Made by a program: the position numbers and the translations under genes. 64,000 nt of DNA from a virus. Positions 1 to 64,000 of the stretch are shown here, piece by piece. The notes below the pieces were generated by a model. It made no database searches, was not told the origin of the DNA, and saw only the letters and a list, made by a program, of their open reading frames with translations. Each line of letters begins with the position of its first letter. Positions within the stretch are counted from its first letter, which is position 1. The stretch lies in IMG/VR virus record IMGVR_UViG_3300027734_000039. One strand, given 5' to 3'.

Positions 1-1
1 A

Positions 2-547
2 TTCAGTACTTCTTTGGCTAATTCTACAGGGTTTAGAACATTAAACCAACTTTCTAGAATACAAACTTTTAGAATAGATCAAGTTAAGGCTCCTGGAATT
101 TCTTTACTTTCGGCTGACATCAATCGTTATGGCGTTGGTACATCAAATAAGCATCCTTTCAATGCGCAGTTTAATGAAATTACATTTTCTGTATTAAATG
201 ATGAACAAGCTGAAATTTGGCAATATTGGTATCAGTGGATAAAATCTATTTACGATTTTACAGGCTCCGAAGATAATGGGTTCGGAGAAATAAATGCTAT
301 GCCAACATTTACATCAGGTTACAAAGATCACTATCAAACTACGATTCAAATAGTTGTTTATAATTCGTATGGCGAAGTAGCACAAAGAATCAATTTGTAT
401 GAAGCTTTTCCTGTTGCTTTAAGAGAAGTACCTTTAGCTTGGGCTGATAATAACACCTTGATGAAGATTAACGTTTCTATCACTTATTCTCATTTCACAA
501 TGGTTAGTTCCGAATTAACTTTACCAGCTTCGATTTTCGTCGTTTAA
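2..547 (+). CDS. Tail tube-like / baseplate-tail tube initiator (gp54/gp19 fold), 5' partial
   Basis: Frame is open to the window edge. LYEAFPV..EVPLAW and INVSITY motifs are typical of the T4 tube family; lies directly upstream of gp26. Confidence 0.6.
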   Translation, partial: FSTSLANSTGFRTLNQLSRIQTFRIDQVKAPGISLLSADINRYGVGTSNKHPFNAQFNEITFSVLNDEQAEIWQYWYQWIKSIYDFTGSEDNGFGEINAMPTFTSGYKDHYQTTIQIVVYNSYGEVAQRINLYEAFPVALREVPLAWADNNTLMKINVSITYSHFTMVSSELTLPASIFVV

Positions 548-572
548 CGTATTTTTATAATGGAGATATTTT

Positions 573-1286
573 ATGTCAAATTTGCCAAAAATTGACTATC
601 CGATTTACAACTTTAAAGTACCATCTTTAGGAAACAACTATAAGTTTAGACCTTTCCTTGTTAAAGAAGAAAAACTACTTCTTATGGCAAAAGAAAGCGA
701 TAACCCTTCTGATATTTTGTCTGCTATTAAGCAAATTATCAATAACTGTATCATGGATACGAAACTTGATATTGATAGGCTTGCTATTTTTGATTTAGAA
801 TATCTTTTTTTGAAGTTAAGAGCGGTTTCTATCGATAATATTGCTAAAGTCGCTTATAAAGATTTTGAAGACGAAAAAATTTATGAGTTCGACGTTGATT
901 TAAATTCTATAGAAGTTGTTTTTCCGAAAAATATTGAAAATAACATAAAAATTACTGAAAAATCAGGTATCGTTATGAAGTATCCTTCGTCAACTTTATA
1001 TGATGACAAAGAGTTTTTAAATTCTGAAAAAGAATACATGTTCGAACTCATAATTCGTTGCATTGATAAGATATATTATGAGGATGAAATTTACGAATCA
1101 AGCAATTACTCTAAAAACGAACTTAGCGAATTTTTAGAAAACTTAAGCATGAAAGTTTTTGAAGATGTTCAAAAGTTTTTAGTAAATGTACCTAAAATTG
1201 AACATAAAATTCAGTATAAAAACTCTTTAGAAAACGATAGAGAAATAGTGTTGAGCTCGTTAAACGATTTTTTTACATGGCGCTGA
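573..1286 (+). CDS. gp26: Baseplate hub subunit gp26
   Basis: LPKIDYP..FRPFLVKEEKLLLMA, DLEYLFLKLRA and terminal LNDFF motifs. Confidence 0.9.
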   Translation: MSNLPKIDYPIYNFKVPSLGNNYKFRPFLVKEEKLLLMAKESDNPSDILSAIKQIINNCIMDTKLDIDRLAIFDLEYLFLKLRAVSIDNIAKVAYKDFEDEKIYEFDVDLNSIEVVFPKNIENNIKITEKSGIVMKYPSSTLYDDKEFLNSEKEYMFELIIRCIDKIYYEDEIYESSNYSKNELSEFLENLSMKVFEDVQKFLVNVPKIEHKIQYKNSLENDREIVLSSLNDFFTWR

Positions 1287-1456
1287 ACCATAATTCGTTG
1301 GAAAACTACTATACAACGATATTTTCTTTGGTTCAGCATCATAAATATTCAATTAGTGAATTGGAAAATTTGATCCCTTTCGAAAGAGATCTTTATACAG
1401 AAATGTTAATGAATTACCTTAAAAAATTAGAAGAAAAACAAAACAAAAGTGGTTAA
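1277..1456 (+). CDS. gp51: Baseplate hub assembly catalyst gp51-like (59 aa, not in ORF track)
   Basis: Manual translation MALNHNSLENYYTTIFSLVQHHKYSISELENLIPFERDLYTEML...; overlaps the gp26 stop as in other T4-like phages. Confidence 0.85.
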   Translation: MALNHNSLENYYTTIFSLVQHHKYSISELENLIPFERDLYTEMLMNYLKKLEEKQNKSG

Positions 1457-1460
1457 TTAA

Positions 1461-3422
1461 ATGGCTGAAGTCCAAAACTCACTATTAAGTAGATTTTTAA
1501 CATCTATGAATAGATCGCATGGTGATTTTCGAAAAAGCGCCAACGATAATAATAGAGATATATCTAAAATAGTGAAAGATATATCTGGTGTTTTTTCTAG
1601 CCATAAATCTAGCTTTAACGAATTATCTTCCGCATTAAGCGAAGTTCAAAGTCATTCTGCTCAATCAGCTGCGAAAATAGATTCGACTAATGGATTATTA
1701 CAACAATCTATTAGCATACAAAATAGTATGCTTGCTGAATTAAGAAGCTTAACATCTTATTTGAAATCATCTAAAAGTGCTGGTGGTGCAAGCGGTCAAG
1801 ACAATACTGGTCTTTTGGATAAATTATTACCAGGAGCTGGATTAGGAAAATGGGCTAAAGGTTTAGCAGGGTTAACTCTTGGCGCTGGAGCGCTCGGTCT
1901 CGGTTATTTAAACAGCGACAAAAGCGGTGGCGCTGGCTATAATGTAGTTGGTGGAACTGAAGACCAAAAAGTAGATGCTGCTTTACAAACTATTAGAGGA
2001 AAGGAATCTGGCGGTAATTATGCAACAACCAGTTTCGCCGAAGGAAAAGGTTCTACTGCTTCTGGTGGTTATCAGTTTACAGATTCAACTTGGCAAGCTC
2101 AAGCTAAAAAAGCTGGTGTAGATATAGAACAATATAAAAGAGCAAAAGATGCTCCACCAGAAGTTCAAGATCAAGTAGCTAGGTTTTATGTTAAAGATAT
2201 TTTATCAAGAAATAACGGCGATGTATCTGCTATACCTAGAGAATGGTATACTGGCAATTCTGCAGGAAAGATGTCAGATAAAGCCATAGAGATAAATCGT
2301 GGTCTTACTCCAGAAAAATATACTCAAGATTGGATGCAAAAGTTTAGTCAAAATGCATCTGGTATGGGAATGACAGTTACAGGAGGTCAAACTTCAGGAA
2401 ACCAAGGTTCTGACCCGCATTCTCAAGGTGGAATTAAAGTTGGCGGAGAAGGTGCTGGTTCTCAAAATGGCATGACAACATTGAGATCGCCAAGTGGAGT
2501 CTCTTATACTGTTAATGAAAAATATGCTCAAAATTTTAAAGGATTCGTTGACGAACTAGAAGCTTCTGGGTATAAAATTAAATCAGTAAGTAGCTATAGA
2601 CCTGGATCGACGATAGCTGGTACAGGTCGACCAAGTTTCCATTCTCAGGGTATGGCTATTGATATCAACCCTAGCGAAAACCCACATACATTCCCTGGCC
2701 AACCAAATTATGGTAAAACTGATATGCCAGCTAATGTTGGCGCTATAGCAGCAAAATATGGATTAGGTTGGGGTGGTAATTGGCAAAGTAGCAAAGATAC
2801 GATGCATTTTTCCGCAGGGGCATCTGAAGGAGCCGAAGCTGGTGGTAAAATGGATCATTCTCATACAGCTAGTAGAGGCGGGATGGGAGAAGGTATGATG
2901 CCTGGTGTTATGGGCGTCGGTCCGATGGGAATGGGTATGGGTCCTATGGGTATGATGCCTGGTATGGGAATGCCTCAAATGGGTATGATGCCAATGGGTC
3001 GACCAATGGATAATCTTACTGGCGCAGGGATGATGCTTGGTGGCGCTTTTGGAGGCGGTCAAGGAGCTATGATCGGTGGGTTAGCAGGAATGGCTTTAGG
3101 AGCTATAGGAAGTATCTTTTCCCCTGACGAACGTTCTGGGGGAGAATATGCTAGAAGAGATCAAGAAGTTAATAGAAGAACAAATCAAATCAATGCTATA
3201 AATGAATCTGCCGAAGAAAGAGAAGCATTATCTCAAAGACAATTAAGAAATGCTTCTGAAAAAAGAAACGCTCGAGAACAGTCGGATGTTGTTAATAATC
3301 AATTTAACGTCGCTGGTCAACGTTCTGATTATAATTCTGATACAAATGCCAAGGCTTCGTGGTGGGCAGATTTATCTAGAGCTTTTCCTGAATTACAAAG
3401 CGCTGTCAAATTTAGTGCATAA
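1461..3422 (+). CDS. Virion-associated peptidoglycan hydrolase (lysozyme-like + M15 peptidase domains), gp29-position hub protein
   Basis: ESGGNY..ASGGYQF (lysozyme/transglycosylase-like); SFHSQGMAIDIN..WGGNW..DTMHF (M15 Zn peptidase); N-terminal coiled coil; Gly/Met-rich C-terminal part. Confidence 0.75.
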   Translation: MAEVQNSLLSRFLTSMNRSHGDFRKSANDNNRDISKIVKDISGVFSSHKSSFNELSSALSEVQSHSAQSAAKIDSTNGLLQQSISIQNSMLAELRSLTSYLKSSKSAGGASGQDNTGLLDKLLPGAGLGKWAKGLAGLTLGAGALGLGYLNSDKSGGAGYNVVGGTEDQKVDAALQTIRGKESGGNYATTSFAEGKGSTASGGYQFTDSTWQAQAKKAGVDIEQYKRAKDAPPEVQDQVARFYVKDILSRNNGDVSAIPREWYTGNSAGKMSDKAIEINRGLTPEKYTQDWMQKFSQNASGMGMTVTGGQTSGNQGSDPHSQGGIKVGGEGAGSQNGMTTLRSPSGVSYTVNEKYAQNFKGFVDELEASGYKIKSVSSYRPGSTIAGTGRPSFHSQGMAIDINPSENPHTFPGQPNYGKTDMPANVGAIAAKYGLGWGGNWQSSKDTMHFSAGASEGAEAGGKMDHSHTASRGGMGEGMMPGVMGVGPMGMGMGPMGMMPGMGMPQMGMMPMGRPMDNLTGAGMMLGGAFGGGQGAMIGGLAGMALGAIGSIFSPDERSGGEYARRDQEVNRRTNQINAINESAEEREALSQRQLRNASEKRNAREQSDVVNNQFNVAGQRSDYNSDTNAKASWWADLSRAFPELQSAVKFSA

Positions 3423-3448
3423 AAAAAGGGAGCCGAAGCTCCCTTTCT
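3421..3448. terminator. Bidirectional intrinsic terminator
   Basis: AAAAAAAGGGAGC-CGAA-GCTCCCTTT between convergent genes. Confidence 0.8.
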
Positions 3449-3452
3449 CATA

Positions 3453-4361
3453 TTAGCTAGCAGCGAGCTTTTTGAAAAACTCCAAAGACTCTTCATCTTC
3501 GTCTTCATCAGCAGCCGCATACTTAGGAGCAGCTGCAGCCTTTTGCTGCGGAGCTTCTTCAGTACGAGCCCAAGGAAGATCCTGTTCTTCAGCACGCTGA
3601 ATCTTTTCAGCGTTAGGATTTTCACCAAGAGCCTTATTGAGACGAGCCTTAAGTTCGTCGTAGCTCTTGAAGTTCTTAGGGTCAAGAAACTCCTGAAGAG
3701 AGTGTTCTGACTGCCAAACCTTTTCGAGCTGCTCGTCGTCAGCAAGAAGAGGCTTAGAAGCTTCGAACTCAGACTTATCATAATTACGATAGCCTTCAAC
3801 GTTACGAATCTTCAACTTGAAGTTAGCACCAGCCCAAAGATCAAAAGGATTGACTGCTTCTTCATCAGCGAACTGAGGATTCATTGCCTCGTTCAACTTA
3901 TCGAAAATCTTCTTTCCGTACTTGTAAAGGAAAACCTTACCTTCGTTAGCAGGGTTACCAGAATCGGAAACAACATAGATATTGCTGACGAAATGAAGGC
4001 GACGCTTCTGCTTACGAGCAATTTCCTTGTTAGCTTCAATGCCAGAGTTCCAAAGCTTTGAATTATATTCAGAAACTGGATCTTGCTTACCGATAGTGGT
4101 CAAAGAATTTTCGATATACCAACCACCTGTTCCTTGAAAACCATGGTCAAATATACGAACGAAAGGAACATCTTCATTTGGGGGAGCAGGAAGAAAACGG
4201 ATGACGGCGTAACCATTGCCAGCCTTATCAACCGTAGCAGTCCAGAAACGATCATCTGAACCCTTTGACTCTGTATTACCATTTACCTTGGTAAGTTCGG
4301 CAGTAAGAGCTTCGAGAGACTTCTTACCAGACATTGCCTTAAGCTTAGAAAAATCTACCAT
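3453..4361 (-). CDS. gp32: Single-stranded DNA-binding protein gp32
   Basis: DDRFW..DKAGNGYAVIRFLPAP, WYIENSLTT, GANFKLKIR and acidic tail. Confidence 0.97.
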   Translation of the reverse strand: MVDFSKLKAMSGKKSLEALTAELTKVNGNTESKGSDDRFWTATVDKAGNGYAVIRFLPAPPNEDVPFVRIFDHGFQGTGGWYIENSLTTIGKQDPVSEYNSKLWNSGIEANKEIARKQKRRLHFVSNIYVVSDSGNPANEGKVFLYKYGKKIFDKLNEAMNPQFADEEAVNPFDLWAGANFKLKIRNVEGYRNYDKSEFEASKPLLADDEQLEKVWQSEHSLQEFLDPKNFKSYDELKARLNKALGENPNAEKIQRAEEQDLPWARTEEAPQQKAAAAPKYAAADEDEDEESLEFFKKLAAS

Positions 4362-4439
4362 TTATATTCTCCGTATGTTTTGTATGACAGTGTATGACGT
4401 TGTATGATGAGCTCAATGCTCAACATTATTTAGTATACC

Positions 4440-5024
4440 CTATTCTTCAAAATAGTCAAGGACAATCTTTTTCAATTTATCCTTATCACAGTTGATGAAG
4501 GGAGAGTACTTCTCAACCTTGGTTTTAAGGTTATCCCAAACCAAGTCGTATTGCATCTTAGAATCCCAGTAACTTTTCGCACCAGAAAATTCGAGAAGCA
4601 AACAGAAAGTTTCTAAGCTGATTTGCTTACCTAGAAACAATTTCAAAAGAATCGGGTGTTCGTTATTCTTACAGATAAAGTTTTCATTGAAATTAGAATC
4701 TAATTGATTCAATTCGCTTTTGAAAACATAACTCAAACTCTGTTGGCGCTTGAGCCAATCCTTGTAAGTTTTTTCTGCAGTTTCGCTATACGCAAGTTCG
4801 CGGATCCAAGACTTTTCATTATCCGAAAGATTCGCGATAAGAAAGTTATGGACGTCTGGATGCTTGGCTAGTTTTTGAAAGAATAACTTATCTTTACGAA
4901 CTTCAAAGGAGGAAGGCTTTAACCTTGACTGTCCATTATATTTGAAGTAATCATAAGACGGTTTTGTAAAGTGGTTTTTAAGAGCCACGTACTCTTTGTA
5001 ACATTCAAAAGCTGACATACTCAT
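4440..5024 (-). CDS. gp59: Helicase loader gp59
   Basis: YVALKNHFT..YDYFKYNG..RKDKLFFQKL; adjacent to gp32. Confidence 0.9.
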   Translation of the reverse strand: MSMSAFECYKEYVALKNHFTKPSYDYFKYNGQSRLKPSSFEVRKDKLFFQKLAKHPDVHNFLIANLSDNEKSWIRELAYSETAEKTYKDWLKRQQSLSYVFKSELNQLDSNFNENFICKNNEHPILLKLFLGKQISLETFCLLLEFSGAKSYWDSKMQYDLVWDNLKTKVEKYSPFINCDKDKLKKIVLDYFEE

Positions 5025-5470
5025 TTCTTCATTTGTTCTACAAACCTAATATATAAACCTTTTTCGCGCCCATGCGCTTCTATTTCCCATGGATGATCCC
5101 AGTAATCAACTTCGTTAGGATCGATAATCTCACCCTTCCATTTACTCTTATGAACCTTTAAGTAATCTTTAAGTTCACCTTTAGCATATTGCTTGACATG
5201 AACCATCTCGTGGGCGAGGGCTAATAACATAGCCGACTTAGAAAGTTTCTTATCTATCGTTATTATAAAATCTCTAGAACGATGGTTTTCGAACTCCCAT
5301 TCGCAAAAAGCATATTCATTGCTATTCGCTTTAAACGTTTCGAAGTTAATCGTTATTTCTAGCTTGTGATAGAGGGTTTCGCCGAGCAGTTGACGACCAT
5401 AAAACTTAACTGCTTCTTTACACAGTTTTATTGGAACCTTTGATGGTTTACCTGACGCTCTGACGTACAT
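5021..5470 (-). CDS. HEXXH zinc metallopeptidase-like protein
   Basis: LAHEMVHVKQY and PWEIEA motifs; start placed at the ATG after GGAGG. Confidence 0.7.
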   Translation of the reverse strand: MYVRASGKPSKVPIKLCKEAVKFYGRQLLGETLYHKLEITINFETFKANSNEYAFCEWEFENHRSRDFIITIDKKLSKSAMLLALAHEMVHVKQYAKGELKDYLKVHKSKWKGEIIDPNEVDYWDHPWEIEAHGREKGLYIRFVEQMKK

Positions 5471-5501
5471 CGCAGCCCCTCCGCCCAATCTCCAATATTT
5501 A

Positions 5502-5717
5502 TTATAGAGGCAACCTTGCTCCACGCTTTAGGACATTTAAATTTTCAGCTTCAGCTTGAATTTTAGCCTTCATCGCTGGGTCCTTTTTAATCCAGTAAGC
5601 AGCGGATTCTACCTCTAAATTATTCTTTTCACACCAAATAACAACAGCGTCGATATAGTCAATATTTTTCGTTCTACAAAGCTTTTCTATTTCTTCAACG
5701 AAATTGTTGATGATCAT
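5502..5717 (-). CDS. gp33: Late transcription coactivator gp33
   Basis: FVEEIEKL..YIDAVVIWCE..KAKIQAEAENLNVLK; synteny with gp59/gp32. Confidence 0.9.
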   Translation of the reverse strand: MIINNFVEEIEKLCRTKNIDYIDAVVIWCEKNNLEVESAAYWIKKDPAMKAKIQAEAENLNVLKRGARLPL

Positions 5718-5929
5718 TTTTCATCCTCTATTTCTACTTCAACGCCTAAGAAGGCAACCCGAAAACCAAGATTGAAAAGCCGCCAATAAAAAACCGAACA
5801 TATTACAATACCGATAATAGTATACCAGTAAGTTGTACTTAACAATTGATATACGCCTATAAGGAAAAATTGAGAAATAACCATAAGAAGAATACCCATG
5901 GGGAGATCTGTAACAAATTCAGTTTTCAT
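5714..5929 (-). CDS. Small membrane protein
   Basis: Two hydrophobic segments; AGGAG ribosome-binding site (SD). Confidence 0.55.
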   Translation of the reverse strand: MKTEFVTDLPMGILLMVISQFFLIGVYQLLSTTYWYTIIGIVICSVFYWRLFNLGFRVAFLGVEVEIEDEK

Positions 5930-5944
5930 ATATGCTCCTTGAAA

Positions 5945-6036
5945 TGGTAGGGGATGCAGGATTCGAACCTGCTCGAGAACGCTAATCTGGCGCTAGAAGG
6001 TTTATAAATCCTCCCTGTGTACCAACACCATCCCCC
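5945..6036 (-). tRNA. Non-canonical tRNA-like RNA, UAU anticodon, long variable arm
   Basis: GGGGGAT(G)/(C)ATCCCCT-A-CCA acceptor; GTGT-TGGT-ACAC mini D-arm; TTTATAA loop; AGCGC/GCGTT V-arm; GGTTCGAATCC T-arm. Confidence 0.8.
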
Positions 6037-6041
6037 ATAAA

Positions 6042-6118
6042 TGGCGATCACTGATGGATTCGAACCATCGACCTACAGATTAGAAGTCTGTTGCTCTATC
6101 CAGCTGAGCTAAGTGACC
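6042..6118 (-). tRNA. tRNA-Arg(UCU)
   Basis: Canonical cloverleaf; ACAGA-CTTCTAA-TCTGT anticodon arm; encoded CCA. Confidence 0.95.
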
Positions 6119-6126
6119 ATTAGAAA

Positions 6127-6418
6127 GGGTGAGGGGATTCTGTTTCCAAGCTCCCCTCGAGCTCATGTTAGGCAGCTAGTGCCTGACGATATGCAACATT
6201 GTCGTTTGCATTTACGATTAGCTTTCGGTCTCCTCGCACCTTTACTACGCACGTCGATCCTATTTCGCCCCCATCAAAAGCACTCTGCCCTTTAACGTAT
6301 CTACAGGAACGTTGTGCGACCAATACGTCTCGCCGAACAACCAGAGTGCTTATGGTGGAGGCGGTGGGTACTGCCCCCACGTCCGAAACGTTTATTCCAT
6401 ACGCCTCAACGACCTAAG
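6127..6418 (-). ncRNA. ssrA: Circularly permuted two-piece tmRNA, tag ANDNVAYRQALAA*
   Basis: Acceptor piece ends ...CCGCCTCCACCA at 6353. An intervening hairpin follows, then the coding piece starts GGGGGCGAAATAGGATCGAC at 6272. Tag frame 6209-6168. Outer ends approximate. Confidence 0.92.
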
Positions 6419-6453
6419 CACAATATTTATAATACCCTACTATACCTTTAAAG

Positions 6454-7578
6454 TCAAGTTACAATCTTCAGTAGGATAGTGTTCTCGTTAATGCGATGAG
6501 CGAAAGTAGCTTCGTTCTTAAGATCGTCCATAAGTTTACGAAGAACGATCTTACCGCCATCAGAAACTCTCTTAACATACTCTTCTGGCTTGCGACCAGT
6601 TCGTTTGCTAACAGAGTTCTTTTCATCGTAACCGATAATACTCGTACCCTTTACCTGAAGACCGCCACGATCAAGAGCACGGAAAACAGTAAGGACTTTA
6701 TTCTTTGTATTGAACGTCCAAAGTTCCTGAGCACCGATAATTTTTTCTGGATTAACAGAAGCGATCTTGAAGGTGTTATCTTCTTTTTGGAACTTAAGAC
6801 CCTTCAACTTCTTTTCAACGGAAACTGCACGTGGCTTACGAGGAGTTCTAGTTTTCTTAGCTACGTTACCATAACGTTCGGAGTCTTCAATCAACTTACT
6901 AAAGAATTCCACTCGCTCACGAAGCTGTTTCTTTGTAAGACCCTTATACGCTTCTTTAAGTTGTTCGTCGGAACCTTCCAAAGCTTCGATAAGCTCGTCC
7001 AACCACGGAGCATATTTACTGACGATCATAGGAGCGTATAGGGCTGGCACTTCCTTTGCCTTGAGCCATTCATAAAGAGAAAACGTTTCGCCCCTATCGA
7101 TCAGCTCTTCAATATCGCCGATGATATCTTGGGCTTTCTCTTTAATACGATCTTGAATTGAAACTTTAGGAGTATCAACTTCTACGCTCTTATCTTCTTC
7201 CTTTGCCTTAGAAAGAGTTTCTTTAAGACGCTTTTCAAAATATGGTTTCGAGCTATCAGGAAGGTTATAGCCCTTCGACATCATCCTACAAACCCAAGCG
7301 GCAGTTGTAGGAATCCAAACGTCAGGAACCTTTTTAAATTTCTTATATTCGATTGTACGATTTGTATTCTTAAGATAAGTTTCGATATACTCGCGAGCAT
7401 CTGAATTGTCGCACATATAATTGTACCAATTCAAAGCACGTGCATAATCGCCTTCTGTAAGAGGCTTGGTGAAAACGGGCTCGTCGCCAAGATACTTCAA
7501 ATTAACAAGATACGCTTCGTTACGAGTAACGCGAGGCTTCTTTGTTTTTTTTGCAATAAGTCCAGGACGACGAGCCAT
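6454..7578 (-). CDS. Conserved hypothetical protein of T4-like phages
   Basis: 374-aa ORF in the operon direction; ALNWYNY, SVNPEKIIGAQELW and RINENTILL motifs. Confidence 0.7.
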   Translation of the reverse strand: MARRPGLIAKKTKKPRVTRNEAYLVNLKYLGDEPVFTKPLTEGDYARALNWYNYMCDNSDAREYIETYLKNTNRTIEYKKFKKVPDVWIPTTAAWVCRMMSKGYNLPDSSKPYFEKRLKETLSKAKEEDKSVEVDTPKVSIQDRIKEKAQDIIGDIEELIDRGETFSLYEWLKAKEVPALYAPMIVSKYAPWLDELIEALEGSDEQLKEAYKGLTKKQLRERVEFFSKLIEDSERYGNVAKKTRTPRKPRAVSVEKKLKGLKFQKEDNTFKIASVNPEKIIGAQELWTFNTKNKVLTVFRALDRGGLQVKGTSIIGYDEKNSVSKRTGRKPEEYVKRVSDGGKIVLRKLMDDLKNEATFAHRINENTILLKIVT

Positions 7579-7581
7579 GTA

Positions 7582-8136
7582 TCATTCACCTTCTGTGTTG
7601 TTATCCAAATTATCTAGATACAGTTCTACACAACGCTCGCGAACGTAACGATAAACAGTTTCTGCATCTTCACGACTATTGAGCTTGTCAATCATTTCGT
7701 AAAGACGAAGAAGCGAACCGTCAGTTCCTGCAGAAGCTTCTCGCCACTTAAAGCGATAGCCATACTGCTTTTCCATCGTTTCGTGCATCAACCGTTCTAG
7801 GGGCTGACGGTCTTCGGGGCTCGTAAAAAAATAACGGACCCAGATATCCGAGATATCAATATTGTTATGCTTGATATAATTACAAGCGTTGTGCTTGTTG
7901 ATCTTCAAGCAGTAGGTTCGACCGAAGATAGATTTACTTTCTCCGATATAACCAAGGTTGGCGAAGAGGATCTCTTCGGACTTATCAGCGGTCGTACAAA
8001 CCTGATATACACCAGAGTTGCCGTGCTCGTTTACAAGGTTTTCCATTCGCTTCGAAACTGGGTTATAGATGTCACTAAGACGAATCCATTCCAGTTTCGA
8101 AGTCAGGACTTTTTCGATATCCTTTTGGGAGATCAT
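7582..8136 (-). CDS. GIY-YIG-like protein
   Basis: SGVYQV...LGYIGES..GR and a downstream conserved E. Confidence 0.5.
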   Translation of the reverse strand: MISQKDIEKVLTSKLEWIRLSDIYNPVSKRMENLVNEHGNSGVYQVCTTADKSEEILFANLGYIGESKSIFGRTYCLKINKHNACNYIKHNNIDISDIWVRYFFTSPEDRQPLERLMHETMEKQYGYRFKWREASAGTDGSLLRLYEMIDKLNSREDAETVYRYVRERCVELYLDNLDNNTEGE

Positions 8137-9095
8137 TAGGCAGCTTCTGCCATTTCAACAGCGAGTTCAAGAGCCTTAGTCTTAACACCCTTGTTATAGC
8201 CGTACCAAGCAGAGGCAAGGCGAGTGTCAGCCGAACGACCAGCAAGGTGATCGGTCAGGTAAGTCACAGCGTTGAAGGGTTGCCACCAAGTACCTTCGGC
8301 ATAGGTAGCTCCTGGCTGAGTGTGAAGGATGTCGAGAGCCGTCTGAGCGGACTTCGAAATTTCCTTACGTTTGTTTTCGCTCGAGCCAGAAACAGGGAAG
8401 ATGCGGCAGAAGTACTCGACGATATCTTCGTCCTTAGCCTTCTTAGAGCCGAGGAACTGAGCCATTTCCTTATACTTATGCAGCTTGTCAGTTGCGATGC
8501 CGAGCATATCCTTAACATCAGAAGGATCGAAAACCTTACGATGAGAAATCTTAGCCATACGCTCGACCTTGCCGTTCAGCGAAAGAGTCAGCGTGTTATT
8601 GCAAACAACACGGATCGGCGTGAAGCGAACGTCGGTCGAGTGACCATACTTGTGAAAGTTCGAGAAGAGAAGATAGGAGTCGATCTGGTCGCCCTTAAAG
8701 AGTTCGAAGGATTCCTTGACCTTCGCAAGACCCCAAACGATCGTGCCTTCCTTGAGCGAGCCAGCGGTATGCATTTCCATATCACCAGCGGCGACAAACT
8801 CGTTGAAGAAGTCGAAAGCTTCTTCGTTCTGGACGGGATTCCAGTCATCCGAAACAACGTCAAGGATCTTGTTATCAAAGGAACGAACAAGAGCCGACTG
8901 ACCGACAGCGACGTTCTTACCACCGACCTTAGCATAGGCAGGGATCTTTTCGACCGTCCAGTTAAGACCAGCTGCATCGAGCATCTGAGTAGGAGTGAGG
9001 TCAGCAGGGACCGAGACGCCCAAACCATGCCAAGGAGTTTCCCCGACATACGCCATCTGGGCTTTACCATTCACCATTTCAATTTCATGAGCCAT
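8136..9095 (-). CDS. DUF932 / phage-plasmid TIGR03299-family protein
   Basis: MAYVGETPWHGLG, TPIRVVCNNTL and GTWWQPFNAVT motifs. Confidence 0.9.
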   Translation of the reverse strand: MAHEIEMVNGKAQMAYVGETPWHGLGVSVPADLTPTQMLDAAGLNWTVEKIPAYAKVGGKNVAVGQSALVRSFDNKILDVVSDDWNPVQNEEAFDFFNEFVAAGDMEMHTAGSLKEGTIVWGLAKVKESFELFKGDQIDSYLLFSNFHKYGHSTDVRFTPIRVVCNNTLTLSLNGKVERMAKISHRKVFDPSDVKDMLGIATDKLHKYKEMAQFLGSKKAKDEDIVEYFCRIFPVSGSSENKRKEISKSAQTALDILHTQPGATYAEGTWWQPFNAVTYLTDHLAGRSADTRLASAWYGYNKGVKTKALELAVEMAEAA

Positions 9096-9187
9096 AATAT
9101 CACCTATAGATTCGATAGCAGGGACCATTCCCTCAACTTATCATATACTTAGTATACGCTACTTTTATTTTAAAAACAAGTACTATT

Positions 9188-9608
9188 TTATTCTTTGAAG
9201 GTATAATAACTATCAACGACTTTACGGAGACGTTCTTCGGCACTCTCATAGAATTCTACATCTAAGATAGCACAGAGAAGATAGACGTAGTCGTCGGTAG
9301 AAAGATTATCTTTAGCGACCTGAAGATACTCGCCTCTTGTAAGAGGAACGATTACGACCTTATCGTTAAGAGTACTAGTTTCCCGACGAGAAAAGAAGTC
9401 GATTACATTACTCATAGGAGTCTTCACGGAAAGAACGAACGTCACGATACTCTACAGTAAGGTTCGGGTACTTCTCTTCAAGAGCCAGAACACCCCAGGT
9501 AGCTTTACCATAGGTCGGATACTCATGGCGTTCGATCAGGCGAGTTTTGTCGTACACCAGAACGATATGGCCATTCTCAGAGTCTTGCAGTCGTTTACGA
9601 TGTTTCAT
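9188..9608 (-). CDS. Two small early hypothetical proteins (9188-9415, 9408-9608)
   Basis: Overlapping ORFs downstream of an early promoter, with SD. Confidence 0.55.
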
Positions 9609-9693
9609 TATTAGTTGCTCCTCGCATTAATGATTATACTAAACGTTTCAATAAAAGTCAAGGTTTTTTAGAGGTTTCGGAAAAAATTTTCTA

Positions 9694-10029
9694 TTAGTCA
9701 ACAAACTTACTTTCCAAAGTAATAGTATCAACCACGCCATACTTCTGCAGTACTCGAATAACCGCCAACGCTGTGCCGAGGTCGTTACGCCCAGTTTCTC
9801 GCGCCCACTCTACTGACTTCTTAAGATCCTCGGTAGCTCTATCAGAGGCATAGATAGAACGATCAAGAAAGGCAGTAATTTCACCAACCCGTCGAATGTA
9901 ATTCAGTCCACCGTCAACAGCAATCGCCCCACACTTGCATTCGCGATAGTCATGACGAGTAGCTGACCATACTTCATCGCCACACTTGGCACAGGCAGCT
10001 GCATTCTGAAGGATCTTATTTTTTGACAT
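9694..10029 (-). CDS. Small Cys-rich zinc-binding phage protein
   Basis: CAKC..HDYRECKCG..VDGG motif. Confidence 0.7.
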   Translation of the reverse strand: MSKNKILQNAAACAKCGDEVWSATRHDYRECKCGAIAVDGGLNYIRRVGEITAFLDRSIYASDRATEDLKKSVEWARETGRNDLGTALAVIRVLQKYGVVDTITLESKFVD

Positions 10030-10306
10030 TATCATACTCCCTATTATGAAAGTCTACATCAGGCAATGTACTGTAGTCTGTAATCTTATTCGCTTCCCAG
10101 TCCTTAGCCCATATGACAGTATGCCGACTCTCTTCGTTATCATAAATTCGTGACTCGATAAGACCCTTAGTATCAATGAAGGGATTGCATGCCTTATGGA
10201 CAGCCTTTCCAATCGAATCAAAATCAAAGACGTGCTCCCCTGTGATCCAGTCATCCCCATTATAGGAGCGGGTCCAAAACGTTACCTCTAAGCGATACTT
10301 TGACAT
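10016..10306 (-). CDS. Hypothetical protein
   Basis: ATG start with AGGA SD; coupled to the next gene. Confidence 0.55.
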   Translation of the reverse strand: MSKYRLEVTFWTRSYNGDDWITGEHVFDFDSIGKAVHKACNPFIDTKGLIESRIYDNEESRHTVIWAKDWEANKITDYSTLPDVDFHNREYDNVKK

Positions 10307-10319
10307 TGTGTGGTATTCC

Positions 10320-10565
10320 TATTATAGTTTATTGAAGAAGTTCTAGAGACGATTTTTCTAGAGAGAAAATTTTTCGAATTCACGTTACTGGAAAAAAAAG
10401 GGGGGTGGGGGTATGGGGGTGTTTTTTGGCTTGGCGGGTTCTAGAGAAATCTTTGGGGGTCTTTTTAATAAGTAACTTTCCGCTACGCCACCACCCTACC
10501 GAGGGGACCCTGTCTTATTCTATGATACCCCCACCCCCATAGGGGGGGTCACCCCTCTAGAGAAT
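10320..10565. repeat. Non-coding element: four TCTAGAGA repeats, G/C-tract inverted repeat, A/T tracts
   Basis: TCTAGAGA at 10342, 10357, 10440 and 10556; GGGGGTGGGGGTAT (10401-10414) is the reverse complement of 10525-10538. Confidence 0.75.
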
Positions 10566-10949
10566 TCATAAGGGCGAAGAGACCAGCCATCAGCCCCACG
10601 AACACCAGCAGGGGACCGAAGAGAATGAAGCCCTCGTATGTTGACATTAGAACGTCTCCAGGGTATTATTGTGTCAGGATCTTAGCGATCGTCAGACCCA
10701 TGCCGAAGCCAGCGAGCCATGTCATTGCGAAGAGAGCGAATTCGATCTTTACGTCTTTCATTAGAGCACCATCATCACGCAGAAGGAGGGAGAGTTGTCG
10801 AAGAATTGTCCGTTGGCAGTGTAGATCACGAAGCCACAGATCTCGACGTCGAGATCGTCGGGGTGGGGGACGGCGAAGTACTCGGGAGCGTATTTCATGT
10901 TCGTTCCTTTCAATCTATAGACCCAGTATAGCTCGTCGGTCTTTTAAAA

Positions 10950-11192
10950 TCAAGGAGTCCAACCGTTCTCGTTGGACATGGAGCCGATGTAGTTCCCATG
11001 CGAATCATAGTTCGCGATGTTCGGGAAGCGGGACATGAAGTCGTCCAGCTCACCCTCGGCGATCTCAGCCTGAGCCAGATCAGCGGACTCGACCGCATCG
11101 AGGAGCTGCTCGTACTGGGCAACGAGCTCGATCAGGAGATACTTGGCATCGAGATCGAGGAGGGCAGTGCGTTGGGCTTGGGTGATAGTCAT
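10950..11192 (-). CDS. Early hypothetical protein
   Basis: Own promoter and AAGGA SD; acidic helical protein. Confidence 0.6.
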   Translation of the reverse strand: MTITQAQRTALLDLDAKYLLIELVAQYEQLLDAVESADLAQAEIAEGELDDFMSRFPNIANYDSHGNYIGSMSNENGWTP

Positions 11193-11318
11193 CTCAGTTC
11201 CTTTCGAATCAACTTATAACCCATCATACCGCGATCGTGTTTTAAAATCAAGTGGGGTGCAAGCGAGAACAGCATCGAAAGCACTCGCACCCAAACTTGA
11301 CTTTAAAAGGGTTTCGGC

Positions 11319-11837
11319 TTAAACTAGAGCCTTGACCTCGTCCTTTGACAGGAACTTAGGAGCCTTGAAGGAGTCATCGGCGAGGAGCGAGGCAACCTCT
11401 GCACGTGCTTCGTCAGCATCGTAGTCCTTAACACCGCGACCTTCGGAGCGAGCAACTTGATTGTACTTCTTCGTCTTCGCCGACACTTCCTTCATGCGAG
11501 CCAGATTCTTTGCCTTGATCTCGGCAAGATTGTCAGGCTCGACCTTCTTCGATGCCTTGCGGAAAGCAGGAGGCAGCACGTCCTTAAGCATCTTCTTGGC
11601 AGGGACTTCCTTCGTTTTTTTCGCCTTCGGAGCTGCTCGAGCATCCTTATACTCGCCAGGAAGAGCGATCGGAGCCAGACCGAACTTGGCACGACGAGCT
11701 TTGTTCTGCCAGTACAGAGCAGCATTCTTGGGCGAGCAGGTCGGAAACTGCTCGAGGAACTTCTTAACGAATTCCTGGTGGGTGATGTTCTTGTTGCCCT
11801 CGAAGAGCGAGAATGCGAGACCAGATTGAGTAGCCAT
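11319..11837 (-). CDS. Early basic (Lys/Ala-rich) hypothetical protein
   Basis: Own promoter and AAGGA SD; 172 aa. Confidence 0.65.
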   Translation of the reverse strand: MATQSGLAFSLFEGNKNITHQEFVKKFLEQFPTCSPKNAALYWQNKARRAKFGLAPIALPGEYKDARAAPKAKKTKEVPAKKMLKDVLPPAFRKASKKVEPDNLAEIKAKNLARMKEVSAKTKKYNQVARSEGRGVKDYDADEARAEVASLLADDSFKAPKFLSKDEVKALV

Positions 11838-11895
11838 TACATATTTCCTTCACAGTTGACTTATATACTTACTATACTCGATGTTCTTTTTAAAA

Positions 11896-12090
11896 TCAAG
11901 CCACTTTTTCCCACTCATCAGAATCACCGGAGAAAAACCACTCAACCCCATTTTCATCAGTAAGAACCATATCAGCGCCCTCAAACGCCTCATCATCAAA
12001 AGATTCAATCAGAGCACGAGCGGACTCAAACGTAAAATCGCCGTCAAGAACGACGTCATCAATTTCACCATAAACAGCAGAGAGTTTCAT
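11896..12090 (-). CDS. Early acidic hypothetical protein
   Basis: Own promoter and SD; very D/E-rich. Confidence 0.6.
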   Translation of the reverse strand: MKLSAVYGEIDDVVLDGDFTFESARALIESFDDEAFEGADMVLTDENGVEWFFSGDSDEWEKVA

Positions 12091-12146
12091 AGGATTTTCC
12101 TTTTCATCAACTTATATACTCAGTATAAGCGATGAATCTTTTAAAA

Positions 12147-12302
12147 TCAAGCGCCCTCTAGAAAATCTTCTATCTCCCAGAGAAAAGCGTAAAGCTCGTC
12201 GGTCGGCTCTAAGTAAATATCTACGGTCGGCCAATCAAAGCCGAGACCGATCGCTCGCTCTTTGTTCGTCTCTATCGCCTCTATGATGTTTGCTCGGGTC
12301 AT
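12147..12302 (-). CDS. Early hypothetical protein (51 aa, not in ORF track)
   Basis: MTRANIIEAIETNKERAIGLGFDWPTVDIYLEPTDELYAFLWEIEDFLEGA*; own promoter and AGGAG SD. Confidence 0.6.
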   Translation of the reverse strand: MTRANIIEAIETNKERAIGLGFDWPTVDIYLEPTDELYAFLWEIEDFLEGA

Positions 12303-12785
12303 ATCGTTCTCCTTATATACCTAGAATACTCTATCGGTCTTTTAAAATCAAGGACGAAAAACAGTGAATCCTGGTCTTGACTTTAAAAAGCTTTTACCGT
12401 ATAATGTAACTATGAAAGCGAATAGGCGATCGCCACCTCGTTATGGAGTATACTTCGGGGTAGTATATCTTTCTCGGATCGCTTTGTCTCTACTGCTCCT
12501 AACGTAAGTATATGCCAGCGATCTTTTAAATTCAAGGAGAATCTGCTGTTGCTTTTAAAAGGCGATCGGGGTAAAATTGGCTATAATTGGCTCTTGCGCC
12601 CTGAAAACTGCTGCTCGCTACTCGCTCTACTCGGGCGTGTCGTGGTCTGCTGCTGTCTTGGCTCGGCTTCTAGGATCTTGGCGGAGATGAAAAGAACAAC
12701 GCTGGCATTTCTAAAACGGGATTAATTACTCATTGAAAATACCAATGAATCCAGCACACTCTAAGCGTTTTTCCCGCTTACTCTA

Positions 12786-13421
12786 TTAGGTTTTTCCCGT
12801 AGCTTTATCCCATTCCTCAGCGGTAATCCCTGTCTTAATGAACTCTCTCGCGTCAGCGGAGACATTAGGCAGTGCTTCTTCTAGTAGTACGCGACCATCA
12901 CGCCAAGCGATTAGTCTACGATCAAAGTCATCTTGATCATATGCTTTTATCTGTAGTGTTCTGGTTATTCCAGTCAGTTCTGATGTTTTGGTAATGGTAG
13001 CCATATCGGAGATTACTGTTGGTCACTAGGGTTGGTCAGCGTTGTTGGTCAATGGGTTTGGCCAGCTTTGTTGGTAAACGGAAGAAAGTATTCAATGCCA
13101 TTGAGAACCAGATGCCAGAGGAGAATCCGTAGAGCGCCGAGGCTAGTGCGATATCAGAGTATAGGGCGACCGAGGCGAAGGCGATACAGAGTAGCGATTG
13201 TATAATGAACCAGAACATTCCTTATGTTTCCATCAGTCTATAGAGTTCGAACTCTTCTTGGTATCCGTCTTCGAAACCTAATTGCCAAGCATTGAACATA
13301 TCAGGTTCGTTGTGTAAATCATACGGGTTGTCAGGGAACATATCTAACTTCATATCGCCGAACTGAATAGATGTGAATCCTAAACGATAGGCGAGGCGGA
13401 CGAGCGTGTTCGAGAAATCAT
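12786..13421 (-). CDS. Three small early hypothetical proteins (12786-13004, 13036-13218 membrane, 13222-~13425)
   Basis: Consecutive minus-strand ORFs; the first has a REFIKTGITAEEW motif typical of small phage proteins. Confidence 0.5.
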
Positions 13422-13894
13422 GCATTGTTGTTCTCCTCTTCGTTCCACTCAAGCCAAGACTCATATTCCTGCTCAAGATATTCTAATACGTCATCGTTAC
13501 CAATGAAGTCACGCCAGTCTTCGTTGCTGAAGTCATACTCATAGCAATCGTCAGTACCGTTGTGATACTGGCCAGCAAAACACATTCCTGGCTCATGATA
13601 CAAAACATCCAACTCAAAGCCAAGCTCTTCGAGACGCTCATACGCAGCAATAGCAGGAGACCACGCCGTATCAAACCAACCACTGGCGCTCTTACCGTCC
13701 TCGACAATCGTCGCGTCGCCAGAAGAAATATCCCACTTCGTGCCCCACTTCTCGACCGAAGTGTTATAATCCCAGTCGCCATAAGGAATAAACGTCTCAA
13801 ACAAATTACCCTCGCGAACGCCAGCAACGAACTTAGCGATCATCTCTGGGTCTTCGTGGCTTACCGTGAATGAGTTAGAACACCAGTTAGGCAT
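13418..13894 (-). CDS. DUF1281/YubB ferredoxin-like domain protein
   Basis: MPNWCSN, WGTKWD, FDTAWSP and EPGMCFAG motifs. Confidence 0.85.
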   Translation of the reverse strand: MPNWCSNSFTVSHEDPEMIAKFVAGVREGNLFETFIPYGDWDYNTSVEKWGTKWDISSGDATIVEDGKSASGWFDTAWSPAIAAYERLEELGFELDVLYHEPGMCFAGQYHNGTDDCYEYDFSNEDWRDFIGNDDVLEYLEQEYESWLEWNEEENNNA

Positions 13895-13950
13895 AGTCGG
13901 CTCCTTGACTTCAGTTTATATACCTAATATACTACGTATCTGTTTTAAAA

Positions 13951-15121
13951 TCAACGGTCAATCGCAGCGAAAATAGTATCGCTACTAGCCTTCTCGATCT
14001 CGTTCGCGAGCGTATTCAAAACAACGTAGAGTGCAGTCGTTACGGCGATCTGCTCTGACTTATGACAGCGACCGATTACATCAGACGCATACTGAAATGC
14101 TTCGGTGAGCGACTCGCGCTCGGCGAACAAACCATGGCGGATCGCCTTAGCCAACTCTTGATTCGTCATATCTCTTCTCCTCAACTTATCTTATAACGTA
14201 TTATACCGCGACTTCGTTTTAAAATCAACACTTGACTTTAAAAGATTAATCGGTCATGCTTCTAATCGTATCGAGGCGACGGTTCATATTCTCTGTGTAG
14301 CTGAGAGCCGTAAAGGAAGAAACCGATGGAGTAACCCAGACACGATCGTCGCGACGAGTAAATGCGAGCGAAAAGCCACCAGTCGAGATAGACGTAGTGT
14401 CACGGTCGTTCGCGTAGCGATAGGCGAAGCCAGTGATCTCTGATTCCAACTCACGCCAGTTCGCGAACTTCTCTCGCGCCGACTCATTCATAATCCACAC
14501 AGCCTTCGCCGTGTTTTCCATATCGTAGTCGCTGAATTCAACTGAGCCATTATACATCATACCATCTCCTCGATATCGTTGTAGACCGCCTGATAGATAT
14601 TCTCTTTCTTATCCATGATGTAGATATAATCGTAGCCACCGAAGTCGCCCCAGCGAATGTAGCGATGAAGCCAGTCGCGAGCTTCTGGTAGCCAGTCGAA
14701 CTCCTCGAGCAAATTCTGTGATGCGAGCTTGTAGTTGCCCCAGATCTGATACATCACATCACTCCCCAAGAGACAGAGTCAACGTTGAATAGAATCATCT
14801 CATATCCCATAGCCTCGAACATTGCCATAGCGATCTTCTTGCTGACGTATTCGCGACGGATATGACGACCGTCTTTGAAAGTAACTTCGTAGTAGTATTT
14901 CTTCATTAGTTGAGCTCCTCTTCAAGAGCGTTATCGTCTTCGCTCTCGAGCCAGCTAGACGTAAAGCCAAGATGCTCGAAGCCAAAGAAGTCGTTACGCT
15001 TGACAAAGCACTTCACTTCGTCTTCGGTCAGGAAATTCAGCAGATCAAGAATGAGAATGTCTTTGTCGAACATTCCTTCTTCGACCAGTTCGAGCATTCG
15101 ATTCGTAAACTCGCGAGCCAT
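13951..15121 (-). CDS. Run of small early hypothetical proteins (13951-14169, 14246-14560, 14557-14754, 14906-15121)
   Basis: Tandem ORFs with GAGGAG SDs behind repeated promoters; starts approximate. Confidence 0.55.
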
Positions 15122-15173
15122 AATCCGTCTCCTCATTATCATATACGTAGTATAGCGTATTCTTCTTTTAAAA

Positions 15174-15533
15174 TCAAGCAGCCTGAGCGATATCGATATG
15201 AGAACATTTCTTACGGTAGCCAAAGCCAACACACGAACAGGACCAGCGATTGTTCTGCTCGGTTACGACATACTGCTTGACTTTAAAAGAACGAGAGCGT
15301 AGATTAGTAGAATGGGCGACGGGGATCTGCCAACCACAGACGATATCTTCCTTACGCAAAACACGGAAGGGAAAGTTCGCGTCGCCTGTAGTCAGACAGA
15401 AAGAGTCGTCGCCCACCCATTTCGGCTTCGGCGCGACTTCGCCCTCATATTCGTTGAACTCAGCGATAGGGTACGCGAAACGATCGCGTCGCTCATACAT
15501 AGAGTTCTTAACACGAATGCGAAGGCGAGTCAT
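15174..15533 (-). CDS. SWIM zinc-finger protein
   Basis: WSCSCVGFGYRKKCSH motif. Confidence 0.75.
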   Translation of the reverse strand: MTRLRIRVKNSMYERRDRFAYPIAEFNEYEGEVAPKPKWVGDDSFCLTTGDANFPFRVLRKEDIVCGWQIPVAHSTNLRSRSFKVKQYVVTEQNNRWSCSCVGFGYRKKCSHIDIAQAA

Positions 15534-15542
15534 TCTTACCTC

Positions 15543-16403
15543 TTAGTTCTTACAGCAGGTAATCTTAGCAATACGAGCCCAGTCGTCGCCCTGCTTACGC
15601 AACGAACCGAGTTTAATAGCCATACGCAGCGACAGTTCGCGAAGCTTCTCTGAATGAGTTTCGATGAACGTGATAACATCGCTACGCTCGGCAAAGGAAA
15701 GATCATCGAGCAATCCTTGCTTGATGACCTGACGGATACGAACCAGATAGTCACGACGAGTTTTCATCGCGAGATCAATGTAGTGGCTACGCGAGACAAG
15801 AGCCTGAAGATGCGGAGCCAGTTTATGACCACGATCGATCATAGCATCAAAGTCGTAGTTCGAGATAAAGATAATCGTACCGTTGAAGTCAAAGCTGCGA
15901 GGAATGCGCACAGCAGTTTCTTCGTCGATCAAACCACCTTCAGACAACCAAGAGACGCGACGACGATCGGTCGTGTCACAAACTGCTTTAAGAAGATTAA
16001 GAGAGACGTCATCAAAGAAGATCGCGTCGGCGTCGTCGAAAACGATAACCTGACCTGCTTCGCGGTACTGATAGAGCAACTTAACAAGACCAGTCGCACG
16101 AACGTAGCCCTTAACGATCGTGTGGTTGACTTCATTCGGGTCCCACTCATGGAGACGTTTCTCAACGGTAAACGACTTACCGAGACCAGCAGGACCAGAG
16201 ACGATAAGAGCACGAGCATTACCGACGACACAAGCTTCGGTAAGAACGTCAAGAATTTCGAAACGATCGGCGATACGCGCATCGACTTCGGCATCGGTTT
16301 CGCGCGACACTTCTGGCTCTTGCATCACTTTGATAGCAGCCATACGTTCGGCAGCAGAATTACGAGCGGCACGGAAGCCAGACTTAGGAATTCCTCTAGG
16401 CAT
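15543..16403 (-). CDS. AAA+ ATPase
   Basis: Walker A GPAGLGKS, Walker B VIVFDD, IIFISN and ALVSR. Confidence 0.85.
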   Translation of the reverse strand: MPRGIPKSGFRAARNSAAERMAAIKVMQEPEVSRETDAEVDARIADRFEILDVLTEACVVGNARALIVSGPAGLGKSFTVEKRLHEWDPNEVNHTIVKGYVRATGLVKLLYQYREAGQVIVFDDADAIFFDDVSLNLLKAVCDTTDRRRVSWLSEGGLIDEETAVRIPRSFDFNGTIIFISNYDFDAMIDRGHKLAPHLQALVSRSHYIDLAMKTRRDYLVRIRQVIKQGLLDDLSFAERSDVITFIETHSEKLRELSLRMAIKLGSLRKQGDDWARIAKITCCKN

Positions 16404-16462
16404 AACAAACTCCTTCGATTCAATTTATAACGTATTATACCGCGATCGTCTTTTAAAATCAA

Positions 16463-16687
16463 TCACAATAATTCTTTAGAGGTATCGTACCAGAGATCGG
16501 TTTCGTAGGGACCAGAGCGACAACTTTCGGCAATCGCTTCGGCGAGCGTATCGGCTTTATCCTGAAGATCGTTTGCGAATTCCTCGACGAGCATCATAAG
16601 CTGAATACGATTATGACCAAATTCTGTAGCTTCGTTAACGATCGCATACAAGCGAGAAGCAATATCTTCGAGTTCCGTAACAGTCAT
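16463..16687 (-). CDS. Early hypothetical protein
   Basis: Own promoter and AGGAG SD. Confidence 0.55.
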   Translation of the reverse strand: MTVTELEDIASRLYAIVNEATEFGHNRIQLMMLVEEFANDLQDKADTLAEAIAESCRSGPYETDLWYDTSKELL

Positions 16688-17031
16688 TTCGTTCTCCTGA
16701 TCATCATATACGTAGTATAGCGTATTATTCTTTTAAAAACAAGGAGGGGACTATTTGTCCCCTCTAAGCTCCCAAGCGGCAATAAGCGCCTCGTAATTGA
16801 TGTCGTAAGAGAGATTAAGTCGTTGAAGATCCTTAAGAAATTCAATCTTATCCCAAGAAGTTTCTAGTTTCTTGAACGATTCAAAAATGTATTCTTTATC
16901 CATTTGACGCTCCTTTTATTTAACAACCAATCATACCGCTGTTGGCTTTTAAAATCAAGGAGTTTTTTCTACTTGTTTTTAAAACAGTTCGGCGGTAATA
17001 TATGTATATGATGATGAAACGGAGAAGTGTT

Positions 17032-17331
17032 ATGTCGAAAGGTATCGAGCTGCTTATTACCGATGCGCAGGGTATCTATATCCCTCAGCAGTGGGCGATG
17101 TATTGCCAAGATATGGACGGTGTTCGCTCAGAGAATATGGAAATCCTTAAGAAGGGACCAGAACATCCGTGGTATTGGGAAGCTTGGGACGAAGTCCTTG
17201 GTCTTGCTCATAGTGTCATCAACGGTAATAAATGGTATCTTTGGCAGGACGGCGATCTGTTCGCTGTTTGTGACGAGCTTATGACCGACGAAGAATATGA
17301 GAACTTCTTCGGCGAAGAGCGACATAAGTAA
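17032..17331 (+). CDS. Early hypothetical protein
   Basis: First gene of the plus-strand arm; GIYIPQ..GPEHPWYWEAWD..LWQDGDLF. Confidence 0.65.
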   Translation: MSKGIELLITDAQGIYIPQQWAMYCQDMDGVRSENMEILKKGPEHPWYWEAWDEVLGLAHSVINGNKWYLWQDGDLFAVCDELMTDEEYENFFGEERHK

Positions 17332-17390
17332 TTGACTTTTGAACAGTTGGTAGGTATAATCAATTGTTGACGATGAACAGGAGAACAAAG

Positions 17391-17594
17391 ATGACTGGTG
17401 AATTCCTCCCTGCTGACGCGACAAGCGCGAAGCAAGAAATTGTTGCTGAGTTGTATCAGCGACTCCATGATGTTCGTCGTTCTTTGGCTATCAAAGTTCC
17501 GCAGTACGACGAGTTTGAGATTGGTATTAGCTGTCGGTTGGCCAACGAAGAAGCTTGGTTGGTCGAGTTTCTTGATAAGATTGAGAGGAGCTGA
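17391..17594 (+). CDS. Early hypothetical protein
   Basis: AGGAG SD downstream of a TTGACT..TATAAT promoter. Confidence 0.55.
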   Translation: MTGEFLPADATSAKQEIVAELYQRLHDVRRSLAIKVPQYDEFEIGISCRLANEEAWLVEFLDKIERS

Positions 17595-17596
17595 AG

Positions 17597-17716
17597 ATGC
17601 GTAACGTAATCGCGAAGGACGTTCACTCCCCGAAGTATCGTCCGCGAGTTGTTCGCTCTAAGAAGGGCAAAGGTTCTTACGACCGTAAGAAAGTTGGTAA
17701 AAATGTTGGTCATTGA
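17597..17716 (+). CDS. arfA: ArfA-like alternative ribosome-rescue factor (39 aa, not in ORF track)
   Basis: MRNVIAKDVHSPKYRPRVVRSKKGKGSYDRKKVGKNVGH* with GAGGAG SD; aligns by eye with the ArfA core [23 protein letters not shown]. Confidence 0.8.
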   Translation: MRNVIAKDVHSPKYRPRVVRSKKGKGSYDRKKVGKNVGH

Positions 17717-17771
17717 CTTTTAATAGTTGGTGACGTATACTATATAATAGAGTTGGTCAGAGGAGTCTAAG

Positions 17772-17939
17772 ATGGTAAAAGTTGCCTACGTCGTAAAGAA
17801 AGAAGATGGTTACCTCAAAGATATCTCGATCAAGTTTGATTCGATGCAGGATGCGATCAGGCACATTCGTTTGATACAGAATAAATATAACACCAGTAAA
17901 GAATATCTTATTGGTAAACCTGCAATAGAAAGAATCTAA
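17772..17939 (+). CDS. Hypothetical protein (55 aa, not in ORF track)
   Basis: GAGGAG SD; MVKVAYVVKKEDGYLKD... Confidence 0.5.
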   Translation: MVKVAYVVKKEDGYLKDISIKFDSMQDAIRHIRLIQNKYNTSKEYLIGKPAIERI

Positions 17940-17940
17940 A

Positions 17941-18240
17941 ATGAAAAAGTACCTTGTCGCCGCTGCATTGTTGGTCGTAATGGTTGGTCCCGCTTCTGCT
18001 TGGGATAATCGTAGGCACAACCCACGTGGTGCGCAACAGCAGCATCATCATAGACATCAACATCACAATCATCGTATCAATCCTTGGGTTGCTGGTGCTA
18101 TTGGTCTTGGTGTTGTTGGTGCTGGTACTTACTACTACAATCAACGTCGTAGCTGTTGGGAAGAACCAATGGTAGATCAATACGGTCGCCAGTTCTATGA
18201 TCGTTATGGCCGCCCTGTTTTTCAGCAAGTTTGCCAGTAA
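17941..18240 (+). CDS. Secreted His/Arg-rich protein with glycine zipper (alphaproteobacterial BA14K-like architecture)
   Basis: Signal peptide ending PASA; His-rich tract; GAIGLGVVGAG; paired Cys in the C-terminal part. Confidence 0.6.
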   Translation: MKKYLVAAALLVVMVGPASAWDNRRHNPRGAQQQHHHRHQHHNHRINPWVAGAIGLGVVGAGTYYYNQRRSCWEEPMVDQYGRQFYDRYGRPVFQQVCQ

Positions 18241-18255
18241 GAAAAGAGTTTCATT

Positions 18256-18591
18256 ATGAACGTCGTTACGAAGTATGACATTGGTCATACGTTCTACGTA
18301 CCACGTGTGCGCAAAAAGGTAACTCAGCAAGAGTTGCACTTCGAAGGCGAAACTTGGTATAAAGATATCGAAACATACGTTCCGTATGTAAAGCTCAAGA
18401 AGATCATCTACATTGATATCAAAGTTGGTCGCAAAGTTGGTATCGTCTATGGCGTTAAGACCGTCACAGATGATGATAACGTATTTTCTCAGTACTATCC
18501 CGAAACAAACATTACCAACTACACCGAAGAAGAAGCGATGGCTATCGCAGAAGAACACGCCGAGCAAGGTAAAGAGTATATCGGCAACTGA
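18256..18591 (+). CDS. Hypothetical protein
   Basis: TKYDIGHTFY N-terminus; operon direction. Confidence 0.55.
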   Translation: MNVVTKYDIGHTFYVPRVRKKVTQQELHFEGETWYKDIETYVPYVKLKKIIYIDIKVGRKVGIVYGVKTVTDDDNVFSQYYPETNITNYTEEEAMAIAEEHAEQGKEYIGN

Positions 18592-18595
18592 TCGT

Positions 18596-18669
18596 TGGGG
18601 GATAGTTCAATGGTAGAACTACCGACTTTGACTCGGTCAATCTTGGTTCGAATCCAGGTCCCCCAGCCA
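18596..18669 (+). tRNA. tRNA-Gln(UUG)
   Basis: TGGGGGA/TCCCCCA acceptor; ACCGA-CTTTGAC-TCGGT; encoded CCA. Confidence 0.95.
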
Positions 18670-18688
18670 CTATATTATGGAGATCGTG

Positions 18689-19513
18689 ATGAATTATGGT
18701 CCTACATTGTTAGAACAATACGCAAAAGAACAAATGGTCGTTGTTATAATTAAAGGAGCGCTGAATATCATCGCTCTCGTCGCTGGCGCTGTTCTTATCT
18801 CTATGGCATATCAGTCATGGGAAGTTGGTATCGGTGCTGCTTGTTTGGTTTTCTTTCATAAGACGGTGAAGTGATGAACGAAGAGCTAATTCATGAACTT
18901 GCAATCAAAGCTGGATTTAAGAAATACGATAAGGATGATGGTCTCTATTCTCCGTATATCGAGGGATATGAGCTCAATGGTGTGCTTGAGGAGTTTGCCG
19001 AACACATCATTAAAGAATGTATGAATAGAGTTTCTAAGTGGAATACCTTCATTATTGAAGATGATATAATCCATCGTTCGAATATAGCAGATTATATCAA
19101 TAAAGATTTGCGCGAACACTTTGGAGTTAAGTGATGAGAATCTTAGATAAAACCGTTCGGATGAATGCAGATTTTAAGCCTGTGATGTTGATCACGTTTG
19201 AGCTACCACTTACACTGCCACTAGAAAACTTCAGTTTACAAGATGAAGACTTTGTAGCAGCGTTCGTTGAAGCCAATAAAGCGTATGATGATCAGCAAAA
19301 GGTAGAGAAAAAGTGATGAAAACAGCTCTTGACTATGCTAATGAAACCATCAAATTGTATGTTGAAAATTCTGCCTATAATCCAGAAAATATGCATAAAT
19401 TTGGATTAAAGCAAGCATACCCAAAGTGGGAAGAGAAGCTAGAAAAAGAAAAGCTCGTGATTTATCTTACGACTATTCTCGAGCGTATGCCTTATGAGCT
19501 ATTGAAAAAGTAA
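18689..19513 (+). CDS. Four small hypothetical proteins (one membrane)
   Basis: Translationally coupled ORFs with GTGATG overlaps. Confidence 0.5.
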
Positions 19514-19813
19514 TTACTTTTTCTCTTCTACTTTACCTTCGTCAGCTTTCTTCTTAGCTTCATCAAGAGTTTTATATAATGAGTTCACGTTCTTTTGGCA
19601 CTCTGTATTCTTTGAATGAAGCTCAACAAGCAGCTTTGCGACTTGCGCATCAGTCAACGTATCAGGGTTCGGGAATCGCCTTACGTTTTGACAGTAGAAC
19701 AACGAGCGGTCTGGTACGTACACCTGAATCTCCGTCTTCGTTATCACCTGTCGTGGTTTTGATGCGCATGCGGTCAATCCGAGCATAGCAACTACAACAA
19801 TAAGTATTTTCAT
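19514..19813 (-). CDS. Outer-membrane spanin (Rz1-like lipoprotein)
   Basis: Lipobox LTAC; Cys pair; overlaps the i-spanin stop. Confidence 0.75.
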   Translation of the reverse strand: MKILIVVVAMLGLTACASKPRQVITKTEIQVYVPDRSLFYCQNVRRFPNPDTLTDAQVAKLLVELHSKNTECQKNVNSLYKTLDEAKKKADEGKVEEKK

Positions 19814-20154
19814 TTCGGAGCATCCTTTAATTTAGCTACTGTTTTCTTCAAAACGTCAGAGGCTGGTCTATCAACAGTTTCTTTTGATTCGATTACAGTG
19901 TTGATTTCTTCCATCTTGCCTTTGAATGCTTTTTTATCGGCAGCGTTTTCGGCTTCTATCTCTGCCTGTCTCTTAGCCATGGCAGCAAGCTTTTCTTTCA
20001 TAGCTTGTTGATCTTTTTCGTTTTGCTCGAGTTGTGCCTGATTATATTCTAGTAGAGCTTCGCGCTCGATACCTTTACGCCAGTTATAATAGAATGCGGT
20101 AAGAGCTCCGAATAGGAATATTCCACCGATGATATATAATTGAATACGACCCAT
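19810..20154 (-). CDS. Inner-membrane spanin (Rz-like)
   Basis: N-terminal TM plus coiled coil; late-promoter-like ACTAAATA upstream. Confidence 0.75.
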   Translation of the reverse strand: MGRIQLYIIGGIFLFGALTAFYYNWRKGIEREALLEYNQAQLEQNEKDQQAMKEKLAAMAKRQAEIEAENAADKKAFKGKMEEINTVIESKETVDRPASDVLKKTVAKLKDAPK

Positions 20155-20185
20155 GATAACCTCCATTAGATAGGATTATTTAGTA

Positions 20186-20770
20186 ATGAAAATAAACATT
20201 GGACCTTACCGCGATTGGATTGGACCCTACCAAATTGCTGATGCTATCTTTTTCTGGGTTGAACGTCGTGGTGTATTTGCAGATGAACCTGCAATCTATA
20301 ATCGTTGGGATTACAGAGCAGCAGACAAGCTCGGTGACTGGCTCTCTACTACATGGGTTCTAAATCTGTGTGAATGGATTGATAAGTTTAGAACACGCAA
20401 GGTAAAAGTTCAAATTGATCCATATGATACTTGGTCGATGGATCACACACTCTCTTTGATCGTTCATCCTATGCTTGTTCAGCTGAAAGCAGCTAATCAC
20501 GGCTACTTCAGCTCAGACCCAGAAGACGCACCACAAATTGGTAAAGGCGAGGTAACAGATTATGGCGGTAATGATACTCGTGCTCTTGATCGCTATAATT
20601 GGATCATGGACGAAATGATCTGGACATTCGATCAACTTGCACACGGCGATGATATGATGTTTTATTCTGAAAAGGATGGATGGGATCTCGTTCGCAGCGA
20701 GCAATATCAAAAGCGTATTGCAAACGGGTTGCGTCTCTTTGGTAAGTATTATCGAGCATTGTGGGATTAA
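20186..20770 (+). CDS. Conserved phage hypothetical protein
   Basis: IDPYDTWSMDHTL..WIMDEMIWTF..GLRLFGKYYRALWD. Confidence 0.65.
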   Translation: MKINIGPYRDWIGPYQIADAIFFWVERRGVFADEPAIYNRWDYRAADKLGDWLSTTWVLNLCEWIDKFRTRKVKVQIDPYDTWSMDHTLSLIVHPMLVQLKAANHGYFSSDPEDAPQIGKGEVTDYGGNDTRALDRYNWIMDEMIWTFDQLAHGDDMMFYSEKDGWDLVRSEQYQKRIANGLRLFGKYYRALWD

Positions 20771-20982
20771 TAATGGTACCAGTTGTTCAAATACCAGAAG
20801 ATATAATTAAAGAAGCAGCAGAATGTTGTAAAGACGACGAGAACAACAACTTCAAAAGGCTTCTAGAAACTGGAAAAGAATTTCACGAAGCTGGCATGAC
20901 GCCATTGTATTTGTTAAACCAATCAACGATGCAGTTGATGGTCATAGCAAAAGAAACACATCAAAAAAAATTACACTGACCC

Positions 20983-21072
20983 CTTGAATTTTATAGGTGG
21001 AGAACCTATATAATATTATGGATTGCTTCGGGATCCATACTATAACTTAATCTTGCTTAATAGGAGATAAAC
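20983..21072 (+). promoter_or_regulatory. RpoH (sigma32) promoter and ROSE-like RNA thermometer
   Basis: CTTGAA-N16-CCTATAT; a C(UUCG)G hairpin; UCUUGCU pairing with the AGGAGA SD with a bulged G. Confidence 0.75.
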
Positions 21073-21597
21073 ATGACAAATCCTTGGACTAATTATAAGT
21101 TCGATCACACCTTTTCAGATCTTCATAAATTCGATAAGTATTTCATTGGTTCGGATAAGTTCCTTGCCAAAGTACAAGAAACTATGGACCTCGTTGCTAA
21201 CAGCGCAGCATCTGCTGGCTATCCACCATTCAATCTTAAGAAAACAGACGAGAACGTCTATGTGATTGAAATGGCTGTTGCTGGTTTCGGCAAAAACGAT
21301 ATCGAACTTACTCTTGAAGAAAACAAACTCAAGATTGCTGGTCATACAACTGTTGACTCGCTTGTAACTGATGGTATTGATCAAAAGTTCCTTCACAAGG
21401 GTATTTCCGATCGTCCGTTCGAACGTACTTTCAGCCTTGCTGATAATGTTGTTGTGAATAATGCTCAGTACGTTAATGGTCTATTGAAAATTTGGCTTGA
21501 ACATATTATCCCAGAAGATAAGAAGCCAAAGAAAATCAATATCGAAGACGTTACAGAAGCTGCCCCAGCTTCAGCTAAAAAGATCGATTCAAAATAA
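21073..21597 (+). CDS. ibpA: Small heat-shock protein Hsp20/IbpA
   Basis: YPPFNL..IEMAVAGF..FLHKGIS.R.FERTFSL..NGLL..KPKKINI. Confidence 0.95.
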   Translation: MTNPWTNYKFDHTFSDLHKFDKYFIGSDKFLAKVQETMDLVANSAASAGYPPFNLKKTDENVYVIEMAVAGFGKNDIELTLEENKLKIAGHTTVDSLVTDGIDQKFLHKGISDRPFERTFSLADNVVVNNAQYVNGLLKIWLEHIIPEDKKPKKINIEDVTEAAPASAKKIDSK

Positions 21598-21620
21598 TTT
21601 AAGTGAACTGTAGATTATGA

Positions 21621-21650
21621 TAGCTGGGGGAATTTCGCCCCCAGCTTTTT
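21621..21650 (+). terminator. Intrinsic terminator after Hsp20
   Basis: AGCTGGGGG..CCCCCAGCT followed by TTTT. Confidence 0.8.
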
Positions 21651-21676
21651 CTGCGTTTCATATAAAGGAAAATAAA

Positions 21677-21841
21677 ATGGCACATTTATTCACAAAAACA
21701 TACGAAGCTGTAAGAGACACGTTTAGATTTTATAATACAATTTACGAACTACAATGTTTGAATGATAGAGATCTTCAAAAGCTAGGATTGACTAGACAAG
21801 AAATCGTCTTCATTGCGGCTAAAGCAATAACAACTAAATAA
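21677..21841 (+). CDS. DUF1127 (YjiS-like) small protein
   Basis: TIYELQCLNDRDLQKLGLTRQEI resembles the DUF1127 consensus ELxxLSDRxLxDIGL. Confidence 0.8.
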   Translation: MAHLFTKTYEAVRDTFRFYNTIYELQCLNDRDLQKLGLTRQEIVFIAAKAITTK

Positions 21842-21893
21842 CACCGTTGAGTTTCTTCTATATTATGTTTTGAAAATAATATGGGAGATATAA

Positions 21894-22511
21894 ATGTCAA
21901 TAGTAACATTTGACCAATTGAATGATTTCTTTGAAGATACCTCTGAAGATATCATTGAAAGATTCGTAGAGCCTCTTAATGAAGCAATGGCTTTCTACGA
22001 AATTAACACACCAAAGCGTATAGCTATGTTTCTTGCTCAAGTTGGGCATGAGTCTGGTGGGTTAAGAACAATTAAAGAAAATTTAAACTACTCGGCTGAT
22101 GGACTTAAGAGAGTATTTCCAAAATACTTTCGTACTGTAAATCCTGCTGACTATGCTAAGAAGCCAGAAAAGATTGCCAATCGCGTATACGCTAGTCGTA
22201 TGGGTAATGGTGATGAAGCGTCTGGTGATGGCTACAGATACTGTGGTCGTGGTCTAATTCAGCTTACAGGTAAGTCAAACTATCAAGCATTCGCAAGAGA
22301 CATGGAAATGGATTTTGCTGAAGCAACTGAATGGTTGAGCACTGAAGAAGGTGCAGCTTGGTCAGCCGCATGGTTTTGGGATTCCCGCGAATTAAACAAG
22401 TGGGCAGATCAAGGTGACATTCTAACGGTCACAAAAAAGATTAATGGCGGAACCATTGGTCTTGAAGATCGTAAGCATCATTATGAAGCAGCCCTCGAAG
22501 TTTTTTCATAA
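21894..22511 (+). CDS. Endolysin, glycoside hydrolase family 19
   Basis: FLAQVGHESGG, ENLNYS, GRGLIQLTG and KKINGG motifs. Confidence 0.95.
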   Translation: MSIVTFDQLNDFFEDTSEDIIERFVEPLNEAMAFYEINTPKRIAMFLAQVGHESGGLRTIKENLNYSADGLKRVFPKYFRTVNPADYAKKPEKIANRVYASRMGNGDEASGDGYRYCGRGLIQLTGKSNYQAFARDMEMDFAEATEWLSTEEGAAWSAAWFWDSRELNKWADQGDILTVTKKINGGTIGLEDRKHHYEAALEVFS

Positions 22512-22521
22512 GGAGTTATAG

Positions 22522-23010
22522 ATGCCTAAATTTGGTACACCAGATCCAAACGCAGAACCAGAAGCACCTAAGCCAGCAATGGATATGCTGCCACCTGCTA
22601 CAAAAGGTGCAGCTGCTTCTATTCCTACAAGCTACAGTGGTTCGTTCTCGAGTCCATCGTCTAGTTCAACCGTTCAGCAGTTGTCGCCAGAAGCACAGCT
22701 TGCTAAGATTGAATTAGAAAAGCAGCAGTGGGAAAAGGAAAACGCAAAGCAAGACGAACATTGGATGAAGTCATATTGGCGCCCAGCAATGGGTTGGCTC
22801 TATATGCTTATCTGTTTCGTTGACTTCGTAGCTTTTCCAGTTATCGCAATGTTCATGCCAGTGATTCTTAAAGCATCTGGCATCAGTATGGCATACGTTG
22901 CTTGGCAATCTCTTACCCTCAGCAATGGTGGTCTTATCCATCTTGCTTTCGGTGCTATCCTCGGTATCACTTCGTATACTCGCGGACAGGAAAAGATTGC
23001 TAACAAATAA
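22522..23010 (+). CDS. Putative holin (3TM holin family)
   Basis: WRPAMGWLY..HLAFGAILG..RGQEK; follows the endolysin. Confidence 0.7.
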   Translation: MPKFGTPDPNAEPEAPKPAMDMLPPATKGAAASIPTSYSGSFSSPSSSSTVQQLSPEAQLAKIELEKQQWEKENAKQDEHWMKSYWRPAMGWLYMLICFVDFVAFPVIAMFMPVILKASGISMAYVAWQSLTLSNGGLIHLAFGAILGITSYTRGQEKIANK

Positions 23011-23065
23011 AACTTGACTTTGATGTGAAAGTCAGGTAATATATAATGTGTTTCGTGGAGGGATT

Positions 23066-25528
23066 ATGGCTTTTTATACTAATGCATTTGTTCGTGGCGA
23101 TAAAGTCTATATGCGTGGTTTTGATAAAGGATTGCGTATTAAAGATGTTGTCGAATATAAGCCGTATCTTTTCGTTCAGAAACAAGGTGGTAAGTATTCC
23201 ACTCTAAACGGTAAGTCTGTAGATAAAATTGTATTTGATTCTATTCGTGACGCAAAAGATTTCATCGAGCGTTATGAAAATGTTTCTAATATGGATATCT
23301 ATGGGCTTACCGCTTTTGCTTATCTATACATCTTTGACAACTTCAAAGGTGATATTGATTACGACCCCAAATTAGTAAACATCGGAACTCTTGATATTGA
23401 GTGTGCTGCCGATGAAGGTTTCCCTGATATTCAAAAAGCAGATAAAGAACTTACAGCGATTACCATTCGTTGTAAGGGACGTAATTATGTTTTTGGATGC
23501 GGCGACTTTGTAACTGAAGATCCTAATACTCATTACATTAAGTGTAACGATGAGTATATGCTCATTCAGAAGTTCCTTGCTTGTTGGCAAGCTCTTGACC
23601 TCGATATTGTTACGGGATGGAACATCGAGTTCTTTGACATTCCTTATTTGATTAATCGAATTAAGTTGCTGTTCAACGATAAAGAAGTTAAGAAGCTTTC
23701 GCCATGGGGTATCTTTACTGAAAAGAACGTAGAGTTTCGTGGCAAGGAAAACCAGAGTTATAACATTCTTGGTCTTTCTGTTCTTGACTACTATCAGCTC
23801 TATCGTAAGTTTACATTCGGCAATCAGGAATCTTATAAGCTAGATTTCATTTCGCAAATCGAACTTGGCAAAAAGAAGATCGACTATTCAGAGCATGGTT
23901 CGCTTCTTGAACTCTATAAGAATAACTTTCAAAAGTTTATCGAGTATAACATTCACGACTGTGTGCTTGTTGACCGTCTTGATGATAAGTTGAAGTTCCT
24001 TGAGCAGGTTATGGCTCTTGCGTATGACGCGAAGGTAAACTATAACGATACCCTCACGACTGTTCGTGTTTGGGATACTATCATTCACAATTATCTTCTT
24101 GAACAAAATATTGTCATTCCGCAGTTCAAGAAGCAAAATGATTTCGAATCTCTTGTTGGTGGTTATGTTAAAGAGCCGAAGCCAGGATTGAGTAAGTGGG
24201 TCGTTTCATTCGACTTGAACTCTCTGTATCCGCATTTGATCATGCAGTATAACATCAGTTCAGAGACATTTGCTGGACGAATTGATTTTCCTTCTATTGA
24301 TTATTTGCTAGAAGGTAATTGGGAATATCGTGACGGTATGGTTGCGTATGCTGCTAATGGTTGCACCTATCGCAAAGACAAACAAGGATTCCTTCCCGCA
24401 CTAATGGAGAAGATGTATGATGATCGTGTTATCTACAAAAAGAAAATGCTTGAAGCCAAGCAAAGGTATGAAAAAACGAAAAGCAAAGATGACGAGAAAC
24501 TCATCGCGCGATATCACAATATGCAGATGGCCAAGAAGATCCAGCTTAACTCAGCCTACGGTGCGTTGGGCAATCAGTACTTCCGCTGGTTCAATTTTAA
24601 TCACGCAGAAGCCATCACGACGTCTGGTCAGCTCTCGATCCGCTGGATTGAAAAGAAGATGAACGAGTATATGAATAAGATCTGTAAGACAACTGGCGTT
24701 GATTACGTCATTGCTTCGGATACTGATTCTATCTATGTTACATTTGAAAAACTTATTCCTGAAGGTAGCGACGAACTTGAAGCTGTTAAGTTGATTGATC
24801 AGTTTTGCGAAACTAAGGTCCAGCATTATTTGAATTCTTGTTATGACGAGCTTGCTGGTATGATGAATGCTTATCAGCAGAAGATGCAAATGAAACGCGA
24901 GACGATCGCTAACAAGGGCATCTGGCGTAAAAAGAAAATGTATATTCTTAATGCGTGGAACGTTGAAGGCGTTCAGTATGATAAACCAAAGTTGAAGCTT
25001 CAGGGTATCGAAGCAGTTCGCTCTTCAACGCCATATGTTTGCCGTGAGAATATTAAGAAGGCTCTCGGTATCATTATGAATAGCAATCAAAAAGAACTTA
25101 AGGAGTTTGTTCTTAATTTCAAAAAAGAGTTTATGACACTTCCATTTGAAGATGTCGCATTTCCAAGAGGCGTAAAAGGTCTAAAGGATTATGCTGGTAA
25201 GCACGGGCAAATTTATGGAATGAAAACTCCTATTCATGTTCGTGGTGCACTGCTCTATAATCGTCTTATCAAAGAAAAGAAAGTTAAGAACCTAGCACCT
25301 ATTTCAGATGGCGATAAGATCAAGTTTGCGTATCTTATGGAACCGAATCCTATCGGTGAAAATATCATTGCCAGCCCTGATGTGCTTCCTATAGAATTCG
25401 ATCTTGATAAGTATATCAATAGAGAAATGCAGTTTGATAAAGCATTCCTAGAGCCTCTCCGTTCGATTACGGAAATTATAGATTGGCAAATCGAAGACAA
25501 ATCAACATTGGAGGATTTTTTCGGATGA
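23066..25528 (+). CDS. gp43: DNA polymerase B gp43
   Basis: ExoI DIE, SFDLNSLYP, KIQLNSAYG and SDTDS motifs; no intein visible. Confidence 0.98.
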   Translation: MAFYTNAFVRGDKVYMRGFDKGLRIKDVVEYKPYLFVQKQGGKYSTLNGKSVDKIVFDSIRDAKDFIERYENVSNMDIYGLTAFAYLYIFDNFKGDIDYDPKLVNIGTLDIECAADEGFPDIQKADKELTAITIRCKGRNYVFGCGDFVTEDPNTHYIKCNDEYMLIQKFLACWQALDLDIVTGWNIEFFDIPYLINRIKLLFNDKEVKKLSPWGIFTEKNVEFRGKENQSYNILGLSVLDYYQLYRKFTFGNQESYKLDFISQIELGKKKIDYSEHGSLLELYKNNFQKFIEYNIHDCVLVDRLDDKLKFLEQVMALAYDAKVNYNDTLTTVRVWDTIIHNYLLEQNIVIPQFKKQNDFESLVGGYVKEPKPGLSKWVVSFDLNSLYPHLIMQYNISSETFAGRIDFPSIDYLLEGNWEYRDGMVAYAANGCTYRKDKQGFLPALMEKMYDDRVIYKKKMLEAKQRYEKTKSKDDEKLIARYHNMQMAKKIQLNSAYGALGNQYFRWFNFNHAEAITTSGQLSIRWIEKKMNEYMNKICKTTGVDYVIASDTDSIYVTFEKLIPEGSDELEAVKLIDQFCETKVQHYLNSCYDELAGMMNAYQQKMQMKRETIANKGIWRKKKMYILNAWNVEGVQYDKPKLKLQGIEAVRSSTPYVCRENIKKALGIIMNSNQKELKEFVLNFKKEFMTLPFEDVAFPRGVKGLKDYAGKHGQIYGMKTPIHVRGALLYNRLIKEKKVKNLAPISDGDKIKFAYLMEPNPIGENIIASPDVLPIEFDLDKYINREMQFDKAFLEPLRSITEIIDWQIEDKSTLEDFFG

Positions 25529-25743
25529 ACCTTAACGAGGAAGATGACTTCGGCTTTACATTCGCCGACTCAGAAGAAATTAAAGCACAGACAAACGATA
25601 AGGTCGAAGGATTGCGTAAAATGATTATGCCACTTCTTAACAACCTTATGAAGAATCCAGAGAAAGATACAATCGTCTGGCCAAACAGAGATAAAACAAT
25701 CAAAGCATTTATTAAAAAGATGGACGATTATATTAACAGTTGA
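25525..25743 (+). CDS. Conserved small protein downstream of gp43
   Basis: DDFGFTF..IMPLLNNLMKNPEKDTIVWPNR. Confidence 0.7.
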   Translation: MNLNEEDDFGFTFADSEEIKAQTNDKVEGLRKMIMPLLNNLMKNPEKDTIVWPNRDKTIKAFIKKMDDYINS

Positions 25744-25794
25744 CTTTTATACACATATACCGTATACTAATAATACATATACAAGGAGAAACAC

Positions 25795-26850
25795 ATGTCG
25801 CTTAAAGATAAACTTATTAAGAACAGCACGATTGACCTTACTGCGAGCCTTATTGACTCGAAGATCTTTACGAAGAAGGATATGATTCCTACTTCAGTTC
25901 CTATGATCAACGTTGCTCTTTCTGGTTCTGTTGATGGGGGTATTACTCCTGGACTGACAATGTTGGCTGGTCCATCGAAACACTTTAAGACTGGCTTTGC
26001 TCTTCTCCTCGCCTCTTCATTCCTAAAGAAGTATAAAGACGGTATCATTCTTTTTTATGACTCTGAGTTTGGTACTCCTCAGTCATACTTCCAAACTTTT
26101 GGCATTCCTTTCGATCAAGTTGTTCATACTCCTATCACTGACGTTGAAGAGTTGAAGTTTGATATTATGACTCAGCTCAAGGATCTTGGGCGTGATGATC
26201 ATGTTATGATCGTTGTTGACTCTATCGGTAATCTTGCTTCAAAGAAGGAAGTTGAAGACGCTCTTGAACAGAAGTCTGTTGCGGATATGACTCGCGCGAA
26301 GCAGATGAAGTCTCTCTTCCGTATGATTACTCCGCATCTTTCGCTCAAGGATATTCCTATGGTTGTGATCAATCACACCTATAAGGAAATTGGAATGTTC
26401 CCGAAAGATATCGTCGGCGGTGGCACTGGTTCGTACTATGGCTCGGACAATATTTGGATTCTTGGTCGCCAGCAGGATAAGGACGGCGGTGAAATTCAGG
26501 GGTATCACTTTGTTATCAATGTTGAAAAGTCTCGTTATGTTAAAGAAAAATCAAAGATTCCGATCACTGTCTCGTTTGAAGGTGGTATTAATCGCTGGTC
26601 TGGGTTGCTTGATGTCGCCTTGGATGGTGGTTATATTGTTAAACCTAAAGTTGGCTGGTATGCCGTAGTTGACAAGGAAACTGGTGAAGTCAAACAGCCA
26701 AACATGCGTGCTGGTGACATTGTCGATAATAAAGATTTTTGGATGAAGATGTTCCAAACTACCGATTTCTCTAAGTTTATTGAATCGAAGTATAAGATGG
26801 CTGTTGGACAAATCATGGAAGAGTCGAACGAAGATGATGAAACAGCCTAG
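25795..26850 (+). CDS. uvsX: RecA-like recombinase UvsX
   Basis: AGPSKHFKT, FYDSEFG, DSIGNLAS and VVINHTY motifs. Confidence 0.97.
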   Translation: MSLKDKLIKNSTIDLTASLIDSKIFTKKDMIPTSVPMINVALSGSVDGGITPGLTMLAGPSKHFKTGFALLLASSFLKKYKDGIILFYDSEFGTPQSYFQTFGIPFDQVVHTPITDVEELKFDIMTQLKDLGRDDHVMIVVDSIGNLASKKEVEDALEQKSVADMTRAKQMKSLFRMITPHLSLKDIPMVVINHTYKEIGMFPKDIVGGGTGSYYGSDNIWILGRQQDKDGGEIQGYHFVINVEKSRYVKEKSKIPITVSFEGGINRWSGLLDVALDGGYIVKPKVGWYAVVDKETGEVKQPNMRAGDIVDNKDFWMKMFQTTDFSKFIESKYKMAVGQIMEESNEDDETA

Positions 26851-26946
26851 TAATTCGAAGTACGACTATACAACTCGACCATTGAAAGTAACGATGGTCG
26901 AGACTGAAGAAGTATATTTTAAGAACGTGATGGAGAAAGATCGAAA

Positions 26947-28353
26947 ATGGCTATTGAAAACACTATTCTCGCGCATTTGGTCAATAATGAAGAGTATGGT
27001 CGGAAAGTAATTCCTTTCTTAAAGGAAGAGTATTTTCAGGATTATCAAGAGAAAATTGTTTTCAAACTTATTTCTGAGTACGTAGATCAATATAATAGTT
27101 TTCCCTCCAAGGAAGCATTGGCTATCGATCTATCTAATAAAGACGGTCTCAATGAAGATGCGTTCAAAAGAGCAAAAGATATCATTGAGACCCTTAATTA
27201 TGAACCAGACACTAAGCTAGATTGGTTGCTCGATCAAACAGAAAAGTTCTGTCAGGAAAAAGCAGTTTATAATGCGATCATGTCATCTATTCAAATCCTA
27301 GATGATAAAACTGGTAAAAATGCGAAGGGAGCTATCCCTCAGATTCTCTCGGATGCTCTTGCTGTTTCGTTTGACACTCATATCGGTCACGACTTCCTTG
27401 AAGATGCAGATAGCCGATATGAGTTCTATCACACTAAAGAGAGCCGTATCCCGTTTGATATCGATTACTTTAATTCGATTACTCAGGGTGGGCTACCAAA
27501 GAAAACGCTGAATATCGCTCTTGCTGGAACTGGTGTTGGTAAGTCTATGTTCATGTGTCACTGTGCGGCATCTAACCTTACTAAAGGTTTTAATGTTCTC
27601 TACATTACTCTTGAAATGGCAGAAGAACGTATTGCCGAACGTATTGATGCGAACCTTCTTGACGTTACGATTGATGACTTGAAGGTTTTGCCAAAAGACG
27701 TTTATGATAAAAAGATCGCTCGCGTTAAGGGTAAAACTACAGGCAAGCTGATCGTAAAAGAATACCCTACCGCCTGTGCTGGTAGCGCTAACTTCCGTCA
27801 TCTATTGAATGAACTTAAAATTAAACGTAACTTCGTTCCAGATATCATCTACATTGATTATCTGAACATCTGTATGTCATCGAGGATTAAAAATGGAGCC
27901 AACGTCAATTCTTATACCCTTATCAAAGCAATCGCAGAAGAACTACGAGGGTTGGCAGTTGAATTCAATGTTCCTATCGTCTCGGCTACTCAAACAACTC
28001 GAAGTGGATATTCGAACAGCGACGTGGGATTGGAAGATACATCAGAATCCTTTGGACTCCCAGCCACAGCTGATTTTATGTTTGCACTCATCAAACAATC
28101 CGAAGAGATGGCAGACCTCAATCAGATTATGGTTAAGCAGCTTAAGAATCGATATGGTGATCCTGGGGTTAATTCTAGGTTTATCGTTGGCGTGGATCGC
28201 GGCAAGATGCGGCTTTACGATGTAGAGCAATCAGCCCAAACTCTTTCTGAAGATAAACCAGTAATGGATAACACTAAGTTTGGCGAAGAGGATTATGAAC
28301 GTAGCCGACCAAAGTCTAAGTTTGATCGTAGTAAATTTGAGGGGTTCAAGTAA
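26947..28353 (+). CDS. gp41: Replicative helicase gp41
   Basis: AGTGVGKS, LEMAEERIAERID, IDYLNI, SESFGLPATAD and QLKNRY motifs. Confidence 0.98.
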   Translation: MAIENTILAHLVNNEEYGRKVIPFLKEEYFQDYQEKIVFKLISEYVDQYNSFPSKEALAIDLSNKDGLNEDAFKRAKDIIETLNYEPDTKLDWLLDQTEKFCQEKAVYNAIMSSIQILDDKTGKNAKGAIPQILSDALAVSFDTHIGHDFLEDADSRYEFYHTKESRIPFDIDYFNSITQGGLPKKTLNIALAGTGVGKSMFMCHCAASNLTKGFNVLYITLEMAEERIAERIDANLLDVTIDDLKVLPKDVYDKKIARVKGKTTGKLIVKEYPTACAGSANFRHLLNELKIKRNFVPDIIYIDYLNICMSSRIKNGANVNSYTLIKAIAEELRGLAVEFNVPIVSATQTTRSGYSNSDVGLEDTSESFGLPATADFMFALIKQSEEMADLNQIMVKQLKNRYGDPGVNSRFIVGVDRGKMRLYDVEQSAQTLSEDKPVMDNTKFGEEDYERSRPKSKFDRSKFEGFK

Positions 28354-28696
28354 TGGATAATACAGAAGATATGACAGATGTGTTCGTTAACATGTTAATC
28401 GCTACAGTTTCCGAACTTAAACAAGAAAACGAAAAGCTCAAGCAGGAGGTTGAAATTCTTGTTGAGTCGCTTCGGGCTATTCAGTGGAGAATGGATGGTT
28501 TGGACAAATGACCGCTATAATTAAAAATATTATTGATTTTAGTTCTACCCTTGCCGTTATGGGGCTAGTTCTTTGGTTCTTTGATGCTCCTGCTCTATCA
28601 CCAAAAGATATTATGCATATCGGGGTAATCAACTCTGTATTGTTTCTAGCAGTTCTTGGGATTGTTTATATGTACAATCGCGATTGGAGTAAATAA

Positions 28697-28897
28697 ATGA
28701 ATTATAAGACAGTACAAGGCGAAAAGAATTGTTCTATCTATAATGTAGTGGAAACAACCACTAATCAAATCATCAAAACCTTTAAGGACCATAAGGACGC
28801 TAAAGAATTCATGCGACATTTGAATTTAGGTGGTGGTTTTGATGGTTTTTCTCCAACTTTTATTTTAAAAAGTGTGACTTCTAATATAAATAAATGA
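28697..28897 (+). CDS. Conserved small hypothetical protein
   Basis: HLNLGGGFDGFSPTF motif. Confidence 0.6.
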   Translation: MNYKTVQGEKNCSIYNVVETTTNQIIKTFKDHKDAKEFMRHLNLGGGFDGFSPTFILKSVTSNINK

Positions 28898-28898
28898 T

Positions 28899-28997
28899 CG
28901 AAATATGTTTTACGCTATATGCGTATGAGGCACGAGACTGAGAAGGGTCTAGGAATAGTTGGGAGCATTCGGTGGGGTTCCGCCCAACCATATTTCG
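28899..28997 (+). ncRNA. Candidate structured late ncRNA
   Basis: TATAAATA at 28885; closing stem CGAAATATG/CATATTTCG; internal hairpins; terminator at 29007-29034. Confidence 0.6.
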
Positions 28998-29006
28998 CAT
29001 TTGTTT

Positions 29007-29034
29007 AAGGCGAGTCTGAAAAGGCTCGCCTTTT
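29007..29034 (+). terminator. Intrinsic terminator
   Basis: AAGGCGAGTC-TGAAAA-GGCTCGCCTT-TT. Confidence 0.8.
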
Positions 29035-29071
29035 GCATTTTATAAATATAATAAAACTTCCAGGGATTGAT

Positions 29072-29731
29072 ATGATCAAATTTAGCCAATTTATCGTTGA
29101 AAATGAATCTAAACCAGATTCTAAAACTCTCCATGCTTTTGACATGGATGAAACTTTATTCGCTCACGATAATAACAAACTAAGAGTTCATGTTTTAGAT
29201 CCTTATGGTAATAGAGTTCGTTCCTTATCGAACCAAGAGTATAATTCCCATCAGCTTCCTCCTGATCATCGTTACGATTATAGTGAATTTAAGAGCTCTG
29301 ATGTATTCACCAAATCAGCTCATCCTATTCGTAAAATGATCGCCAAATTAAAAGCCATACATAATAATGGTGGTAAGGCTGCGATTGTAACTGCTCGTTC
29401 TGATTTAGACGATCAGCCTAGATTCGCGCACCACATGAAAAAGTATGGGATTGATATTGATAAGATTCACGTTCATCGTGCAGGAAATATAGAAGGCAAA
29501 AAAGCTGCTGACGCAAAAGCAGAAGTTATTCAGGGTTTGATAGACCAACACGGTTATGATAAAGTTCACCTTTATGACGATCATCCTGGTAACTTAGATA
29601 AGTTTTTAAAATTAAATAGTAAAAATAAAGAGACAGCGTTTCATGCGCATCATGTCGTACATGATCCTGAAACTGGTAATGTAAATATTACCACTACGTC
29701 CGTTATTCCAAAGGAAAAAAAGAATGTTTAA
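29072..29731 (+). CDS. HAD-superfamily phosphatase-like protein with capsid-targeting-like N-terminus
   Basis: FDMDETL, IVTAR and LYDDH motifs; N-terminus MIKFSQFIVE; TATAAATA at 29041. Confidence 0.7.
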   Translation: MIKFSQFIVENESKPDSKTLHAFDMDETLFAHDNNKLRVHVLDPYGNRVRSLSNQEYNSHQLPPDHRYDYSEFKSSDVFTKSAHPIRKMIAKLKAIHNNGGKAAIVTARSDLDDQPRFAHHMKKYGIDIDKIHVHRAGNIEGKKAADAKAEVIQGLIDQHGYDKVHLYDDHPGNLDKFLKLNSKNKETAFHAHHVVHDPETGNVNITTTSVIPKEKKNV

Positions 29732-30995
29732 GTTCGGTGAATATTTAGAAGAAGCTAAAAAGAAAGCCCATGCTTTAGATTTCGGCACAGGCGCTGGAGC
29801 TGACTCTGCTGGTAAATTATATGAACTGCTAGTCGGCAAACATATGCGTGGCGACGATAAACATATGGAACATCATAGAGTTGAAGGTAAAACTCCAGAA
29901 GAAATTCATGATGCTCTTGTTAAAAAAACTTTTGGTGACGAAGGCGAGAATAGCGCTGGATATCAACTTTTAAATAACCATGCAAAAGATATGGCAGGTA
30001 AACTCACTCAACATTATGGATTAGAAGGTCAATCACCAAGAGTCGTTTGGACTTCACAGCCTTCCGATCACGAAAAAGAAACTAACGTTAACGATCCTAA
30101 TTCAAAAGCCGACCTTATCGTTAATAGACAACATGCGATCAGCGCAAAATTTGGTTCGTCCGATAAGCCAAACTATTTTAATCCAGGTATAGAAAATTTC
30201 GAGCAGATGGCTGGGAAATCATTACAGCATCATCAAGAAAAACATTCTGCAGTAGTTAAATCTTTTGGATTATCATCAAGCGCAAAAGGTCATGCTAAGT
30301 ATAAAGAACTAAGAGATTCCGATCAGCCTCACGAAAGAGAAAACGCTGAAAGAGTTAGACAGTCTGCCGAAGAAAGAAATAAAAACATAGCGGCTGACGT
30401 TAGAAACGGTCTATCAAAAAGATCAGATGCTGAATTGAGAAATTTAGTAAAAGGCACTGTAAACGCTCCGACTCATTTGCCAACAACAGTTGCCCATACA
30501 ATCCTGAACCCAGACGGAACGGCAACTCATCACGTTCATCCAATCGATCAACACGTTAATGATTACTTAAATCAATTTTCTGGTTTACATGTAGACCCAG
30601 AAGATAAAAGTGGTTCAGTAACAGTTCACGGTTATTATAACAACCCTAGCCATAAAGATCATGGTAAAAAAATGTCCGTTTGGAGCACTCCTGTATATTC
30701 CGGAGGACGCCCAACTGGTTCGGCAAGAGGCGCTGTTAAGCTAAACTCAGAATCGAATAAATCAGTTCGTGCTAGTATGGAAGCTAATCCTAATGTTGCT
30801 GCTGCTCCTGTTCAAAGAGCAGCCCCAGAGCCAGCCCCAGCCTCAGCCCCTGCACCTGTTCAAGCTCCAGCTCCTGTAAGAGCCGAAGCTCCAAATTGGA
30901 ATAAACGTTCTGCTCCTGGTGTAAATAGATCAGGTATTAAATCTTCGAACGAATTGTTCGGTCAAAAGTTCCACTCAGATGACGAGTCGCAATAA
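29724..30995 (+). CDS. PD-(D/E)XK nuclease-like putative internal protein
   Basis: GKLYE..KADLIV..ISAK; N-terminus MFKFGEYLEE; Pro/Ala-rich tail. Confidence 0.5.
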   Translation: MFKFGEYLEEAKKKAHALDFGTGAGADSAGKLYELLVGKHMRGDDKHMEHHRVEGKTPEEIHDALVKKTFGDEGENSAGYQLLNNHAKDMAGKLTQHYGLEGQSPRVVWTSQPSDHEKETNVNDPNSKADLIVNRQHAISAKFGSSDKPNYFNPGIENFEQMAGKSLQHHQEKHSAVVKSFGLSSSAKGHAKYKELRDSDQPHERENAERVRQSAEERNKNIAADVRNGLSKRSDAELRNLVKGTVNAPTHLPTTVAHTILNPDGTATHHVHPIDQHVNDYLNQFSGLHVDPEDKSGSVTVHGYYNNPSHKDHGKKMSVWSTPVYSGGRPTGSARGAVKLNSESNKSVRASMEANPNVAAAPVQRAAPEPAPASAPAPVQAPAPVRAEAPNWNKRSAPGVNRSGIKSSNELFGQKFHSDDESQ

Positions 30996-33124
30996 TGATA
31001 AATTTCAAAAATTACTTAACCGAACAAGAAGAGCCACAGGGCAAACCATTAACACATCTCACACACGTTGAAGATAGAGTAATTCATGGCGGTCATGAAG
31101 GCGTTGGTTTAGCTGCTCAACATCTTGAAGACGTTCATAATACTCTTCTCGGTAAAAATAATTCGACTCACGTTTCAACAAAGTATGACGGCGCTCCATC
31201 AATCGTTTTCGGTACTCATCCAAAAACTGGCCAGTTTTTTGTTGCCTCTAAGTCGGCGTTCAATAAGAACCCAAAGATCAATTTCACACCAGAAGATATT
31301 CAGGCAAATCATGGCCACTCTCCTGGTCTAGCTGAAAAGCTAACTGCTGCTCTTCAACACCTCCCTAAGATTATGCCAAAGAACGGTGGCGTGTATCAGG
31401 GCGATATGATGTATACTAAGCCAGATATCGAAAAGAAAAAAGGGCAGTATAATTTTACGCCAAACGCTATTACATATTCTACGCCACAAGATAGCCCACA
31501 GGGTAAGGCAATTAAGAACTCTGAAATGGGCGTTGTTGTTCATACACAATATGGCGGTGGTAGCGATTTAAGTTCTATGTCGGCTGGTCCTCTTTCAAAC
31601 AAGCAAAGAGAAAAGTTCGATAATCACCCAGACGTTCATAACATTGACCCAACGATTAAAGTCAATCCTTCTAATTATACCCATGAAGAGCAACGTGCTT
31701 ATTTAAATCATATGGGAAATGCGAAACAAGCATATGCCAAAATGAAACCAGAAGGAATGGATGCTCTTCAAGATCATGGTGTATCTTTAGAAACTCACGT
31801 TAATGATATGGTTCGTAAAAGTGGTCAGCCATCCGTACAGGGTTATATGGACCATCTTACAACTAAGAGTCAAAAAGACATTGATAAGGTAAAAACTCAG
31901 GCAGCTAAAGATAGAAAAATGGCTGCTCATGCTGACCTAATGAAACATATTAGTGAAAATCAAAACCATTTCAAAAGAGCTTTAGAAATTCACGGTCATC
32001 TTCAACAGGCTAAAAATATCTTAACTGGTGTTATGGCAAAGAACAGCGAGTTCGGTCATAGTATTAATGGTGAAGCTACTGGACCAGAAGGTGCAGTTGC
32101 TGTTGATAAAAACGGTAACATGTCTAAGTTTGTTGACCGTAATGAGTTTTCAAGACAAAACCTATTAGGCGCTGGTCGTTTTCAAAAGCAGCCAGTAACT
32201 GAAGGTTATCTATTAGAAGCTATTATGCCAAACCACGTTACAACTTTCATGCGTGCTAATCCGCCAACTGCTGGCCACGCAAAGGTTGTTGACAAAGTTT
32301 TAGATATTGCTAAAGACACTGGCGGTTCGCACAGCGTAGTTTTATCTCACTCGCAAGATCCTTCTAAAAATCCATTATCACCAACTCAAAAGCTAAAGCA
32401 TGCTCGCAATGCATTTCCTAATGCAAATGTACAAACTTCTTCTGAAGAAGCACCGAGCCTATTACATCATGCAGTTAGTTTGCACAATCAAGGTGTTAAA
32501 AACTTACATCTTGTTGTCGGTCAAGATAGAGTTGGACAGTTTGAAAAGTTATTAAACAATTATAACGGAAAAGAAAGCAAGCACGGATACTATAATTTCG
32601 ATAGTATTAACGTTCATTCGGCTGGCGATAGAGACCCAGATGCTGAAGGTGTAGAGGGCGTTTCTGGAACTATGATGCGTAAAGCTGCTAAGTCAGGCGA
32701 TAGAAATACTTTCCATTCAGGCTCTTCTGCTGCTATGTCAGAAAAACATAAAGACGACATGATGAGAGATGTCGTAAAAGGAATGAGTATTAAAGAAGAA
32801 GCTTATGTTCCTAACGAAGGTAATGCTCCATCGGCTGCTTCTCTTTCTGCTAGTGGCGCTCCACAAGAAAGTGGTCCATTAAAGAAAAAGAAAACAATTA
32901 AAGAAAACACTACTGGTTCAGTTGGCGGTCTTGGTTTCAATACGGGCAACCCAGCACCAAACGACAATCATATTGCTAATTACGTTGAGGCTAGTACTTC
33001 TGATGCTGATACAAGAGATAATGTATTGAAGGGTATGATAAATAAAAGTACTTCGCCAAAAACTCATGAAAAAATTGGGTTTAAAGCGTTTGATCCTTCA
33101 AAAGATTTAAAAGCTAAAAAATGA
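30995..33124 (+). CDS. Fusion of a ligase-like nucleotidyltransferase domain and a cytidylyltransferase-like domain
   Basis: N-terminal HLTHVED..TKYDGAP..GVYQGD..EG; C-terminal RANPPTAGH..KNPL..VVGQDR..SAGDRDPDAEGVEGVSGT. Confidence 0.75.
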   Translation: MINFKNYLTEQEEPQGKPLTHLTHVEDRVIHGGHEGVGLAAQHLEDVHNTLLGKNNSTHVSTKYDGAPSIVFGTHPKTGQFFVASKSAFNKNPKINFTPEDIQANHGHSPGLAEKLTAALQHLPKIMPKNGGVYQGDMMYTKPDIEKKKGQYNFTPNAITYSTPQDSPQGKAIKNSEMGVVVHTQYGGGSDLSSMSAGPLSNKQREKFDNHPDVHNIDPTIKVNPSNYTHEEQRAYLNHMGNAKQAYAKMKPEGMDALQDHGVSLETHVNDMVRKSGQPSVQGYMDHLTTKSQKDIDKVKTQAAKDRKMAAHADLMKHISENQNHFKRALEIHGHLQQAKNILTGVMAKNSEFGHSINGEATGPEGAVAVDKNGNMSKFVDRNEFSRQNLLGAGRFQKQPVTEGYLLEAIMPNHVTTFMRANPPTAGHAKVVDKVLDIAKDTGGSHSVVLSHSQDPSKNPLSPTQKLKHARNAFPNANVQTSSEEAPSLLHHAVSLHNQGVKNLHLVVGQDRVGQFEKLLNNYNGKESKHGYYNFDSINVHSAGDRDPDAEGVEGVSGTMMRKAAKSGDRNTFHSGSSAAMSEKHKDDMMRDVVKGMSIKEEAYVPNEGNAPSAASLSASGAPQESGPLKKKKTIKENTTGSVGGLGFNTGNPAPNDNHIANYVEASTSDADTRDNVLKGMINKSTSPKTHEKIGFKAFDPSKDLKAKK

Positions 33125-33966
33125 TAAATGAAAACCAATTTTTGGAAAATTTGGCTAAGTCTCTTGGCGTTGAAAATGTTTTAGTTGACATAAAAGAGAA
33201 AAAAGTCAAAGAAGAAAAGATGCTGAAGAGCTTCGCCAAGGGTCTTGGCGTTGAAAATGTTCTTGAAGAAATAGAAAATAAAAAAGCTAAAGAAAAACAG
33301 TTACTTGAAAACTTAAACAAAACATTAAATAAAATAGCAGAACCAGAACCAATTTTAAAACACGAACCCGAGCCAGTGGTTGAGGGAGTATTTGCCGAAC
33401 CAGAACCAATTATAGAAATTGTAGAAGAGCAACTACTAGAGCAACCAGAGTTAATCGCCGAAATCGGTCGTCAACCAGAACCAGAAATAGCCAAAAACGA
33501 TATTGTAACAAAGTCCGTTATTGCTCTTTCTAAAACTAGCCAGCAAGATGGCGACATTCAAGACGTTGCTGATAAACTACCTCCTAGTGTTCAAAAAGAA
33601 CTAGACATTATCCGTAAGTCAATTGCTGATTTTCACCGTTTTGCACAGCGCCATTCGCAACTTGGTGGTGGTGGTGCTGGTGATGTTGTCAATTTAGACC
33701 ACCCAGCCAAAACAGTTTACGAAAATTATACATTTACACACAAAGATTATTATATCGGCGCTGGTGTTACGCCAATTACAATTACTCTACCAGCTATTGC
33801 TAAAAATGGTAGAGTAATTGTAGTTAAAGATGAAGTTGGTAACTGTTCTCAAAACCCTATTACTGTTCAAGGTTTGGTTGACAGCGATTCAGGTGGGTTC
33901 ATTTTAGCAGAAAATAACGGTGGCATTCAAATGATATATAACAACGGAAGTTGGAGAATTATATGA
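33121..33966 (+). CDS. Putative virion structural protein
   Basis: Duplicated AKxLGVENVL; GGGGAG linker; C-terminal ITLP..GRVIVVKDE..ITV beta domain. Confidence 0.55.
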   Translation: MINENQFLENLAKSLGVENVLVDIKEKKVKEEKMLKSFAKGLGVENVLEEIENKKAKEKQLLENLNKTLNKIAEPEPILKHEPEPVVEGVFAEPEPIIEIVEEQLLEQPELIAEIGRQPEPEIAKNDIVTKSVIALSKTSQQDGDIQDVADKLPPSVQKELDIIRKSIADFHRFAQRHSQLGGGGAGDVVNLDHPAKTVYENYTFTHKDYYIGAGVTPITITLPAIAKNGRVIVVKDEVGNCSQNPITVQGLVDSDSGGFILAENNGGIQMIYNNGSWRII

Positions 33967-35084
33967 CTTATCTTTTTAGCAATACAATTTCTGGTAATGT
34001 TAATATCTTTAATAGTAATGGTGTTGCCATTGCTGCCAATACTCGTTTGCCTGTTGATATAGGTAATTCTACTATTAATATTTCTGGTAATGTTAATATT
34101 CTTGATATTGTTCAAGTAAACAGTACACCAGAAAATCCAGTTCATAATCATATAACTGAAGTTGGTAATAGTGGTATTCTTACTGTACCTTATATGCCAG
34201 TTAGCGGTAATGTTGCAATCTATAACAGCAACGGATCGTCTATCAGCTTATCTAATCCAATCTCAATGCAAATAACTAAGAATGGATTAGCCGTTAGCGA
34301 TACAGTAGGTTTACCAACTCGTGTTATCAACGATGAAGCATTGATATCTTATGCTCGTGGTAAACCTATAACAGAATCCGATGTGCTGAATGCTTTCTTG
34401 ATTGACAAAAGTGGTGCTACAGAAACACTAGGCACAACTCCTGCTACTATGTCCACGGTTTGGGAAGGTACTGGACTATATCCATGGAACACCTACACAG
34501 GCACAGGTGACAAACTCTACATCAAATCTGTTGCCAACGATGCCAAGATACAAGGCAAAAGCATAACCATTAATGGATTAGACAGTAACTATGATATCAT
34601 TGAAGAAACTGTAACCTTACACCCGACTAATACTGCCATCGCAGTAAGCACCTCTCAAAACTTTTATAGAATCAATAGACTATATTTGTCGGGTAACAAT
34701 ACCAATAGTCTACCGCACGACCATGACTTGGAAGTTAGATATGGTAGTAGCAGTGGAACTTTGTTGAGCCTATTTGTTGCTCCTTGGGGTCGTGGACAAA
34801 ACTGTATCTATACTGTGCCACGTGGCTATGAAGCATTTGTATTGAGTATCAACGGTAACAGTGGACACAACGATGAAATTACCAGTTCATTGTGGTTTCA
34901 TCCCTATGGTAACACTTGGACGCTACAGAAAAGTTTCAAGTTTATTTCTGGTTCATTTGACCACAACTTTAGAACACCATTGCGTATTACAGAAAAATCA
35001 GATATTGAGATTCGTGCGTATGCTCTGGTCGAGTCCAGTCGTATTGGAACCGAGTTCCAGATATTAGTCCTACCAAAGGCGTAA
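33963..35084 (+). CDS. Putative virion structural protein
   Basis: ISGNV repeats; ITINGLDSNY..IYTVPRG..EKSDIE. Confidence 0.55.
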   Translation: MTYLFSNTISGNVNIFNSNGVAIAANTRLPVDIGNSTINISGNVNILDIVQVNSTPENPVHNHITEVGNSGILTVPYMPVSGNVAIYNSNGSSISLSNPISMQITKNGLAVSDTVGLPTRVINDEALISYARGKPITESDVLNAFLIDKSGATETLGTTPATMSTVWEGTGLYPWNTYTGTGDKLYIKSVANDAKIQGKSITINGLDSNYDIIEETVTLHPTNTAIAVSTSQNFYRINRLYLSGNNTNSLPHDHDLEVRYGSSSGTLLSLFVAPWGRGQNCIYTVPRGYEAFVLSINGNSGHNDEITSSLWFHPYGNTWTLQKSFKFISGSFDHNFRTPLRITEKSDIEIRAYALVESSRIGTEFQILVLPKA

Positions 35085-35087
35085 GAT

Positions 35088-35732
35088 ATGGCACAGTTTA
35101 ATAAAGACTCACAAACATACGTCGACGGACGCAGAGTCCTACACGATGTTCACATGATCGCTAACAAGAATGGCGATATTGTTACTACAGCTAATCCTTT
35201 TCCAGTAACAGGAACACTGACATCAATATCAGGAGAAGCTGCTGGGGACAAATATTCGTTTAACAATCACTCTACAAACGCCAACCGTGGATGGACTATG
35301 GATAACACCATGCGTCCAGTTATAAGTTTTCAAAATGGTAGCGCGAGTGCCACAGATATAATTCAGATTATCGAATATGAAATTGGTAATAACAATGCTG
35401 CTTCAAGCACCATTATCTACGAGTGGTATGAAGGTCCGTTGACCATTTCTGGAGCTGCCATACCTTCTTGGACCACATTTGGTGTGCATAGTCAATATCG
35501 TGTGTATCAGGATCAATACTCAAGTAATCAGGGCAACACATTTACAGTTCCTGGCGGCACATATTTGCGACATAGCGGTATTATCATTGGTAAGAACACT
35601 GGTGGCGATGGTGGTATAGCAAATCTTATTGGTGGAGGCGGTAGAAACATGCTCACACTTTGCATGCGACGAGTAGATAACGCCACCAAACTGGATATAT
35701 GGTTTGCCTTCGATGTTAAAGAATTAGCATAA
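35088..35732 (+). CDS. Putative virion structural protein
   Basis: MAQFNK..NPFPV N-terminus; beta-rich. Confidence 0.5.
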   Translation: MAQFNKDSQTYVDGRRVLHDVHMIANKNGDIVTTANPFPVTGTLTSISGEAAGDKYSFNNHSTNANRGWTMDNTMRPVISFQNGSASATDIIQIIEYEIGNNNAASSTIIYEWYEGPLTISGAAIPSWTTFGVHSQYRVYQDQYSSNQGNTFTVPGGTYLRHSGIIIGKNTGGDGGIANLIGGGGRNMLTLCMRRVDNATKLDIWFAFDVKELA

Positions 35733-35748
35733 TTAAACAATAGTATTT

Positions 35749-35826
35749 TATAAATAGGTTTGTTAGTGCAGTAAGGCTACGGCAGACCTGCTAATTGTTC
35801 TTGGATAAGCCTAAAGGGAAACTCCA
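35749..35826 (+). promoter_or_regulatory. Late promoter plus structured (pseudoknot-like) 5' leader
   Basis: TATAAATA at 35749; AGGTTTGTT/GGCAGACCT stem; loop AGGCT complementary to AGCCT next to the SD. Confidence 0.5.
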
Positions 35827-37044
35827 ATGGTAAAGAAATTTAAATCTTTCGGTCCTCAGCTAGTTTTTGCAGAGCAAACTGCAGGATCTGTCGTAGTTCT
35901 CACTAACGAACAAAAACTCTCCCTATACAAAAAATCACAAAAATCAGGTATATCGACCGATATTCTCGAAGAAGTATATCGCCGTGGGTATTCTATTTGG
36001 AACGAATCATTCGGTCAAACTGCTGATCAATTCGCGTTTGATCGTGTCAACTCATTTATCGCTGGCGGTTTCGCAGCAGACTTGGACGAGGATCTTATGA
36101 TCGAAGAAGGCAAAAGAGGCTTGTGGGATAACATTTGGGCAAAGCGTAGACGTATTGCCCGTGGGTCTGGCGAACGTATGCGCAAGCCAGGAGAAAAAGG
36201 TGCACCGACACCAGAAGCTCTTAAGGCTTCTCAAAACGAATCATTCGAAACTTTTGAAAAGCAATCAAAAAATCCAAACGATCCAGCTTCTAGATTCGAT
36301 GGAACTTATTCTGCTTCTAAAGTATATGCTGACGAAACTCCTGGCCAAAAATTAGCTCATAAACAAAAGAGCTCTTTACAAACAATTAAAAAGGTTGTTA
36401 AAGAAGCTTTGAATGAAGATGACGATGAAAGAAACAAAAAGATAGATGCTCTTTTAAAAACTTCAACCGAAGCTAAAACTCAAGCTGATATTAAGAGCAG
36501 AGAACCAAAAGTTTCAACTGGGGAAGCTTCCGAAAAGAGAACTTTTGATTCAGCAAATATGATCACCCCAAGAACTAAAACTACAGCACCTGCAACTAAA
36601 ACATCAAAAGCTGTAGTTAAAGAAGATTGGTCGGATTCAAAATATAAAAATAAAAATGGTGGAATGACTCAGGCTGGTGTAGACGCATACCGCCGCGAGA
36701 ATCCAGGTAGCAAGTTAAAAACTGCTGTTACAACGGAACCATCAAAACTAAAGCCTGGATCAAAGGCAGCTAATCGTCGCAAGTCATTCTGTGCTCGTAT
36801 GGGCGGTATGAAGAAACGTTTGACTTCGGCTAAAACAGCTCGCGACCCCGATTCAAGAATAAATAAAGCGTTACGCAAGTGGCATTGTGAAGAAACAATA
36901 AACGAATTATCTGTACCACTCGGTTCTACTGGCAAAAGAACATCAGTTCCTACACCAATGATGTCCATTAGAATGGCAAGCGGTAAGATAGAAAAGCACC
37001 CACCAGGAAAAAGCGGAAACTCAAGCGGTGGCGATGAAGAGTGA
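35827..37044 (+). CDS. Multi-module putative internal head protein
   Basis: Modules EVYRRG..AFDRVNSF, GLWDNIWAKR..GERMRKPG and RRKSFCARM..DPDSRINKALRKW, separated by [LIV]xE sites. Confidence 0.65.
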   Translation: MVKKFKSFGPQLVFAEQTAGSVVVLTNEQKLSLYKKSQKSGISTDILEEVYRRGYSIWNESFGQTADQFAFDRVNSFIAGGFAADLDEDLMIEEGKRGLWDNIWAKRRRIARGSGERMRKPGEKGAPTPEALKASQNESFETFEKQSKNPNDPASRFDGTYSASKVYADETPGQKLAHKQKSSLQTIKKVVKEALNEDDDERNKKIDALLKTSTEAKTQADIKSREPKVSTGEASEKRTFDSANMITPRTKTTAPATKTSKAVVKEDWSDSKYKNKNGGMTQAGVDAYRRENPGSKLKTAVTTEPSKLKPGSKAANRRKSFCARMGGMKKRLTSAKTARDPDSRINKALRKWHCEETINELSVPLGSTGKRTSVPTPMMSIRMASGKIEKHPPGKSGNSSGGDEE

Positions 37045-37062
37045 AACTAAAGGAGAAATGAA

Positions 37063-37290
37063 ATGATTGAGACAATTATCGGATTAGTAATTATCGGCGG
37101 CGTTGGTTATGCTCTTTATAAGATGGTGACCAAAAAAGAAACAGCAGAAGAAGCTGTTAATGAAGTTATCGCCGAAGCAAAGGCAGAAGTAACTAAGGTT
37201 GCTGACGTAAACAAAGACGGCAAGGTCGACGTTTCAGACGTTGTCGAAGTAGTTAAGAAAACTCGCGGTAGAAAGAAAAAGGCTCAGTAA
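37063..37290 (+). CDS. Small membrane-anchored protein with EF-hand-like loop
   Basis: N-terminal TM; DVNKDGKVDVSD; basic tail. Confidence 0.6.
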   Translation: MIETIIGLVIIGGVGYALYKMVTKKETAEEAVNEVIAEAKAEVTKVADVNKDGKVDVSDVVEVVKKTRGRKKKAQ

Positions 37291-37291
37291 A

Positions 37292-37723
37292 ATGGCATTA
37301 GCAGATACAGCAAAGGTAGCACTCGCGGATACATTCGCGTTTTATCTTAAGACTCACAATTTCCACTGGAATATCGAAGGTCCGAACTTTGCCCAGTATC
37401 ACTCGTTCCTTGATGGTTTGTACAATGAAGTTTGGGGAGCAGTTGATGCTATTGCCGAACACATTCGTACGCTCGATTCATATGTTCCTGGTTCTTTTTC
37501 TCGTTATAAAGAACTTGCTACTATTGAAGACGAGACTAAAATTCCAACTGCGATTAATATGCTAAACAAACTAGAGGCTGATAATCAAAAGGTTATCGCC
37601 TCTTTAACTGCTGCTTTTCAGGCTGCAGAAAAAGAAAAGAAAGTTGGTTTTGCTAACTTCCTTCAAGACAGAATCGATATCCATGAAAAGCATGGATGGA
37701 TGCTAAGGGCATTAACCAAATGA
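37292..37723 (+). CDS. dps: Dps ferritin-like DNA-protection protein
   Basis: HNFHWNIEG, H..LD, VDAIAEHIR and HEKHGWML ferroxidase motifs. Confidence 0.93.
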   Translation: MALADTAKVALADTFAFYLKTHNFHWNIEGPNFAQYHSFLDGLYNEVWGAVDAIAEHIRTLDSYVPGSFSRYKELATIEDETKIPTAINMLNKLEADNQKVIASLTAAFQAAEKEKKVGFANFLQDRIDIHEKHGWMLRALTK

Positions 37724-40224
37724 CAAAAAAGTTTATCAGCTTAGAAAACTCTATAAAAAAAGTAATAGCCGAAGCATCACAAGACACTCACCGTCTTTCA
37801 TCTATGGCTAACATTCTTTCGGACAGAAACGCAAGTACTGATTCTGCTCCTAAGAATGTTCATCTAAATCGTCCTGCTCCTGCAGGAACGGAACGTAGAG
37901 CAGCTGATGATCAAAATAAACAAACATTAGGTAACGTTGTAAACACTCTTGCTAAAAATACTAGCACCGAACCTCGTGGACCAGAATACGAAAGCGGTCC
38001 TAAGAAAAAAAAGATAAACTTAGAACATACTATAAGAAATACTGTTAGAGAACAAAACTACAAAAAGAAAAATGTAGTTAGAGAAGACTATGAGTATGAA
38101 ATGGCTCGTAACGAACTTCGTACAGCTATTGATGCGGCGAAACGTTTAATTGCCAGCCTTGATGGCGAAGGTGAGCTCGAAGCTTGGGTACAGTCAAAAA
38201 TTACAAAAGGCGCTGATTATCTAGATACAGTTGCTGATTACATGGACTCGCGCGATACAAAGAAGCTAAAAGAACATACTGAAGAAGTTATGGAAACTAT
38301 TGGTATCGTTGGCGATAAGTTCAAGGGCGGTCAGTTTGATTCGCTTAGATCAAATTTCGTTCCTAAAATTGGTCCTGGTCACGAGAGATCATCTGAAAGA
38401 GTTTCTAATCAGAGAAAATTTGCTAAAGAAAAATCAAGTGCGACACTTCAGGGTAAAATTACTGAAGATACTCTAAACGAATTTAAAGATACGAGCATTT
38501 CAAAAACTATAAAAGATAATGCAAAATTAATAGGTGCTGGTTCTGCAATAGGCGCTGGATTGGGTACAATATCTGATAAAACAGATAAAGCGATCGCAAC
38601 TGTTGCTGATCCTATAGCAAAAGCTATTCCCAATTCTGTAAAAGAACCTATTAGTAAAGCAGCTAAAGGCGTAAGAGACTTTTTCAACACTCCTTTACCT
38701 TCTTCTTCTGAAGTTGCTAGTAACTTAGCACAGAAAAAAGAAAACTTCGCTAAACTTACACCAGAACAACAAAGAATGGTTCCTTCTTCAGTTAAAAGAA
38801 GTTTACAAAACGCAACACCAGAAAATACAGAAGCTAGAATGAAAGGCGCTGCAACTGTTGCTGATTTAGGGTCTTATGCTATTCCACCCGTTGCCGCGAC
38901 TCGTTTTGCTTCTGATGCATATGGACATGCTGAAAAGGGGCAATATACTGCAGCTACTTTAGACGCTGCAGCATCTTTACCAAAAAAAATAGGAATTGTT
39001 GCAACTGGTGCAAGCGTAGCAAAAAATATCGTAAAACCAGAAAGTCCAGATAAAGAACCTTCTAAGCAACCAGATGAAACTAGAGCTACTGAAAATGACA
39101 GAGAAGAGTTCAAAAAAAGAACTACACCTCCAGCTTCTCAATCATCTGGTTATACAAATCAAGATGCCATTGAAAAAGAATCTGGACCTAAGAAAAAATC
39201 TCTTAAGGAAACTATATTATTAGTTAGAAAACAAAAATTAGAAGAAAAAAGTGGACGTGCTGAAGCTATAGAAAAAATGGGCGGTACAATAGTAAAAGAT
39301 ATAGAAGATTTTTTAAAGCGTGGAAAATCTCCTGCACCACCTGTTATCGAGCCACCAGTTAAAACTCCAGAGCCAGTTAAAACTCCGGAAGAACCTATAA
39401 AAATACCAGATAAACCAGAACCTGCTAAACCTTTTGAAGAACCGTTTAAGCCAGGAGGGCCAGTATTGCCACCTGATGCTCCTAGACCTACAATTCCAGA
39501 TTTGCCTTATAAGACTCCTCCAAATTATAAGCCACCAACTCCTGCGAATCCAAACGTCTTACCTCCTGGTAAAAAACCAGATTTCGAACCATACAAGATT
39601 CCTAAACCAGATACTCCAAAAATACCAGATGAAGTTCCTACACCAAAGCCAGTTGAAAAGCCAAAGACAGAGCCAAAAACTGAACCAAAAACTGAACCAA
39701 AGACAGAGCCAAAGACAGAGCCAAAAACTGAACCAAAGACAGAGCCAAAAACTGAACCAAAGACAGAGCCAAAAACTGAACCAAAGGCGTTGCCTGTTAA
39801 ATCTGCTATAAAAGAACCTGTTGGTAAAACACGTCCAGGTAAAACTCCCATTCCTATACCTTTGCCTAGTTTTGGTAGCAGATTTAATTACGATACGAAT
39901 CCATATCACTGGACTCATTTCGTTCAACCAAAATTACACTTAGGACGTGCAGATATGCATAGAAGCTTCAAAGAAGATAAAGACAGTTCAGAAAAACGTA
40001 AGGAAATTGAATACGTTGCTCGTCCTAATTCCCCTGGACCAAAGAGTTCAAAGTCAACTCTTGGTAGAACTGGTTCTGTGAAAACTAAAATTATTGATGA
40101 AGAAAAAAAAGTAGCACTAATTAAATCTATTTTCAAAAAGAAAAAAGAAGAAAAAGAAAACGGTGCTAATCCTATGGTGGATTTTGAACCAAAGCTAAAC
40201 CATAAATACGATAATGAAACTTAA
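37720..40224 (+). CDS. Large low-complexity putative internal/ejection polyprotein
   Basis: LEAWVQSKITK..DYL module; Gly/Ala helices; Pro-rich region; two ESGPKKK motifs. Confidence 0.6.
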   Translation: MTKKFISLENSIKKVIAEASQDTHRLSSMANILSDRNASTDSAPKNVHLNRPAPAGTERRAADDQNKQTLGNVVNTLAKNTSTEPRGPEYESGPKKKKINLEHTIRNTVREQNYKKKNVVREDYEYEMARNELRTAIDAAKRLIASLDGEGELEAWVQSKITKGADYLDTVADYMDSRDTKKLKEHTEEVMETIGIVGDKFKGGQFDSLRSNFVPKIGPGHERSSERVSNQRKFAKEKSSATLQGKITEDTLNEFKDTSISKTIKDNAKLIGAGSAIGAGLGTISDKTDKAIATVADPIAKAIPNSVKEPISKAAKGVRDFFNTPLPSSSEVASNLAQKKENFAKLTPEQQRMVPSSVKRSLQNATPENTEARMKGAATVADLGSYAIPPVAATRFASDAYGHAEKGQYTAATLDAAASLPKKIGIVATGASVAKNIVKPESPDKEPSKQPDETRATENDREEFKKRTTPPASQSSGYTNQDAIEKESGPKKKSLKETILLVRKQKLEEKSGRAEAIEKMGGTIVKDIEDFLKRGKSPAPPVIEPPVKTPEPVKTPEEPIKIPDKPEPAKPFEEPFKPGGPVLPPDAPRPTIPDLPYKTPPNYKPPTPANPNVLPPGKKPDFEPYKIPKPDTPKIPDEVPTPKPVEKPKTEPKTEPKTEPKTEPKTEPKTEPKTEPKTEPKTEPKTEPKALPVKSAIKEPVGKTRPGKTPIPIPLPSFGSRFNYDTNPYHWTHFVQPKLHLGRADMHRSFKEDKDSSEKRKEIEYVARPNSPGPKSSKSTLGRTGSVKTKIIDEEKKVALIKSIFKKKKEEKENGANPMVDFEPKLNHKYDNET
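39661..39780 (+). repeat. Ten tandem 12-bp repeats encoding (PKTE)10
   Basis: Two unit variants, CCAAAGACAGAG (A) and CCAAAAACTGAA (B), in the order ABBAABABAB. Confidence 0.95.
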
Positions 40225-40241
40225 TTCTAAGGGATACCACA

Positions 40242-41882
40242 ATGACCGATAAATCTATTAGAGATGCGATTTCTAAAGTTTACAAAAAAGTAATTTCAGA
40301 AGCAGTTGCTGTAGCTCCAGTTCCCCCTGTTGGTGCTCGCCCACGTCCTGCAGCTCCTAGACCTGCCGCTCCCGCTGCTCCCGCTCCAGCTCAATCGTCA
40401 GCAAGAAACGACGACGATTCAGCAGCTTCGTATTGGAATAAAGAAGCTGAAAGAAACCGTGCGCAAGGCGGTAAGCCTATTTCAAACGAATTTAATATTT
40501 TCGGCAGCAAGCCAGCAGCACCAGCTCCTGCTGCACCAAAGCCAGTTGCGCCTAAACCTGCTGCACCAAAAGCTCAAACTCCTCAGCAAAAGTCACCAGC
40601 TCAGGACTATGGCAGCGAAAAACCTTTACCGAATGCTGCAGCTATTCGTTCCCCAGCTCAAGATTACGGTTCAGAAAGACGTTTACCAAATGCTGATGCT
40701 ATTTTGGGTAATCGTTCAGAAACACCAGCTCCTGCTCAACGCGAGAGATTTACACAACCACCAGAAACTGTAGCCACTCCAGAAGATCGTGCTCGTTTCC
40801 AAGGTAGAGCAGCTCAACCGCCAGAAACTAGAGCGTCTGAAGCTGATAGAGAAGCATTTAGAGCCAGAGTAGCTGGCGGAACTTATTCAAATCCAGATGC
40901 CGTAGAAAAAGAATCAGGTCCAGCAAAGAAGAAAAAAATGTCAGAATCAACACTTATCAACTCTTTCTTAAATCTCCAAACTTCGGGCGCTTCTAATATG
41001 TTTGAAGCCGCTAAGAAATTAAAAGGCGATCAGCACAAACTCGATAAGAACCAAAACGGCAAGTTAGATTCGCAAGACTTTAAAATGCTTCGTGGCGAAA
41101 AGATGGAAGAAGCCAAAAAGGCTGATAAAGATTATGACGGCGACGGTAAGATCGAATCATCAAAAGATGAAGTTTGGGGTTCGCGTTTCAAAGCTGCTAA
41201 GAAAGCTGGAAAGATGGACGAAGCTTCTTCATCAGATCCAGATTTCGCTGCTCCAAGACCAGATGGAACTAAAAAGCCAACTGATATCGAGTTCAAACCT
41301 AAGCCAGAAGAAAAGAAACCAGAAGATAAGGTTCCGCTTCCTCCTAAGCGTCCTGATAGTATGAAAGAAGAAGTTTCTTTCTCTGAAACTGAACTTGCTC
41401 ACTTCGAAGCTGTAATCGCTCGTAAAGATCAAAAGGGTAAAGAACGTGGTATCGGTGATACTGTTGACTCTGCTGATCTAACTGATGAATACATGTACGA
41501 GATGGCACAGCGTGGTGTTAAGGCTGGTACTAAGCGTGGTTCCTATAAGAAAAAGGCTACTGACCTGTCAGGTAAAAGAGTAGCTGGTGCTGATGCAGGA
41601 ACTGATGAATCCGATAAGGGTATTCCTCACGTTCTTGATCAAATTCGTGATAATAAAGAAAACGAACGTGGTTTCAAAACTATCACTAATCCTAATTCAA
41701 AGCCAGAAGCTCCTGTAACTAAGCAGATCCATCGTTCAGAACTTCACAGCTTCTACGATGACTACCACAATACAGAAAAGCCAGCTGATAAGGAAAAGAA
41801 ATATTCTAATTTCTTAGGAAAACATTTCGGCAATGAAGAGCCAGTTAGAAAAACTGGAATTTCATTAGGATCAATGAAGTAA
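40242..41882 (+). CDS. Pro/Ala-rich putative internal polyprotein with EF-hand-like loops
   Basis: SPAQDYGSE twice; ESGPAKKKK; DKNQNGKLDSQD; DYDGDGKIE. Confidence 0.6.
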   Translation: MTDKSIRDAISKVYKKVISEAVAVAPVPPVGARPRPAAPRPAAPAAPAPAQSSARNDDDSAASYWNKEAERNRAQGGKPISNEFNIFGSKPAAPAPAAPKPVAPKPAAPKAQTPQQKSPAQDYGSEKPLPNAAAIRSPAQDYGSERRLPNADAILGNRSETPAPAQRERFTQPPETVATPEDRARFQGRAAQPPETRASEADREAFRARVAGGTYSNPDAVEKESGPAKKKKMSESTLINSFLNLQTSGASNMFEAAKKLKGDQHKLDKNQNGKLDSQDFKMLRGEKMEEAKKADKDYDGDGKIESSKDEVWGSRFKAAKKAGKMDEASSSDPDFAAPRPDGTKKPTDIEFKPKPEEKKPEDKVPLPPKRPDSMKEEVSFSETELAHFEAVIARKDQKGKERGIGDTVDSADLTDEYMYEMAQRGVKAGTKRGSYKKKATDLSGKRVAGADAGTDESDKGIPHVLDQIRDNKENERGFKTITNPNSKPEAPVTKQIHRSELHSFYDDYHNTEKPADKEKKYSNFLGKHFGNEEPVRKTGISLGSMK

Positions 41883-42151
41883 TGCCTTTATTCGTTACGA
41901 ATATGATTATTAAGTCGGAGGAGATTCAGTCTCCTTCGCCAATAGTCAACAGAGTTCCTTTGAGTCGAAGCGTTTCTGCACCAATACCTTCTAAAAATAT
42001 CGAAAAAGAAGATAAGGTTGATTTTTATCATAGGGTTCAGGACGAGAAATTAGAAAAACTTTATAATAAAAAATCGCCTTACCTTGTTGATATGGTAGCG
42101 ATAGATTCAGAATAATATAAATATTAAAAAATCTCTAGGAGGATTACAAAA

Positions 42152-43156
42152 ATGGCACAATGGGGTAGAAACGATCAGTCAGTAACTGCTAATAGCACTA
42201 CTACTGTAGAATCATCAAACGGCGCACCAATCGGCACTTACGCACTTGTAAAGGCTGGTGGTGGCAACACATCAGTTCGTGTTGATGCTGCAAACGCTCA
42301 CTACGGAAACACATCAGCTGGTTCGCGTGCAAACGTTGACGTTGGTATGTTCGAAAATACTACAATCAGTGCATACATCCCAGGAGTGGCTGTTGGCGTT
42401 TATGGCGTTGACACTACTGAAATGGGGTTAACGACTGGTTCGTCAAATGGTCTTTATCGTGTAACATCTGGCGGTACTGGTTATGGCGCAAACGCTGTTG
42501 TAACTCTTACTTTTGCTAACGGCGTTTCAAATGTTTCAGCTGCCAACTCAACTGTTGGTACTACTGGTACTAACGCTGGTCGTGTTACTGCTTTCACTTC
42601 GAATGTTTCAATCACTGGAATCACTGGCGCTAACCCAACATTGACTGTTGCTGCTCCTGGTGCAATCAATATCACTGCTAACTCAACTGGTTTCAGTAAC
42701 ACAACTGAAACTATTGTTGTTGCAACTGCTAACTCTAAGTGGCAGGTTGGTGATCGTCTTTACTACGGCGTTCCAGCTGGCAATACAGCAATCGCCCCAC
42801 TTACTGGTAATACATACTACTACGTGTCGTTTGCAAACACTACAACTATTGCTCTTTCGGCAACAGCTGGCGGTGCTAACATTAACATCACTGATGCTCG
42901 TACTACTGCTTCTGGCGAAACTCATACTATTCAGGGCGACACTGCTACTGGCGTATTGATTTTAACTGGCGCTAAACGTCAAGGTGCTGCTCACGCTGGT
43001 TGGGTTCTCCGTACTGAAGGTACTGGCGGTCGCGCTGGTCGTGTTCAGATGGAAACGCTTGTAGCTATGGGTTCACTCGGCGCTCAGACTGCTGCTTATG
43101 GTACAGCTGCTCTAGTTCCAGACGGATCTGACGATAACGTACTACACGACTCTTGA
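42152..43156 (+). CDS. Virion structural protein (Thr/Gly/Ala-rich, fibre or decoration)
   Basis: TATAAATA at 42116; AHAGWV..GRVQMETLVAM motif. Confidence 0.7.
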   Translation: MAQWGRNDQSVTANSTTTVESSNGAPIGTYALVKAGGGNTSVRVDAANAHYGNTSAGSRANVDVGMFENTTISAYIPGVAVGVYGVDTTEMGLTTGSSNGLYRVTSGGTGYGANAVVTLTFANGVSNVSAANSTVGTTGTNAGRVTAFTSNVSITGITGANPTLTVAAPGAINITANSTGFSNTTETIVVATANSKWQVGDRLYYGVPAGNTAIAPLTGNTYYYVSFANTTTIALSATAGGANINITDARTTASGETHTIQGDTATGVLILTGAKRQGAAHAGWVLRTEGTGGRAGRVQMETLVAMGSLGAQTAAYGTAALVPDGSDDNVLHDS

Positions 43157-43171
43157 TAAAGGGGTCGTGTA

Positions 43172-44377
43172 ATGGCTGACAACAGTAAGAAGTTATCAGA
43201 ACTTCCTGTAGCAACGAATGCTGCGAGCACAGATAGGGTATTAATCCTCCGAGATCCTGCTGGCTCGCCTTCTACAAGAACTATTGCTGTCAGCAATTTA
43301 GTTTCAAGTATCGCTTATGCAAATACAACAGTAGCAGGTACGGTTAAGGTTGGTAACAATCTTTCCGTTAATGCTACTGGTTTCTTAAATAGTGTTGGCA
43401 CTGGTAATATATTTTTCACAAACAATGCCATTTCATCAAATAGTAGTGGTGTTATTGTAAGAGGTCAACCTGGATATACTGTTAATATTATATCCAACAC
43501 TTACTCTCGAATTATGTATAACCCAAATGTATCTGTTTCAGATAGTTTTACTAATGGAACTTCATGGGTTTATGCTGGTCCTGGTGGCGTAGGTGTTGAA
43601 GTTTATAATGGCGGAAATGTTCTTTCTGCTGTTTATGCATCAAATACTGGTGTTGTAACTTTATTTGGCAACAGCACATATATTCCAAATAAATTACAAA
43701 TTGGCACAGCTAGCGGATACGATTTCGGTAATCTTGCTCTCATTCAAATTGATTCTTCTGCAAATACATATCAGCAAATTGTAATTCAAAATGCTAATTC
43801 CGGTACACAAGCTTCTGGTGATTTAGTTATAACAGCTGATAACGGCAATGACTCTTTCGGATATGTAGATTTAGGCATCAATAGCTCGAATTATTCTAAT
43901 GCCACATATGGTATTTCTGGCGCTGGTGATGCTTATCTTTATTCAGCTAATAGCCAATTAGTAATTGGTACTGCAACTGTTAAAGATATAGTGTTTCACG
44001 CTGGTGGTACTACTGCTACTAATAGAGTATTAACAGTTAATACAAGTGCGGTGACTGTTAATAGTGCTGCTAATCTTACTGTTACTTCAAATACATTAAA
44101 CCTTGGTACATCTACTATTTCTGCCAATGGTTATACATATTTACCAAACGGTATGAAAATGAACTGGGGTAAACTAGTTTGTAACACAGTAAGTCAAATT
44201 ACATTTTCTAGTGCATTTTCTACAGCTCTTGTTTCCTTAACGGTTACTCCAGCAAGCAATATATATGTTGGTGCTAACACTCCTTATGTATTTGCTTCTA
44301 ATACAACAACAGCAAATGTATATTCGGGATCCACTACAACAACTAACAATGTCTATTTTGTTGCGATAGGTTACTGA
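43172..44377 (+). CDS. Tail-fibre-like protein
   Basis: KKLSELP N-terminus; AGTVKVG; C-terminal NGYTYLPNG..WG..AIGY domain. Confidence 0.75.
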   Translation: MADNSKKLSELPVATNAASTDRVLILRDPAGSPSTRTIAVSNLVSSIAYANTTVAGTVKVGNNLSVNATGFLNSVGTGNIFFTNNAISSNSSGVIVRGQPGYTVNIISNTYSRIMYNPNVSVSDSFTNGTSWVYAGPGGVGVEVYNGGNVLSAVYASNTGVVTLFGNSTYIPNKLQIGTASGYDFGNLALIQIDSSANTYQQIVIQNANSGTQASGDLVITADNGNDSFGYVDLGINSSNYSNATYGISGAGDAYLYSANSQLVIGTATVKDIVFHAGGTTATNRVLTVNTSAVTVNSAANLTVTSNTLNLGTSTISANGYTYLPNGMKMNWGKLVCNTVSQITFSSAFSTALVSLTVTPASNIYVGANTPYVFASNTTTANVYSGSTTTTNNVYFVAIGY

Positions 44378-44397
44378 TAATTACAAAAGAATAATTA

Positions 44398-44787
44398 ATG
44401 AATGAAAAATTGACTGATAAGAACTTTTTATTATTTTGTGCAACACATTATGACAATGCTCAATATGCTTCTACAGAAGATTTTATTGAGGATATGAATA
44501 GGGTAAAGTACATCAAAAAATTAATAACTCGTTATATTGAGAACGGTGAATTGAAAGAGAGATTAATCCTCAATCATATCATAGTTCTCAATAATTGTTT
44601 TGGCCCTGAAGCTTTATGTAAAATACTATATCTTAAATTAAAACCACAGATGAAGTATATAAAGCCTTTTTTAATAATGTTAAATATATTACCAAATAAA
44701 ATTATGAATGTCGGTGAAGAACTTTTTATTGACACCGACCTGATTGAAATGGATGAATACATTGTTGAAAAACTTAGGAAAGTATAA
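44398..44787 (+). CDS. Conserved T4-like hypothetical protein
   Basis: KYIKKL..GELKERLILNHII..FG. Confidence 0.7.
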   Translation: MNEKLTDKNFLLFCATHYDNAQYASTEDFIEDMNRVKYIKKLITRYIENGELKERLILNHIIVLNNCFGPEALCKILYLKLKPQMKYIKPFLIMLNILPNKIMNVGEELFIDTDLIEMDEYIVEKLRKV

Positions 44788-45314
44788 TGCACGAATTAGA
44801 GCATATAAAACAGTTTGTTTCCTTTGCGGCTAAAGAGTTAAAATTAGCATCGGTTCCGCACATCAATTTTGTTGGAAACGAAGAAAATAAGAAACAAACT
44901 TTCGGGCACACTAAGGACAATGTAATAACTGTTCGTGTAACGGGTCGTCACCCTGTAGATGTAATGAGAACTGTTGCTCATGAATTGATTCATTTCAAAC
45001 AGGGAAATAAAAGATCTTCCGAACAGGCTAGAGAAGACGAAGCTAATGCTATTGCTGGTCGCGTGATGCGTGCCTATGCAACAAAATATCCAAATGCATT
45101 TAAACATAGATCAATTCGCGAAGATACAGTTTCTGCAACTCCTGTGAACGCTATGGGCGCTTCCGCTGCTGACCCAACTACTGGCAACATTCAAGGCTAC
45201 TCGCCTATTATGATGCAAAAGAATATGTTAAAAAGACCAAAGCCTCTTTCAGATATCATTGGAAAACGTGCTATGTTAAAAGATTTGAAAAAGGATAAAA
45301 AAAATGGCGTCTGA
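44787..45314 (+). CDS. HEXXH metallopeptidase-like protein
   Basis: DVMRTVAHELIH..EDEANAIAG. Confidence 0.65.
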   Translation: MHELEHIKQFVSFAAKELKLASVPHINFVGNEENKKQTFGHTKDNVITVRVTGRHPVDVMRTVAHELIHFKQGNKRSSEQAREDEANAIAGRVMRAYATKYPNAFKHRSIREDTVSATPVNAMGASAADPTTGNIQGYSPIMMQKNMLKRPKPLSDIIGKRAMLKDLKKDKKNGV

Positions 45315-45705
45315 GGTAACTATCCTAGAAAAACGTCAAGATCGTATGGAAGCTGTTATCGAAAGATTATCAGTAATTCAAACAGACTTAAATAAAATGT
45401 TAGCTGTACATGAAGAACGTATTAATAGCAATCAAAAGAACGTTACCTATCTAGAAGAAGTAGTTGAGAAGCGTAGAGAAGAATCCGATATCAAATTGAA
45501 AGATGTGTACGAAACAATGCGTTCAGAAGATAATAAGATCCTAACAGAATTAAATAATATCCGCAAAGAATCTACAGAACAGCATAATATACTCACTGCT
45601 AAGATAAATGAAATTGAAAAAAGATTGTGGATGTATATCGGCGGCGTTTCGGTAATTGTTTTTGTTCTAACTCACACAGACACTATTCTCAAAATCCTAA
45701 AATAA
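45304..45705 (+). CDS. Coiled-coil protein with C-terminal TM
   Basis: KMLAVHEERI coiled coil; WMYIGGVSVIVFVL. Confidence 0.6.
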   Translation: MASEVTILEKRQDRMEAVIERLSVIQTDLNKMLAVHEERINSNQKNVTYLEEVVEKRREESDIKLKDVYETMRSEDNKILTELNNIRKESTEQHNILTAKINEIEKRLWMYIGGVSVIVFVLTHTDTILKILK

Positions 45706-45771
45706 ACTGTTTGACTTTTAACCGACCATACAGTATAATTACTTTGTGGCTTTGATGATTAAAGGTTGAAC

Positions 45772-46794
45772 ATGGATTGGTTGCAGCACAAGTATATTGG
45801 TATTGTATCGAACAGACTTGATAAGTTTAAGCGTAAAGGACCGAATCTTTGGAACTTTCGTTGTCCTATCTGTGGCGATTCCGAAACCAATAGAAACAAA
45901 GCCCGAGCTTATATTTACGAAAAACAAGGTAAGAGTATGTTCCACTGTCATAACTGTGGGGCTACCTCTTCTGTATCTAATTTTATTAAATCTATTGATC
46001 AAAGTGCGTATAACGAGATGCAGCTGGAAAAGCTGCAGGGTAATAAAACTCCTGAACAAACAGATTATGAAAACTTTGTAAATAAGATGAAGAAGCCAGT
46101 CTTTATGAAGTCTGGTCCCTTGAAAGGTTTGAAGAAAGTATCTCAGCTTTCTCCTGACCATAGAACAAAGAAGTTTGTTGATGCAAGACGGATTCCAACT
46201 ATATATCACGCCAAACTATTTAATTGTCCTAATTTTAAGCAATTTACTAACTCTTTGCTTCCTGATAAATTTGATAGTGCTAGCATTGAAAGAGATGAGT
46301 GTCGCCTTCTTATACCATTCTTGGACGCTAATAAAAATGTTCATGCGTACCAAGGTCGTGCGTTGGGTGCTTCGGCTGTTAAGTACATCACCATCGTTCT
46401 TGATGAAACAGTTCCAAAAGTTTATGGACTGGATACAGTTAACTTTAATCGAAAAACATACGTATTCGAAGGACCCATCGACTCTATGTTTGTTCCTAAT
46501 TCGATTGCAACTGCAGGTGGTGATCTTGTATCTGCAATCGGGTCTTTTGATAAAGAGAATCTCGTCATTGTTTACGATAACGAGCCGAGAAACAAAGAAA
46601 CTGTGAAAAAACTTGACAAAGCTATCCTTCAGGGTTATAATGTATGTATCTGGCCAGATAACCTAGAACATAAAGACGTTAACGATATGATCCTTGCAGG
46701 ACTGACGAGCGACTTCATTAAACATATTATCGATACCAATACGCATAAAGATCTCGCAGCGAAACTGGCTCTTACTAAATGGGGTAAAGTATGA
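45772..46794 (+). CDS. gp61: DNA primase gp61
   Basis: FRCPICGDS..HCHNCG; EGPIDS; DNEPRN; KDVNDM. Confidence 0.96.
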   Translation: MDWLQHKYIGIVSNRLDKFKRKGPNLWNFRCPICGDSETNRNKARAYIYEKQGKSMFHCHNCGATSSVSNFIKSIDQSAYNEMQLEKLQGNKTPEQTDYENFVNKMKKPVFMKSGPLKGLKKVSQLSPDHRTKKFVDARRIPTIYHAKLFNCPNFKQFTNSLLPDKFDSASIERDECRLLIPFLDANKNVHAYQGRALGASAVKYITIVLDETVPKVYGLDTVNFNRKTYVFEGPIDSMFVPNSIATAGGDLVSAIGSFDKENLVIVYDNEPRNKETVKKLDKAILQGYNVCIWPDNLEHKDVNDMILAGLTSDFIKHIIDTNTHKDLAAKLALTKWGKV

Positions 46795-47510
46795 AAAACA
46801 ACCTATTCGAAAATCTTAGACATCTTAAAGATTTCAAAGAGATTATCGGTAAAAACAAACACGATGTTTGGCGTGTTCATTGGAAAGATGGCGGAGAAGT
46901 TGAAATTAAGCGAGCAGGTGATCTTGTTTGCAAAGTCCCCAATCATGATGTTCAATTAGCTACATACATTTGCTCCCTACATAATATGTCAAATCGAATG
47001 ATTAAAGAAGTGGATGAAAAATATGCTAGTTAAGTTTACAAATTCATCTGATCTTCTTAAAGGTAATCCGCTTTATATTAATTCAGAATATGTTGTTTCT
47101 GTTTTCGAAAGTCCAACTGATGGTGGTTCCCTTAAAACTATTATCTGGGGCGGACCAACAGGTATTGGTTGGGAAGTTGAAGAAAGTTTAAATCAAGCTG
47201 TCAAACTAATCAATTCCGCTAACGCTAAAACTTGTGGGTGTAAGTGATGACGACATATAGAACTTTTTATGCTGAAGCTGAAATCGACGTTGATCTTAAC
47301 GAGTGGGACGATGATGAACTTATCAAAGAACTCGAGTCTCGAGAATATCAAATTACACCAAGCGGCGGTCATCCTCAATACGAAGAAATGAAGGACGATA
47401 TTTTCGCGCTATATAAAGAATGGATGGATGATCAAGGCGACCGTGATAATCGTTTCGAAAAAGCCATGCGTAAATTTTTTGAAAAACATTTGGATAAGGT
47501 GAGTGCATAA
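46791..47510 (+). CDS. Three small hypothetical proteins (46791-47033, ~47023-47247, 47244-47510)
   Basis: Coupled ORFs between primase and ThyX. Confidence 0.5.
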
Positions 47511-48163
47511 TGAACAACGCTAAAATTATTGCTGTTTCTCAACCGACTGACGGTTCGTCTGTTGATGAGTTTGTTGCCTACGTAGCTCGAGTTTCTAATC
47601 CTTCTAATCAAAACAATAAAGAAACAGCTCCCAAGTTGCTTCGGTATCTTGCAAAACATAAGCACTGGTCGCCATTTGAGATGGTAAACATTTGTATGGA
47701 AATTGAAACGACTCGAGATATTGCTCGTCAGATTCTTCGCCATCGTTCGTTCAGCTTTCAAGAGTTCTCTCAACGTTATGCTGATCCTACTAATGATCTT
47801 GGATTTGTTGAACGTGAAGCTCGATTGCAAGACCAAAAGAACCGTCAGAATAGTATTGAAACAGATGATACTGCACTACAGCAACAATGGGAATCATATC
47901 AGCGTGATGTTATCCGTAAGGTTACTGGTGCATATCAATGGGCTGCAGAAAATGGTATTGCTAAGGAACAAGCTCGTGCAGTTCTTCCAGAAGGTCTTAC
48001 CGTCAGCCGTATGTATATGAATGGCACTCTTCGTTCATGGATTCATTACTGCCAGCTTCGTATGGGTGTAGAAACTCAAAAAGAACACCGTGAAGTTGCA
48101 ACAGACGCTTGGTATCAAATTACAGCAAAGTTCCCAAGCTTGAAAGACGCACTAGATATTTAA
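47510..48163 (+). CDS. thyX: Flavin-dependent thymidylate synthase
   Basis: HWSPFE, RQILRHRSFSFQEFSQRY, EQARAVLP and TQKEHR motifs. Confidence 0.97.
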   Translation: MNNAKIIAVSQPTDGSSVDEFVAYVARVSNPSNQNNKETAPKLLRYLAKHKHWSPFEMVNICMEIETTRDIARQILRHRSFSFQEFSQRYADPTNDLGFVEREARLQDQKNRQNSIETDDTALQQQWESYQRDVIRKVTGAYQWAAENGIAKEQARAVLPEGLTVSRMYMNGTLRSWIHYCQLRMGVETQKEHREVATDAWYQITAKFPSLKDALDI

Positions 48164-48187
48164 TAAAAATAATAAAGAGGTAACGAT

Positions 48188-50473
48188 ATGTCACAAATTC
48201 AAGTAACGAAGCGTAACGGTAGTAGAGAAAACATAGATCTTAATAAATTTCATAAAGTTGTCGCTTGGGCTTGTGAGGGAATTAACAACGTATCAGAATC
48301 TGAGATAGAAATTAAGTCTCGCATTCAGTTTTATGATGGAATCAAAACAACTGATATCCAAGAAACTCTAATCAAAGCTTCGGCTGATTTGATTTCAGAG
48401 GATAATCCTGGTTATCAATATGTTGCTGGTCGTTTGATTAATTATCATCTAAGGAAAGAAGTTTATGGCGCTTTCGATACTCCTGATCTTCTCACTCATA
48501 TTCGTAACGTTGTGGATGCTGGGTACTATGATAAGAGTATTCTTGATTGGTATTCTGGAGCTGACATTAATGCTCTTAATCGCTATATTGATCACTCACG
48601 CGATTTTAACATTGCCTATGTAGGCATGGAGCAATTCCGCGGAAAATATTTAATTAAGAATAGATCAAATGGCAAGATCTTTGAGACGCCTCAGATGGCG
48701 TACATGCTTATCGCTATGGTGTTGTTCAGAAACTATGGCGCCGATCGCACTAAGTGGGTAAAGGAACTCTACGATGCAACAAGTAATTTTGAAATTTCGC
48801 TACCTACTCCTATCATGGCAGGTTTACGCTCTCCTCAAAAGCAGTTCAGCTCGTGTGTTCTTATCGAAACAGACGACAGCCTTGACTCAATCAATTCGAC
48901 AGCTTCTGCGATTGTTAAGTACGTTAGTCAAAAGGCTGGTATTGGCATTGGTGCTGGTAGTATTCGTGCTCTCGGCTCTCCTATTCGCGCTGGCGATACT
49001 ACACATACTGGCGTTATTCCCTTTTGGAAACACTTCCAAAGTGCGGTTAAATCTTGCTCACAGGGAGGTGTCCGTGGCGGTGCAGCAACTTTATATTACC
49101 CTATCTGGCACTTGGAAGTCGAGGACTTACTAGTTCTAAAAAATAATAAAGGTACAGAAGATAACCGTATTAGAGGGTTGGACTATGGGGTTCAGTTTAA
49201 CAAAGTTATGTACGAAAGACTTTTGTCTGGCGGTAATATCACTCTTTTTAGCCCTCGTGATGTTCCTGATCTTTATAACAGTTTTTATATTGATACCGAT
49301 CGCTTTAGAAAGATCTATGAACAAGCAGAACGAAACAACAAAATTCGAAAAAAATCTATTCCAGCGATAGAACTATTCTCTGCTTTTATGCAAGAGCGTA
49401 AAGATACTGGTCGTATCTATCTTATGAATGTTGATCATGCTAACGATCATGGTTCGTTTGTTAAGGAACTTGCGCCTATCCGTCAGTCAAATCTTTGCTG
49501 TGAAATTAACTTACCTACAAAGCCACTTAATGATATTAATGATCCAAATGGAGAAATCTCACTATGCACATTAGCAGCTATCAACTGGGGGAAGATTCGT
49601 GATCCTGCTGACTTTGAACGTCCTTGCACTCTTGCTGTTCGCGCTCTCGATGAGTTACTCGACTATCAAGATTATCCAGTCTTGGCAGCAAGGAACTCTA
49701 CAATGGCTAGACGACCCCTTGGTGTCGGCATTATTAATCTCGCTTATTGGCTTGCCCGTAACGATTTATCTTATCAGCATATCGATGCAGATGGATTAAA
49801 TAAACTACATTCTTTTACAGAAGCATGGTCTTATTATTTGATTAAGGCATCCATTGATCTCGCTAAAGAGAAGGGTGCATGCCCTAAGAGTGGAGAAACA
49901 AAATATGGTCAAGGTATCTTCCCTATTGATACGTATAAAAGAGATGTTGACGAATTAGCCACGCCTCAGTACCGTTTTCCGTGGGGAGAACTGTCTTCCG
50001 CAGCGAGAGAGTTCGGAATTAGAAACTCAACGCTCATGGCGCTTATGCCATCTGAAACGTCAGCACAAATTAGCAACGCTACAAATGGAATCGAACCGCC
50101 ACGCTCACTTGTTTCAGTAAAACAGTCAAAGGACGGTGTGCTTAAACAAGTTGTACCTGAAGTACGCAAGCTCAAGAAAAAGTATGACTTACTTTGGGAT
50201 CAAAAGTCGCCAGAGGGGTATCTTAAGATCGTAGCTGTTTTACAAAAGTTTATCGACCAAGGGATATCGGTCAACACATCATATAACCCGAAGTTCTATG
50301 AAGACGAAAAGATCCCGATGTCGGAAATGATTGGTCACCTCCTCATGTTTTATAAATACGGCGGCAAACAACTCTATTACTTCAACACCAATGATGGCGC
50401 TGGCGAGTATGAAATGCCTGTTCTCCCTGCTGGTGAAGTTAACGACGAGGATTGTGAATCGTGCAAAATCTAA
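48188..50473 (+). CDS. nrdA: Ribonucleotide reductase class Ia alpha subunit
   Basis: ATP cone VTKRNG; FSSC; SNLCCEI; MPSETSAQ; C-terminal CESCKI. Confidence 0.98.
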   Translation: MSQIQVTKRNGSRENIDLNKFHKVVAWACEGINNVSESEIEIKSRIQFYDGIKTTDIQETLIKASADLISEDNPGYQYVAGRLINYHLRKEVYGAFDTPDLLTHIRNVVDAGYYDKSILDWYSGADINALNRYIDHSRDFNIAYVGMEQFRGKYLIKNRSNGKIFETPQMAYMLIAMVLFRNYGADRTKWVKELYDATSNFEISLPTPIMAGLRSPQKQFSSCVLIETDDSLDSINSTASAIVKYVSQKAGIGIGAGSIRALGSPIRAGDTTHTGVIPFWKHFQSAVKSCSQGGVRGGAATLYYPIWHLEVEDLLVLKNNKGTEDNRIRGLDYGVQFNKVMYERLLSGGNITLFSPRDVPDLYNSFYIDTDRFRKIYEQAERNNKIRKKSIPAIELFSAFMQERKDTGRIYLMNVDHANDHGSFVKELAPIRQSNLCCEINLPTKPLNDINDPNGEISLCTLAAINWGKIRDPADFERPCTLAVRALDELLDYQDYPVLAARNSTMARRPLGVGIINLAYWLARNDLSYQHIDADGLNKLHSFTEAWSYYLIKASIDLAKEKGACPKSGETKYGQGIFPIDTYKRDVDELATPQYRFPWGELSSAAREFGIRNSTLMALMPSETSAQISNATNGIEPPRSLVSVKQSKDGVLKQVVPEVRKLKKKYDLLWDQKSPEGYLKIVAVLQKFIDQGISVNTSYNPKFYEDEKIPMSEMIGHLLMFYKYGGKQLYYFNTNDGAGEYEMPVLPAGEVNDEDCESCKI

Positions 50474-50642
50474 ATGAAAAAAAGTTTGCAGAAATTTTTA
50501 ATAAAATTTACCTTGGGAACTTGACTATTGTACATATTAAAAGTACAATGGAACCTAAGTTGTATGACAACGATAACAAACTTATTATTGATATTCCAGA
50601 AGGTTATCTTGAATACGATAAAAAGAAATATAGTAGGAACAT

Positions 50643-50870
50643 ATGAGCAATCCAATCACACAACTAAATCCACCTATCCCTTTAATGACTCCTAATGGTA
50701 GAGCTTTAGCGCATTTTCTATTAGACTATGGTCCAGAACATGATCTTATGTGGGTTTGCTTTCAAGACGATACTGGTGAATGTTGGACTTGGGAAAATGC
50801 CTATATACGAGCCCGCATTAACGCTACCATGGGTAGAACAAAAATGAGTAAGATAAAGAAAGTAGAATAA
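50643..50870 (+). CDS. Small conserved hypothetical protein
   Basis: QLNPPIP..TPNG..DYGPEHDLMWVCF..GECWTW. Confidence 0.6.
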   Translation: MSNPITQLNPPIPLMTPNGRALAHFLLDYGPEHDLMWVCFQDDTGECWTWENAYIRARINATMGRTKMSKIKKVE

Positions 50871-51030
50871 TGTTTGAAGTAACAAAAGAAAACTACCATC
50901 AGTATCTAACTTTTCATGGCCATGATCCAGAAGTGGCTGAGTGGGTTATTGAAACCTACGATGCAAACTCGCCACTTATGTCAGTTCGTTTGTGGGTTGA
51001 AGCTTCGAAGTTCGTATTAGGAATAAACAA

Positions 51031-52128
51031 ATGAGTTACTCAGTTTTCGATTCAAATAATAAAAAAGATGCAACTCAGGTTAGAGCGTTTTTTGATGACG
51101 CTCCAACTATTGCACGTTACGACAAGCAAAAGTATCCATGGATTGAAAAGCTCACTGATAAGCAACTTGGTTTCTTTTGGCGTCCAGAAGAAGTTGACAT
51201 CTATAAGGATGCTAAAGACTTTAAGGAACTTACTCCGCATGAGCAACATATTTTTACTTCCAATCTCAAGCGTCAGATTTTACTCGACTCCGTACAGGGA
51301 CGAGCGCCGACAGCGGCATTTGGACCAATATGCTCACTACCAGAACTTGAAACGTGGATCCAAACGTGGACCTTCTCGGAAACAATCCACTCCCGCAGTT
51401 ATACTCACATTATCAGAAATATCTATCCAAATCCATCGAAGGTCTTTGATGAGATAATGGACATTGGCGAAATTGTTGATTGCGCTAAAGATATCAGCAA
51501 GTATTATGACGAACTAATTCAGCTGAACAATATGCGTCAAGAAGGTGCTTTGACTAATCTTGCTTATGAACATAAGAAAGCTCTCTGGCTTGCATTGATG
51601 TCTGTTAATATTCTTGAAGGGGTTAGATTTTATGTATCGTTTGCATGCTCATGGGCTTTCGCTGAAGTCAAAAAGATGGAAGGTAATGCAAAAATTATCA
51701 AGTTCATCGCAAGAGACGAAAACCTGCATCTCGCGGGAACACAGCAGCTACTTAAAGCGCTCGTTAAAGAAGATGAAGACTTCGCGAGGATATCGGAAGA
51801 AACACGACAGGTTTGCATCGATCTGTTCGTTGACGCTGTCAACCAAGAGAAGCGTTGGGCTAATTATCTATTCCGTGACGGGTCGATGGTTGGTCTTAAC
51901 GAGGCGCTCCTGAGCGAATATATAGAGTGGATTGCTAATAAACGTATGACCGCTGTTGGTCTTCCTTCACTATACAAAGGTGGCAGCAATCCGCTTCCTT
52001 GGACACAAAAGTGGATCAGCGGTTCTGAAGTTCAGGTCGCTCCACAGGAAACCGAAATTACAAGTTACATTAATGGTGGTGTGAAAAAAGACGTAACAAC
52101 AGAAACATTTAAAGGATTCAGTCTATGA
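51031..52128 (+). CDS. nrdB: Ribonucleotide reductase class Ia beta subunit
   Basis: FFWRPEE, ETIHSRSY, LEGVRFY, RDENLH and VAPQE motifs. Confidence 0.98.
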   Translation: MSYSVFDSNNKKDATQVRAFFDDAPTIARYDKQKYPWIEKLTDKQLGFFWRPEEVDIYKDAKDFKELTPHEQHIFTSNLKRQILLDSVQGRAPTAAFGPICSLPELETWIQTWTFSETIHSRSYTHIIRNIYPNPSKVFDEIMDIGEIVDCAKDISKYYDELIQLNNMRQEGALTNLAYEHKKALWLALMSVNILEGVRFYVSFACSWAFAEVKKMEGNAKIIKFIARDENLHLAGTQQLLKALVKEDEDFARISEETRQVCIDLFVDAVNQEKRWANYLFRDGSMVGLNEALLSEYIEWIANKRMTAVGLPSLYKGGSNPLPWTQKWISGSEVQVAPQETEITSYINGGVKKDVTTETFKGFSL

Positions 52129-52268
52129 TCACATGTCAAGAATGCGAAGCAGAGTTTGAAATAACTCACGATAATATCAGCGAACCAGAGTTTTGCCCGT
52201 TTTGTGCAGCTAAACTTCGCTACGAAGATAACGAAAATTTAGACGACGATTGGTATCCTGATCCGTAA
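52125..52268 (+). CDS. Small zinc-ribbon protein (47 aa, not in ORF track)
   Basis: MITCQECEAEF..FCPFC..acidic tail. Confidence 0.7.
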   Translation: MITCQECEAEFEITHDNISEPEFCPFCAAKLRYEDNENLDDDWYPDP

Positions 52269-52298
52269 CCATAAATATGGGGGAAAAAGGAGTACCCC

Positions 52299-52697
52299 AT
52301 GTGGTTTTATAATAATGTCGAATTTACTGACATTGGTGAGTATGTAGGATTTGTATATCTAATTACTAACCTCACCAATGATCGGAAATACATTGGCAAG
52401 AAAAATTTTTACTTTAGTAAGACAAGAACTATCAAAGGTAAGCGAAAGCGAACCAAAGTTGAGTCTGATTGGAAAACTTATTACGGCTCTAATAAAGAGC
52501 TTCAAGAAGATGTTGAAGCTTTAGGAGCAAACAATTTTAAGAGAGAAATCTTAAAATTATGTAAGAGTAAAGGTGAGTTTGGTTACTTCGAAGCCAAGTA
52601 TCAATTCGAAAATAATGTCCTAGAAACCGATGAATACTACAATTCATGGATATCTTGTAAAATTCACAAGAAGCACTTGACTTTTATAAAGGTTTAG
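52299..52697 (+). CDS. GIY-YIG endonuclease (endonuclease II/DenA-like position)
   Basis: GFVYLITN..KYIGKK..YYGS..FKREIL..YYN; follows nrdB. Confidence 0.85.
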   Translation: MWFYNNVEFTDIGEYVGFVYLITNLTNDRKYIGKKNFYFSKTRTIKGKRKRTKVESDWKTYYGSNKELQEDVEALGANNFKREILKLCKSKGEFGYFEAKYQFENNVLETDEYYNSWISCKIHKKHLTFIKV

Positions 52698-52713
52698 GGT
52701 ATTATAATAATAT

Positions 52714-52796
52714 GGGCACGTGGAGAAATTGGTAAACTCAGGAGACTTAAAATCTCCCGCTTCGGCTTGTCGGTTCGAGTCCGACCGTGCCCACCA
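52714..52796 (+). tRNA. tRNA-Leu(UAA)
   Basis: GGAGA-CTTAAAA-TCTCC; variable arm; encoded CCA. Confidence 0.95.
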
Positions 52797-52814
52797 ATTT
52801 AACAGGAGTATAGT

Positions 52815-52901
52815 ATGGCACATCCTCATAAGAATCGCCCTCGTAAGGGACGTCGCAAGATTGGTTCGAAGAAGCGCAAGGCTCGTAACAAGCGTAAGTA
52901 A
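52815..52901 (+). CDS. Highly basic 28-aa micropeptide (not in ORF track)
   Basis: AGGAG SD; MAHPHKNRPRKGRRKIGSKKRKARNKRK; TAATAA stop. Confidence 0.65.
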   Translation: MAHPHKNRPRKGRRKIGSKKRKARNKRK

Positions 52902-52908
52902 TAAAATC

Positions 52909-52983
52909 GCGGGTGTGGTATAAGGGTTGTGCCCTAGCCTTCCAAGCTAGTGAAGACCAGTTCGAGTCTGGCCATCCGCTCCA
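52909..52983 (+). tRNA. tRNA-Gly(UCC)
   Basis: CTAGC-CTTCCAA-GCTAG; U discriminator; encoded CCA. Confidence 0.93.
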
Positions 52984-52998
52984 AAATCAAGGTGCATA

Positions 52999-53475
52999 AT
53001 GTCTAGGGAATTTAACATTGAAGAAGTTAGAGAATTTATTCGTAATTCTTCAGGATCGTCCAATATTTACATCGGAGCCGATAGCGAGCGGTATCGTGGT
53101 AGGGATGACCAGTGGTATGCTGACTACACAGTTGCTATCGTTATTCATCTTGATGGCTCACGTGGATGTAAAGTTTTCGGACAAGTAACTTCAGAACGTG
53201 ACTATGACAAACGTCATGATCGTCCTTCATATCGACTGATGAATGAAGTTTACAAAGCATCACAAATGTATATGGATTTGTTCGAAGCTATTGGCGACCG
53301 TCATTGTGAAGTTCACCTAGACATTAATCCAGACGAAATGCATGGTTCGTCTTGCGTAATTCAACAAGCTACTGGTTATATCCGTGGCATGTGTGGTTTT
53401 GCACCAAAGGTAAAGCCACAAGCATTCGCTGCTTCTTATGCAGCAGATCGTTTGAAAGAAATTTTGGCAGATTAA
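52999..53475 (+). CDS. RNase H-like YkuK/DUF458 protein
   Basis: IYIGADS..RLMNEV..EVHLDIN..KPQAFAASYAAD. Confidence 0.85.
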   Translation: MSREFNIEEVREFIRNSSGSSNIYIGADSERYRGRDDQWYADYTVAIVIHLDGSRGCKVFGQVTSERDYDKRHDRPSYRLMNEVYKASQMYMDLFEAIGDRHCEVHLDINPDEMHGSSCVIQQATGYIRGMCGFAPKVKPQAFAASYAADRLKEILAD

Positions 53476-53487
53476 TAGGAGATATAA

Positions 53488-54186
53488 ATGTTTTATACAG
53501 ATACAAATACAGTAACAAGAGAACAGTATGATCTTGGTTTGCGCCAGTTTATGCTTGGTGTCTATAATAACATGACGCTTGCTTTGGCTATTAGTGGTCT
53601 CGTTTCAGTTGGCATTTATATGAGCCCAACACTCATGGCTGCTATTTGGGGAACGCCTCTCAAGTGGGTTGTTATTTTTCTTCCGCTTGCTATGTCTTTC
53701 GGCTTTGCTTTTCTTTTCGAAAAGATGAATGCTCGACAAGCTCAATTGGCATTGTATGTTTTTGCAGCAGCAATGGGTCTTAGTTTGAGTTCTATCTTTG
53801 CTATCTATAAACTCGGTAGCATCGGTCAAGTGTTCTTTATCTCGGCTGCTACATTCGGCGCTGCTTCGCTTTATGGATATACGACAAAAGCAGATCTTAC
53901 TAAACTCGGTTCATTCCTCATTATGGGTGCACTTGGTTTGGTCATCGCTGGTCTTATTAATATTTTCCTTCAGAGCTCGGTATTCGCTTTTGTAATCAGC
54001 TGTATTGCTGTTCTAATCTTCACTGGTTTGACTGCATATGATACTCAGCAATTGAAGTCAATCTATGACTTTACAGTTGAAGAAGAGCAAGAAAAGCTAG
54101 GCATCTATGGCGCACTTCAGCTCTACATGGACTTCATCAATATCTTCGTCAATCTTCTTCAGCTTATCGGCGAAAAGAAAGATTGA
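53488..54186 (+). CDS. Bax inhibitor-1/YccA family membrane protein
   Basis: About 7 TMs; YGYTTKADL, FTGLTAYDTQ and GALQLYMDFINIF motifs. Confidence 0.92.
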   Translation: MFYTDTNTVTREQYDLGLRQFMLGVYNNMTLALAISGLVSVGIYMSPTLMAAIWGTPLKWVVIFLPLAMSFGFAFLFEKMNARQAQLALYVFAAAMGLSLSSIFAIYKLGSIGQVFFISAATFGAASLYGYTTKADLTKLGSFLIMGALGLVIAGLINIFLQSSVFAFVISCIAVLIFTGLTAYDTQQLKSIYDFTVEEEQEKLGIYGALQLYMDFINIFVNLLQLIGEKKD

Positions 54187-54193
54187 GGAGTAA

Positions 54194-54269
54194 GCCCGAG
54201 TAGCTCAATGGTTAGAGCCATTCGCTCATAACGGATTGGTTGCAGGTTCGAGTCCTGCCTCGGGCACCA
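54194..54269 (+). tRNA. tRNA(CAU), probably Ile2 (Met not excluded)
   Basis: CTCATAA loop; AGCTCAATGGTTAGAGCC D-arm resembling alphaproteobacterial Ile2. Confidence 0.85.
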
Positions 54270-54277
54270 CTTTTATC

Positions 54278-54631
54278 ATGAAAAAAACACTCTTAATATT
54301 CCTTCTCCCTGCATTAACGGCGTGTCAATCTACAGCAGATTCGGCAAACCTAAATAACCTTACCACTTCGTCTTGGTATAGTAGTGGTCGTTTGACCGCA
54401 TCAGGTCAGCGTTTCGATCCAAACGGGCATACTGTCGCTCATAGAACCCTCCCGTTTGGAACTAAAATCAAACTGACCAATCCAGATAATGGTAGGTCTA
54501 TAGTTGCTACGGTAAACGACAGGGGACCATTTATACGTGGTGTCGGGTTAGACGTTTCTAGAGGCGTAGCTCAACACCTCAATTTTATTAAAAAAGGCAA
54601 AACCAAACTTAATATAGAGGTGTTGAATTAA
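54278..54631 (+). CDS. rlpA: RlpA-like lytic transglycosylase lipoprotein
   Basis: Lipobox LTAC; SWY..TASGQRF..AHRTLPFGT..VNDRGP..LDVS. Confidence 0.9.
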   Translation: MKKTLLIFLLPALTACQSTADSANLNNLTTSSWYSSGRLTASGQRFDPNGHTVAHRTLPFGTKIKLTNPDNGRSIVATVNDRGPFIRGVGLDVSRGVAQHLNFIKKGKTKLNIEVLN

Positions 54632-54674
54632 ATTATATTACTCTTCGTAGCAAAAAAATAAAAAGGAAAGAGTA

Positions 54675-55280
54675 ATGAAAAAACTTATATTTTTACTAGT
54701 AGCAATGCTAGTTGGTTTTGGTAGTATAACTACTGCCGAAGCTAGACCAAAAGATAAGCAATATCATTATAGTAAAGTGCAAAAAAAGAGTAAACCTGTG
54801 AAAGTTGTCCAAAAACAAAATAACGTTATTAGACAACCAGTATATGATGAAGATACAGTAGCTGGTTATTGGAATGCGGAATATAATAGAAAAAAACCGC
54901 CATTAGAAGGACCAGTTGAAAAGGCAGCGAGAAAGTTCGTGGCTTCTAGCCAGGATTTAACAGAAAAAGCTTCTCGCCATATGGGTGCATCTGCAAACCA
55001 ACTTGGATTACCAAGAAGTTTATGGTGCGCTGATTTTATGAATATGCTCGTCGGAGGTACTGACCGTAGAGCTATTTCTTATGCTAAACGTGGAACTAAA
55101 GCTTATCATGGTTGTGTTAACTGTATTGCAGTCACAACTCGTGAAGGTGGTGCTCACGTAGGTGTAGTATCTGGCTACGACGAAAAAGGCAACCCTATTA
55201 TTGTTTCTGGTAATCATAACAGAAAAGTTGGGGTAGCCACTTATGATAAGCGTAGAGTTATAGCTTATCGTTATATCTAA
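54675..55280 (+). CDS. Secreted CHAP/NlpC-like cysteine hydrolase
   Basis: Signal peptide; WCADF (catalytic Cys), HVG and SGN. Confidence 0.7.
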   Translation: MKKLIFLLVAMLVGFGSITTAEARPKDKQYHYSKVQKKSKPVKVVQKQNNVIRQPVYDEDTVAGYWNAEYNRKKPPLEGPVEKAARKFVASSQDLTEKASRHMGASANQLGLPRSLWCADFMNMLVGGTDRRAISYAKRGTKAYHGCVNCIAVTTREGGAHVGVVSGYDEKGNPIIVSGNHNRKVGVATYDKRRVIAYRYI

Positions 55281-55315
55281 AAAAAAATGGGGAGGATTAA
55301 TTTTCTCCCCATTTA
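55280..55315 (+). terminator. Intrinsic terminator
   Basis: AAATGGGGAG..CTCCCCATTT hairpin. Confidence 0.65.
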
Positions 55316-55484
55316 CCTTGGAGATGAAAATGAATGAAACTATTATCAAAACTTCCGACCTTAATTGGTGTGTAGATATCCTCAAACGTATCGATGAAAT
55401 CCTTAGAAAGCCAAACGTAAGCGAGGCTGATCTTGCGCAGGTTCATTGGTTAGTCAAACAGGGTTTGAAAGTGGAGCGTGAAGA

Positions 55485-56048
55485 ATGAGCGATAAAGAAG
55501 ATAAGATTTCAAATGTTCCGTCTTTGTGCGATCATCACATGATGATGTTTTTCAAAGACTTCGATTCTAGTGCAGCTTCTGATGGTATTGAATTCATCAT
55601 AGCTAGAAATCTTATGAAAAAAGATAAACCTAAAATGATTAAGATGTTGATCAACTCTCCAGGAGGGGAAGTTGCTTCGGCATTTGCTCTTATTGATACT
55701 ATGAAGGGGTCAAGGATTCCTATATATACTTACGGTCTTGGTGAAATCGCTAGCTGTGGTCTTATGACTTTTATTGCTGGTGAAAAAGGACATCGTTACA
55801 TTACTCGTAACACTGCTATCCTTTCACACCAATATAGCTGGGGCTCTTGGGGTAAAGAACACGAACTAATGGCTCGTGTTAAAGAATTTAATAATACACA
55901 AACGAGAATCGTAGAGCATTATAAGAAGTGCACTGGTCTTAATGAAAAAGACATTAAGAAGTATTTGCTTCCACCTGAAGACGTTTGGCTTACTGCCAAG
56001 GAAGCTGTGAAGTATGGTATTGCTGATGAAATCGTTGACTTTTACTAA
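55485..56048 (+). CDS. clpP: ClpP-like protease
   Basis: INSPGG, IASCG (Ser), HQ (His), DVWLTAKEA (Asp) and YGIADEI. Confidence 0.92.
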   Translation: MSDKEDKISNVPSLCDHHMMMFFKDFDSSAASDGIEFIIARNLMKKDKPKMIKMLINSPGGEVASAFALIDTMKGSRIPIYTYGLGEIASCGLMTFIAGEKGHRYITRNTAILSHQYSWGSWGKEHELMARVKEFNNTQTRIVEHYKKCTGLNEKDIKKYLLPPEDVWLTAKEAVKYGIADEIVDFY

Positions 56049-56054
56049 GGTGAA

Positions 56055-56294
56055 GTGATGTTTGAAAAAACTTGGGAATGGCTTGCTACTTTTGTTCTTA
56101 TCGTTGGCGTTTATCTAACTGCTGTTAATAATTACCCGATGAACATTTACTTTAGTTTAGCGGGTAACTTTATGTGGATGTTTCTTGGTATTATGTGGAG
56201 AAAACCTTCTCTCATTACAATTCAATTAGTCGTTACCGTAATTTATTTTTACGGAATTGGCTTGCCTTTTCTCAAAGAATATGGTATACTATAA
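56055..56294 (+). CDS. Small 3-TM membrane protein
   Basis: Hydrophobic; YPMN motif. Confidence 0.55.
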   Translation: MMFEKTWEWLATFVLIVGVYLTAVNNYPMNIYFSLAGNFMWMFLGIMWRKPSLITIQLVVTVIYFYGIGLPFLKEYGIL

Positions 56295-56409
56295 TGGAGT
56301 TAAATATGAAGAGCGATTTAGAACAACTTGTCGAGTATGATATGTATTGCCGTGGTTTCGACGCAAACCTTAAAGAAGATATCGAAGCTTACTGGAGGCT
56401 AGTATTAAA

Positions 56410-56685
56410 ATGAAAGTAACAATTTATAGCAAAGACAGCTGCGTTCATTGTAACAATGCAAAGATGCTTCTCGCATCAAGAAACATTCCTTATCAAGAAT
56501 TGAAATTGAATGAAGACTTTACAAGAGAAAACCTTTTAGAGCTTTTTCCTAATTCCCGTTCCTTTCCAATCATTGTTGTTGATGGTTTTAATATTGGCGG
56601 GTATACTGAATTATCTAAAATGATTCTTGAAGAAACTAGTGACAATAGAAAGCTACTTACTGAAGGAGAGTGGAATGGTCGTTAA
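56410..56685 (+). CDS. Glutaredoxin
   Basis: CVHC, SFP and IGGY motifs. Confidence 0.92.
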   Translation: MKVTIYSKDSCVHCNNAKMLLASRNIPYQELKLNEDFTRENLLELFPNSRSFPIIVVDGFNIGGYTELSKMILEETSDNRKLLTEGEWNGR

Positions 56686-56956
56686 TCGTGATGATATTTT
56701 GAAGGAACTTCGTAAATACGTTATGGAAGTAACCTTCAATAAAGTTGATGGTAATGAGCGTATTATGCGTTGCACTCTTAGAGCAGATTTGCTTCCGCCA
56801 AGCTACAGAGAACAACTCAGCGAGCAGAAGCAGGAAGAAGATTTTCATCAAACTAATCCTGAAGTGATTGCTGCTTGGGATGTTCAAAAGGGTGGCTGGC
56901 GCTCTTTCCGTATTGATTCCGTGACATATGTACAGAGCGTAGACGAGAACTATTGA
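56675..56956 (+). CDS. WYL_2/SH3-like small protein
   Basis: VTFNKVDGNERIMRCTL..WDV..GWRSFR. Confidence 0.8.
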   Translation: MVVNRDDILKELRKYVMEVTFNKVDGNERIMRCTLRADLLPPSYREQLSEQKQEEDFHQTNPEVIAAWDVQKGGWRSFRIDSVTYVQSVDENY

Positions 56957-57237
56957 TGGCTAAATTAGTTATGGTGGAGACGTTGTCTCAGTTTCGTCAT
57001 CGTTATGTAGTCGAAGTTTCTGATGAGGCTTTTAATTTTGAAGCTTCAAATCATGTACTATATAATGATGACGCAAAAGAAATGAGTCAGTATCATCTAG
57101 GTGAAATAGTACTTTCAACTAGAGAAATTACAAAAGAAGAATATATAAAATTATTCAATCAAGATAATGATTATCTTGTTGGGTGGTTAGAAGAATCTAA
57201 ACTTAAAATGATCAACAAAACACAGGAGACTGAATGA
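56953..57237 (+). CDS. Hypothetical protein
   Basis: VETLSQFRHRYVVE..SQYHLGE. Confidence 0.55.
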   Translation: MMAKLVMVETLSQFRHRYVVEVSDEAFNFEASNHVLYNDDAKEMSQYHLGEIVLSTREITKEEYIKLFNQDNDYLVGWLEESKLKMINKTQETE

Positions 57238-57238
57238 C

Positions 57239-57604
57239 ATGGCATATTGGGGTTATCATCTAATTCTTGACTGCGCTGATTGTGATGTAAATGCGATCAA
57301 CGATCATGATACTATCTATAATTTCACAAAGCAGCTCGTCAAGGATATTGACATGGTTGCATACGGCGAGCCACAGATCGTTAGCTTCGGCAGCGGAAAC
57401 AAGGCTGGCTACTCTCTCGTGCAGCTAATTGAAACTTCAAACATCTGTGGCCATTTCGTTCCTGATGACCTTGCTGGTGGAAACGCTGTTTACCTCGACG
57501 TATTCTCTTGTAAGCCATACGATAATCAAATCGTTATTGATCTCGTTGCTAAGTACTTCGGTGCAAAAAGCATCCGTCCTAACTTCCTAACACGTCAGGC
57601 TTGA
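57239..57604 (+). CDS. speD: Pyruvoyl-dependent AdoMet decarboxylase-like proenzyme
   Basis: GYHLILD, LIETSNICGH and YLDVFSCK motifs. Confidence 0.85.
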   Translation: MAYWGYHLILDCADCDVNAINDHDTIYNFTKQLVKDIDMVAYGEPQIVSFGSGNKAGYSLVQLIETSNICGHFVPDDLAGGNAVYLDVFSCKPYDNQIVIDLVAKYFGAKSIRPNFLTRQA

Positions 57605-57617
57605 TTGGAAATTTGTT

Positions 57618-58229
57618 ATGATTTTTGATGATGATGCGTGGGAAACGAGTTATCGTGAAAAGCTTTCGAAAAAAAGGATTGGGTCTGTTGTTCCAGCAGT
57701 TACTTTCAAAACACGTGTTCGTGATGAAAGTGTTGGAGGATCCAATCCTTATCGTTGGCAGGATGTAAACAGCTACGATTATTTCGGAGGCAAACGTGTA
57801 ATTTTATTTTCGCTTCCTGGCGCCTTTACACCTACATGCGATACCTACCAGCTTCCTGGCTTTGAAAATAGCTATGAAGCATTTAAGGATATTGGTATTG
57901 ACGAGATCTATTGTATGTCAGTAAACGATTCGTTTGTTATGAATTGTTGGGCAACACAACAGAAAATTAAAAAAGTCAAAGTTATTCCCGATGGTAGCGG
58001 CGAGTTCACTAGCAAGATAAATATGCTTGTTAAAAAGGATAACCTTGGATTCGGCGAACGTTCATGGCGTTATGCTATGATTGTTAATAACGGTGTCGTA
58101 GAAGCTTGGTTTGAAGAACCTGGGTATACTCACGATGCTGAAACAGATCCATATGGCGAAACATCACCAGAAAATATTCTTTCATATCTTCGTGTGAAAG
58201 CTGTTGAAAAAGAACGTGGTAAATTTTAA
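57618..58229 (+). CDS. Peroxiredoxin (Prx5 type)
   Basis: LPGAFTPTC, SVNDSFVM and GFGERSWRY motifs. Confidence 0.93.
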   Translation: MIFDDDAWETSYREKLSKKRIGSVVPAVTFKTRVRDESVGGSNPYRWQDVNSYDYFGGKRVILFSLPGAFTPTCDTYQLPGFENSYEAFKDIGIDEIYCMSVNDSFVMNCWATQQKIKKVKVIPDGSGEFTSKINMLVKKDNLGFGERSWRYAMIVNNGVVEAWFEEPGYTHDAETDPYGETSPENILSYLRVKAVEKERGKF

Positions 58230-58245
58230 CTAAAGGAAATATAAT

Positions 58246-59073
58246 ATGAATTGGATTTGGTCTGACTTTGATCCTAACTCTGAAAACTCGCAAAAGTTGA
58301 TTAAAGCAAAACAAGAAAACGGTCCTGACTTTTGGAAAGAAATGCGGGAAGTTCTTGATTATGATTTGAAAACTTTGCCGATGGCAAGATTCAGATTTTG
58401 GGCATATATGCATATTATCCCTCTCGTAACTACATCTCGTTCAGCAAGGTTCATTGGCGCTGCTTTTACTGCAGCTTACAAGGATCCTATTGTTCATGAT
58501 GCTCTTATTGAAAATTGGGTTGGCGCTCCTTCTGGTACAGAAGCGCCGTTTAGAGTAGTTGATGACTTTAGCACATCAGCACAGCGTTGTCAGGACGTTG
58601 CTCACCTTACACTCAATGATTTTTGGCCAACCGATCTAAAGAAGTACAAGAGAATTCTTGAAATCGGTGGTGGTTATGGTAATATGTGTTCTGTAGTTCA
58701 TGACATGGGATTTGAAGGGGAGTATACACTTTTCGACTTTCCTGAAGTTCATAAGGTTCAAGAATACTATTTGACTAAAAATGGTTTGAATAACATTAAG
58801 TATGTTTCAGATTGGCAAGATTTGGAAACATATGATTTGGTTATCGCGACTTGGTCGTTGTCTGAAATTCCTTTGGAGTTGAGAGAAAACGTAATGTCAA
58901 AGATCAACGATTCTAAGGATTGGTTGGTCACTTATCAGGAAAACGCATTCAGCGGAACTCTTGATAATAGCAAATGGTTCCGTGATAAGTTCGAGGGTCG
59001 TAATCCTGAGTTCACGTTCATTCGCGATGTTCCTTATGATGGTAAAAATTTCTATATGAAAATTAAATCATGA
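58246..59073 (+). CDS. SAM-dependent (putative sugar O-) methyltransferase
   Basis: ILEIGGGYG, FDFPEV and DLVIATWSLSE motifs. Confidence 0.8.
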   Translation: MNWIWSDFDPNSENSQKLIKAKQENGPDFWKEMREVLDYDLKTLPMARFRFWAYMHIIPLVTTSRSARFIGAAFTAAYKDPIVHDALIENWVGAPSGTEAPFRVVDDFSTSAQRCQDVAHLTLNDFWPTDLKKYKRILEIGGGYGNMCSVVHDMGFEGEYTLFDFPEVHKVQEYYLTKNGLNNIKYVSDWQDLETYDLVIATWSLSEIPLELRENVMSKINDSKDWLVTYQENAFSGTLDNSKWFRDKFEGRNPEFTFIRDVPYDGKNFYMKIKS

Positions 59074-59489
59074 TAGTAGGGTTTACCTGCGGAACGTTTG
59101 ACTTGTTACATCCAGGTCATGTTTCGATGCTTAGAGAATGTAGTTCTCGATGCGACGTTTTGGTAGTGGGGTTACATACAGACCCCACTATCGAACGCCC
59201 AAATAAAAACAAACCAATACAATCGACCTTCGAAAGATACCTTCAACTCGAAGCAGTAAAATGGGTTGATAAAATTATCCCTTACGATACAGAAAGGGAT
59301 TTAGAAAATCTTTTCGCAACTTTGAATATAAATAAAAGGTTCGTTGGTTCGGATCATTTAAACGACGCAACGTGTTTAGATATTTGTAACGATCGAAATA
59401 TAGAAATTGTATATACTAATAGAGACCATGACTGGAGCTCTACTGAATTGAGAGATAAAATTGGAAAAGCGAAAAGCAGTATTCTTTGA
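59070..59489 (+). CDS. Cytidylyltransferase-like (TagD / HldE domain II) nucleotidyltransferase
   Basis: GTFDLLHPGH, GSDH and SSTELR motifs. Confidence 0.88.
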   Translation: MIVGFTCGTFDLLHPGHVSMLRECSSRCDVLVVGLHTDPTIERPNKNKPIQSTFERYLQLEAVKWVDKIIPYDTERDLENLFATLNINKRFVGSDHLNDATCLDICNDRNIEIVYTNRDHDWSSTELRDKIGKAKSSIL

Positions 59490-60009
59490 TCGCGACGGCG
59501 TAATTAACGAGCTCGTTGAAAGAGCAGATGGTAATTACACTTCTCCTTGGACCGTTGACGAGTTCAGATTCCTCCCTTACGTTAAAGAAGCAGTCAAGAC
59601 CGTAAAGGATCTTGGGTTTATGACTTTTGTAGTCACAAACCAACCTGGAGTTCATGACGGTGATATGGACCGTTCTCAGTTAGATCTTATGAATAAGATG
59701 ATTAAAAACTGGCTCGGTGTTGATGATATCCTTTACGCTCTTGATAAAACCTCTGATTATTACAAGCCAGGAAATGGTATGATCGAGGCATTAATTGAAA
59801 AGTATAATATCGATAGAGACGGAAGCTATATCATAGGCGATCGTTGGAAAGATATAGTTCCTGGATATAGAAGTAAACTGACTACAATGTTCCTTGGTGA
59901 CTTGTATGTTTACCCACACGACTTAAAAGAAATTCAACCTGATTATATGTGCATTGACGTTTTGGATGCATGCTGCACAATTATGGAGTTAGAAAATGAA
60001 GGGTTTTGA
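59461..60009 (+). CDS. gmhB: Heptose 1,7-bisphosphate phosphatase GmhB-like
   Basis: FFDRDGVIN, VTNQPG, KPGNGM and IGDRWKD motifs. Confidence 0.88.
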   Translation: MEKRKAVFFDRDGVINELVERADGNYTSPWTVDEFRFLPYVKEAVKTVKDLGFMTFVVTNQPGVHDGDMDRSQLDLMNKMIKNWLGVDDILYALDKTSDYYKPGNGMIEALIEKYNIDRDGSYIIGDRWKDIVPGYRSKLTTMFLGDLYVYPHDLKEIQPDYMCIDVLDACCTIMELENEGF

Positions 60010-60988
60010 AGAGAACGAGATTTCTAAGAACGCACATGGCGGAACGGAAATAACAAAGCGTAAACTTGCTAGTCTCGTTCCAGAAAAGTTGGCTAATGAG
60101 TTTCAAATTATTCCTTCTCGTTTTAGAGACCTTAACGAAGAAAAAATTCGCGTTTACTGGATGCACGACCTTGCTGAAGATCCAGAACTCAGTCATTTGA
60201 AATCTAAGGAAAGTAGAAACCGCTTTCATAAGTTCGTTTTCAACTGTAACTGGCAGCTAAACGATTTTAATACAAAGCTTGGGTTTCCTCTAGACGATAA
60301 AGTTCAAATTATCGAAACTCCAGTTGATCCTATTCCTCTTCTTGCAAAGGAAAAGGAAAAGGTAAATTTGATTTACTTTTCGACACCTCAGCGTGGTCTT
60401 GAGTTGCTCGTTCCTATTTTTGAAGAGATTGCAAAGAACAGACCGAATGTTCATTTGAATGTTTTTTCTAGCTTTAAGATCTATGGTTGGGAAGATTCCG
60501 ATAAGGCTTACAGTGGCATTTATGATCGTATTCGTAATCACCCACAGATGACATATCATGGCTTTGCCGATCAAGCTACTCTTCGCGAGCATGTACAAAA
60601 GTCTCATATCCTAGCCTATCCTTGTATTTGGAAAGAAACTGCATGTAGAGTTCTTATTGAATCTATGTCAGCAGGTTTGCTTTGCGTTCATCCTAACCTA
60701 GCAGCTTTGTCTGATACAGCAGGACAGCTAACTTCGATGTATCAGTTTAATGAAAATATTAACAGCCATGCCGAAACTTTTTATAAGCATTTGAGTCATG
60801 CTATTGATATTGTAAACGAAGATCAGGTTCAAAACTATTTGAAGTTTGTTAAAGCTTATGCAGATAGAAGATTCGATTCTAACATGATCGCTCATCAGTG
60901 GCAAAATATGATGATCGATCTTAAGGAAGCTTATCCTACAATCGAGTCGCGTAAAGCTCCTGCTAGAACTTTTACATATAAAACATGA
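59996..60988 (+). CDS. Glycosyltransferase (GT-B / GT4-like)
   Basis: GGTE; YFSTPQRGL; YP..ETAC..LIESMSAG. Confidence 0.85.
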   Translation: MKGFEENEISKNAHGGTEITKRKLASLVPEKLANEFQIIPSRFRDLNEEKIRVYWMHDLAEDPELSHLKSKESRNRFHKFVFNCNWQLNDFNTKLGFPLDDKVQIIETPVDPIPLLAKEKEKVNLIYFSTPQRGLELLVPIFEEIAKNRPNVHLNVFSSFKIYGWEDSDKAYSGIYDRIRNHPQMTYHGFADQATLREHVQKSHILAYPCIWKETACRVLIESMSAGLLCVHPNLAALSDTAGQLTSMYQFNENINSHAETFYKHLSHAIDIVNEDQVQNYLKFVKAYADRRFDSNMIAHQWQNMMIDLKEAYPTIESRKAPARTFTYKT

Positions 60989-61974
60989 TAGTAACAAAAA
61001 CTCCACTGCGTATTAGCTTCTTCGGTGGAGGGAGCGACATACCTCAGTTTTATAACGACCATCCTGGGCTTGTTATATCAACAGCGATTAACAAACACAT
61101 TTACATTGCTGCCAATCATTGTGTTGCTAATCATATCAAGCTTGTTTATTCAGAGATGGAATATCCTAAAAACATAGCAGACATTAAACACGATAGAATT
61201 CGTGAAGTGCTTCGTTATATGGGCATTACAAATAATATTGAAATTGCTAGTTTCTCCGACGTTCCTACGAAGGGAACAGGATTAGGTTCTTCATCTACAT
61301 TTACTGTTGGCATATTGGCAGCTCTTGCTAAAGAATATGGGTTTCCTTATAACAAGAGGGATCTAGCAGAACTTGCTTGTCATATCGAAATTGATAAGTG
61401 TAATGAACCTATCGGAAAACAAGATCAGTATGCTGCTGCCTACGGTGGCTTTAATGTTATTCGTTTTGATAAAGATAAAGTATCTGTAACTCCAGTTCCG
61501 ATTGGGATTGAAGTTTTGGACAAATTACAGTATAATTTATTTGCATACAATACTGGTATTAATCGTCAGGCGTCTTCTATCTTATCATCTCAAGTAGATA
61601 ATTTAAAGAGTGGCGGGGATACTATAGAAAATACAAAGGTAATGGTAGATCTAGCCGAAGAAGCATTAGGTTATTTGATTAATTCTAATTTAAATTCTTT
61701 TGGCGAGTTGCTCGATAAATCTTGGACTTATAAGAAAAAACTATCAGAAAATATCAGTAACATTCATATTGATAAAATGTACGAAACTGCTATGTCTGGT
61801 GGCGCTCTTGGTGGTAAGTTACTAGGAGCTGGTGGCGGTGGTTATATGTTATTTTATGTTCCTGAAGATAAACACTACACCTTTACTAAGAAAATGAATA
61901 ACTACGAAAGATTTAAATTTAAATTTGTAGAATACGGTTCTACCGTGGAGATGTTTAATAATGATAAAGAGTAA
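60985..61974 (+). CDS. hddA: Heptose-7-phosphate kinase HddA (GHMP family)
   Basis: TPLRISFFGGGSD, GTGLGSSS, GKQDQY and GKLLGAGGGG motifs. Confidence 0.9.
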   Translation: MIVTKTPLRISFFGGGSDIPQFYNDHPGLVISTAINKHIYIAANHCVANHIKLVYSEMEYPKNIADIKHDRIREVLRYMGITNNIEIASFSDVPTKGTGLGSSSTFTVGILAALAKEYGFPYNKRDLAELACHIEIDKCNEPIGKQDQYAAAYGGFNVIRFDKDKVSVTPVPIGIEVLDKLQYNLFAYNTGINRQASSILSSQVDNLKSGGDTIENTKVMVDLAEEALGYLINSNLNSFGELLDKSWTYKKKLSENISNIHIDKMYETAMSGGALGGKLLGAGGGGYMLFYVPEDKHYTFTKKMNNYERFKFKFVEYGSTVEMFNNDKE

Positions 61975-62560
61975 ATTTTTTTGCGATTATGCTAATATGA
62001 TCAAGGAAGCTTCTGTTAAAGTTGACGAGAAAGAAGTCGCAGAAGTTTGTGATATACTAAGAAATGCTTACCTCAATAACACCCCAGTTTATGCAATCGG
62101 TAACGGTGGCTCTGCTGCAATTTCTCAGCATTTTTCATGTGACCATTCTAAAGGTGTTTGTCACGATACTATGTTAAAGGGTAACGTAATTAGCCTTGCG
62201 ACAAACGTTTCTCTTATGACCGCCATAGCTAATGATTACAACTATGACGAAGTATTTTCAAAACAAATAGAATATGTTAATTCGAAGTTTGTAAGTTCTA
62301 TCTTAATCGCGATATCTTCTAGCGGTAACTCTAATAACATCCTAGAGGGGTTGAAAACTGCAAGGAGATTAGGATGGGCTACTATCGCTTTCGTTGGTTT
62401 CGATGGCGGTAAGGTTTACTCGGAAAAGCTTGCAGATAATATCATACTCGTTCCTAGTAATAATTATGGGGTTGTCGAAGATATACATCAAATGCTAATG
62501 CATTCTATCTCCCAGGAAATACGTAAAGAACACTGCTCTAATCCTTCTATGAAGTTGTAA
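61961..62560 (+). CDS. gmhA: Phosphoheptose isomerase GmhA (SIS domain)
   Basis: GNGGSAA..H; TAIANDY; ISSSGNS; EDIH..H. Confidence 0.9.
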   Translation: MIKSKFFCDYANMIKEASVKVDEKEVAEVCDILRNAYLNNTPVYAIGNGGSAAISQHFSCDHSKGVCHDTMLKGNVISLATNVSLMTAIANDYNYDEVFSKQIEYVNSKFVSSILIAISSSGNSNNILEGLKTARRLGWATIAFVGFDGGKVYSEKLADNIILVPSNNYGVVEDIHQMLMHSISQEIRKEHCSNPSMKL

Positions 62561-62629
62561 AAACCTAAATAATAGCAGTTGACTTTAAACCGAATATACG
62601 GTATTATATTATTAGAAATGGAAAGATAG

Positions 62630-63013
62630 ATGCATAGTAGTAATAACGTTATTCTATTTCCTAAACAGAGTGCTATTAAAAGTGAAGAGTTGGTGATAGA
62701 GGATATCGCTAACAAAGTAGAAATGATGAAATTATACCATATCCAAGAAACCATTGCAAACCTAGCTCCTATTATCTTCAATCAATTAGAAGTTGCTGGG
62801 TTTACTCTATCGGATGATGAAGTCGACGAAGATATTAAAGACGGCGCATTTATCATAGAAGCTTTGAGATCGTATATGTGTAAATACTATGATATCTACC
62901 ACCCGTTCCAGCAAATATCAGAGAACGTGTTTTCCCCAGATAACGAAGAAGTTGGCGCACTTAGAATTGCTGACTCTCTTTGTTTAGAATTGAAAAAAAG
63001 CGAAACCAACTAA
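62630..63013 (+). CDS. Hypothetical protein
   Basis: NVILFP N-terminus; HPFQ; TTGACT..TATTAT promoter upstream. Confidence 0.6.
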   Translation: MHSSNNVILFPKQSAIKSEELVIEDIANKVEMMKLYHIQETIANLAPIIFNQLEVAGFTLSDDEVDEDIKDGAFIIEALRSYMCKYYDIYHPFQQISENVFSPDNEEVGALRIADSLCLELKKSETN

Positions 63014-63023
63014 CAGGTGAAAT

Positions 63024-63881
63024 GTGATTATCGTTGATTTGAATCAGGTTATGCTTTCGAATTTGCTTATGCAATTAGGCAACCATACGAATGCGCAACT
63101 TGAAGAAAATATGGTTCGCCATATGATTTTAAATTCTATCCGTTCGTATAAGACCAAGTTTGGCGTCGACTACGGTGAAATTGTTATTGCTTGCGATAAC
63201 ACGAATTATTGGCGCAAGCAAGCCTTCCCTTACTATAAAGCTAATCGTAAAAAGAGTCAAGAAAAATCAGAACTTGACTGGAAGCAAATTTTCGAATGCT
63301 TGAATAAGATTCGCGCAGAGCTTAAAGAATATTTTCCATACCGTATTATTGATATTGAAGCCGCCGAAGCCGACGATATTATCGGAACCCTTGTAAAAGA
63401 GTTCGGGTCTGATCTCGGTAACGATCCTATTCTTATTCTTTCTGGCGATAAAGATTTCATTCAGCTACATACATATGCAAATGTGAAACAGTATGACCCG
63501 ACTCGTAAGAAGTGGATTACTCATAATGATCCAGAGCGTTACCTACAAGAACATGTTCTAAAGGGAGATAGCGGAGATGGCGTACCTAACGTACTTTCTA
63601 CTGATAATTGTTTTGTTGTTGGGGACCGCCAAAAGCCATTGACACAAAAGAAAATCGATGCATTGATTGAGCTTGGTCTTGATGATAAGTCAGATCATAC
63701 TTTGTTCAAAAACTATATGCGTAATAAAACGCTAATCGATCTCGAATATATACCTAAACAAATTCACCACAAGGTGATGGAATCATATAATGCACAGGGC
63801 GGCAAGGATCGTTCTAAATTGATGAACTACTTTATTTCAAATCGTTTGAAAAACTTAATGGAAAATATCGCGGAGTTTTAA
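63024..63881 (+). CDS. rnh: T4-type RNase H (5'-3' exonuclease)
   Basis: IIVDLNQ, YYKANR, EADDII, SGDKDF and KGDSGDGVPN motifs. Confidence 0.95.
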   Translation: MIIVDLNQVMLSNLLMQLGNHTNAQLEENMVRHMILNSIRSYKTKFGVDYGEIVIACDNTNYWRKQAFPYYKANRKKSQEKSELDWKQIFECLNKIRAELKEYFPYRIIDIEAAEADDIIGTLVKEFGSDLGNDPILILSGDKDFIQLHTYANVKQYDPTRKKWITHNDPERYLQEHVLKGDSGDGVPNVLSTDNCFVVGDRQKPLTQKKIDALIELGLDDKSDHTLFKNYMRNKTLIDLEYIPKQIHHKVMESYNAQGGKDRSKLMNYFISNRLKNLMENIAEF

Positions 63882-64000
63882 ATGCAAATCGGAATGGCAG
63901 AATTTTTAGAAAAAGTAGCAAAGCTAAAGAGAACACAAGAAAAGGTTGATGCGTTGAAGTTCAACGATAGCTATCCTCTTCGCGTTATCCTTCAGGCTTG
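63882..64000 (+). CDS. Hypothetical protein, 3' partial
   Basis: MQIGMAEFLEKVAK...; runs off the window. Confidence 0.55.
   Translation, partial: MQIGMAEFLEKVAKLKRTQEKVDALKFNDSYPLRVILQA

Follow-up and report, generated by a model that had tools for sequence, protein, structure and literature searches.

Putative tmRNA and ArfA ribosome-rescue routes encoded by a T4-like freshwater myovirus and their relation to other translation-support and quality-control genes

The question raised by this locus is whether a tmRNA, an ArfA, a ClpP-family peptidase and several further genes of one virus form a single rescue system or a looser collection. The source of the analysed DNA (IMG/VR record IMGVR_UViG_3300027734_000039; the whole stretch of 64,000 nucleotides is called the window here) is a T4-like freshwater myovirus. 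Every component that the earlier note had named (tmRNA, ArfA, ClpP family, YccA family, Hsp20, tRNAs and a micropeptide) was recovered, including all five canonical tRNAs and the aberrant one, the latter at the relaxed ARAGORN threshold only. The features are:

5945-6037, minus strand: tRNA-like gene with UAU anticodon, long variable arm and encoded CCA, 92 nt (relaxed ARAGORN only)
6042-6118, minus strand: tRNA-Arg(TCT), directly 3' of the tmRNA (ARAGORN and Rfam, 71 bits)
6128-6461, minus strand: two-piece (circularly permuted) alpha-type tmRNA (RF01849, 122.2 bits; RF04321, 109.9 bits)
6429-6457, minus strand: sigma-70-like promoter motif TTGACT-N17-TATTAT before the tmRNA
17332-17360, plus strand: sigma-70-like promoter motif TTGACT-N17-TATAAT of a two-gene unit ending in arfA
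17391-17594, plus strand: 67-aa ORF without assigned function, directly 5' of arfA
17597-17716, plus strand: mini-ArfA, 39 aa (PF03889, 37.2 bits; cut-off 25.5)
18596-18669, plus strand: tRNA-Gln(TTG), about 0.9 kb downstream of arfA (ARAGORN and Rfam)
21073-21597, plus strand: small heat-shock protein, Hsp20/IbpA-like (PF00011, 56.3 bits, 3.7e-15)
52677-52705, plus strand: sigma-70-like promoter motif TTGACT-N17-TATTAT before the tRNA-Leu/micropeptide/tRNA-Gly unit
52714-52796, plus strand: tRNA-Leu(TAA) (ARAGORN and Rfam)
52815-52901, plus strand: ORF of a 28-aa basic micropeptide, 54% Lys+Arg
52909-52983, plus strand: tRNA-Gly(TCC) (ARAGORN and Rfam)
53488-54186, plus strand: Bax1-I (BI-1/YccA-family) seven-helix membrane protein (PF01027, 188.8 bits, 1.3e-55)
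54194-54269, plus strand: tRNA-Met(CAT) (ARAGORN and Rfam)
55485-56048, plus strand: stand-alone ClpP-family (S14) serine peptidase, 187 aa (PF00574, 114.5 bits, 7e-33)

The presence, integrity, conservation and distribution of these genes could be observed directly. They are spread over 50 kb on both strands, with genes for replication and genes of structural type in between, and the same accessory regions also hold ferritin, glutaredoxin, peroxiredoxin, AdoMet decarboxylase, heptose-pathway-like enzymes and ThyX.

The tmRNA matches both Rfam models over their full length and above cut-off. Its acceptor stem, read from the sequence, is GGGGGCG/CGCCTCC with a G3.U70 pair followed by ACCA, and ARAGORN predicts a tag ending in ANDNVAYRQALAA before the stop; orthologues of relatives (genomes and contigs compared here carry G numbers) encode the tags ANDNAPLVMALAA and ANDNNASRLALAA. 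The adjacency to tRNA-Arg is kept in G001, G005 and G034, and the -35 box of the promoter is conserved in G001. The window contains 11 copies of the motif TTGACT-N17-TATNNT where 0.28 would be expected, among them those in front of the tmRNA, of the arfA unit and of the tRNA-Leu/micropeptide unit and others upstream of uvsX and a primase gene. In close relatives, SmpB, an RF-1/RF-2 domain and a Clp ATPase are all missing. The tmRNA would be transcribed from a host-type promoter, charged by host AlaRS given the G3.U70 pair, and delivered by host SmpB and EF-Tu, appending ANDNVAYRQALAA to peptides stalled on mRNAs without a stop codon. With ANDN at its start and LAA at its end, the tag matches alphaproteobacterial tags recognised by SspB and ClpX.

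An ArfA-like ORF had been placed at 17.6 kb, and an ArfA is indeed encoded there, namely by the 39-aa plus-strand ORF, while the overlapping 85-aa minus-strand ORF (17456-17713) matches no family and is not ArfA. Mini-ArfA has its own TGA stop and a Shine-Dalgarno sequence (GAGGAG), aligns with residues 14-48 of E. coli ArfA in sequences taken from ribosome structures, and is 97% identical to a metagenomic protein of 39 aa. Orthologues are present in G001, G005, G034 and G016, with the ArfA-tRNA-Gln neighbourhood kept in G005 and G001. The stop codon of the preceding 67-aa ORF lies 2 nt ahead of the arfA ATG; this ORF belongs to no Pfam or PHROG family (Pfam was run on the longer TTG-start form, 17364-17594) and has no homologue in G034, G001 or G016. 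Matches in RNA libraries, which can contain DNA, were limited to one 151-nt contig inside this upstream ORF. All 80 viral ArfA ORFs examined in IMG/VR have their own stop codon, and 76 of them terminate 0-17 residues after KGKGSYxR, so that viral ArfAs appear to be built for constitutive activity.

Isolated ArfA-bearing phages infect mostly Alphaproteobacteria, a class in which arfA was found in 0 of 2,376 genomes (PMC11633108); a control search likewise gave no ArfA match in Caulobacter, and the Caulobacter phage Cr30 carries ArfA. Phage ArfA would therefore add a route that is missing from the host. Taken together, the complete tmRNA and the ArfA support the view that this phage encodes both non-stop rescue routes, as judged from gene content.

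The third component is harder to connect with rescue. The ClpP-like protein shares with bacterial ClpP and with the ClpP-related phage head-maturation proteases (MEROPS S14) a full-length ClpP fold domain, in which the ClpP triad is matched in the alignment by Ser90, His115 and Asp166. However, it scores below the curated NCBIfam cut-offs of both groups (73-103 bits against 228-361 for ClpP), its best match among solved ClpP structures reaches just 69 bits, and its first 17 residues are unlike the canonical N-terminal axial loop. The triad reported in the earlier note was thus confirmed, but because of the scores below equivalog cut-offs and the non-canonical axial loop, the accompanying role as degrader of tagged proteins is unproven. 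The enzyme may partner host Clp ATPases, and given its N-terminus, coupling to tag-directed degradation would be the weakest step of the scheme. A role as prohead protease was rejected, as relatives encode a separate gp21-type (T4-type) protease. Relatives of the gene are encoded by at least 424 viral contigs (E <= 1e-3), the best 80 of which are 72-86% identical. The three closest homologues in GenBank phages (Phosso, BUCT-ZZ01 and RsoM2USA) all come from genomes with a two-piece tmRNA, at a distance of 1 kb in RsoM2USA.

Of the remaining genes, Hsp20, Bax1-I and the tRNAs are generic accessory genes without a specific tie to rescue. The Hsp20 protein scores 105 bits in the IbpA model (cut-off 212) and is 69-75% identical in G034 and G001 and 40% in G016. 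The Bax1-I protein, at 41.6 bits against a YccA equivalog cut-off of 353 and without a PHROG family, has counterparts of 59-62% identity in G001 and G034, flanked there by nrdA and nrdB. Relaxed ARAGORN calls the aberrant tRNA 'Ile(tat)', and its Rfam tRNA-Sec score of 35.8 bits is under the cut-off of 47; the gene is missing at the syntenic site of G034 and G001, and the distant T4-like G016 has a well-formed 95-nt long-arm tRNA(UAU). The micropeptide gene, preceded by AGGAG and lying between tRNA-Leu and tRNA-Gly, is more conserved than DNA polymerase (96% identity in G034 with 28/28 residues aligned, 83% in G001), yet has no Pfam or NCBIfam family.

Whether these genes travel together was examined in relatives and in other phages, and the outcome depends on the direction of the comparison. 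Among the nine ArfA-bearing phages examined that are large or complete, eight have a tmRNA (G001, G034, G016, G017, RsoM2USA, Kikimora, XM05 and vB_EliS-L02, but not Cr30; P <=2e-3 even at 36% background), whereas just one of six phages selected by tmRNA has ArfA. ArfA was not found in the tmRNA phages Melnitz, Cp1R7A-A1 and RcSimone-Hastad, and V10 and RcXuper have no Pfam ArfA match, with weak partial matches (23.4 and 21.7 bits) to a custom phage ArfA profile. Conversely, HTVC034P, HTVC027P, CRP-212, RXM, Mwe-JY26, Cr30 and G027 have ArfA without tmRNA, and small phages of 31-58 kb carry ArfA alone. Within the clade, nine of ten contigs at least 60% complete have a tmRNA, and this near-universality makes co-occurrence with anything else uninformative there. 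The triple set of tmRNA, ArfA and ClpP recurs in the complete relative G034 (gp43 60% identical), in the complete but distant G016 (gp43 39% identical) and in Ralstonia phage RsoM2USA; in G016, a genome of 210 kb, the three genes and 12 tRNAs are packed into 18.5 kb (p about 0.02). ArfA, Hsp20, Bax1-I and the micropeptide are also present in complete relatives. On the other hand, the set comes apart in many genomes: complete relative G001 has tmRNA and ArfA without ClpP, G002 has tmRNA without a ClpP-like protein, G031, G032 and G033 have tmRNA and ClpP without ArfA, and G017 lacks ClpP and Bax1-I. Genome size, host class and common descent confound all these associations.

We favour, with a probability of roughly 60%, a loose set of genes for translation support and protein quality control, present as single genes in various combinations among relatives, with the two rescue routes working in parallel. 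The idea of one toolkit holds insofar as both routes are encoded and the triple set recurs, but G001, G033 and the ArfA-only phages speak against a linked or obligately co-inherited module; the rescue genes depend on host partners, and a single system is not demonstrated. We infer every biochemical step of this scheme, as well as its benefit to the phage: parallel tmRNA and ArfA would give more rescue capacity while infection cuts messages, the ClpP-like peptidase, Hsp20 and Bax1-I would act on proteins rather than ribosomes, and the tRNAs, like those of other large phages, would read codons ending in A or U.

A reading clearly less likely than the loose set is that there is no functional connection at all, and that large phages whose hosts are aquatic or alphaproteobacterial tend to collect many host-like genes in the plastic regions of T4-like genomes. 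The dispersal and separability of the genes, the ferritin, glutaredoxin, ThyX and other unrelated genes sharing their regions, and the solitary ArfA of small phages would all be expected, but such a reading accounts poorly for the tmRNA frequency among large ArfA-bearing phages, the recurrence of the triple set down to 39% gp43 identity and in RsoM2USA, the tight clustering in G016 and the short ClpP-tmRNA spacing in RsoM2USA. Unlikely by comparison is the counter-defence kit put forward in the earlier note, in which ribosomes are kept cycling against RelE/MazF-type toxins, anticodon nucleases or collateral CRISPR RNases (Cas13) that cut mRNAs or tRNAs. Two rescue routes and many tRNAs, apparently under early-type promoters, and a route new to the likely host class are consistent with it; however, nothing in the sequence connects the genes with defence systems, the same benefit would arise where the phage itself degrades host mRNA, and the tRNAs fit the common codon-supply pattern. 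Offensive use, with tmRNA and the ClpP-like protease tagging and degrading host or surplus proteins for amino-acid recycling or host-state sensing while ArfA spares phage proteins, was raised as a possibility by the Melnitz authors (PMC9004378), with a state-sensing role mentioned by Al-Shayeb et al. (PMC7162821), and could draw on the co-occurrence of this ClpP subfamily with tmRNA in Phosso, BUCT-ZZ01, RsoM2USA and the T4-like clade, but it is highly improbable, as tmRNA works only on ribosomes at the 3' ends of truncated mRNAs and cannot select host proteins, G001 and G002 keep tmRNA without a ClpP-like protein, and no phage Clp ATPase or adaptor was found in G033 or G034.

Returning to the loose set with parallel rescue, its parts compare differently with known systems. 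Mini-ArfA scores above the Pfam cut-off and has the core HxPxYRxRV...KKGKGSYxRK of the RF2-dependent E. coli ArfA (YhdL; PF03889; structures 5MDV, 5U4I, 5H5U), where this core lines the empty mRNA channel and touches RF2. It differs in being encoded by a virus and in its length, which covers only about residues 12-50 of the E. coli protein. Unlike E. coli arfA, an RNase III-cut non-stop mRNA, it has its own stop codon and would be made from an ordinary mRNA, so that tmRNA should not repress it. The small basic phage proteins of DUF7230 (PF23876) have a common N-terminal pattern with it, NP(I/V)A..L....(Y/F)..R.V, and DUF7230-like forms fill the genomic niche of ArfA in G035, G036, G004, G014 and Atu_ph07, but they lack the GKGS segment (KKKYDRKR against KKGKGSYDRK), and the profile match of the window's protein is to ArfA, not DUF7230. 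Short ArfA homologues alignable to it occur in two alphaproteobacterial phages, Citromicrobium phage vB_CbaS-RXM (g10; PMC8953757), which has no tmRNA, and Brevundimonas phage Kikimora (KIKIMORA_04590), which has one, both as one-line annotations without analysis.

The earlier note knew of no description of the combination as a system, which is right only in part, since phage tmRNA (PMC9004378, PMC7162821), tmRNA with ClpXP (PMC12484599) and an ArfA annotation (PMC8953757) are already published; phage ArfA has received no more than passing annotation. Huge phages (PMC7162821) and phage G, with tmRNA and ClpXP (PMC12484599), resemble the window's phage as large phages with tRNAs, tmRNA, release or rescue factors and Clp proteases, and their translation genes have been read as maintaining or redirecting translation; neither study mentions ArfA. 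The window's phage is a mid-sized T4-like virus without its own SmpB, release factor or ClpX. A further parallel is offered by the OM43 phage Melnitz and pelagimyophages (PMC9004378). Of the 18,146 phage genomes in that study, 402 had tmRNA genes; 53 of 133 unique structures were two-piece, and 50 of these 53 came from marine or aquatic phages. As T4-like aquatic phages, Melnitz and the pelagimyophages likewise have an alpha-type circularly permuted tmRNA directly after an early-type promoter, a tag starting with ANDN and ending with LAA, and no phage SmpB. The window gives no glutamine riboswitch match at Rfam's threshold, in contrast to the Melnitz-type tmRNA, and to the arrangement of Melnitz, which is without ArfA, its phage adds both ArfA and the ClpP-like gene.

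All parts of the ribosome-rescue toolkit that the earlier note had proposed as a counter-defence system were confirmed in the window, and their interpretation as a single system is partly supported. The window is part of a T4-like myovirus, and the features concerned are listed here among its replication genes.

3453-4361, gp32
4440-5024, gp59 loader
5945-6037 (-), aberrant tRNA of 92 nt, detected only at relaxed thresholds
6128-6461 (-), tmRNA
17597-17716 (+), ArfA, an ORF of 39 aa
21073-21597, Hsp20 with an alpha-crystallin domain
23048-25528, gp43 DNA polymerase
25795-26850, UvsX
26947-28353, gp41 helicase
45766-46794, gp61 primase
52815-52901 (+), basic micropeptide, a 28-aa ORF between tRNA-Leu and tRNA-Gly
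53488-54186, Bax1-I (YccA-family) protein
55485-56048, ClpP-family protein with Ser90-His115-Asp166

All five canonical tRNAs were found as well, and ThyX and NrdA/NrdB are also encoded. Cyanomyophages are the closest isolates (polymerase identity <50%), and a megablast search with 16 kb of the window against GenBank phages gave no match. The public runs containing the window sequence are freshwater metagenomes from several studies. IMG/VR holds many relatives, including contigs with a polymerase 65-83% identical, and two that are complete, G001 of 173 kb and G034 of 168 kb with terminal repeats, served for gene-by-gene comparison. A run of sugar-nucleotide genes at 58246-62560 (+), partly conserved in G034, encodes a methyltransferase, a cytidylyltransferase-like protein, a HAD/PNK-type phosphatase, a GT1 glycosyltransferase, a GHMP kinase and a SIS-domain isomerase, and resembles the glycero-manno-heptose nucleotide pathway. 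Host-like accessory genes for a ferritin-like protein, a glutaredoxin, an S-adenosylmethionine decarboxylase and a peroxiredoxin lie at 37292-37723, 56410-56685, 57239-57604 and 57618-58229. The stretch at ~9600-16400 has a G+C content of 46-47% vs ~39% and is crowded with small ORFs preceded by repeated TTGACT promoters; almost none of these ORFs has a homologue in G034, G001 or G016 (a complete, distant T4-like phage). The stretch also holds a 286-aa P-loop ATPase (15543-16403) and looks like a lineage-specific early-gene island between tmRNA and arfA.

The tmRNA, of the two-piece (permuted) alphaproteobacterial type, is matched over its full length by two covariance models, the alphaproteobacterial RF01849 (122.2 bits, cut-off 50, model positions 1-355/355) and the permuted RF04321 (109.9 bits, cut-off 47, positions 1-213/213). 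Read from the sequence, the acceptor piece with its CCACCA end (...CGCCUCCACCA) precedes the coding piece, which begins GGGGGCGAAAUAGG. The acceptor stem pairs G1-C, G2-C and G3.U, the G3.U70 pair being the mark for alanine charging. The short tag frame reads ANDNVAYRQALAA, then stop, with a hydrophobic (A)LAA degron end, and orthologues likewise end in ALAA. Tags of the ANDN...LAA pattern, which the window tag matches, are recognised by SspB and ClpX in Caulobacter. A TTGACT-N17-TATTAT promoter lies directly upstream of the tmRNA and tRNA-Arg(TCT) directly downstream, an arrangement kept in the relatives G001, G005 and G034, where the tags are ANDNNASRLALAA and ANDNAPLVMALAA. SmpB was not found in the complete relatives G001, G016 and G017 (a large ArfA-bearing phage), in the isolated phages RsoM2USA and XM05 or among the window ORFs scanned, so the tmRNA would need host SmpB.

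For ArfA, the previously proposed location at 17.6 kb stood; of the two ORFs there, the 85-aa minus-strand one at 17456-17713 has no family match and was rejected in favour of the 39-aa plus-strand ORF. The latter scores 37.2 bits on PF03889 (gathering 25.5), with residues 5-32 on profile positions 14-41/44, and aligns to residues 14-48 of E. coli ArfA in the ribosome-structure chains 5u4i_w and 5mdw_6 (E = 8e-5). It contains both the KGKGSYxRK channel-binding motif and the upstream HxPx(F/Y)RxRV segment; across 17 phage ArfA sequences the motif core K23 G24. G26 S27.. R30 is invariant or nearly so, and K25 and Y28 vary (K/R and Y/F). A 67-aa ORF upstream of arfA is not conserved and was rejected as an ArfA partner. 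In the window, arfA ends at an in-frame TGA behind its 39th codon, and the next promoter follows. A terminator scan of the region returned nothing inside or directly 3' of the gene, and reading its sequence revealed no evident stem-loop of the RNase III-hairpin type expected of a non-stop mRNA. An own stop codon is likewise present in 80/80 viral ArfA ORFs extracted from IMG/VR, and in 76 of these the protein ends 0-17 residues past KGKGSYxR, which we take to be at or before the end of active, RNase III-truncated E. coli ArfA. In bacteria, ArfA is produced only upon tmRNA failure; since the viral ArfAs have their own stop and end near KGKGSYxR, this control circuit cannot apply to them.

A degenerate-pattern scan of IMG/VR confirmed an ArfA relative on at least 190 viral contigs, and the gene is no curiosity of the window alone. 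By tblastn, homologues were found in isolated phages of Pelagibacter, Caulobacter, Brevundimonas, Erythrobacter, Citromicrobium, Roseobacter, Ralstonia and Microcystis, only two of them annotated as ArfA; one phage ArfA receives a single-sentence mention in the literature (PMC8953757). A survey of 15,259 bacterial genomes recorded arfA in 0 of 2,376 Alphaproteobacteria (PMC11633108), and a Caulobacter control genome gave no ArfA match (Caulobacter phage Cr30 does have ArfA); for these phages ArfA is therefore probably an added pathway and not a copy of a host gene. An RF-1/RF-2 domain was not found in G034, G001, G017 or RsoM2USA. G016, the phage in which tmRNA, ArfA and ClpP cluster, also has a 111-aa ORF (19623-19883 (-)) that matches an RF-1 (GGQ) domain weakly (33.6 bits vs cut-off 35) and might encode an ArfB-like or peptidyl-tRNA-hydrolase-like protein.

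The Pfam ArfA family alone undercounts phage ArfAs, that of G034 reaching just 23.6 bits (cut-off 25.5), hence we built our own phage-ArfA profile. Forms without GKGS that it caught are DUF7230-like and were left out of the ArfA counts. This sister form (…RNKKKYDRKR…; KKKYDRKR) occurs in the relatives G035, G004, G036 and G014 and in Agrobacterium phage Atu_ph07, with ORFs at 120-230, 130-240, 421-531 (-), 65-181 (-) and 91-243 (-) of the extracted pieces. The Atu_ph07 form scores 26.4 bits on Pfam DUF7230 (cut-off 27) and the G034 ArfA matches the ArfA and DUF7230 families alike, both weakly, so DUF7230 may derive from ArfA. In RNA libraries, one metatranscriptome run contained a small share of the window; one 151-nt contig is identical to 17404-17554 and a few further contigs fall at 10.5-11.7 and 15.7-16.2 kb, although such contigs are not proof of transcription and the conserved tRNA-Arg inflates the depth seen in the tmRNA bin.

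The ClpP-like protein scores 114.5 bits on PF00574 and places Ser90, His115 and Asp166 on the catalytic positions of 6hwm ClpP. Against the curated ClpP equivalog and subfamily profiles it stays far below the cut-offs (best 102.8 bits vs 228; TIGR00493 72.8 vs 308.6; overall 73-103 vs 228-361), and its best match to a solved ClpP structure reaches only 69 bits; it is not a standard ClpP. Its first 17 residues (MSDKEDKISNVPSLCDH) appear unlike the ClpP N-terminus and the axial loop communicating with ClpX, a lead from comparison by eye and not from an alignment. A Clp-type (AAA_2) ATPase was not found in the complete relatives G033 and G034, and the protein may use host ClpX or ClpA. Identity as a ClpP-related head-maturation protease was rejected (NF045542, 69.9 bits vs cut-off 120), as was a prohead protease role, each of G034, G001, G016 and G033 having a T4 gp21-type Peptidase_S77. 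Relatives of the gene occur on at least 424 viral contigs, and the best 80 are 72-86% identical, a strong conservation about equal to that of the polymerase. A 54-aa ORF overlapping the ClpP start (55324-55488) was dismissed as a partner, lying upstream of ClpP in only ~6/80 relatives. The closest homologue in an isolate (55% identity) is that of Sinorhizobium jumbo phage Phosso (112164-118679), where its neighbours are tRNA-Leu and the genes for a MutT-like protein and translation initiation factor IF-1; Phosso also has a two-piece tmRNA and genes for two Clp-type ATPases, of 431 and 795 aa.

Among the remaining parts, Bax1-I matches PF01027 over its full length (188.8 bits vs 34.1, positions 1-206/207) and falls short of orthology to E. 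coli YccA, the FtsH modulator (NF007765, 41.6 bits vs 353). Bax1-I is kept in the clade and has no PHROG family; it follows nrdB in the window, unlike in G034 (156190-156843) and G001 (157399-158085), where it lies between nrdA and nrdB. Hsp20 matches PF00011 (56.3 bits vs 20.8) and stays below the IbpA equivalog (105 bits vs 212). The phage tRNAs read A/U-ending codons, e.g. AGA, UUA, GGA and CAA, with a phage usage of 17-55% within codon families. The aberrant tRNA is missing at the syntenic site of G034 and G001, and its counterpart in G016 (66459-66553 (-)) is a well-formed tRNA of 95 nt whose anticodon loop, CUUAUAC, has the normal 7 nt and presents UAU; its variable arm is long and its CCA is encoded. 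Such an arm on a tRNA reading AUA is unusual, since in bacteria long variable arms are the hallmark of tRNAs for Ser, Leu, Tyr and Sec. In the tRNA array of G001, ARAGORN places a 78-nt tRNA with anticodon UCA ('SeC') at 109305-109382, possibly a UGA-reading suppressor. The micropeptide (MAHPHKNRPRKGRRK...) matches no Pfam or NCBIfam family, and tblastn with it against phages gave no hit, an outcome probably due to low-complexity filtering. Its identity, 96% in G034 and 83% in G001, exceeds that of the DNA polymerase (60-69%). It always lies next to tRNA-Leu(TAA) and tRNA-Met, and could bind the ribosome or nucleic acid. A SegE-type GIY-YIG homing endonuclease gene (52299-52697 (+)) is situated directly upstream of the tRNA-Leu/micropeptide/tRNA-Gly unit. 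The promoter TTGACT-N17-TATNNT occurs 11 times in the window vs 0.28 expected and precedes the tmRNA, the arfA unit and the tRNA-Leu/micropeptide unit, and also uvsX and the primase gene; from this shared promoter we infer that host RNA polymerase would transcribe these units in the early or middle phase. The T4-type late promoter TATAAATA, with 7 sites vs 4.9 expected, is uninformative.

Whether these parts form one system was addressed by their distribution, first among all ten T4-like contigs at least 60% complete, window included.

Rescue-associated genes in ten T4-like contigs
Window: tmRNA yes; ArfA yes; ClpP yes; Bax1-I yes
G034: tmRNA yes; ArfA yes; ClpP yes; Bax1-I yes
G001: tmRNA yes; ArfA yes; ClpP no; Bax1-I yes
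G002 (62% complete): tmRNA yes; ArfA partial profile match only (33.7 bits, uncounted); ClpP no; Bax1-I no match
G031, G032, G033: tmRNA yes; ArfA no; ClpP yes
G035, G036: tmRNA yes; DUF7230-like form only; ClpP yes
G037: tmRNA no; ArfA no; ClpP yes

The tmRNA is thus present in 9/10, the ClpP-like gene in 8/10 and canonical ArfA in 3/10. Physical linkage or a common transcription unit was not found in the window, the parts lying at 6, 17.6, 21, 53 and 55.5 kb on both strands with replication genes between them. Clustering of the rescue parts is confined to G016, a 210-kb phage whose polymerase is only 39% identical to that of the window: a divergent tmRNA (44 bits; tag ending in ALAA by eye), 12 tRNAs, ArfA and a 52%-identical ClpP all fall inside 18.5 kb (p ~0.02 for three loci).

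In GenBank, three of nine ArfA-bearing phages (RsoM2USA, XM05 and Kikimora) have a two-piece tmRNA, the one-piece model RF00023 giving nothing above its cut-off on any of the nine; the six without tmRNA include all of the small phages. Conversely, ArfA occurs in one of six phages picked by tmRNA similarity, Erythrobacter phage vB_EliS-L02; weak, partial profile matches in V10 and RcXuper were not accepted. All three of the closest ClpP-bearing GenBank phages have tmRNA: RsoM2USA carries ArfA, and its ClpP homologue lies 1 kb from the tmRNA; in Phosso and BUCT-ZZ01 ArfA was not found. G017 (338 kb) has tmRNA and ArfA without ClpP. Among ArfA-bearing phages of at least 150 kb, leaving out the window as the source of the hypothesis, 8/9 have tmRNA, a count hard to reach by chance even at a tmRNA rate of one third among comparable phages. 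The caveat is that this figure comes from non-independent cases, with genome size and host class as confounders, and is uncorrected for phylogeny and for want of an unbiased control set. Over all phage genomes the tmRNA rate is 2.3% (PMC9004378).

In our reading, large phages carrying ArfA show a real tendency to carry tmRNA as well, and this ClpP subfamily may also travel with tmRNA. No pair among tmRNA, ArfA and ClpP is obligatory and the genes are unlinked.

The most economical account would be extra rescue capacity through two parallel routes. On the tmRNA route a stalled peptide would be tagged and on the ArfA/RF2 route it would be released without a tag. Such capacity would be of use while mRNAs of both host and phage are being cut. 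Hsp20, Bax1-I and the ClpP-like enzyme would act in general protein handling. Since neither SmpB nor an RF-1/RF-2 domain was found in the relatives searched, the parts need host partners. The counter-defence motive originally suggested is possible and finds no support in the sequence. In its most far-reaching form, the two-route account would see constitutive mini-ArfA and phage tmRNA, in some lineages also a divergent ClpP, as a co-selected rescue module of large aquatic and soil phages that supplies an ArfA/RF2 pathway absent from the host class and protects phage translation from truncated messages, including those of RNase-based abortive infection; this we consider unlikely, at a probability of roughly 15%.

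The lead that most deserves pursuit is the constitutive mini-ArfA that so many viruses carry, together with its tendency to occur alongside tmRNA in large phages. If ArfA and tmRNA truly cooperate, phages would be supplementing an essential bacterial function, ribosome rescue, and Alphaproteobacteria phages would be importers of a pathway absent from their host. Ribosome availability under mRNA decay would then become a directly testable limiting factor of infection, for which Caulobacter phage Cr30 and the Brevundimonas and Erythrobacter phages offer culturable systems, and the viral proteins would represent natural minimal ArfA variants of 36-42 aa working without non-stop-mRNA control. In the papers found by our literature search, phage ArfA is discussed no further than an annotation line, and none treats tmRNA and ArfA together in phages. 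At present, the window is chiefly a well-documented example, with distribution data, of a known theme, the translation genes that large phages carry. The tmRNA of phages has already been published, the two-piece form of aquatic T4-like phages included (PMC9004378), as have the translation and rescue genes of huge phages (PMC7162821), and phage G carries both tmRNA and ClpXP, described as serving 'to monitor translation' (PMC12484599).

Follow-up and report, generated by a model that had tools for sequence, protein, structure and literature searches.

A short, stop-terminated ArfA homologue in a tmRNA-carrying T4-like phage, a putative minimal ribosome-rescue factor

A small open reading frame (ORF) in the window, i.e., the whole 64,000-nucleotide stretch of IMG/VR virus record IMGVR_UViG_3300027734_000039, encodes a genuine homologue of ArfA, a ribosome-rescue factor that serves beta- and gammaproteobacteria as a back-up and is held in check by tmRNA. 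The 39-amino acid (aa) product is best read as a minimal rescue peptide of the ArfA family that would act via a release factor, beside a tmRNA encoded by the same phage (probability roughly 0.6). It belongs to a short branch of ArfA that occurs in SAR11 and in many phages; this branch is little noticed and its rescue function is putative. The novelty lies in the stop-terminated form without the N-terminal minidomain in phage and SAR11, as phage genes with an ArfA domain have themselves been annotated before and come as no surprise. If active, the peptide would rank with the smallest known rescue factors and would show how little of ArfA suffices for release. It would also mean that infecting phages supply their host cells with ribosome rescue that is free of regulation, be it with or without a tmRNA of their own.

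The ArfA-like gene and its phage

The initial annotation had proposed an ArfA homologue and suggested a search against the Pfam ArfA family as a check. This search resulted in a match of 37.2 bits (E = 1.9e-9, profile positions 14-41 of 44), which lies above the curated gathering cut-off of 25.5 bits for PF03889, so that the lack of an HMM match, named at the outset as a refuting outcome, did not occur. A phmmer search against the PDB identified chains of E. coli ArfA (YhdL; PF03889; solved structures include PDB 5H5U, 5MGP, 5MDV, and 5U4I) as the sole matches (E = 8e-5 to 1.3e-4), and residue i of the peptide corresponds to residue i+11 of E. coli ArfA in the gap-free alignment. Exactly the same protein had already been predicted by public gene callers and tagged PF03889, and a homologue search with one extra upstream in-frame codon returned only a near-identical protein. 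A search of NCBIfam gave no match, PHROGs placed the peptide solely in a family of unknown function, and Pfam DUF7230 showed no match to it at E up to 10. The signature that had drawn attention to the ORF, KKGKGSYDRK, is found at residues 22-31 and is indeed preceded by the pattern H-x-P-x-(F/Y)-R-x-R-V, which reads H-S-P-K-Y-R-P-R-V at residues 10-18. Alignment A1 shows little or no variation in the columns of N3, A6, K23, G24, K25, S27, and R30.

The expression signals of the gene (Table 1) bear out further observations made at the outset, namely a strong Shine-Dalgarno sequence, a stop codon belonging to the gene itself and the absence of a hydrophobic tail from the 39-aa peptide. Terminator-like sites on the plus strand were detected neither inside the ORF nor between it and the next gene, and folding of the RNA from 17570 to 17780, in which an ArfA-type regulatory hairpin was sought, yielded values like those of shuffled sequences (z -0.30). 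The gene therefore ends in an ordinary TGA and gives no sign of the hairpin or terminator with which E. coli arfA is equipped. The upstream gene orf67, for which a Pfam search revealed no family, terminates with a TGA at 17592-17594. Only 2 nt separate this stop codon from the ATG of the ArfA-like gene, and the two genes are therefore probably co-transcribed and translationally coupled. Most likely, the promoter in front of orf67 drives this two-gene unit. Ten near-consensus promoters of the form TTGAC[TA]...TA[TC][AG][AC]T are scattered across the window.

Table 1. Positions of the ArfA-like gene, its expression signals, the tmRNA and further annotated genes in the window
Feature	Position	Strand	Remarks
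Alpha-type two-piece (permuted) tmRNA	6128-6461	-	Rfam and ARAGORN
Sigma70-type promoter TTGACT-17-TATAAT	17332-17360	+	11/12 consensus positions
orf67, upstream 67-aa ORF	17391-17594	+	Called as gene on public contigs
Shine-Dalgarno AGGAG	17586-17590	+	6-nt spacer to ATG of ArfA-like gene; read from sequence
ArfA-like gene, short form	17597-17716	+	39 codons, ATG to TGA; TGA at 17714-17716
Next sigma70-type promoter TTGACT-17-TATACT	17713-17741	+	-35 hexamer (17713-17718) contains the TGA of the ArfA-like gene
SegE-like GIY-YIG homing endonuclease	52299-52697	+	133 bits; between nrdB-like gene and tRNA-Leu
Bax1-I/YccA-family membrane protein	53488-54186	+	PF01027, 188.8 bits
ClpP-family protease	55485-56048	+	PF00574, 114.5 bits

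Identical copies of the ORF are present on independent metagenome contigs, one of which, from Logan, matches the window at 100% identity along 8.5 kb. The ORF is also retained in two diverged variants (L012 and L175); one of them, 902 nt in length, shows 96% identity, and the other has scattered mismatches over 1,570 nt. Both promoter regions are 100% unchanged in these variants. Within the ORF, three synonymous changes and a single non-synonymous change were counted across both variants; the latter, H10R, is directed towards the family consensus. Neighboring ORFs diverge by 2-7% in the same variants. Because the identical ORF recurs on independent metagenome contigs, it is a real and conserved phage gene and more than a chance reading frame.

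The phage itself is T4-like, as indicated by genes for a gp43 polymerase, UvsX, a DnaB-type helicase and gp59, and the ArfA-like gene is situated in its small-gene region. The GC content of the window is about 40% and five tRNAs are present. Its gp43 polymerase exhibits at most 50% (49%) identity to those of cyanomyophages and 44% identity to that of Caulobacter phage Cr30, and no phage in GenBank was matched by the locus in a megablast search. Judged by these comparisons, no close relative of the phage has been sequenced; its most plausible host would be an alphaproteobacterium.

A second ribosome-rescue element of the phage is its tmRNA, which belongs to a transcription unit separate from that of the ArfA-like gene. 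It was identified by Rfam models RF01849 (122.2 bits with a cut-off of 50, E = 8e-33) and RF04321 (109.9 bits) and by ARAGORN, which reported a permuted tmRNA whose tag ends in YRQALAA (...ANDNVAYRQALAA). The full-length tmRNA directly adjoins a tRNA-Arg(TCT), the two together occupying positions 6045-6461 of the minus strand. Two-piece tmRNA genes are known in marine T4-like myophages of SAR11 and OM43 (PMC9004378). Searches with two SAR11 SmpB proteins (phmmer) detected no SmpB among the ORFs of the window, and none was found in five large ArfA-carrying phage records. The phage homologue of ClpP could contribute to the degradation of tmRNA-tagged proteins. Besides the window, Erythrobacter phage XM05 and one 156-kb IMG/VR contig combine a tmRNA with an ArfA-like gene. 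This combination is absent from Cr30 and from two other T4-like contigs, and ARAGORN detected no tmRNA in the flanks, up to 10 kb on each side, of 80 viral ArfA-like loci.

Two further phage genomes contain ORFs of this kind that are unannotated in GenBank. The ArfA-like ORF of Cr30 (L001:2947-3096; 27.2 bits) is clustered with genes for a GMP reductase and two RNA ligases, and an ORF of Ralstonia phage RsoM2USA (L003:1935-2120), whose 21.7 bits do not reach the cut-off, is found opposite a gene annotated as hypothetical.

Predicted mode of action

Structural and mutational studies have assigned functions to several parts of E. coli ArfA. Its basic C-terminal part, including the KGKGS sequence, fills the empty mRNA channel, where the KH motif (K44-H45) binds to a pocket, while F25 and the strand formed by Q27-E30 are responsible for the recruitment of RF2 (PMC8012679). 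The protein is ordered on the ribosome only up to residues 46-48, and a variant comprising residues 1-40 is inactive (PMC8012679). A minidomain consisting of residues 1-14 together with A18, L19, L24, and F25 becomes ordered on the ribosome and opens RF2 (PMC5378476). In the variant ArfA(A18T), release is abolished with binding and RF2 recruitment remaining intact (PMC5378476; PMC8012679).

The phage peptide spans positions 12-50 of E. coli ArfA and is homologous to it, without gaps, over residues 14-46. Both share a region composed of a helix followed by the strand motif P-aromatic-R-x-R-V, in which Y14 stands for F25 and P16-R-V-V19 for Q27-E30, so that the RF2-recruiting aromatic and beta-strand segment is present at the level of sequence. 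The peptide also retains the KGKGS loop and the basic C-terminal segment: KKGKGSY is kept within the stretch K22-K-G-K-G-S-Y-D-R-K-K-V-G-K35, which corresponds to residues 33-46, and the basic residues R30, K31, K32, and K35 lie beyond E. coli position 40. The KH motif is not conserved, as V33-G34 is found at the aligned positions, and histidine occurs in the C-terminal part of the peptide only as the last residue, H39. The N-terminal minidomain is likewise lacking. Residues 1-11 of E. coli ArfA are without counterpart, and the remaining patch is replaced (A18 by K7, L19 by D8, and L24 by K13), a loss that the initial annotation had overlooked. As far as the alignment can tell, the docking and recruiting parts are kept and the activating part is not. 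The two genes would differ in their control, too: E. coli ArfA is the product of a non-stop mRNA, which arises through an internal terminator or an RNase III hairpin, carries a hydrophobic tail and is subject to tmRNA tagging, whereas the phage gene possesses its own TGA, no terminator and no sequence for such a tail.

From the retained elements, we infer on good grounds that the phage peptide would dock to the ribosome and recruit a release factor. In the proposed mechanism, a ribosome that has run to the 3' end of a truncated mRNA and stalled there would receive the basic C-terminal half, KKGKGSYDRKKVGK, in its empty mRNA entry channel. With the preceding Y-R-P-R-V-V segment, the peptide would extend the domain 2/4 sheet of a class-I release factor of the host, by analogy RF2, by one beta-strand. 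Once activated, the release factor would hydrolyze the peptidyl-tRNA and the ribosome would be freed. Since a normal stop codon closes the gene and neither a terminator nor a cleavage hairpin interrupts it, the peptide would be produced at any time that its sigma70-type promoter is active and would escape the trans-translation tagging and destruction that E. coli ArfA undergoes. The type of promoter and the gene neighborhood suggest early expression. The benefit for the phage would then be that the peptide and the phage tmRNA keep ribosomes available while mRNAs are cut during infection. A complex prediction for the peptide (alignment A1) with Caulobacter RF2 gave a median score of 0.30, compared with a mark of 0.32, a value that speaks neither for nor against binding.

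With the RF2-activating N-terminal minidomain missing or replaced, the peptide might instead dock without activating. It would fill the channel, perhaps recruit a release factor in its closed state as ArfA(A18T) does, and serve as a competitor or modulator that keeps the tmRNA-SmpB or ArfB of the host off the ribosome; or it might work via another partner such as RF1. Indeed, ArfA(A18T) demonstrates that binding and RF2 recruitment can occur without release (PMC8012679), and ArfT of Francisella shows that small peptides with a KGKGS-like stretch can use RF1 or RF2. However, the same short architecture is found at a fixed site across many Pelagibacteraceae, which is hard to square with a purely inhibitory peptide, and the phage possesses a tmRNA of its own, so that a block of trans-translation would harm one of its own genes. 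We regard this explanation as unlikely. The loss of the minidomain is common to all members of the short clade described below, including the chromosomal genes of SAR11. Because the short form is conserved across the clade and on bacterial chromosomes, it is probably functional and might open the release factor by a different route.

Relatives in SAR11 chromosomes and viral contigs

The short ArfA-like clade, as defined in this analysis and not as a curated family, comprises proteins of 31-50 aa that share the core N-x-I-A-K-D-L...K-Y-R-x-R-V-V and whose own stop codon lies about 15 residues or less past KGKGS[YF]-x-R. The 39-aa phage peptide exhibits this length, stop codon and core. When 1.84 billion representatives were searched exhaustively with phmmer, 64 matches with E values of 1e-3 or below were obtained, the majority being 35-80 aa long. 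Two clusters of these were examined and both turned out to be bacterial-chromosomal with conserved synteny. At the SAR11 site, a Trans_reg_C gene is followed by the arfA-like gene, which faces genes for PfkB, HhH-GPD, DapB and DnaJ/DnaK. The end of the Trans_reg_C gene, which codes for a winged-helix regulator, overlaps the ArfA-like gene of 35-48 aa by 4 nt (L004:7372-8147 and L007:1303-2006).

Analysis of GTDB species genomes revealed 268 confirmed ArfA-like loci. Among the best 80 of these 268 loci, 78 belong to Pelagibacteraceae/Pelagibacterales and two are enterobacterial (Mangrovibacter); all 80 possess their own stop codon, with a median length of 38 aa and a median of three residues after the Arg of the motif. 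In an evenly drawn genome sample, 19 of the 401 Alphaproteobacteria showed a match, whereas a published survey based on nhmmer identified arfA in none of 2,376 alphaproteobacterial genomes (PMC11633108).

In IMG/VR, at least 161 contigs encode relatives. None of the conclusions depends on locus L081 (genome G006), which is flagged as unpublished. The viral ArfA-like proteins range from 33 to 163 aa and display several architectures, which can be sorted into four groups. The first consists of minimal forms like the 39-aa gene of the window. In the second group (63-68 aa), the ArfA-like core is preceded by an extension of the N-terminus that is conserved and reads MPGKWDG[KR]SR...DRIF; this class is common in marine viral contigs, with examples at L101:1604-1801, L113:125-328 and about 16 similar IMG/VR loci. 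The third group is made up of fusions of 117-163 aa to a conserved C-terminal region without a Pfam match; IMG/VR examples of 121-142 aa (L156:1195-1557, L143:3661-4086, and L139:3150-3563) show the motif ...GQWSARKAQ...GGGY. The fourth group contains ArfA of the canonical type with a full N-terminus, which stops at 49-50 aa and has no hydrophobic tail. It is represented by L148:9965-10111 (73.9 Pfam bits, with the same gene in L150, T4-like contig G003) and by L170:9965-10114.

The initial annotation had described the gene of the window as "pre-truncated," which would imply a phage-specific truncation of an enterobacterial-type ArfA, trimmed to its active length and thereby escaping control by tmRNA. 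The stop codon of its own, the missing hydrophobic tail and an end at the equivalent of E. coli position 50 would agree with such an origin, and the fourth viral group documents that some T4-like contigs do carry a canonical-type ArfA ending early. However, the nearest relatives of the window gene are not enterobacterial: over its 30-residue core, the peptide shares up to 73% identity with both SAR11 and viral short forms, compared with 41% to an enterobacterial ArfA. The enterobacterial ArfA taken for comparison is of the classic kind, with a frame of 81 codons and a hydrophobic tail. Moreover, the N-terminus is shortened too, and among the best 80 of 268 loci the short, stop-terminated form is the state found on bacterial chromosomes. 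In a FastTree phylogeny of the 30-residue core, the window gene falls into a mixed clade of five viral and seven cellular sequences, which would be compatible with transfer in either direction. The description as "pre-truncated" is thus misleading, as the closest relatives form a clade that is normally 31-50 aa long and stop-terminated in cells and phages alike, and a truncation confined to phage is very unlikely. The canonical-type viral genes in L148, L150, and L170 fit this idea better than the gene of the window. Least probable of all is a passenger without a role in infection, be it a recently captured host gene or a basic small ORF without selected function, which would suit a very small gene in a PHROGs family of unknown function, but not one whose substitutions are mostly synonymous beside diverging neighbors, whose Shine-Dalgarno sequence and promoters are conserved and whose relatives occur in so many viral contigs of different architectures.

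The reading as a minimal rescue peptide can be extended to the whole clade, though this step is tentative and may well fail. The stop-terminated peptides of 31-50 aa from SAR11 and many aquatic phages would then constitute a distinct class of minimal rescue factors, in which the channel-sensing tail and the release-factor strand are kept while the minidomain and tmRNA-coupled regulation are dispensed with. In phages, such a peptide would be permanently active and would, in some cases paired with a phage-encoded tmRNA, form a two-part kit that keeps ribosomes working while mRNA is cut by nucleases of the host or of its defenses. If this were true, ArfA-type rescue would also exist in Alphaproteobacteria, where the aforementioned survey reported none.

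Comparison with other ArfA-like and ArfT systems

The ArfA-like genes of SAR11 display the same architecture as the phage gene, with 31-50 aa and a stop codon of their own, and some of them are annotated as "alternative ribosome-rescue factor." Their consensus reads N-x-I-A-K-D-L-x-x-x-K-Y-R-x-R-V-V-K-x-KKGKGS[YF]-x-RKK. Unlike the phage gene, they are cellular and occupy a fixed site, and most of them carry a Lys/Arg-rich N-terminal extension of 2-6 residues, whereas the phage peptide begins directly with M-R-N.

Among phages, ArfA has been annotated in GenBank for Citromicrobium phage RXM and Brevundimonas phage Kikimora. The RXM gene, g10, is briefly mentioned as ArfA in the literature (PMC8953757). 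In Pelagibacter phage HTVC027P, gp30 contains an ArfA domain and is reported to be highly expressed both early and late in infection (PMC12753301). All three are phages of Alphaproteobacteria and the function of their ArfA genes has been assigned by domain match only. They represent phage types other than that of the window, and their products are 46-83% identical to the window peptide over partial matches. The reports on these phages do not discuss the stop codon, the missing minidomain or the co-carriage of a tmRNA. A literature search identified no paper on the short clade, its occurrence in SAR11 or its regulation, and no characterized phage ArfA.

A tested rescue factor of comparable size is ArfT of Francisella tularensis, a 40-aa protein restricted to Francisella that can use either RF1 or RF2 (PMC6299226). 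ArfT shows no detectable sequence relationship to the phage ORF. However, it resembles the phage peptide in having a KGKGS-like sequence close to its C-terminal end and an ordinary stop codon, and it is free of non-stop control. ArfT is the closest tested precedent for the way in which the phage peptide may work.
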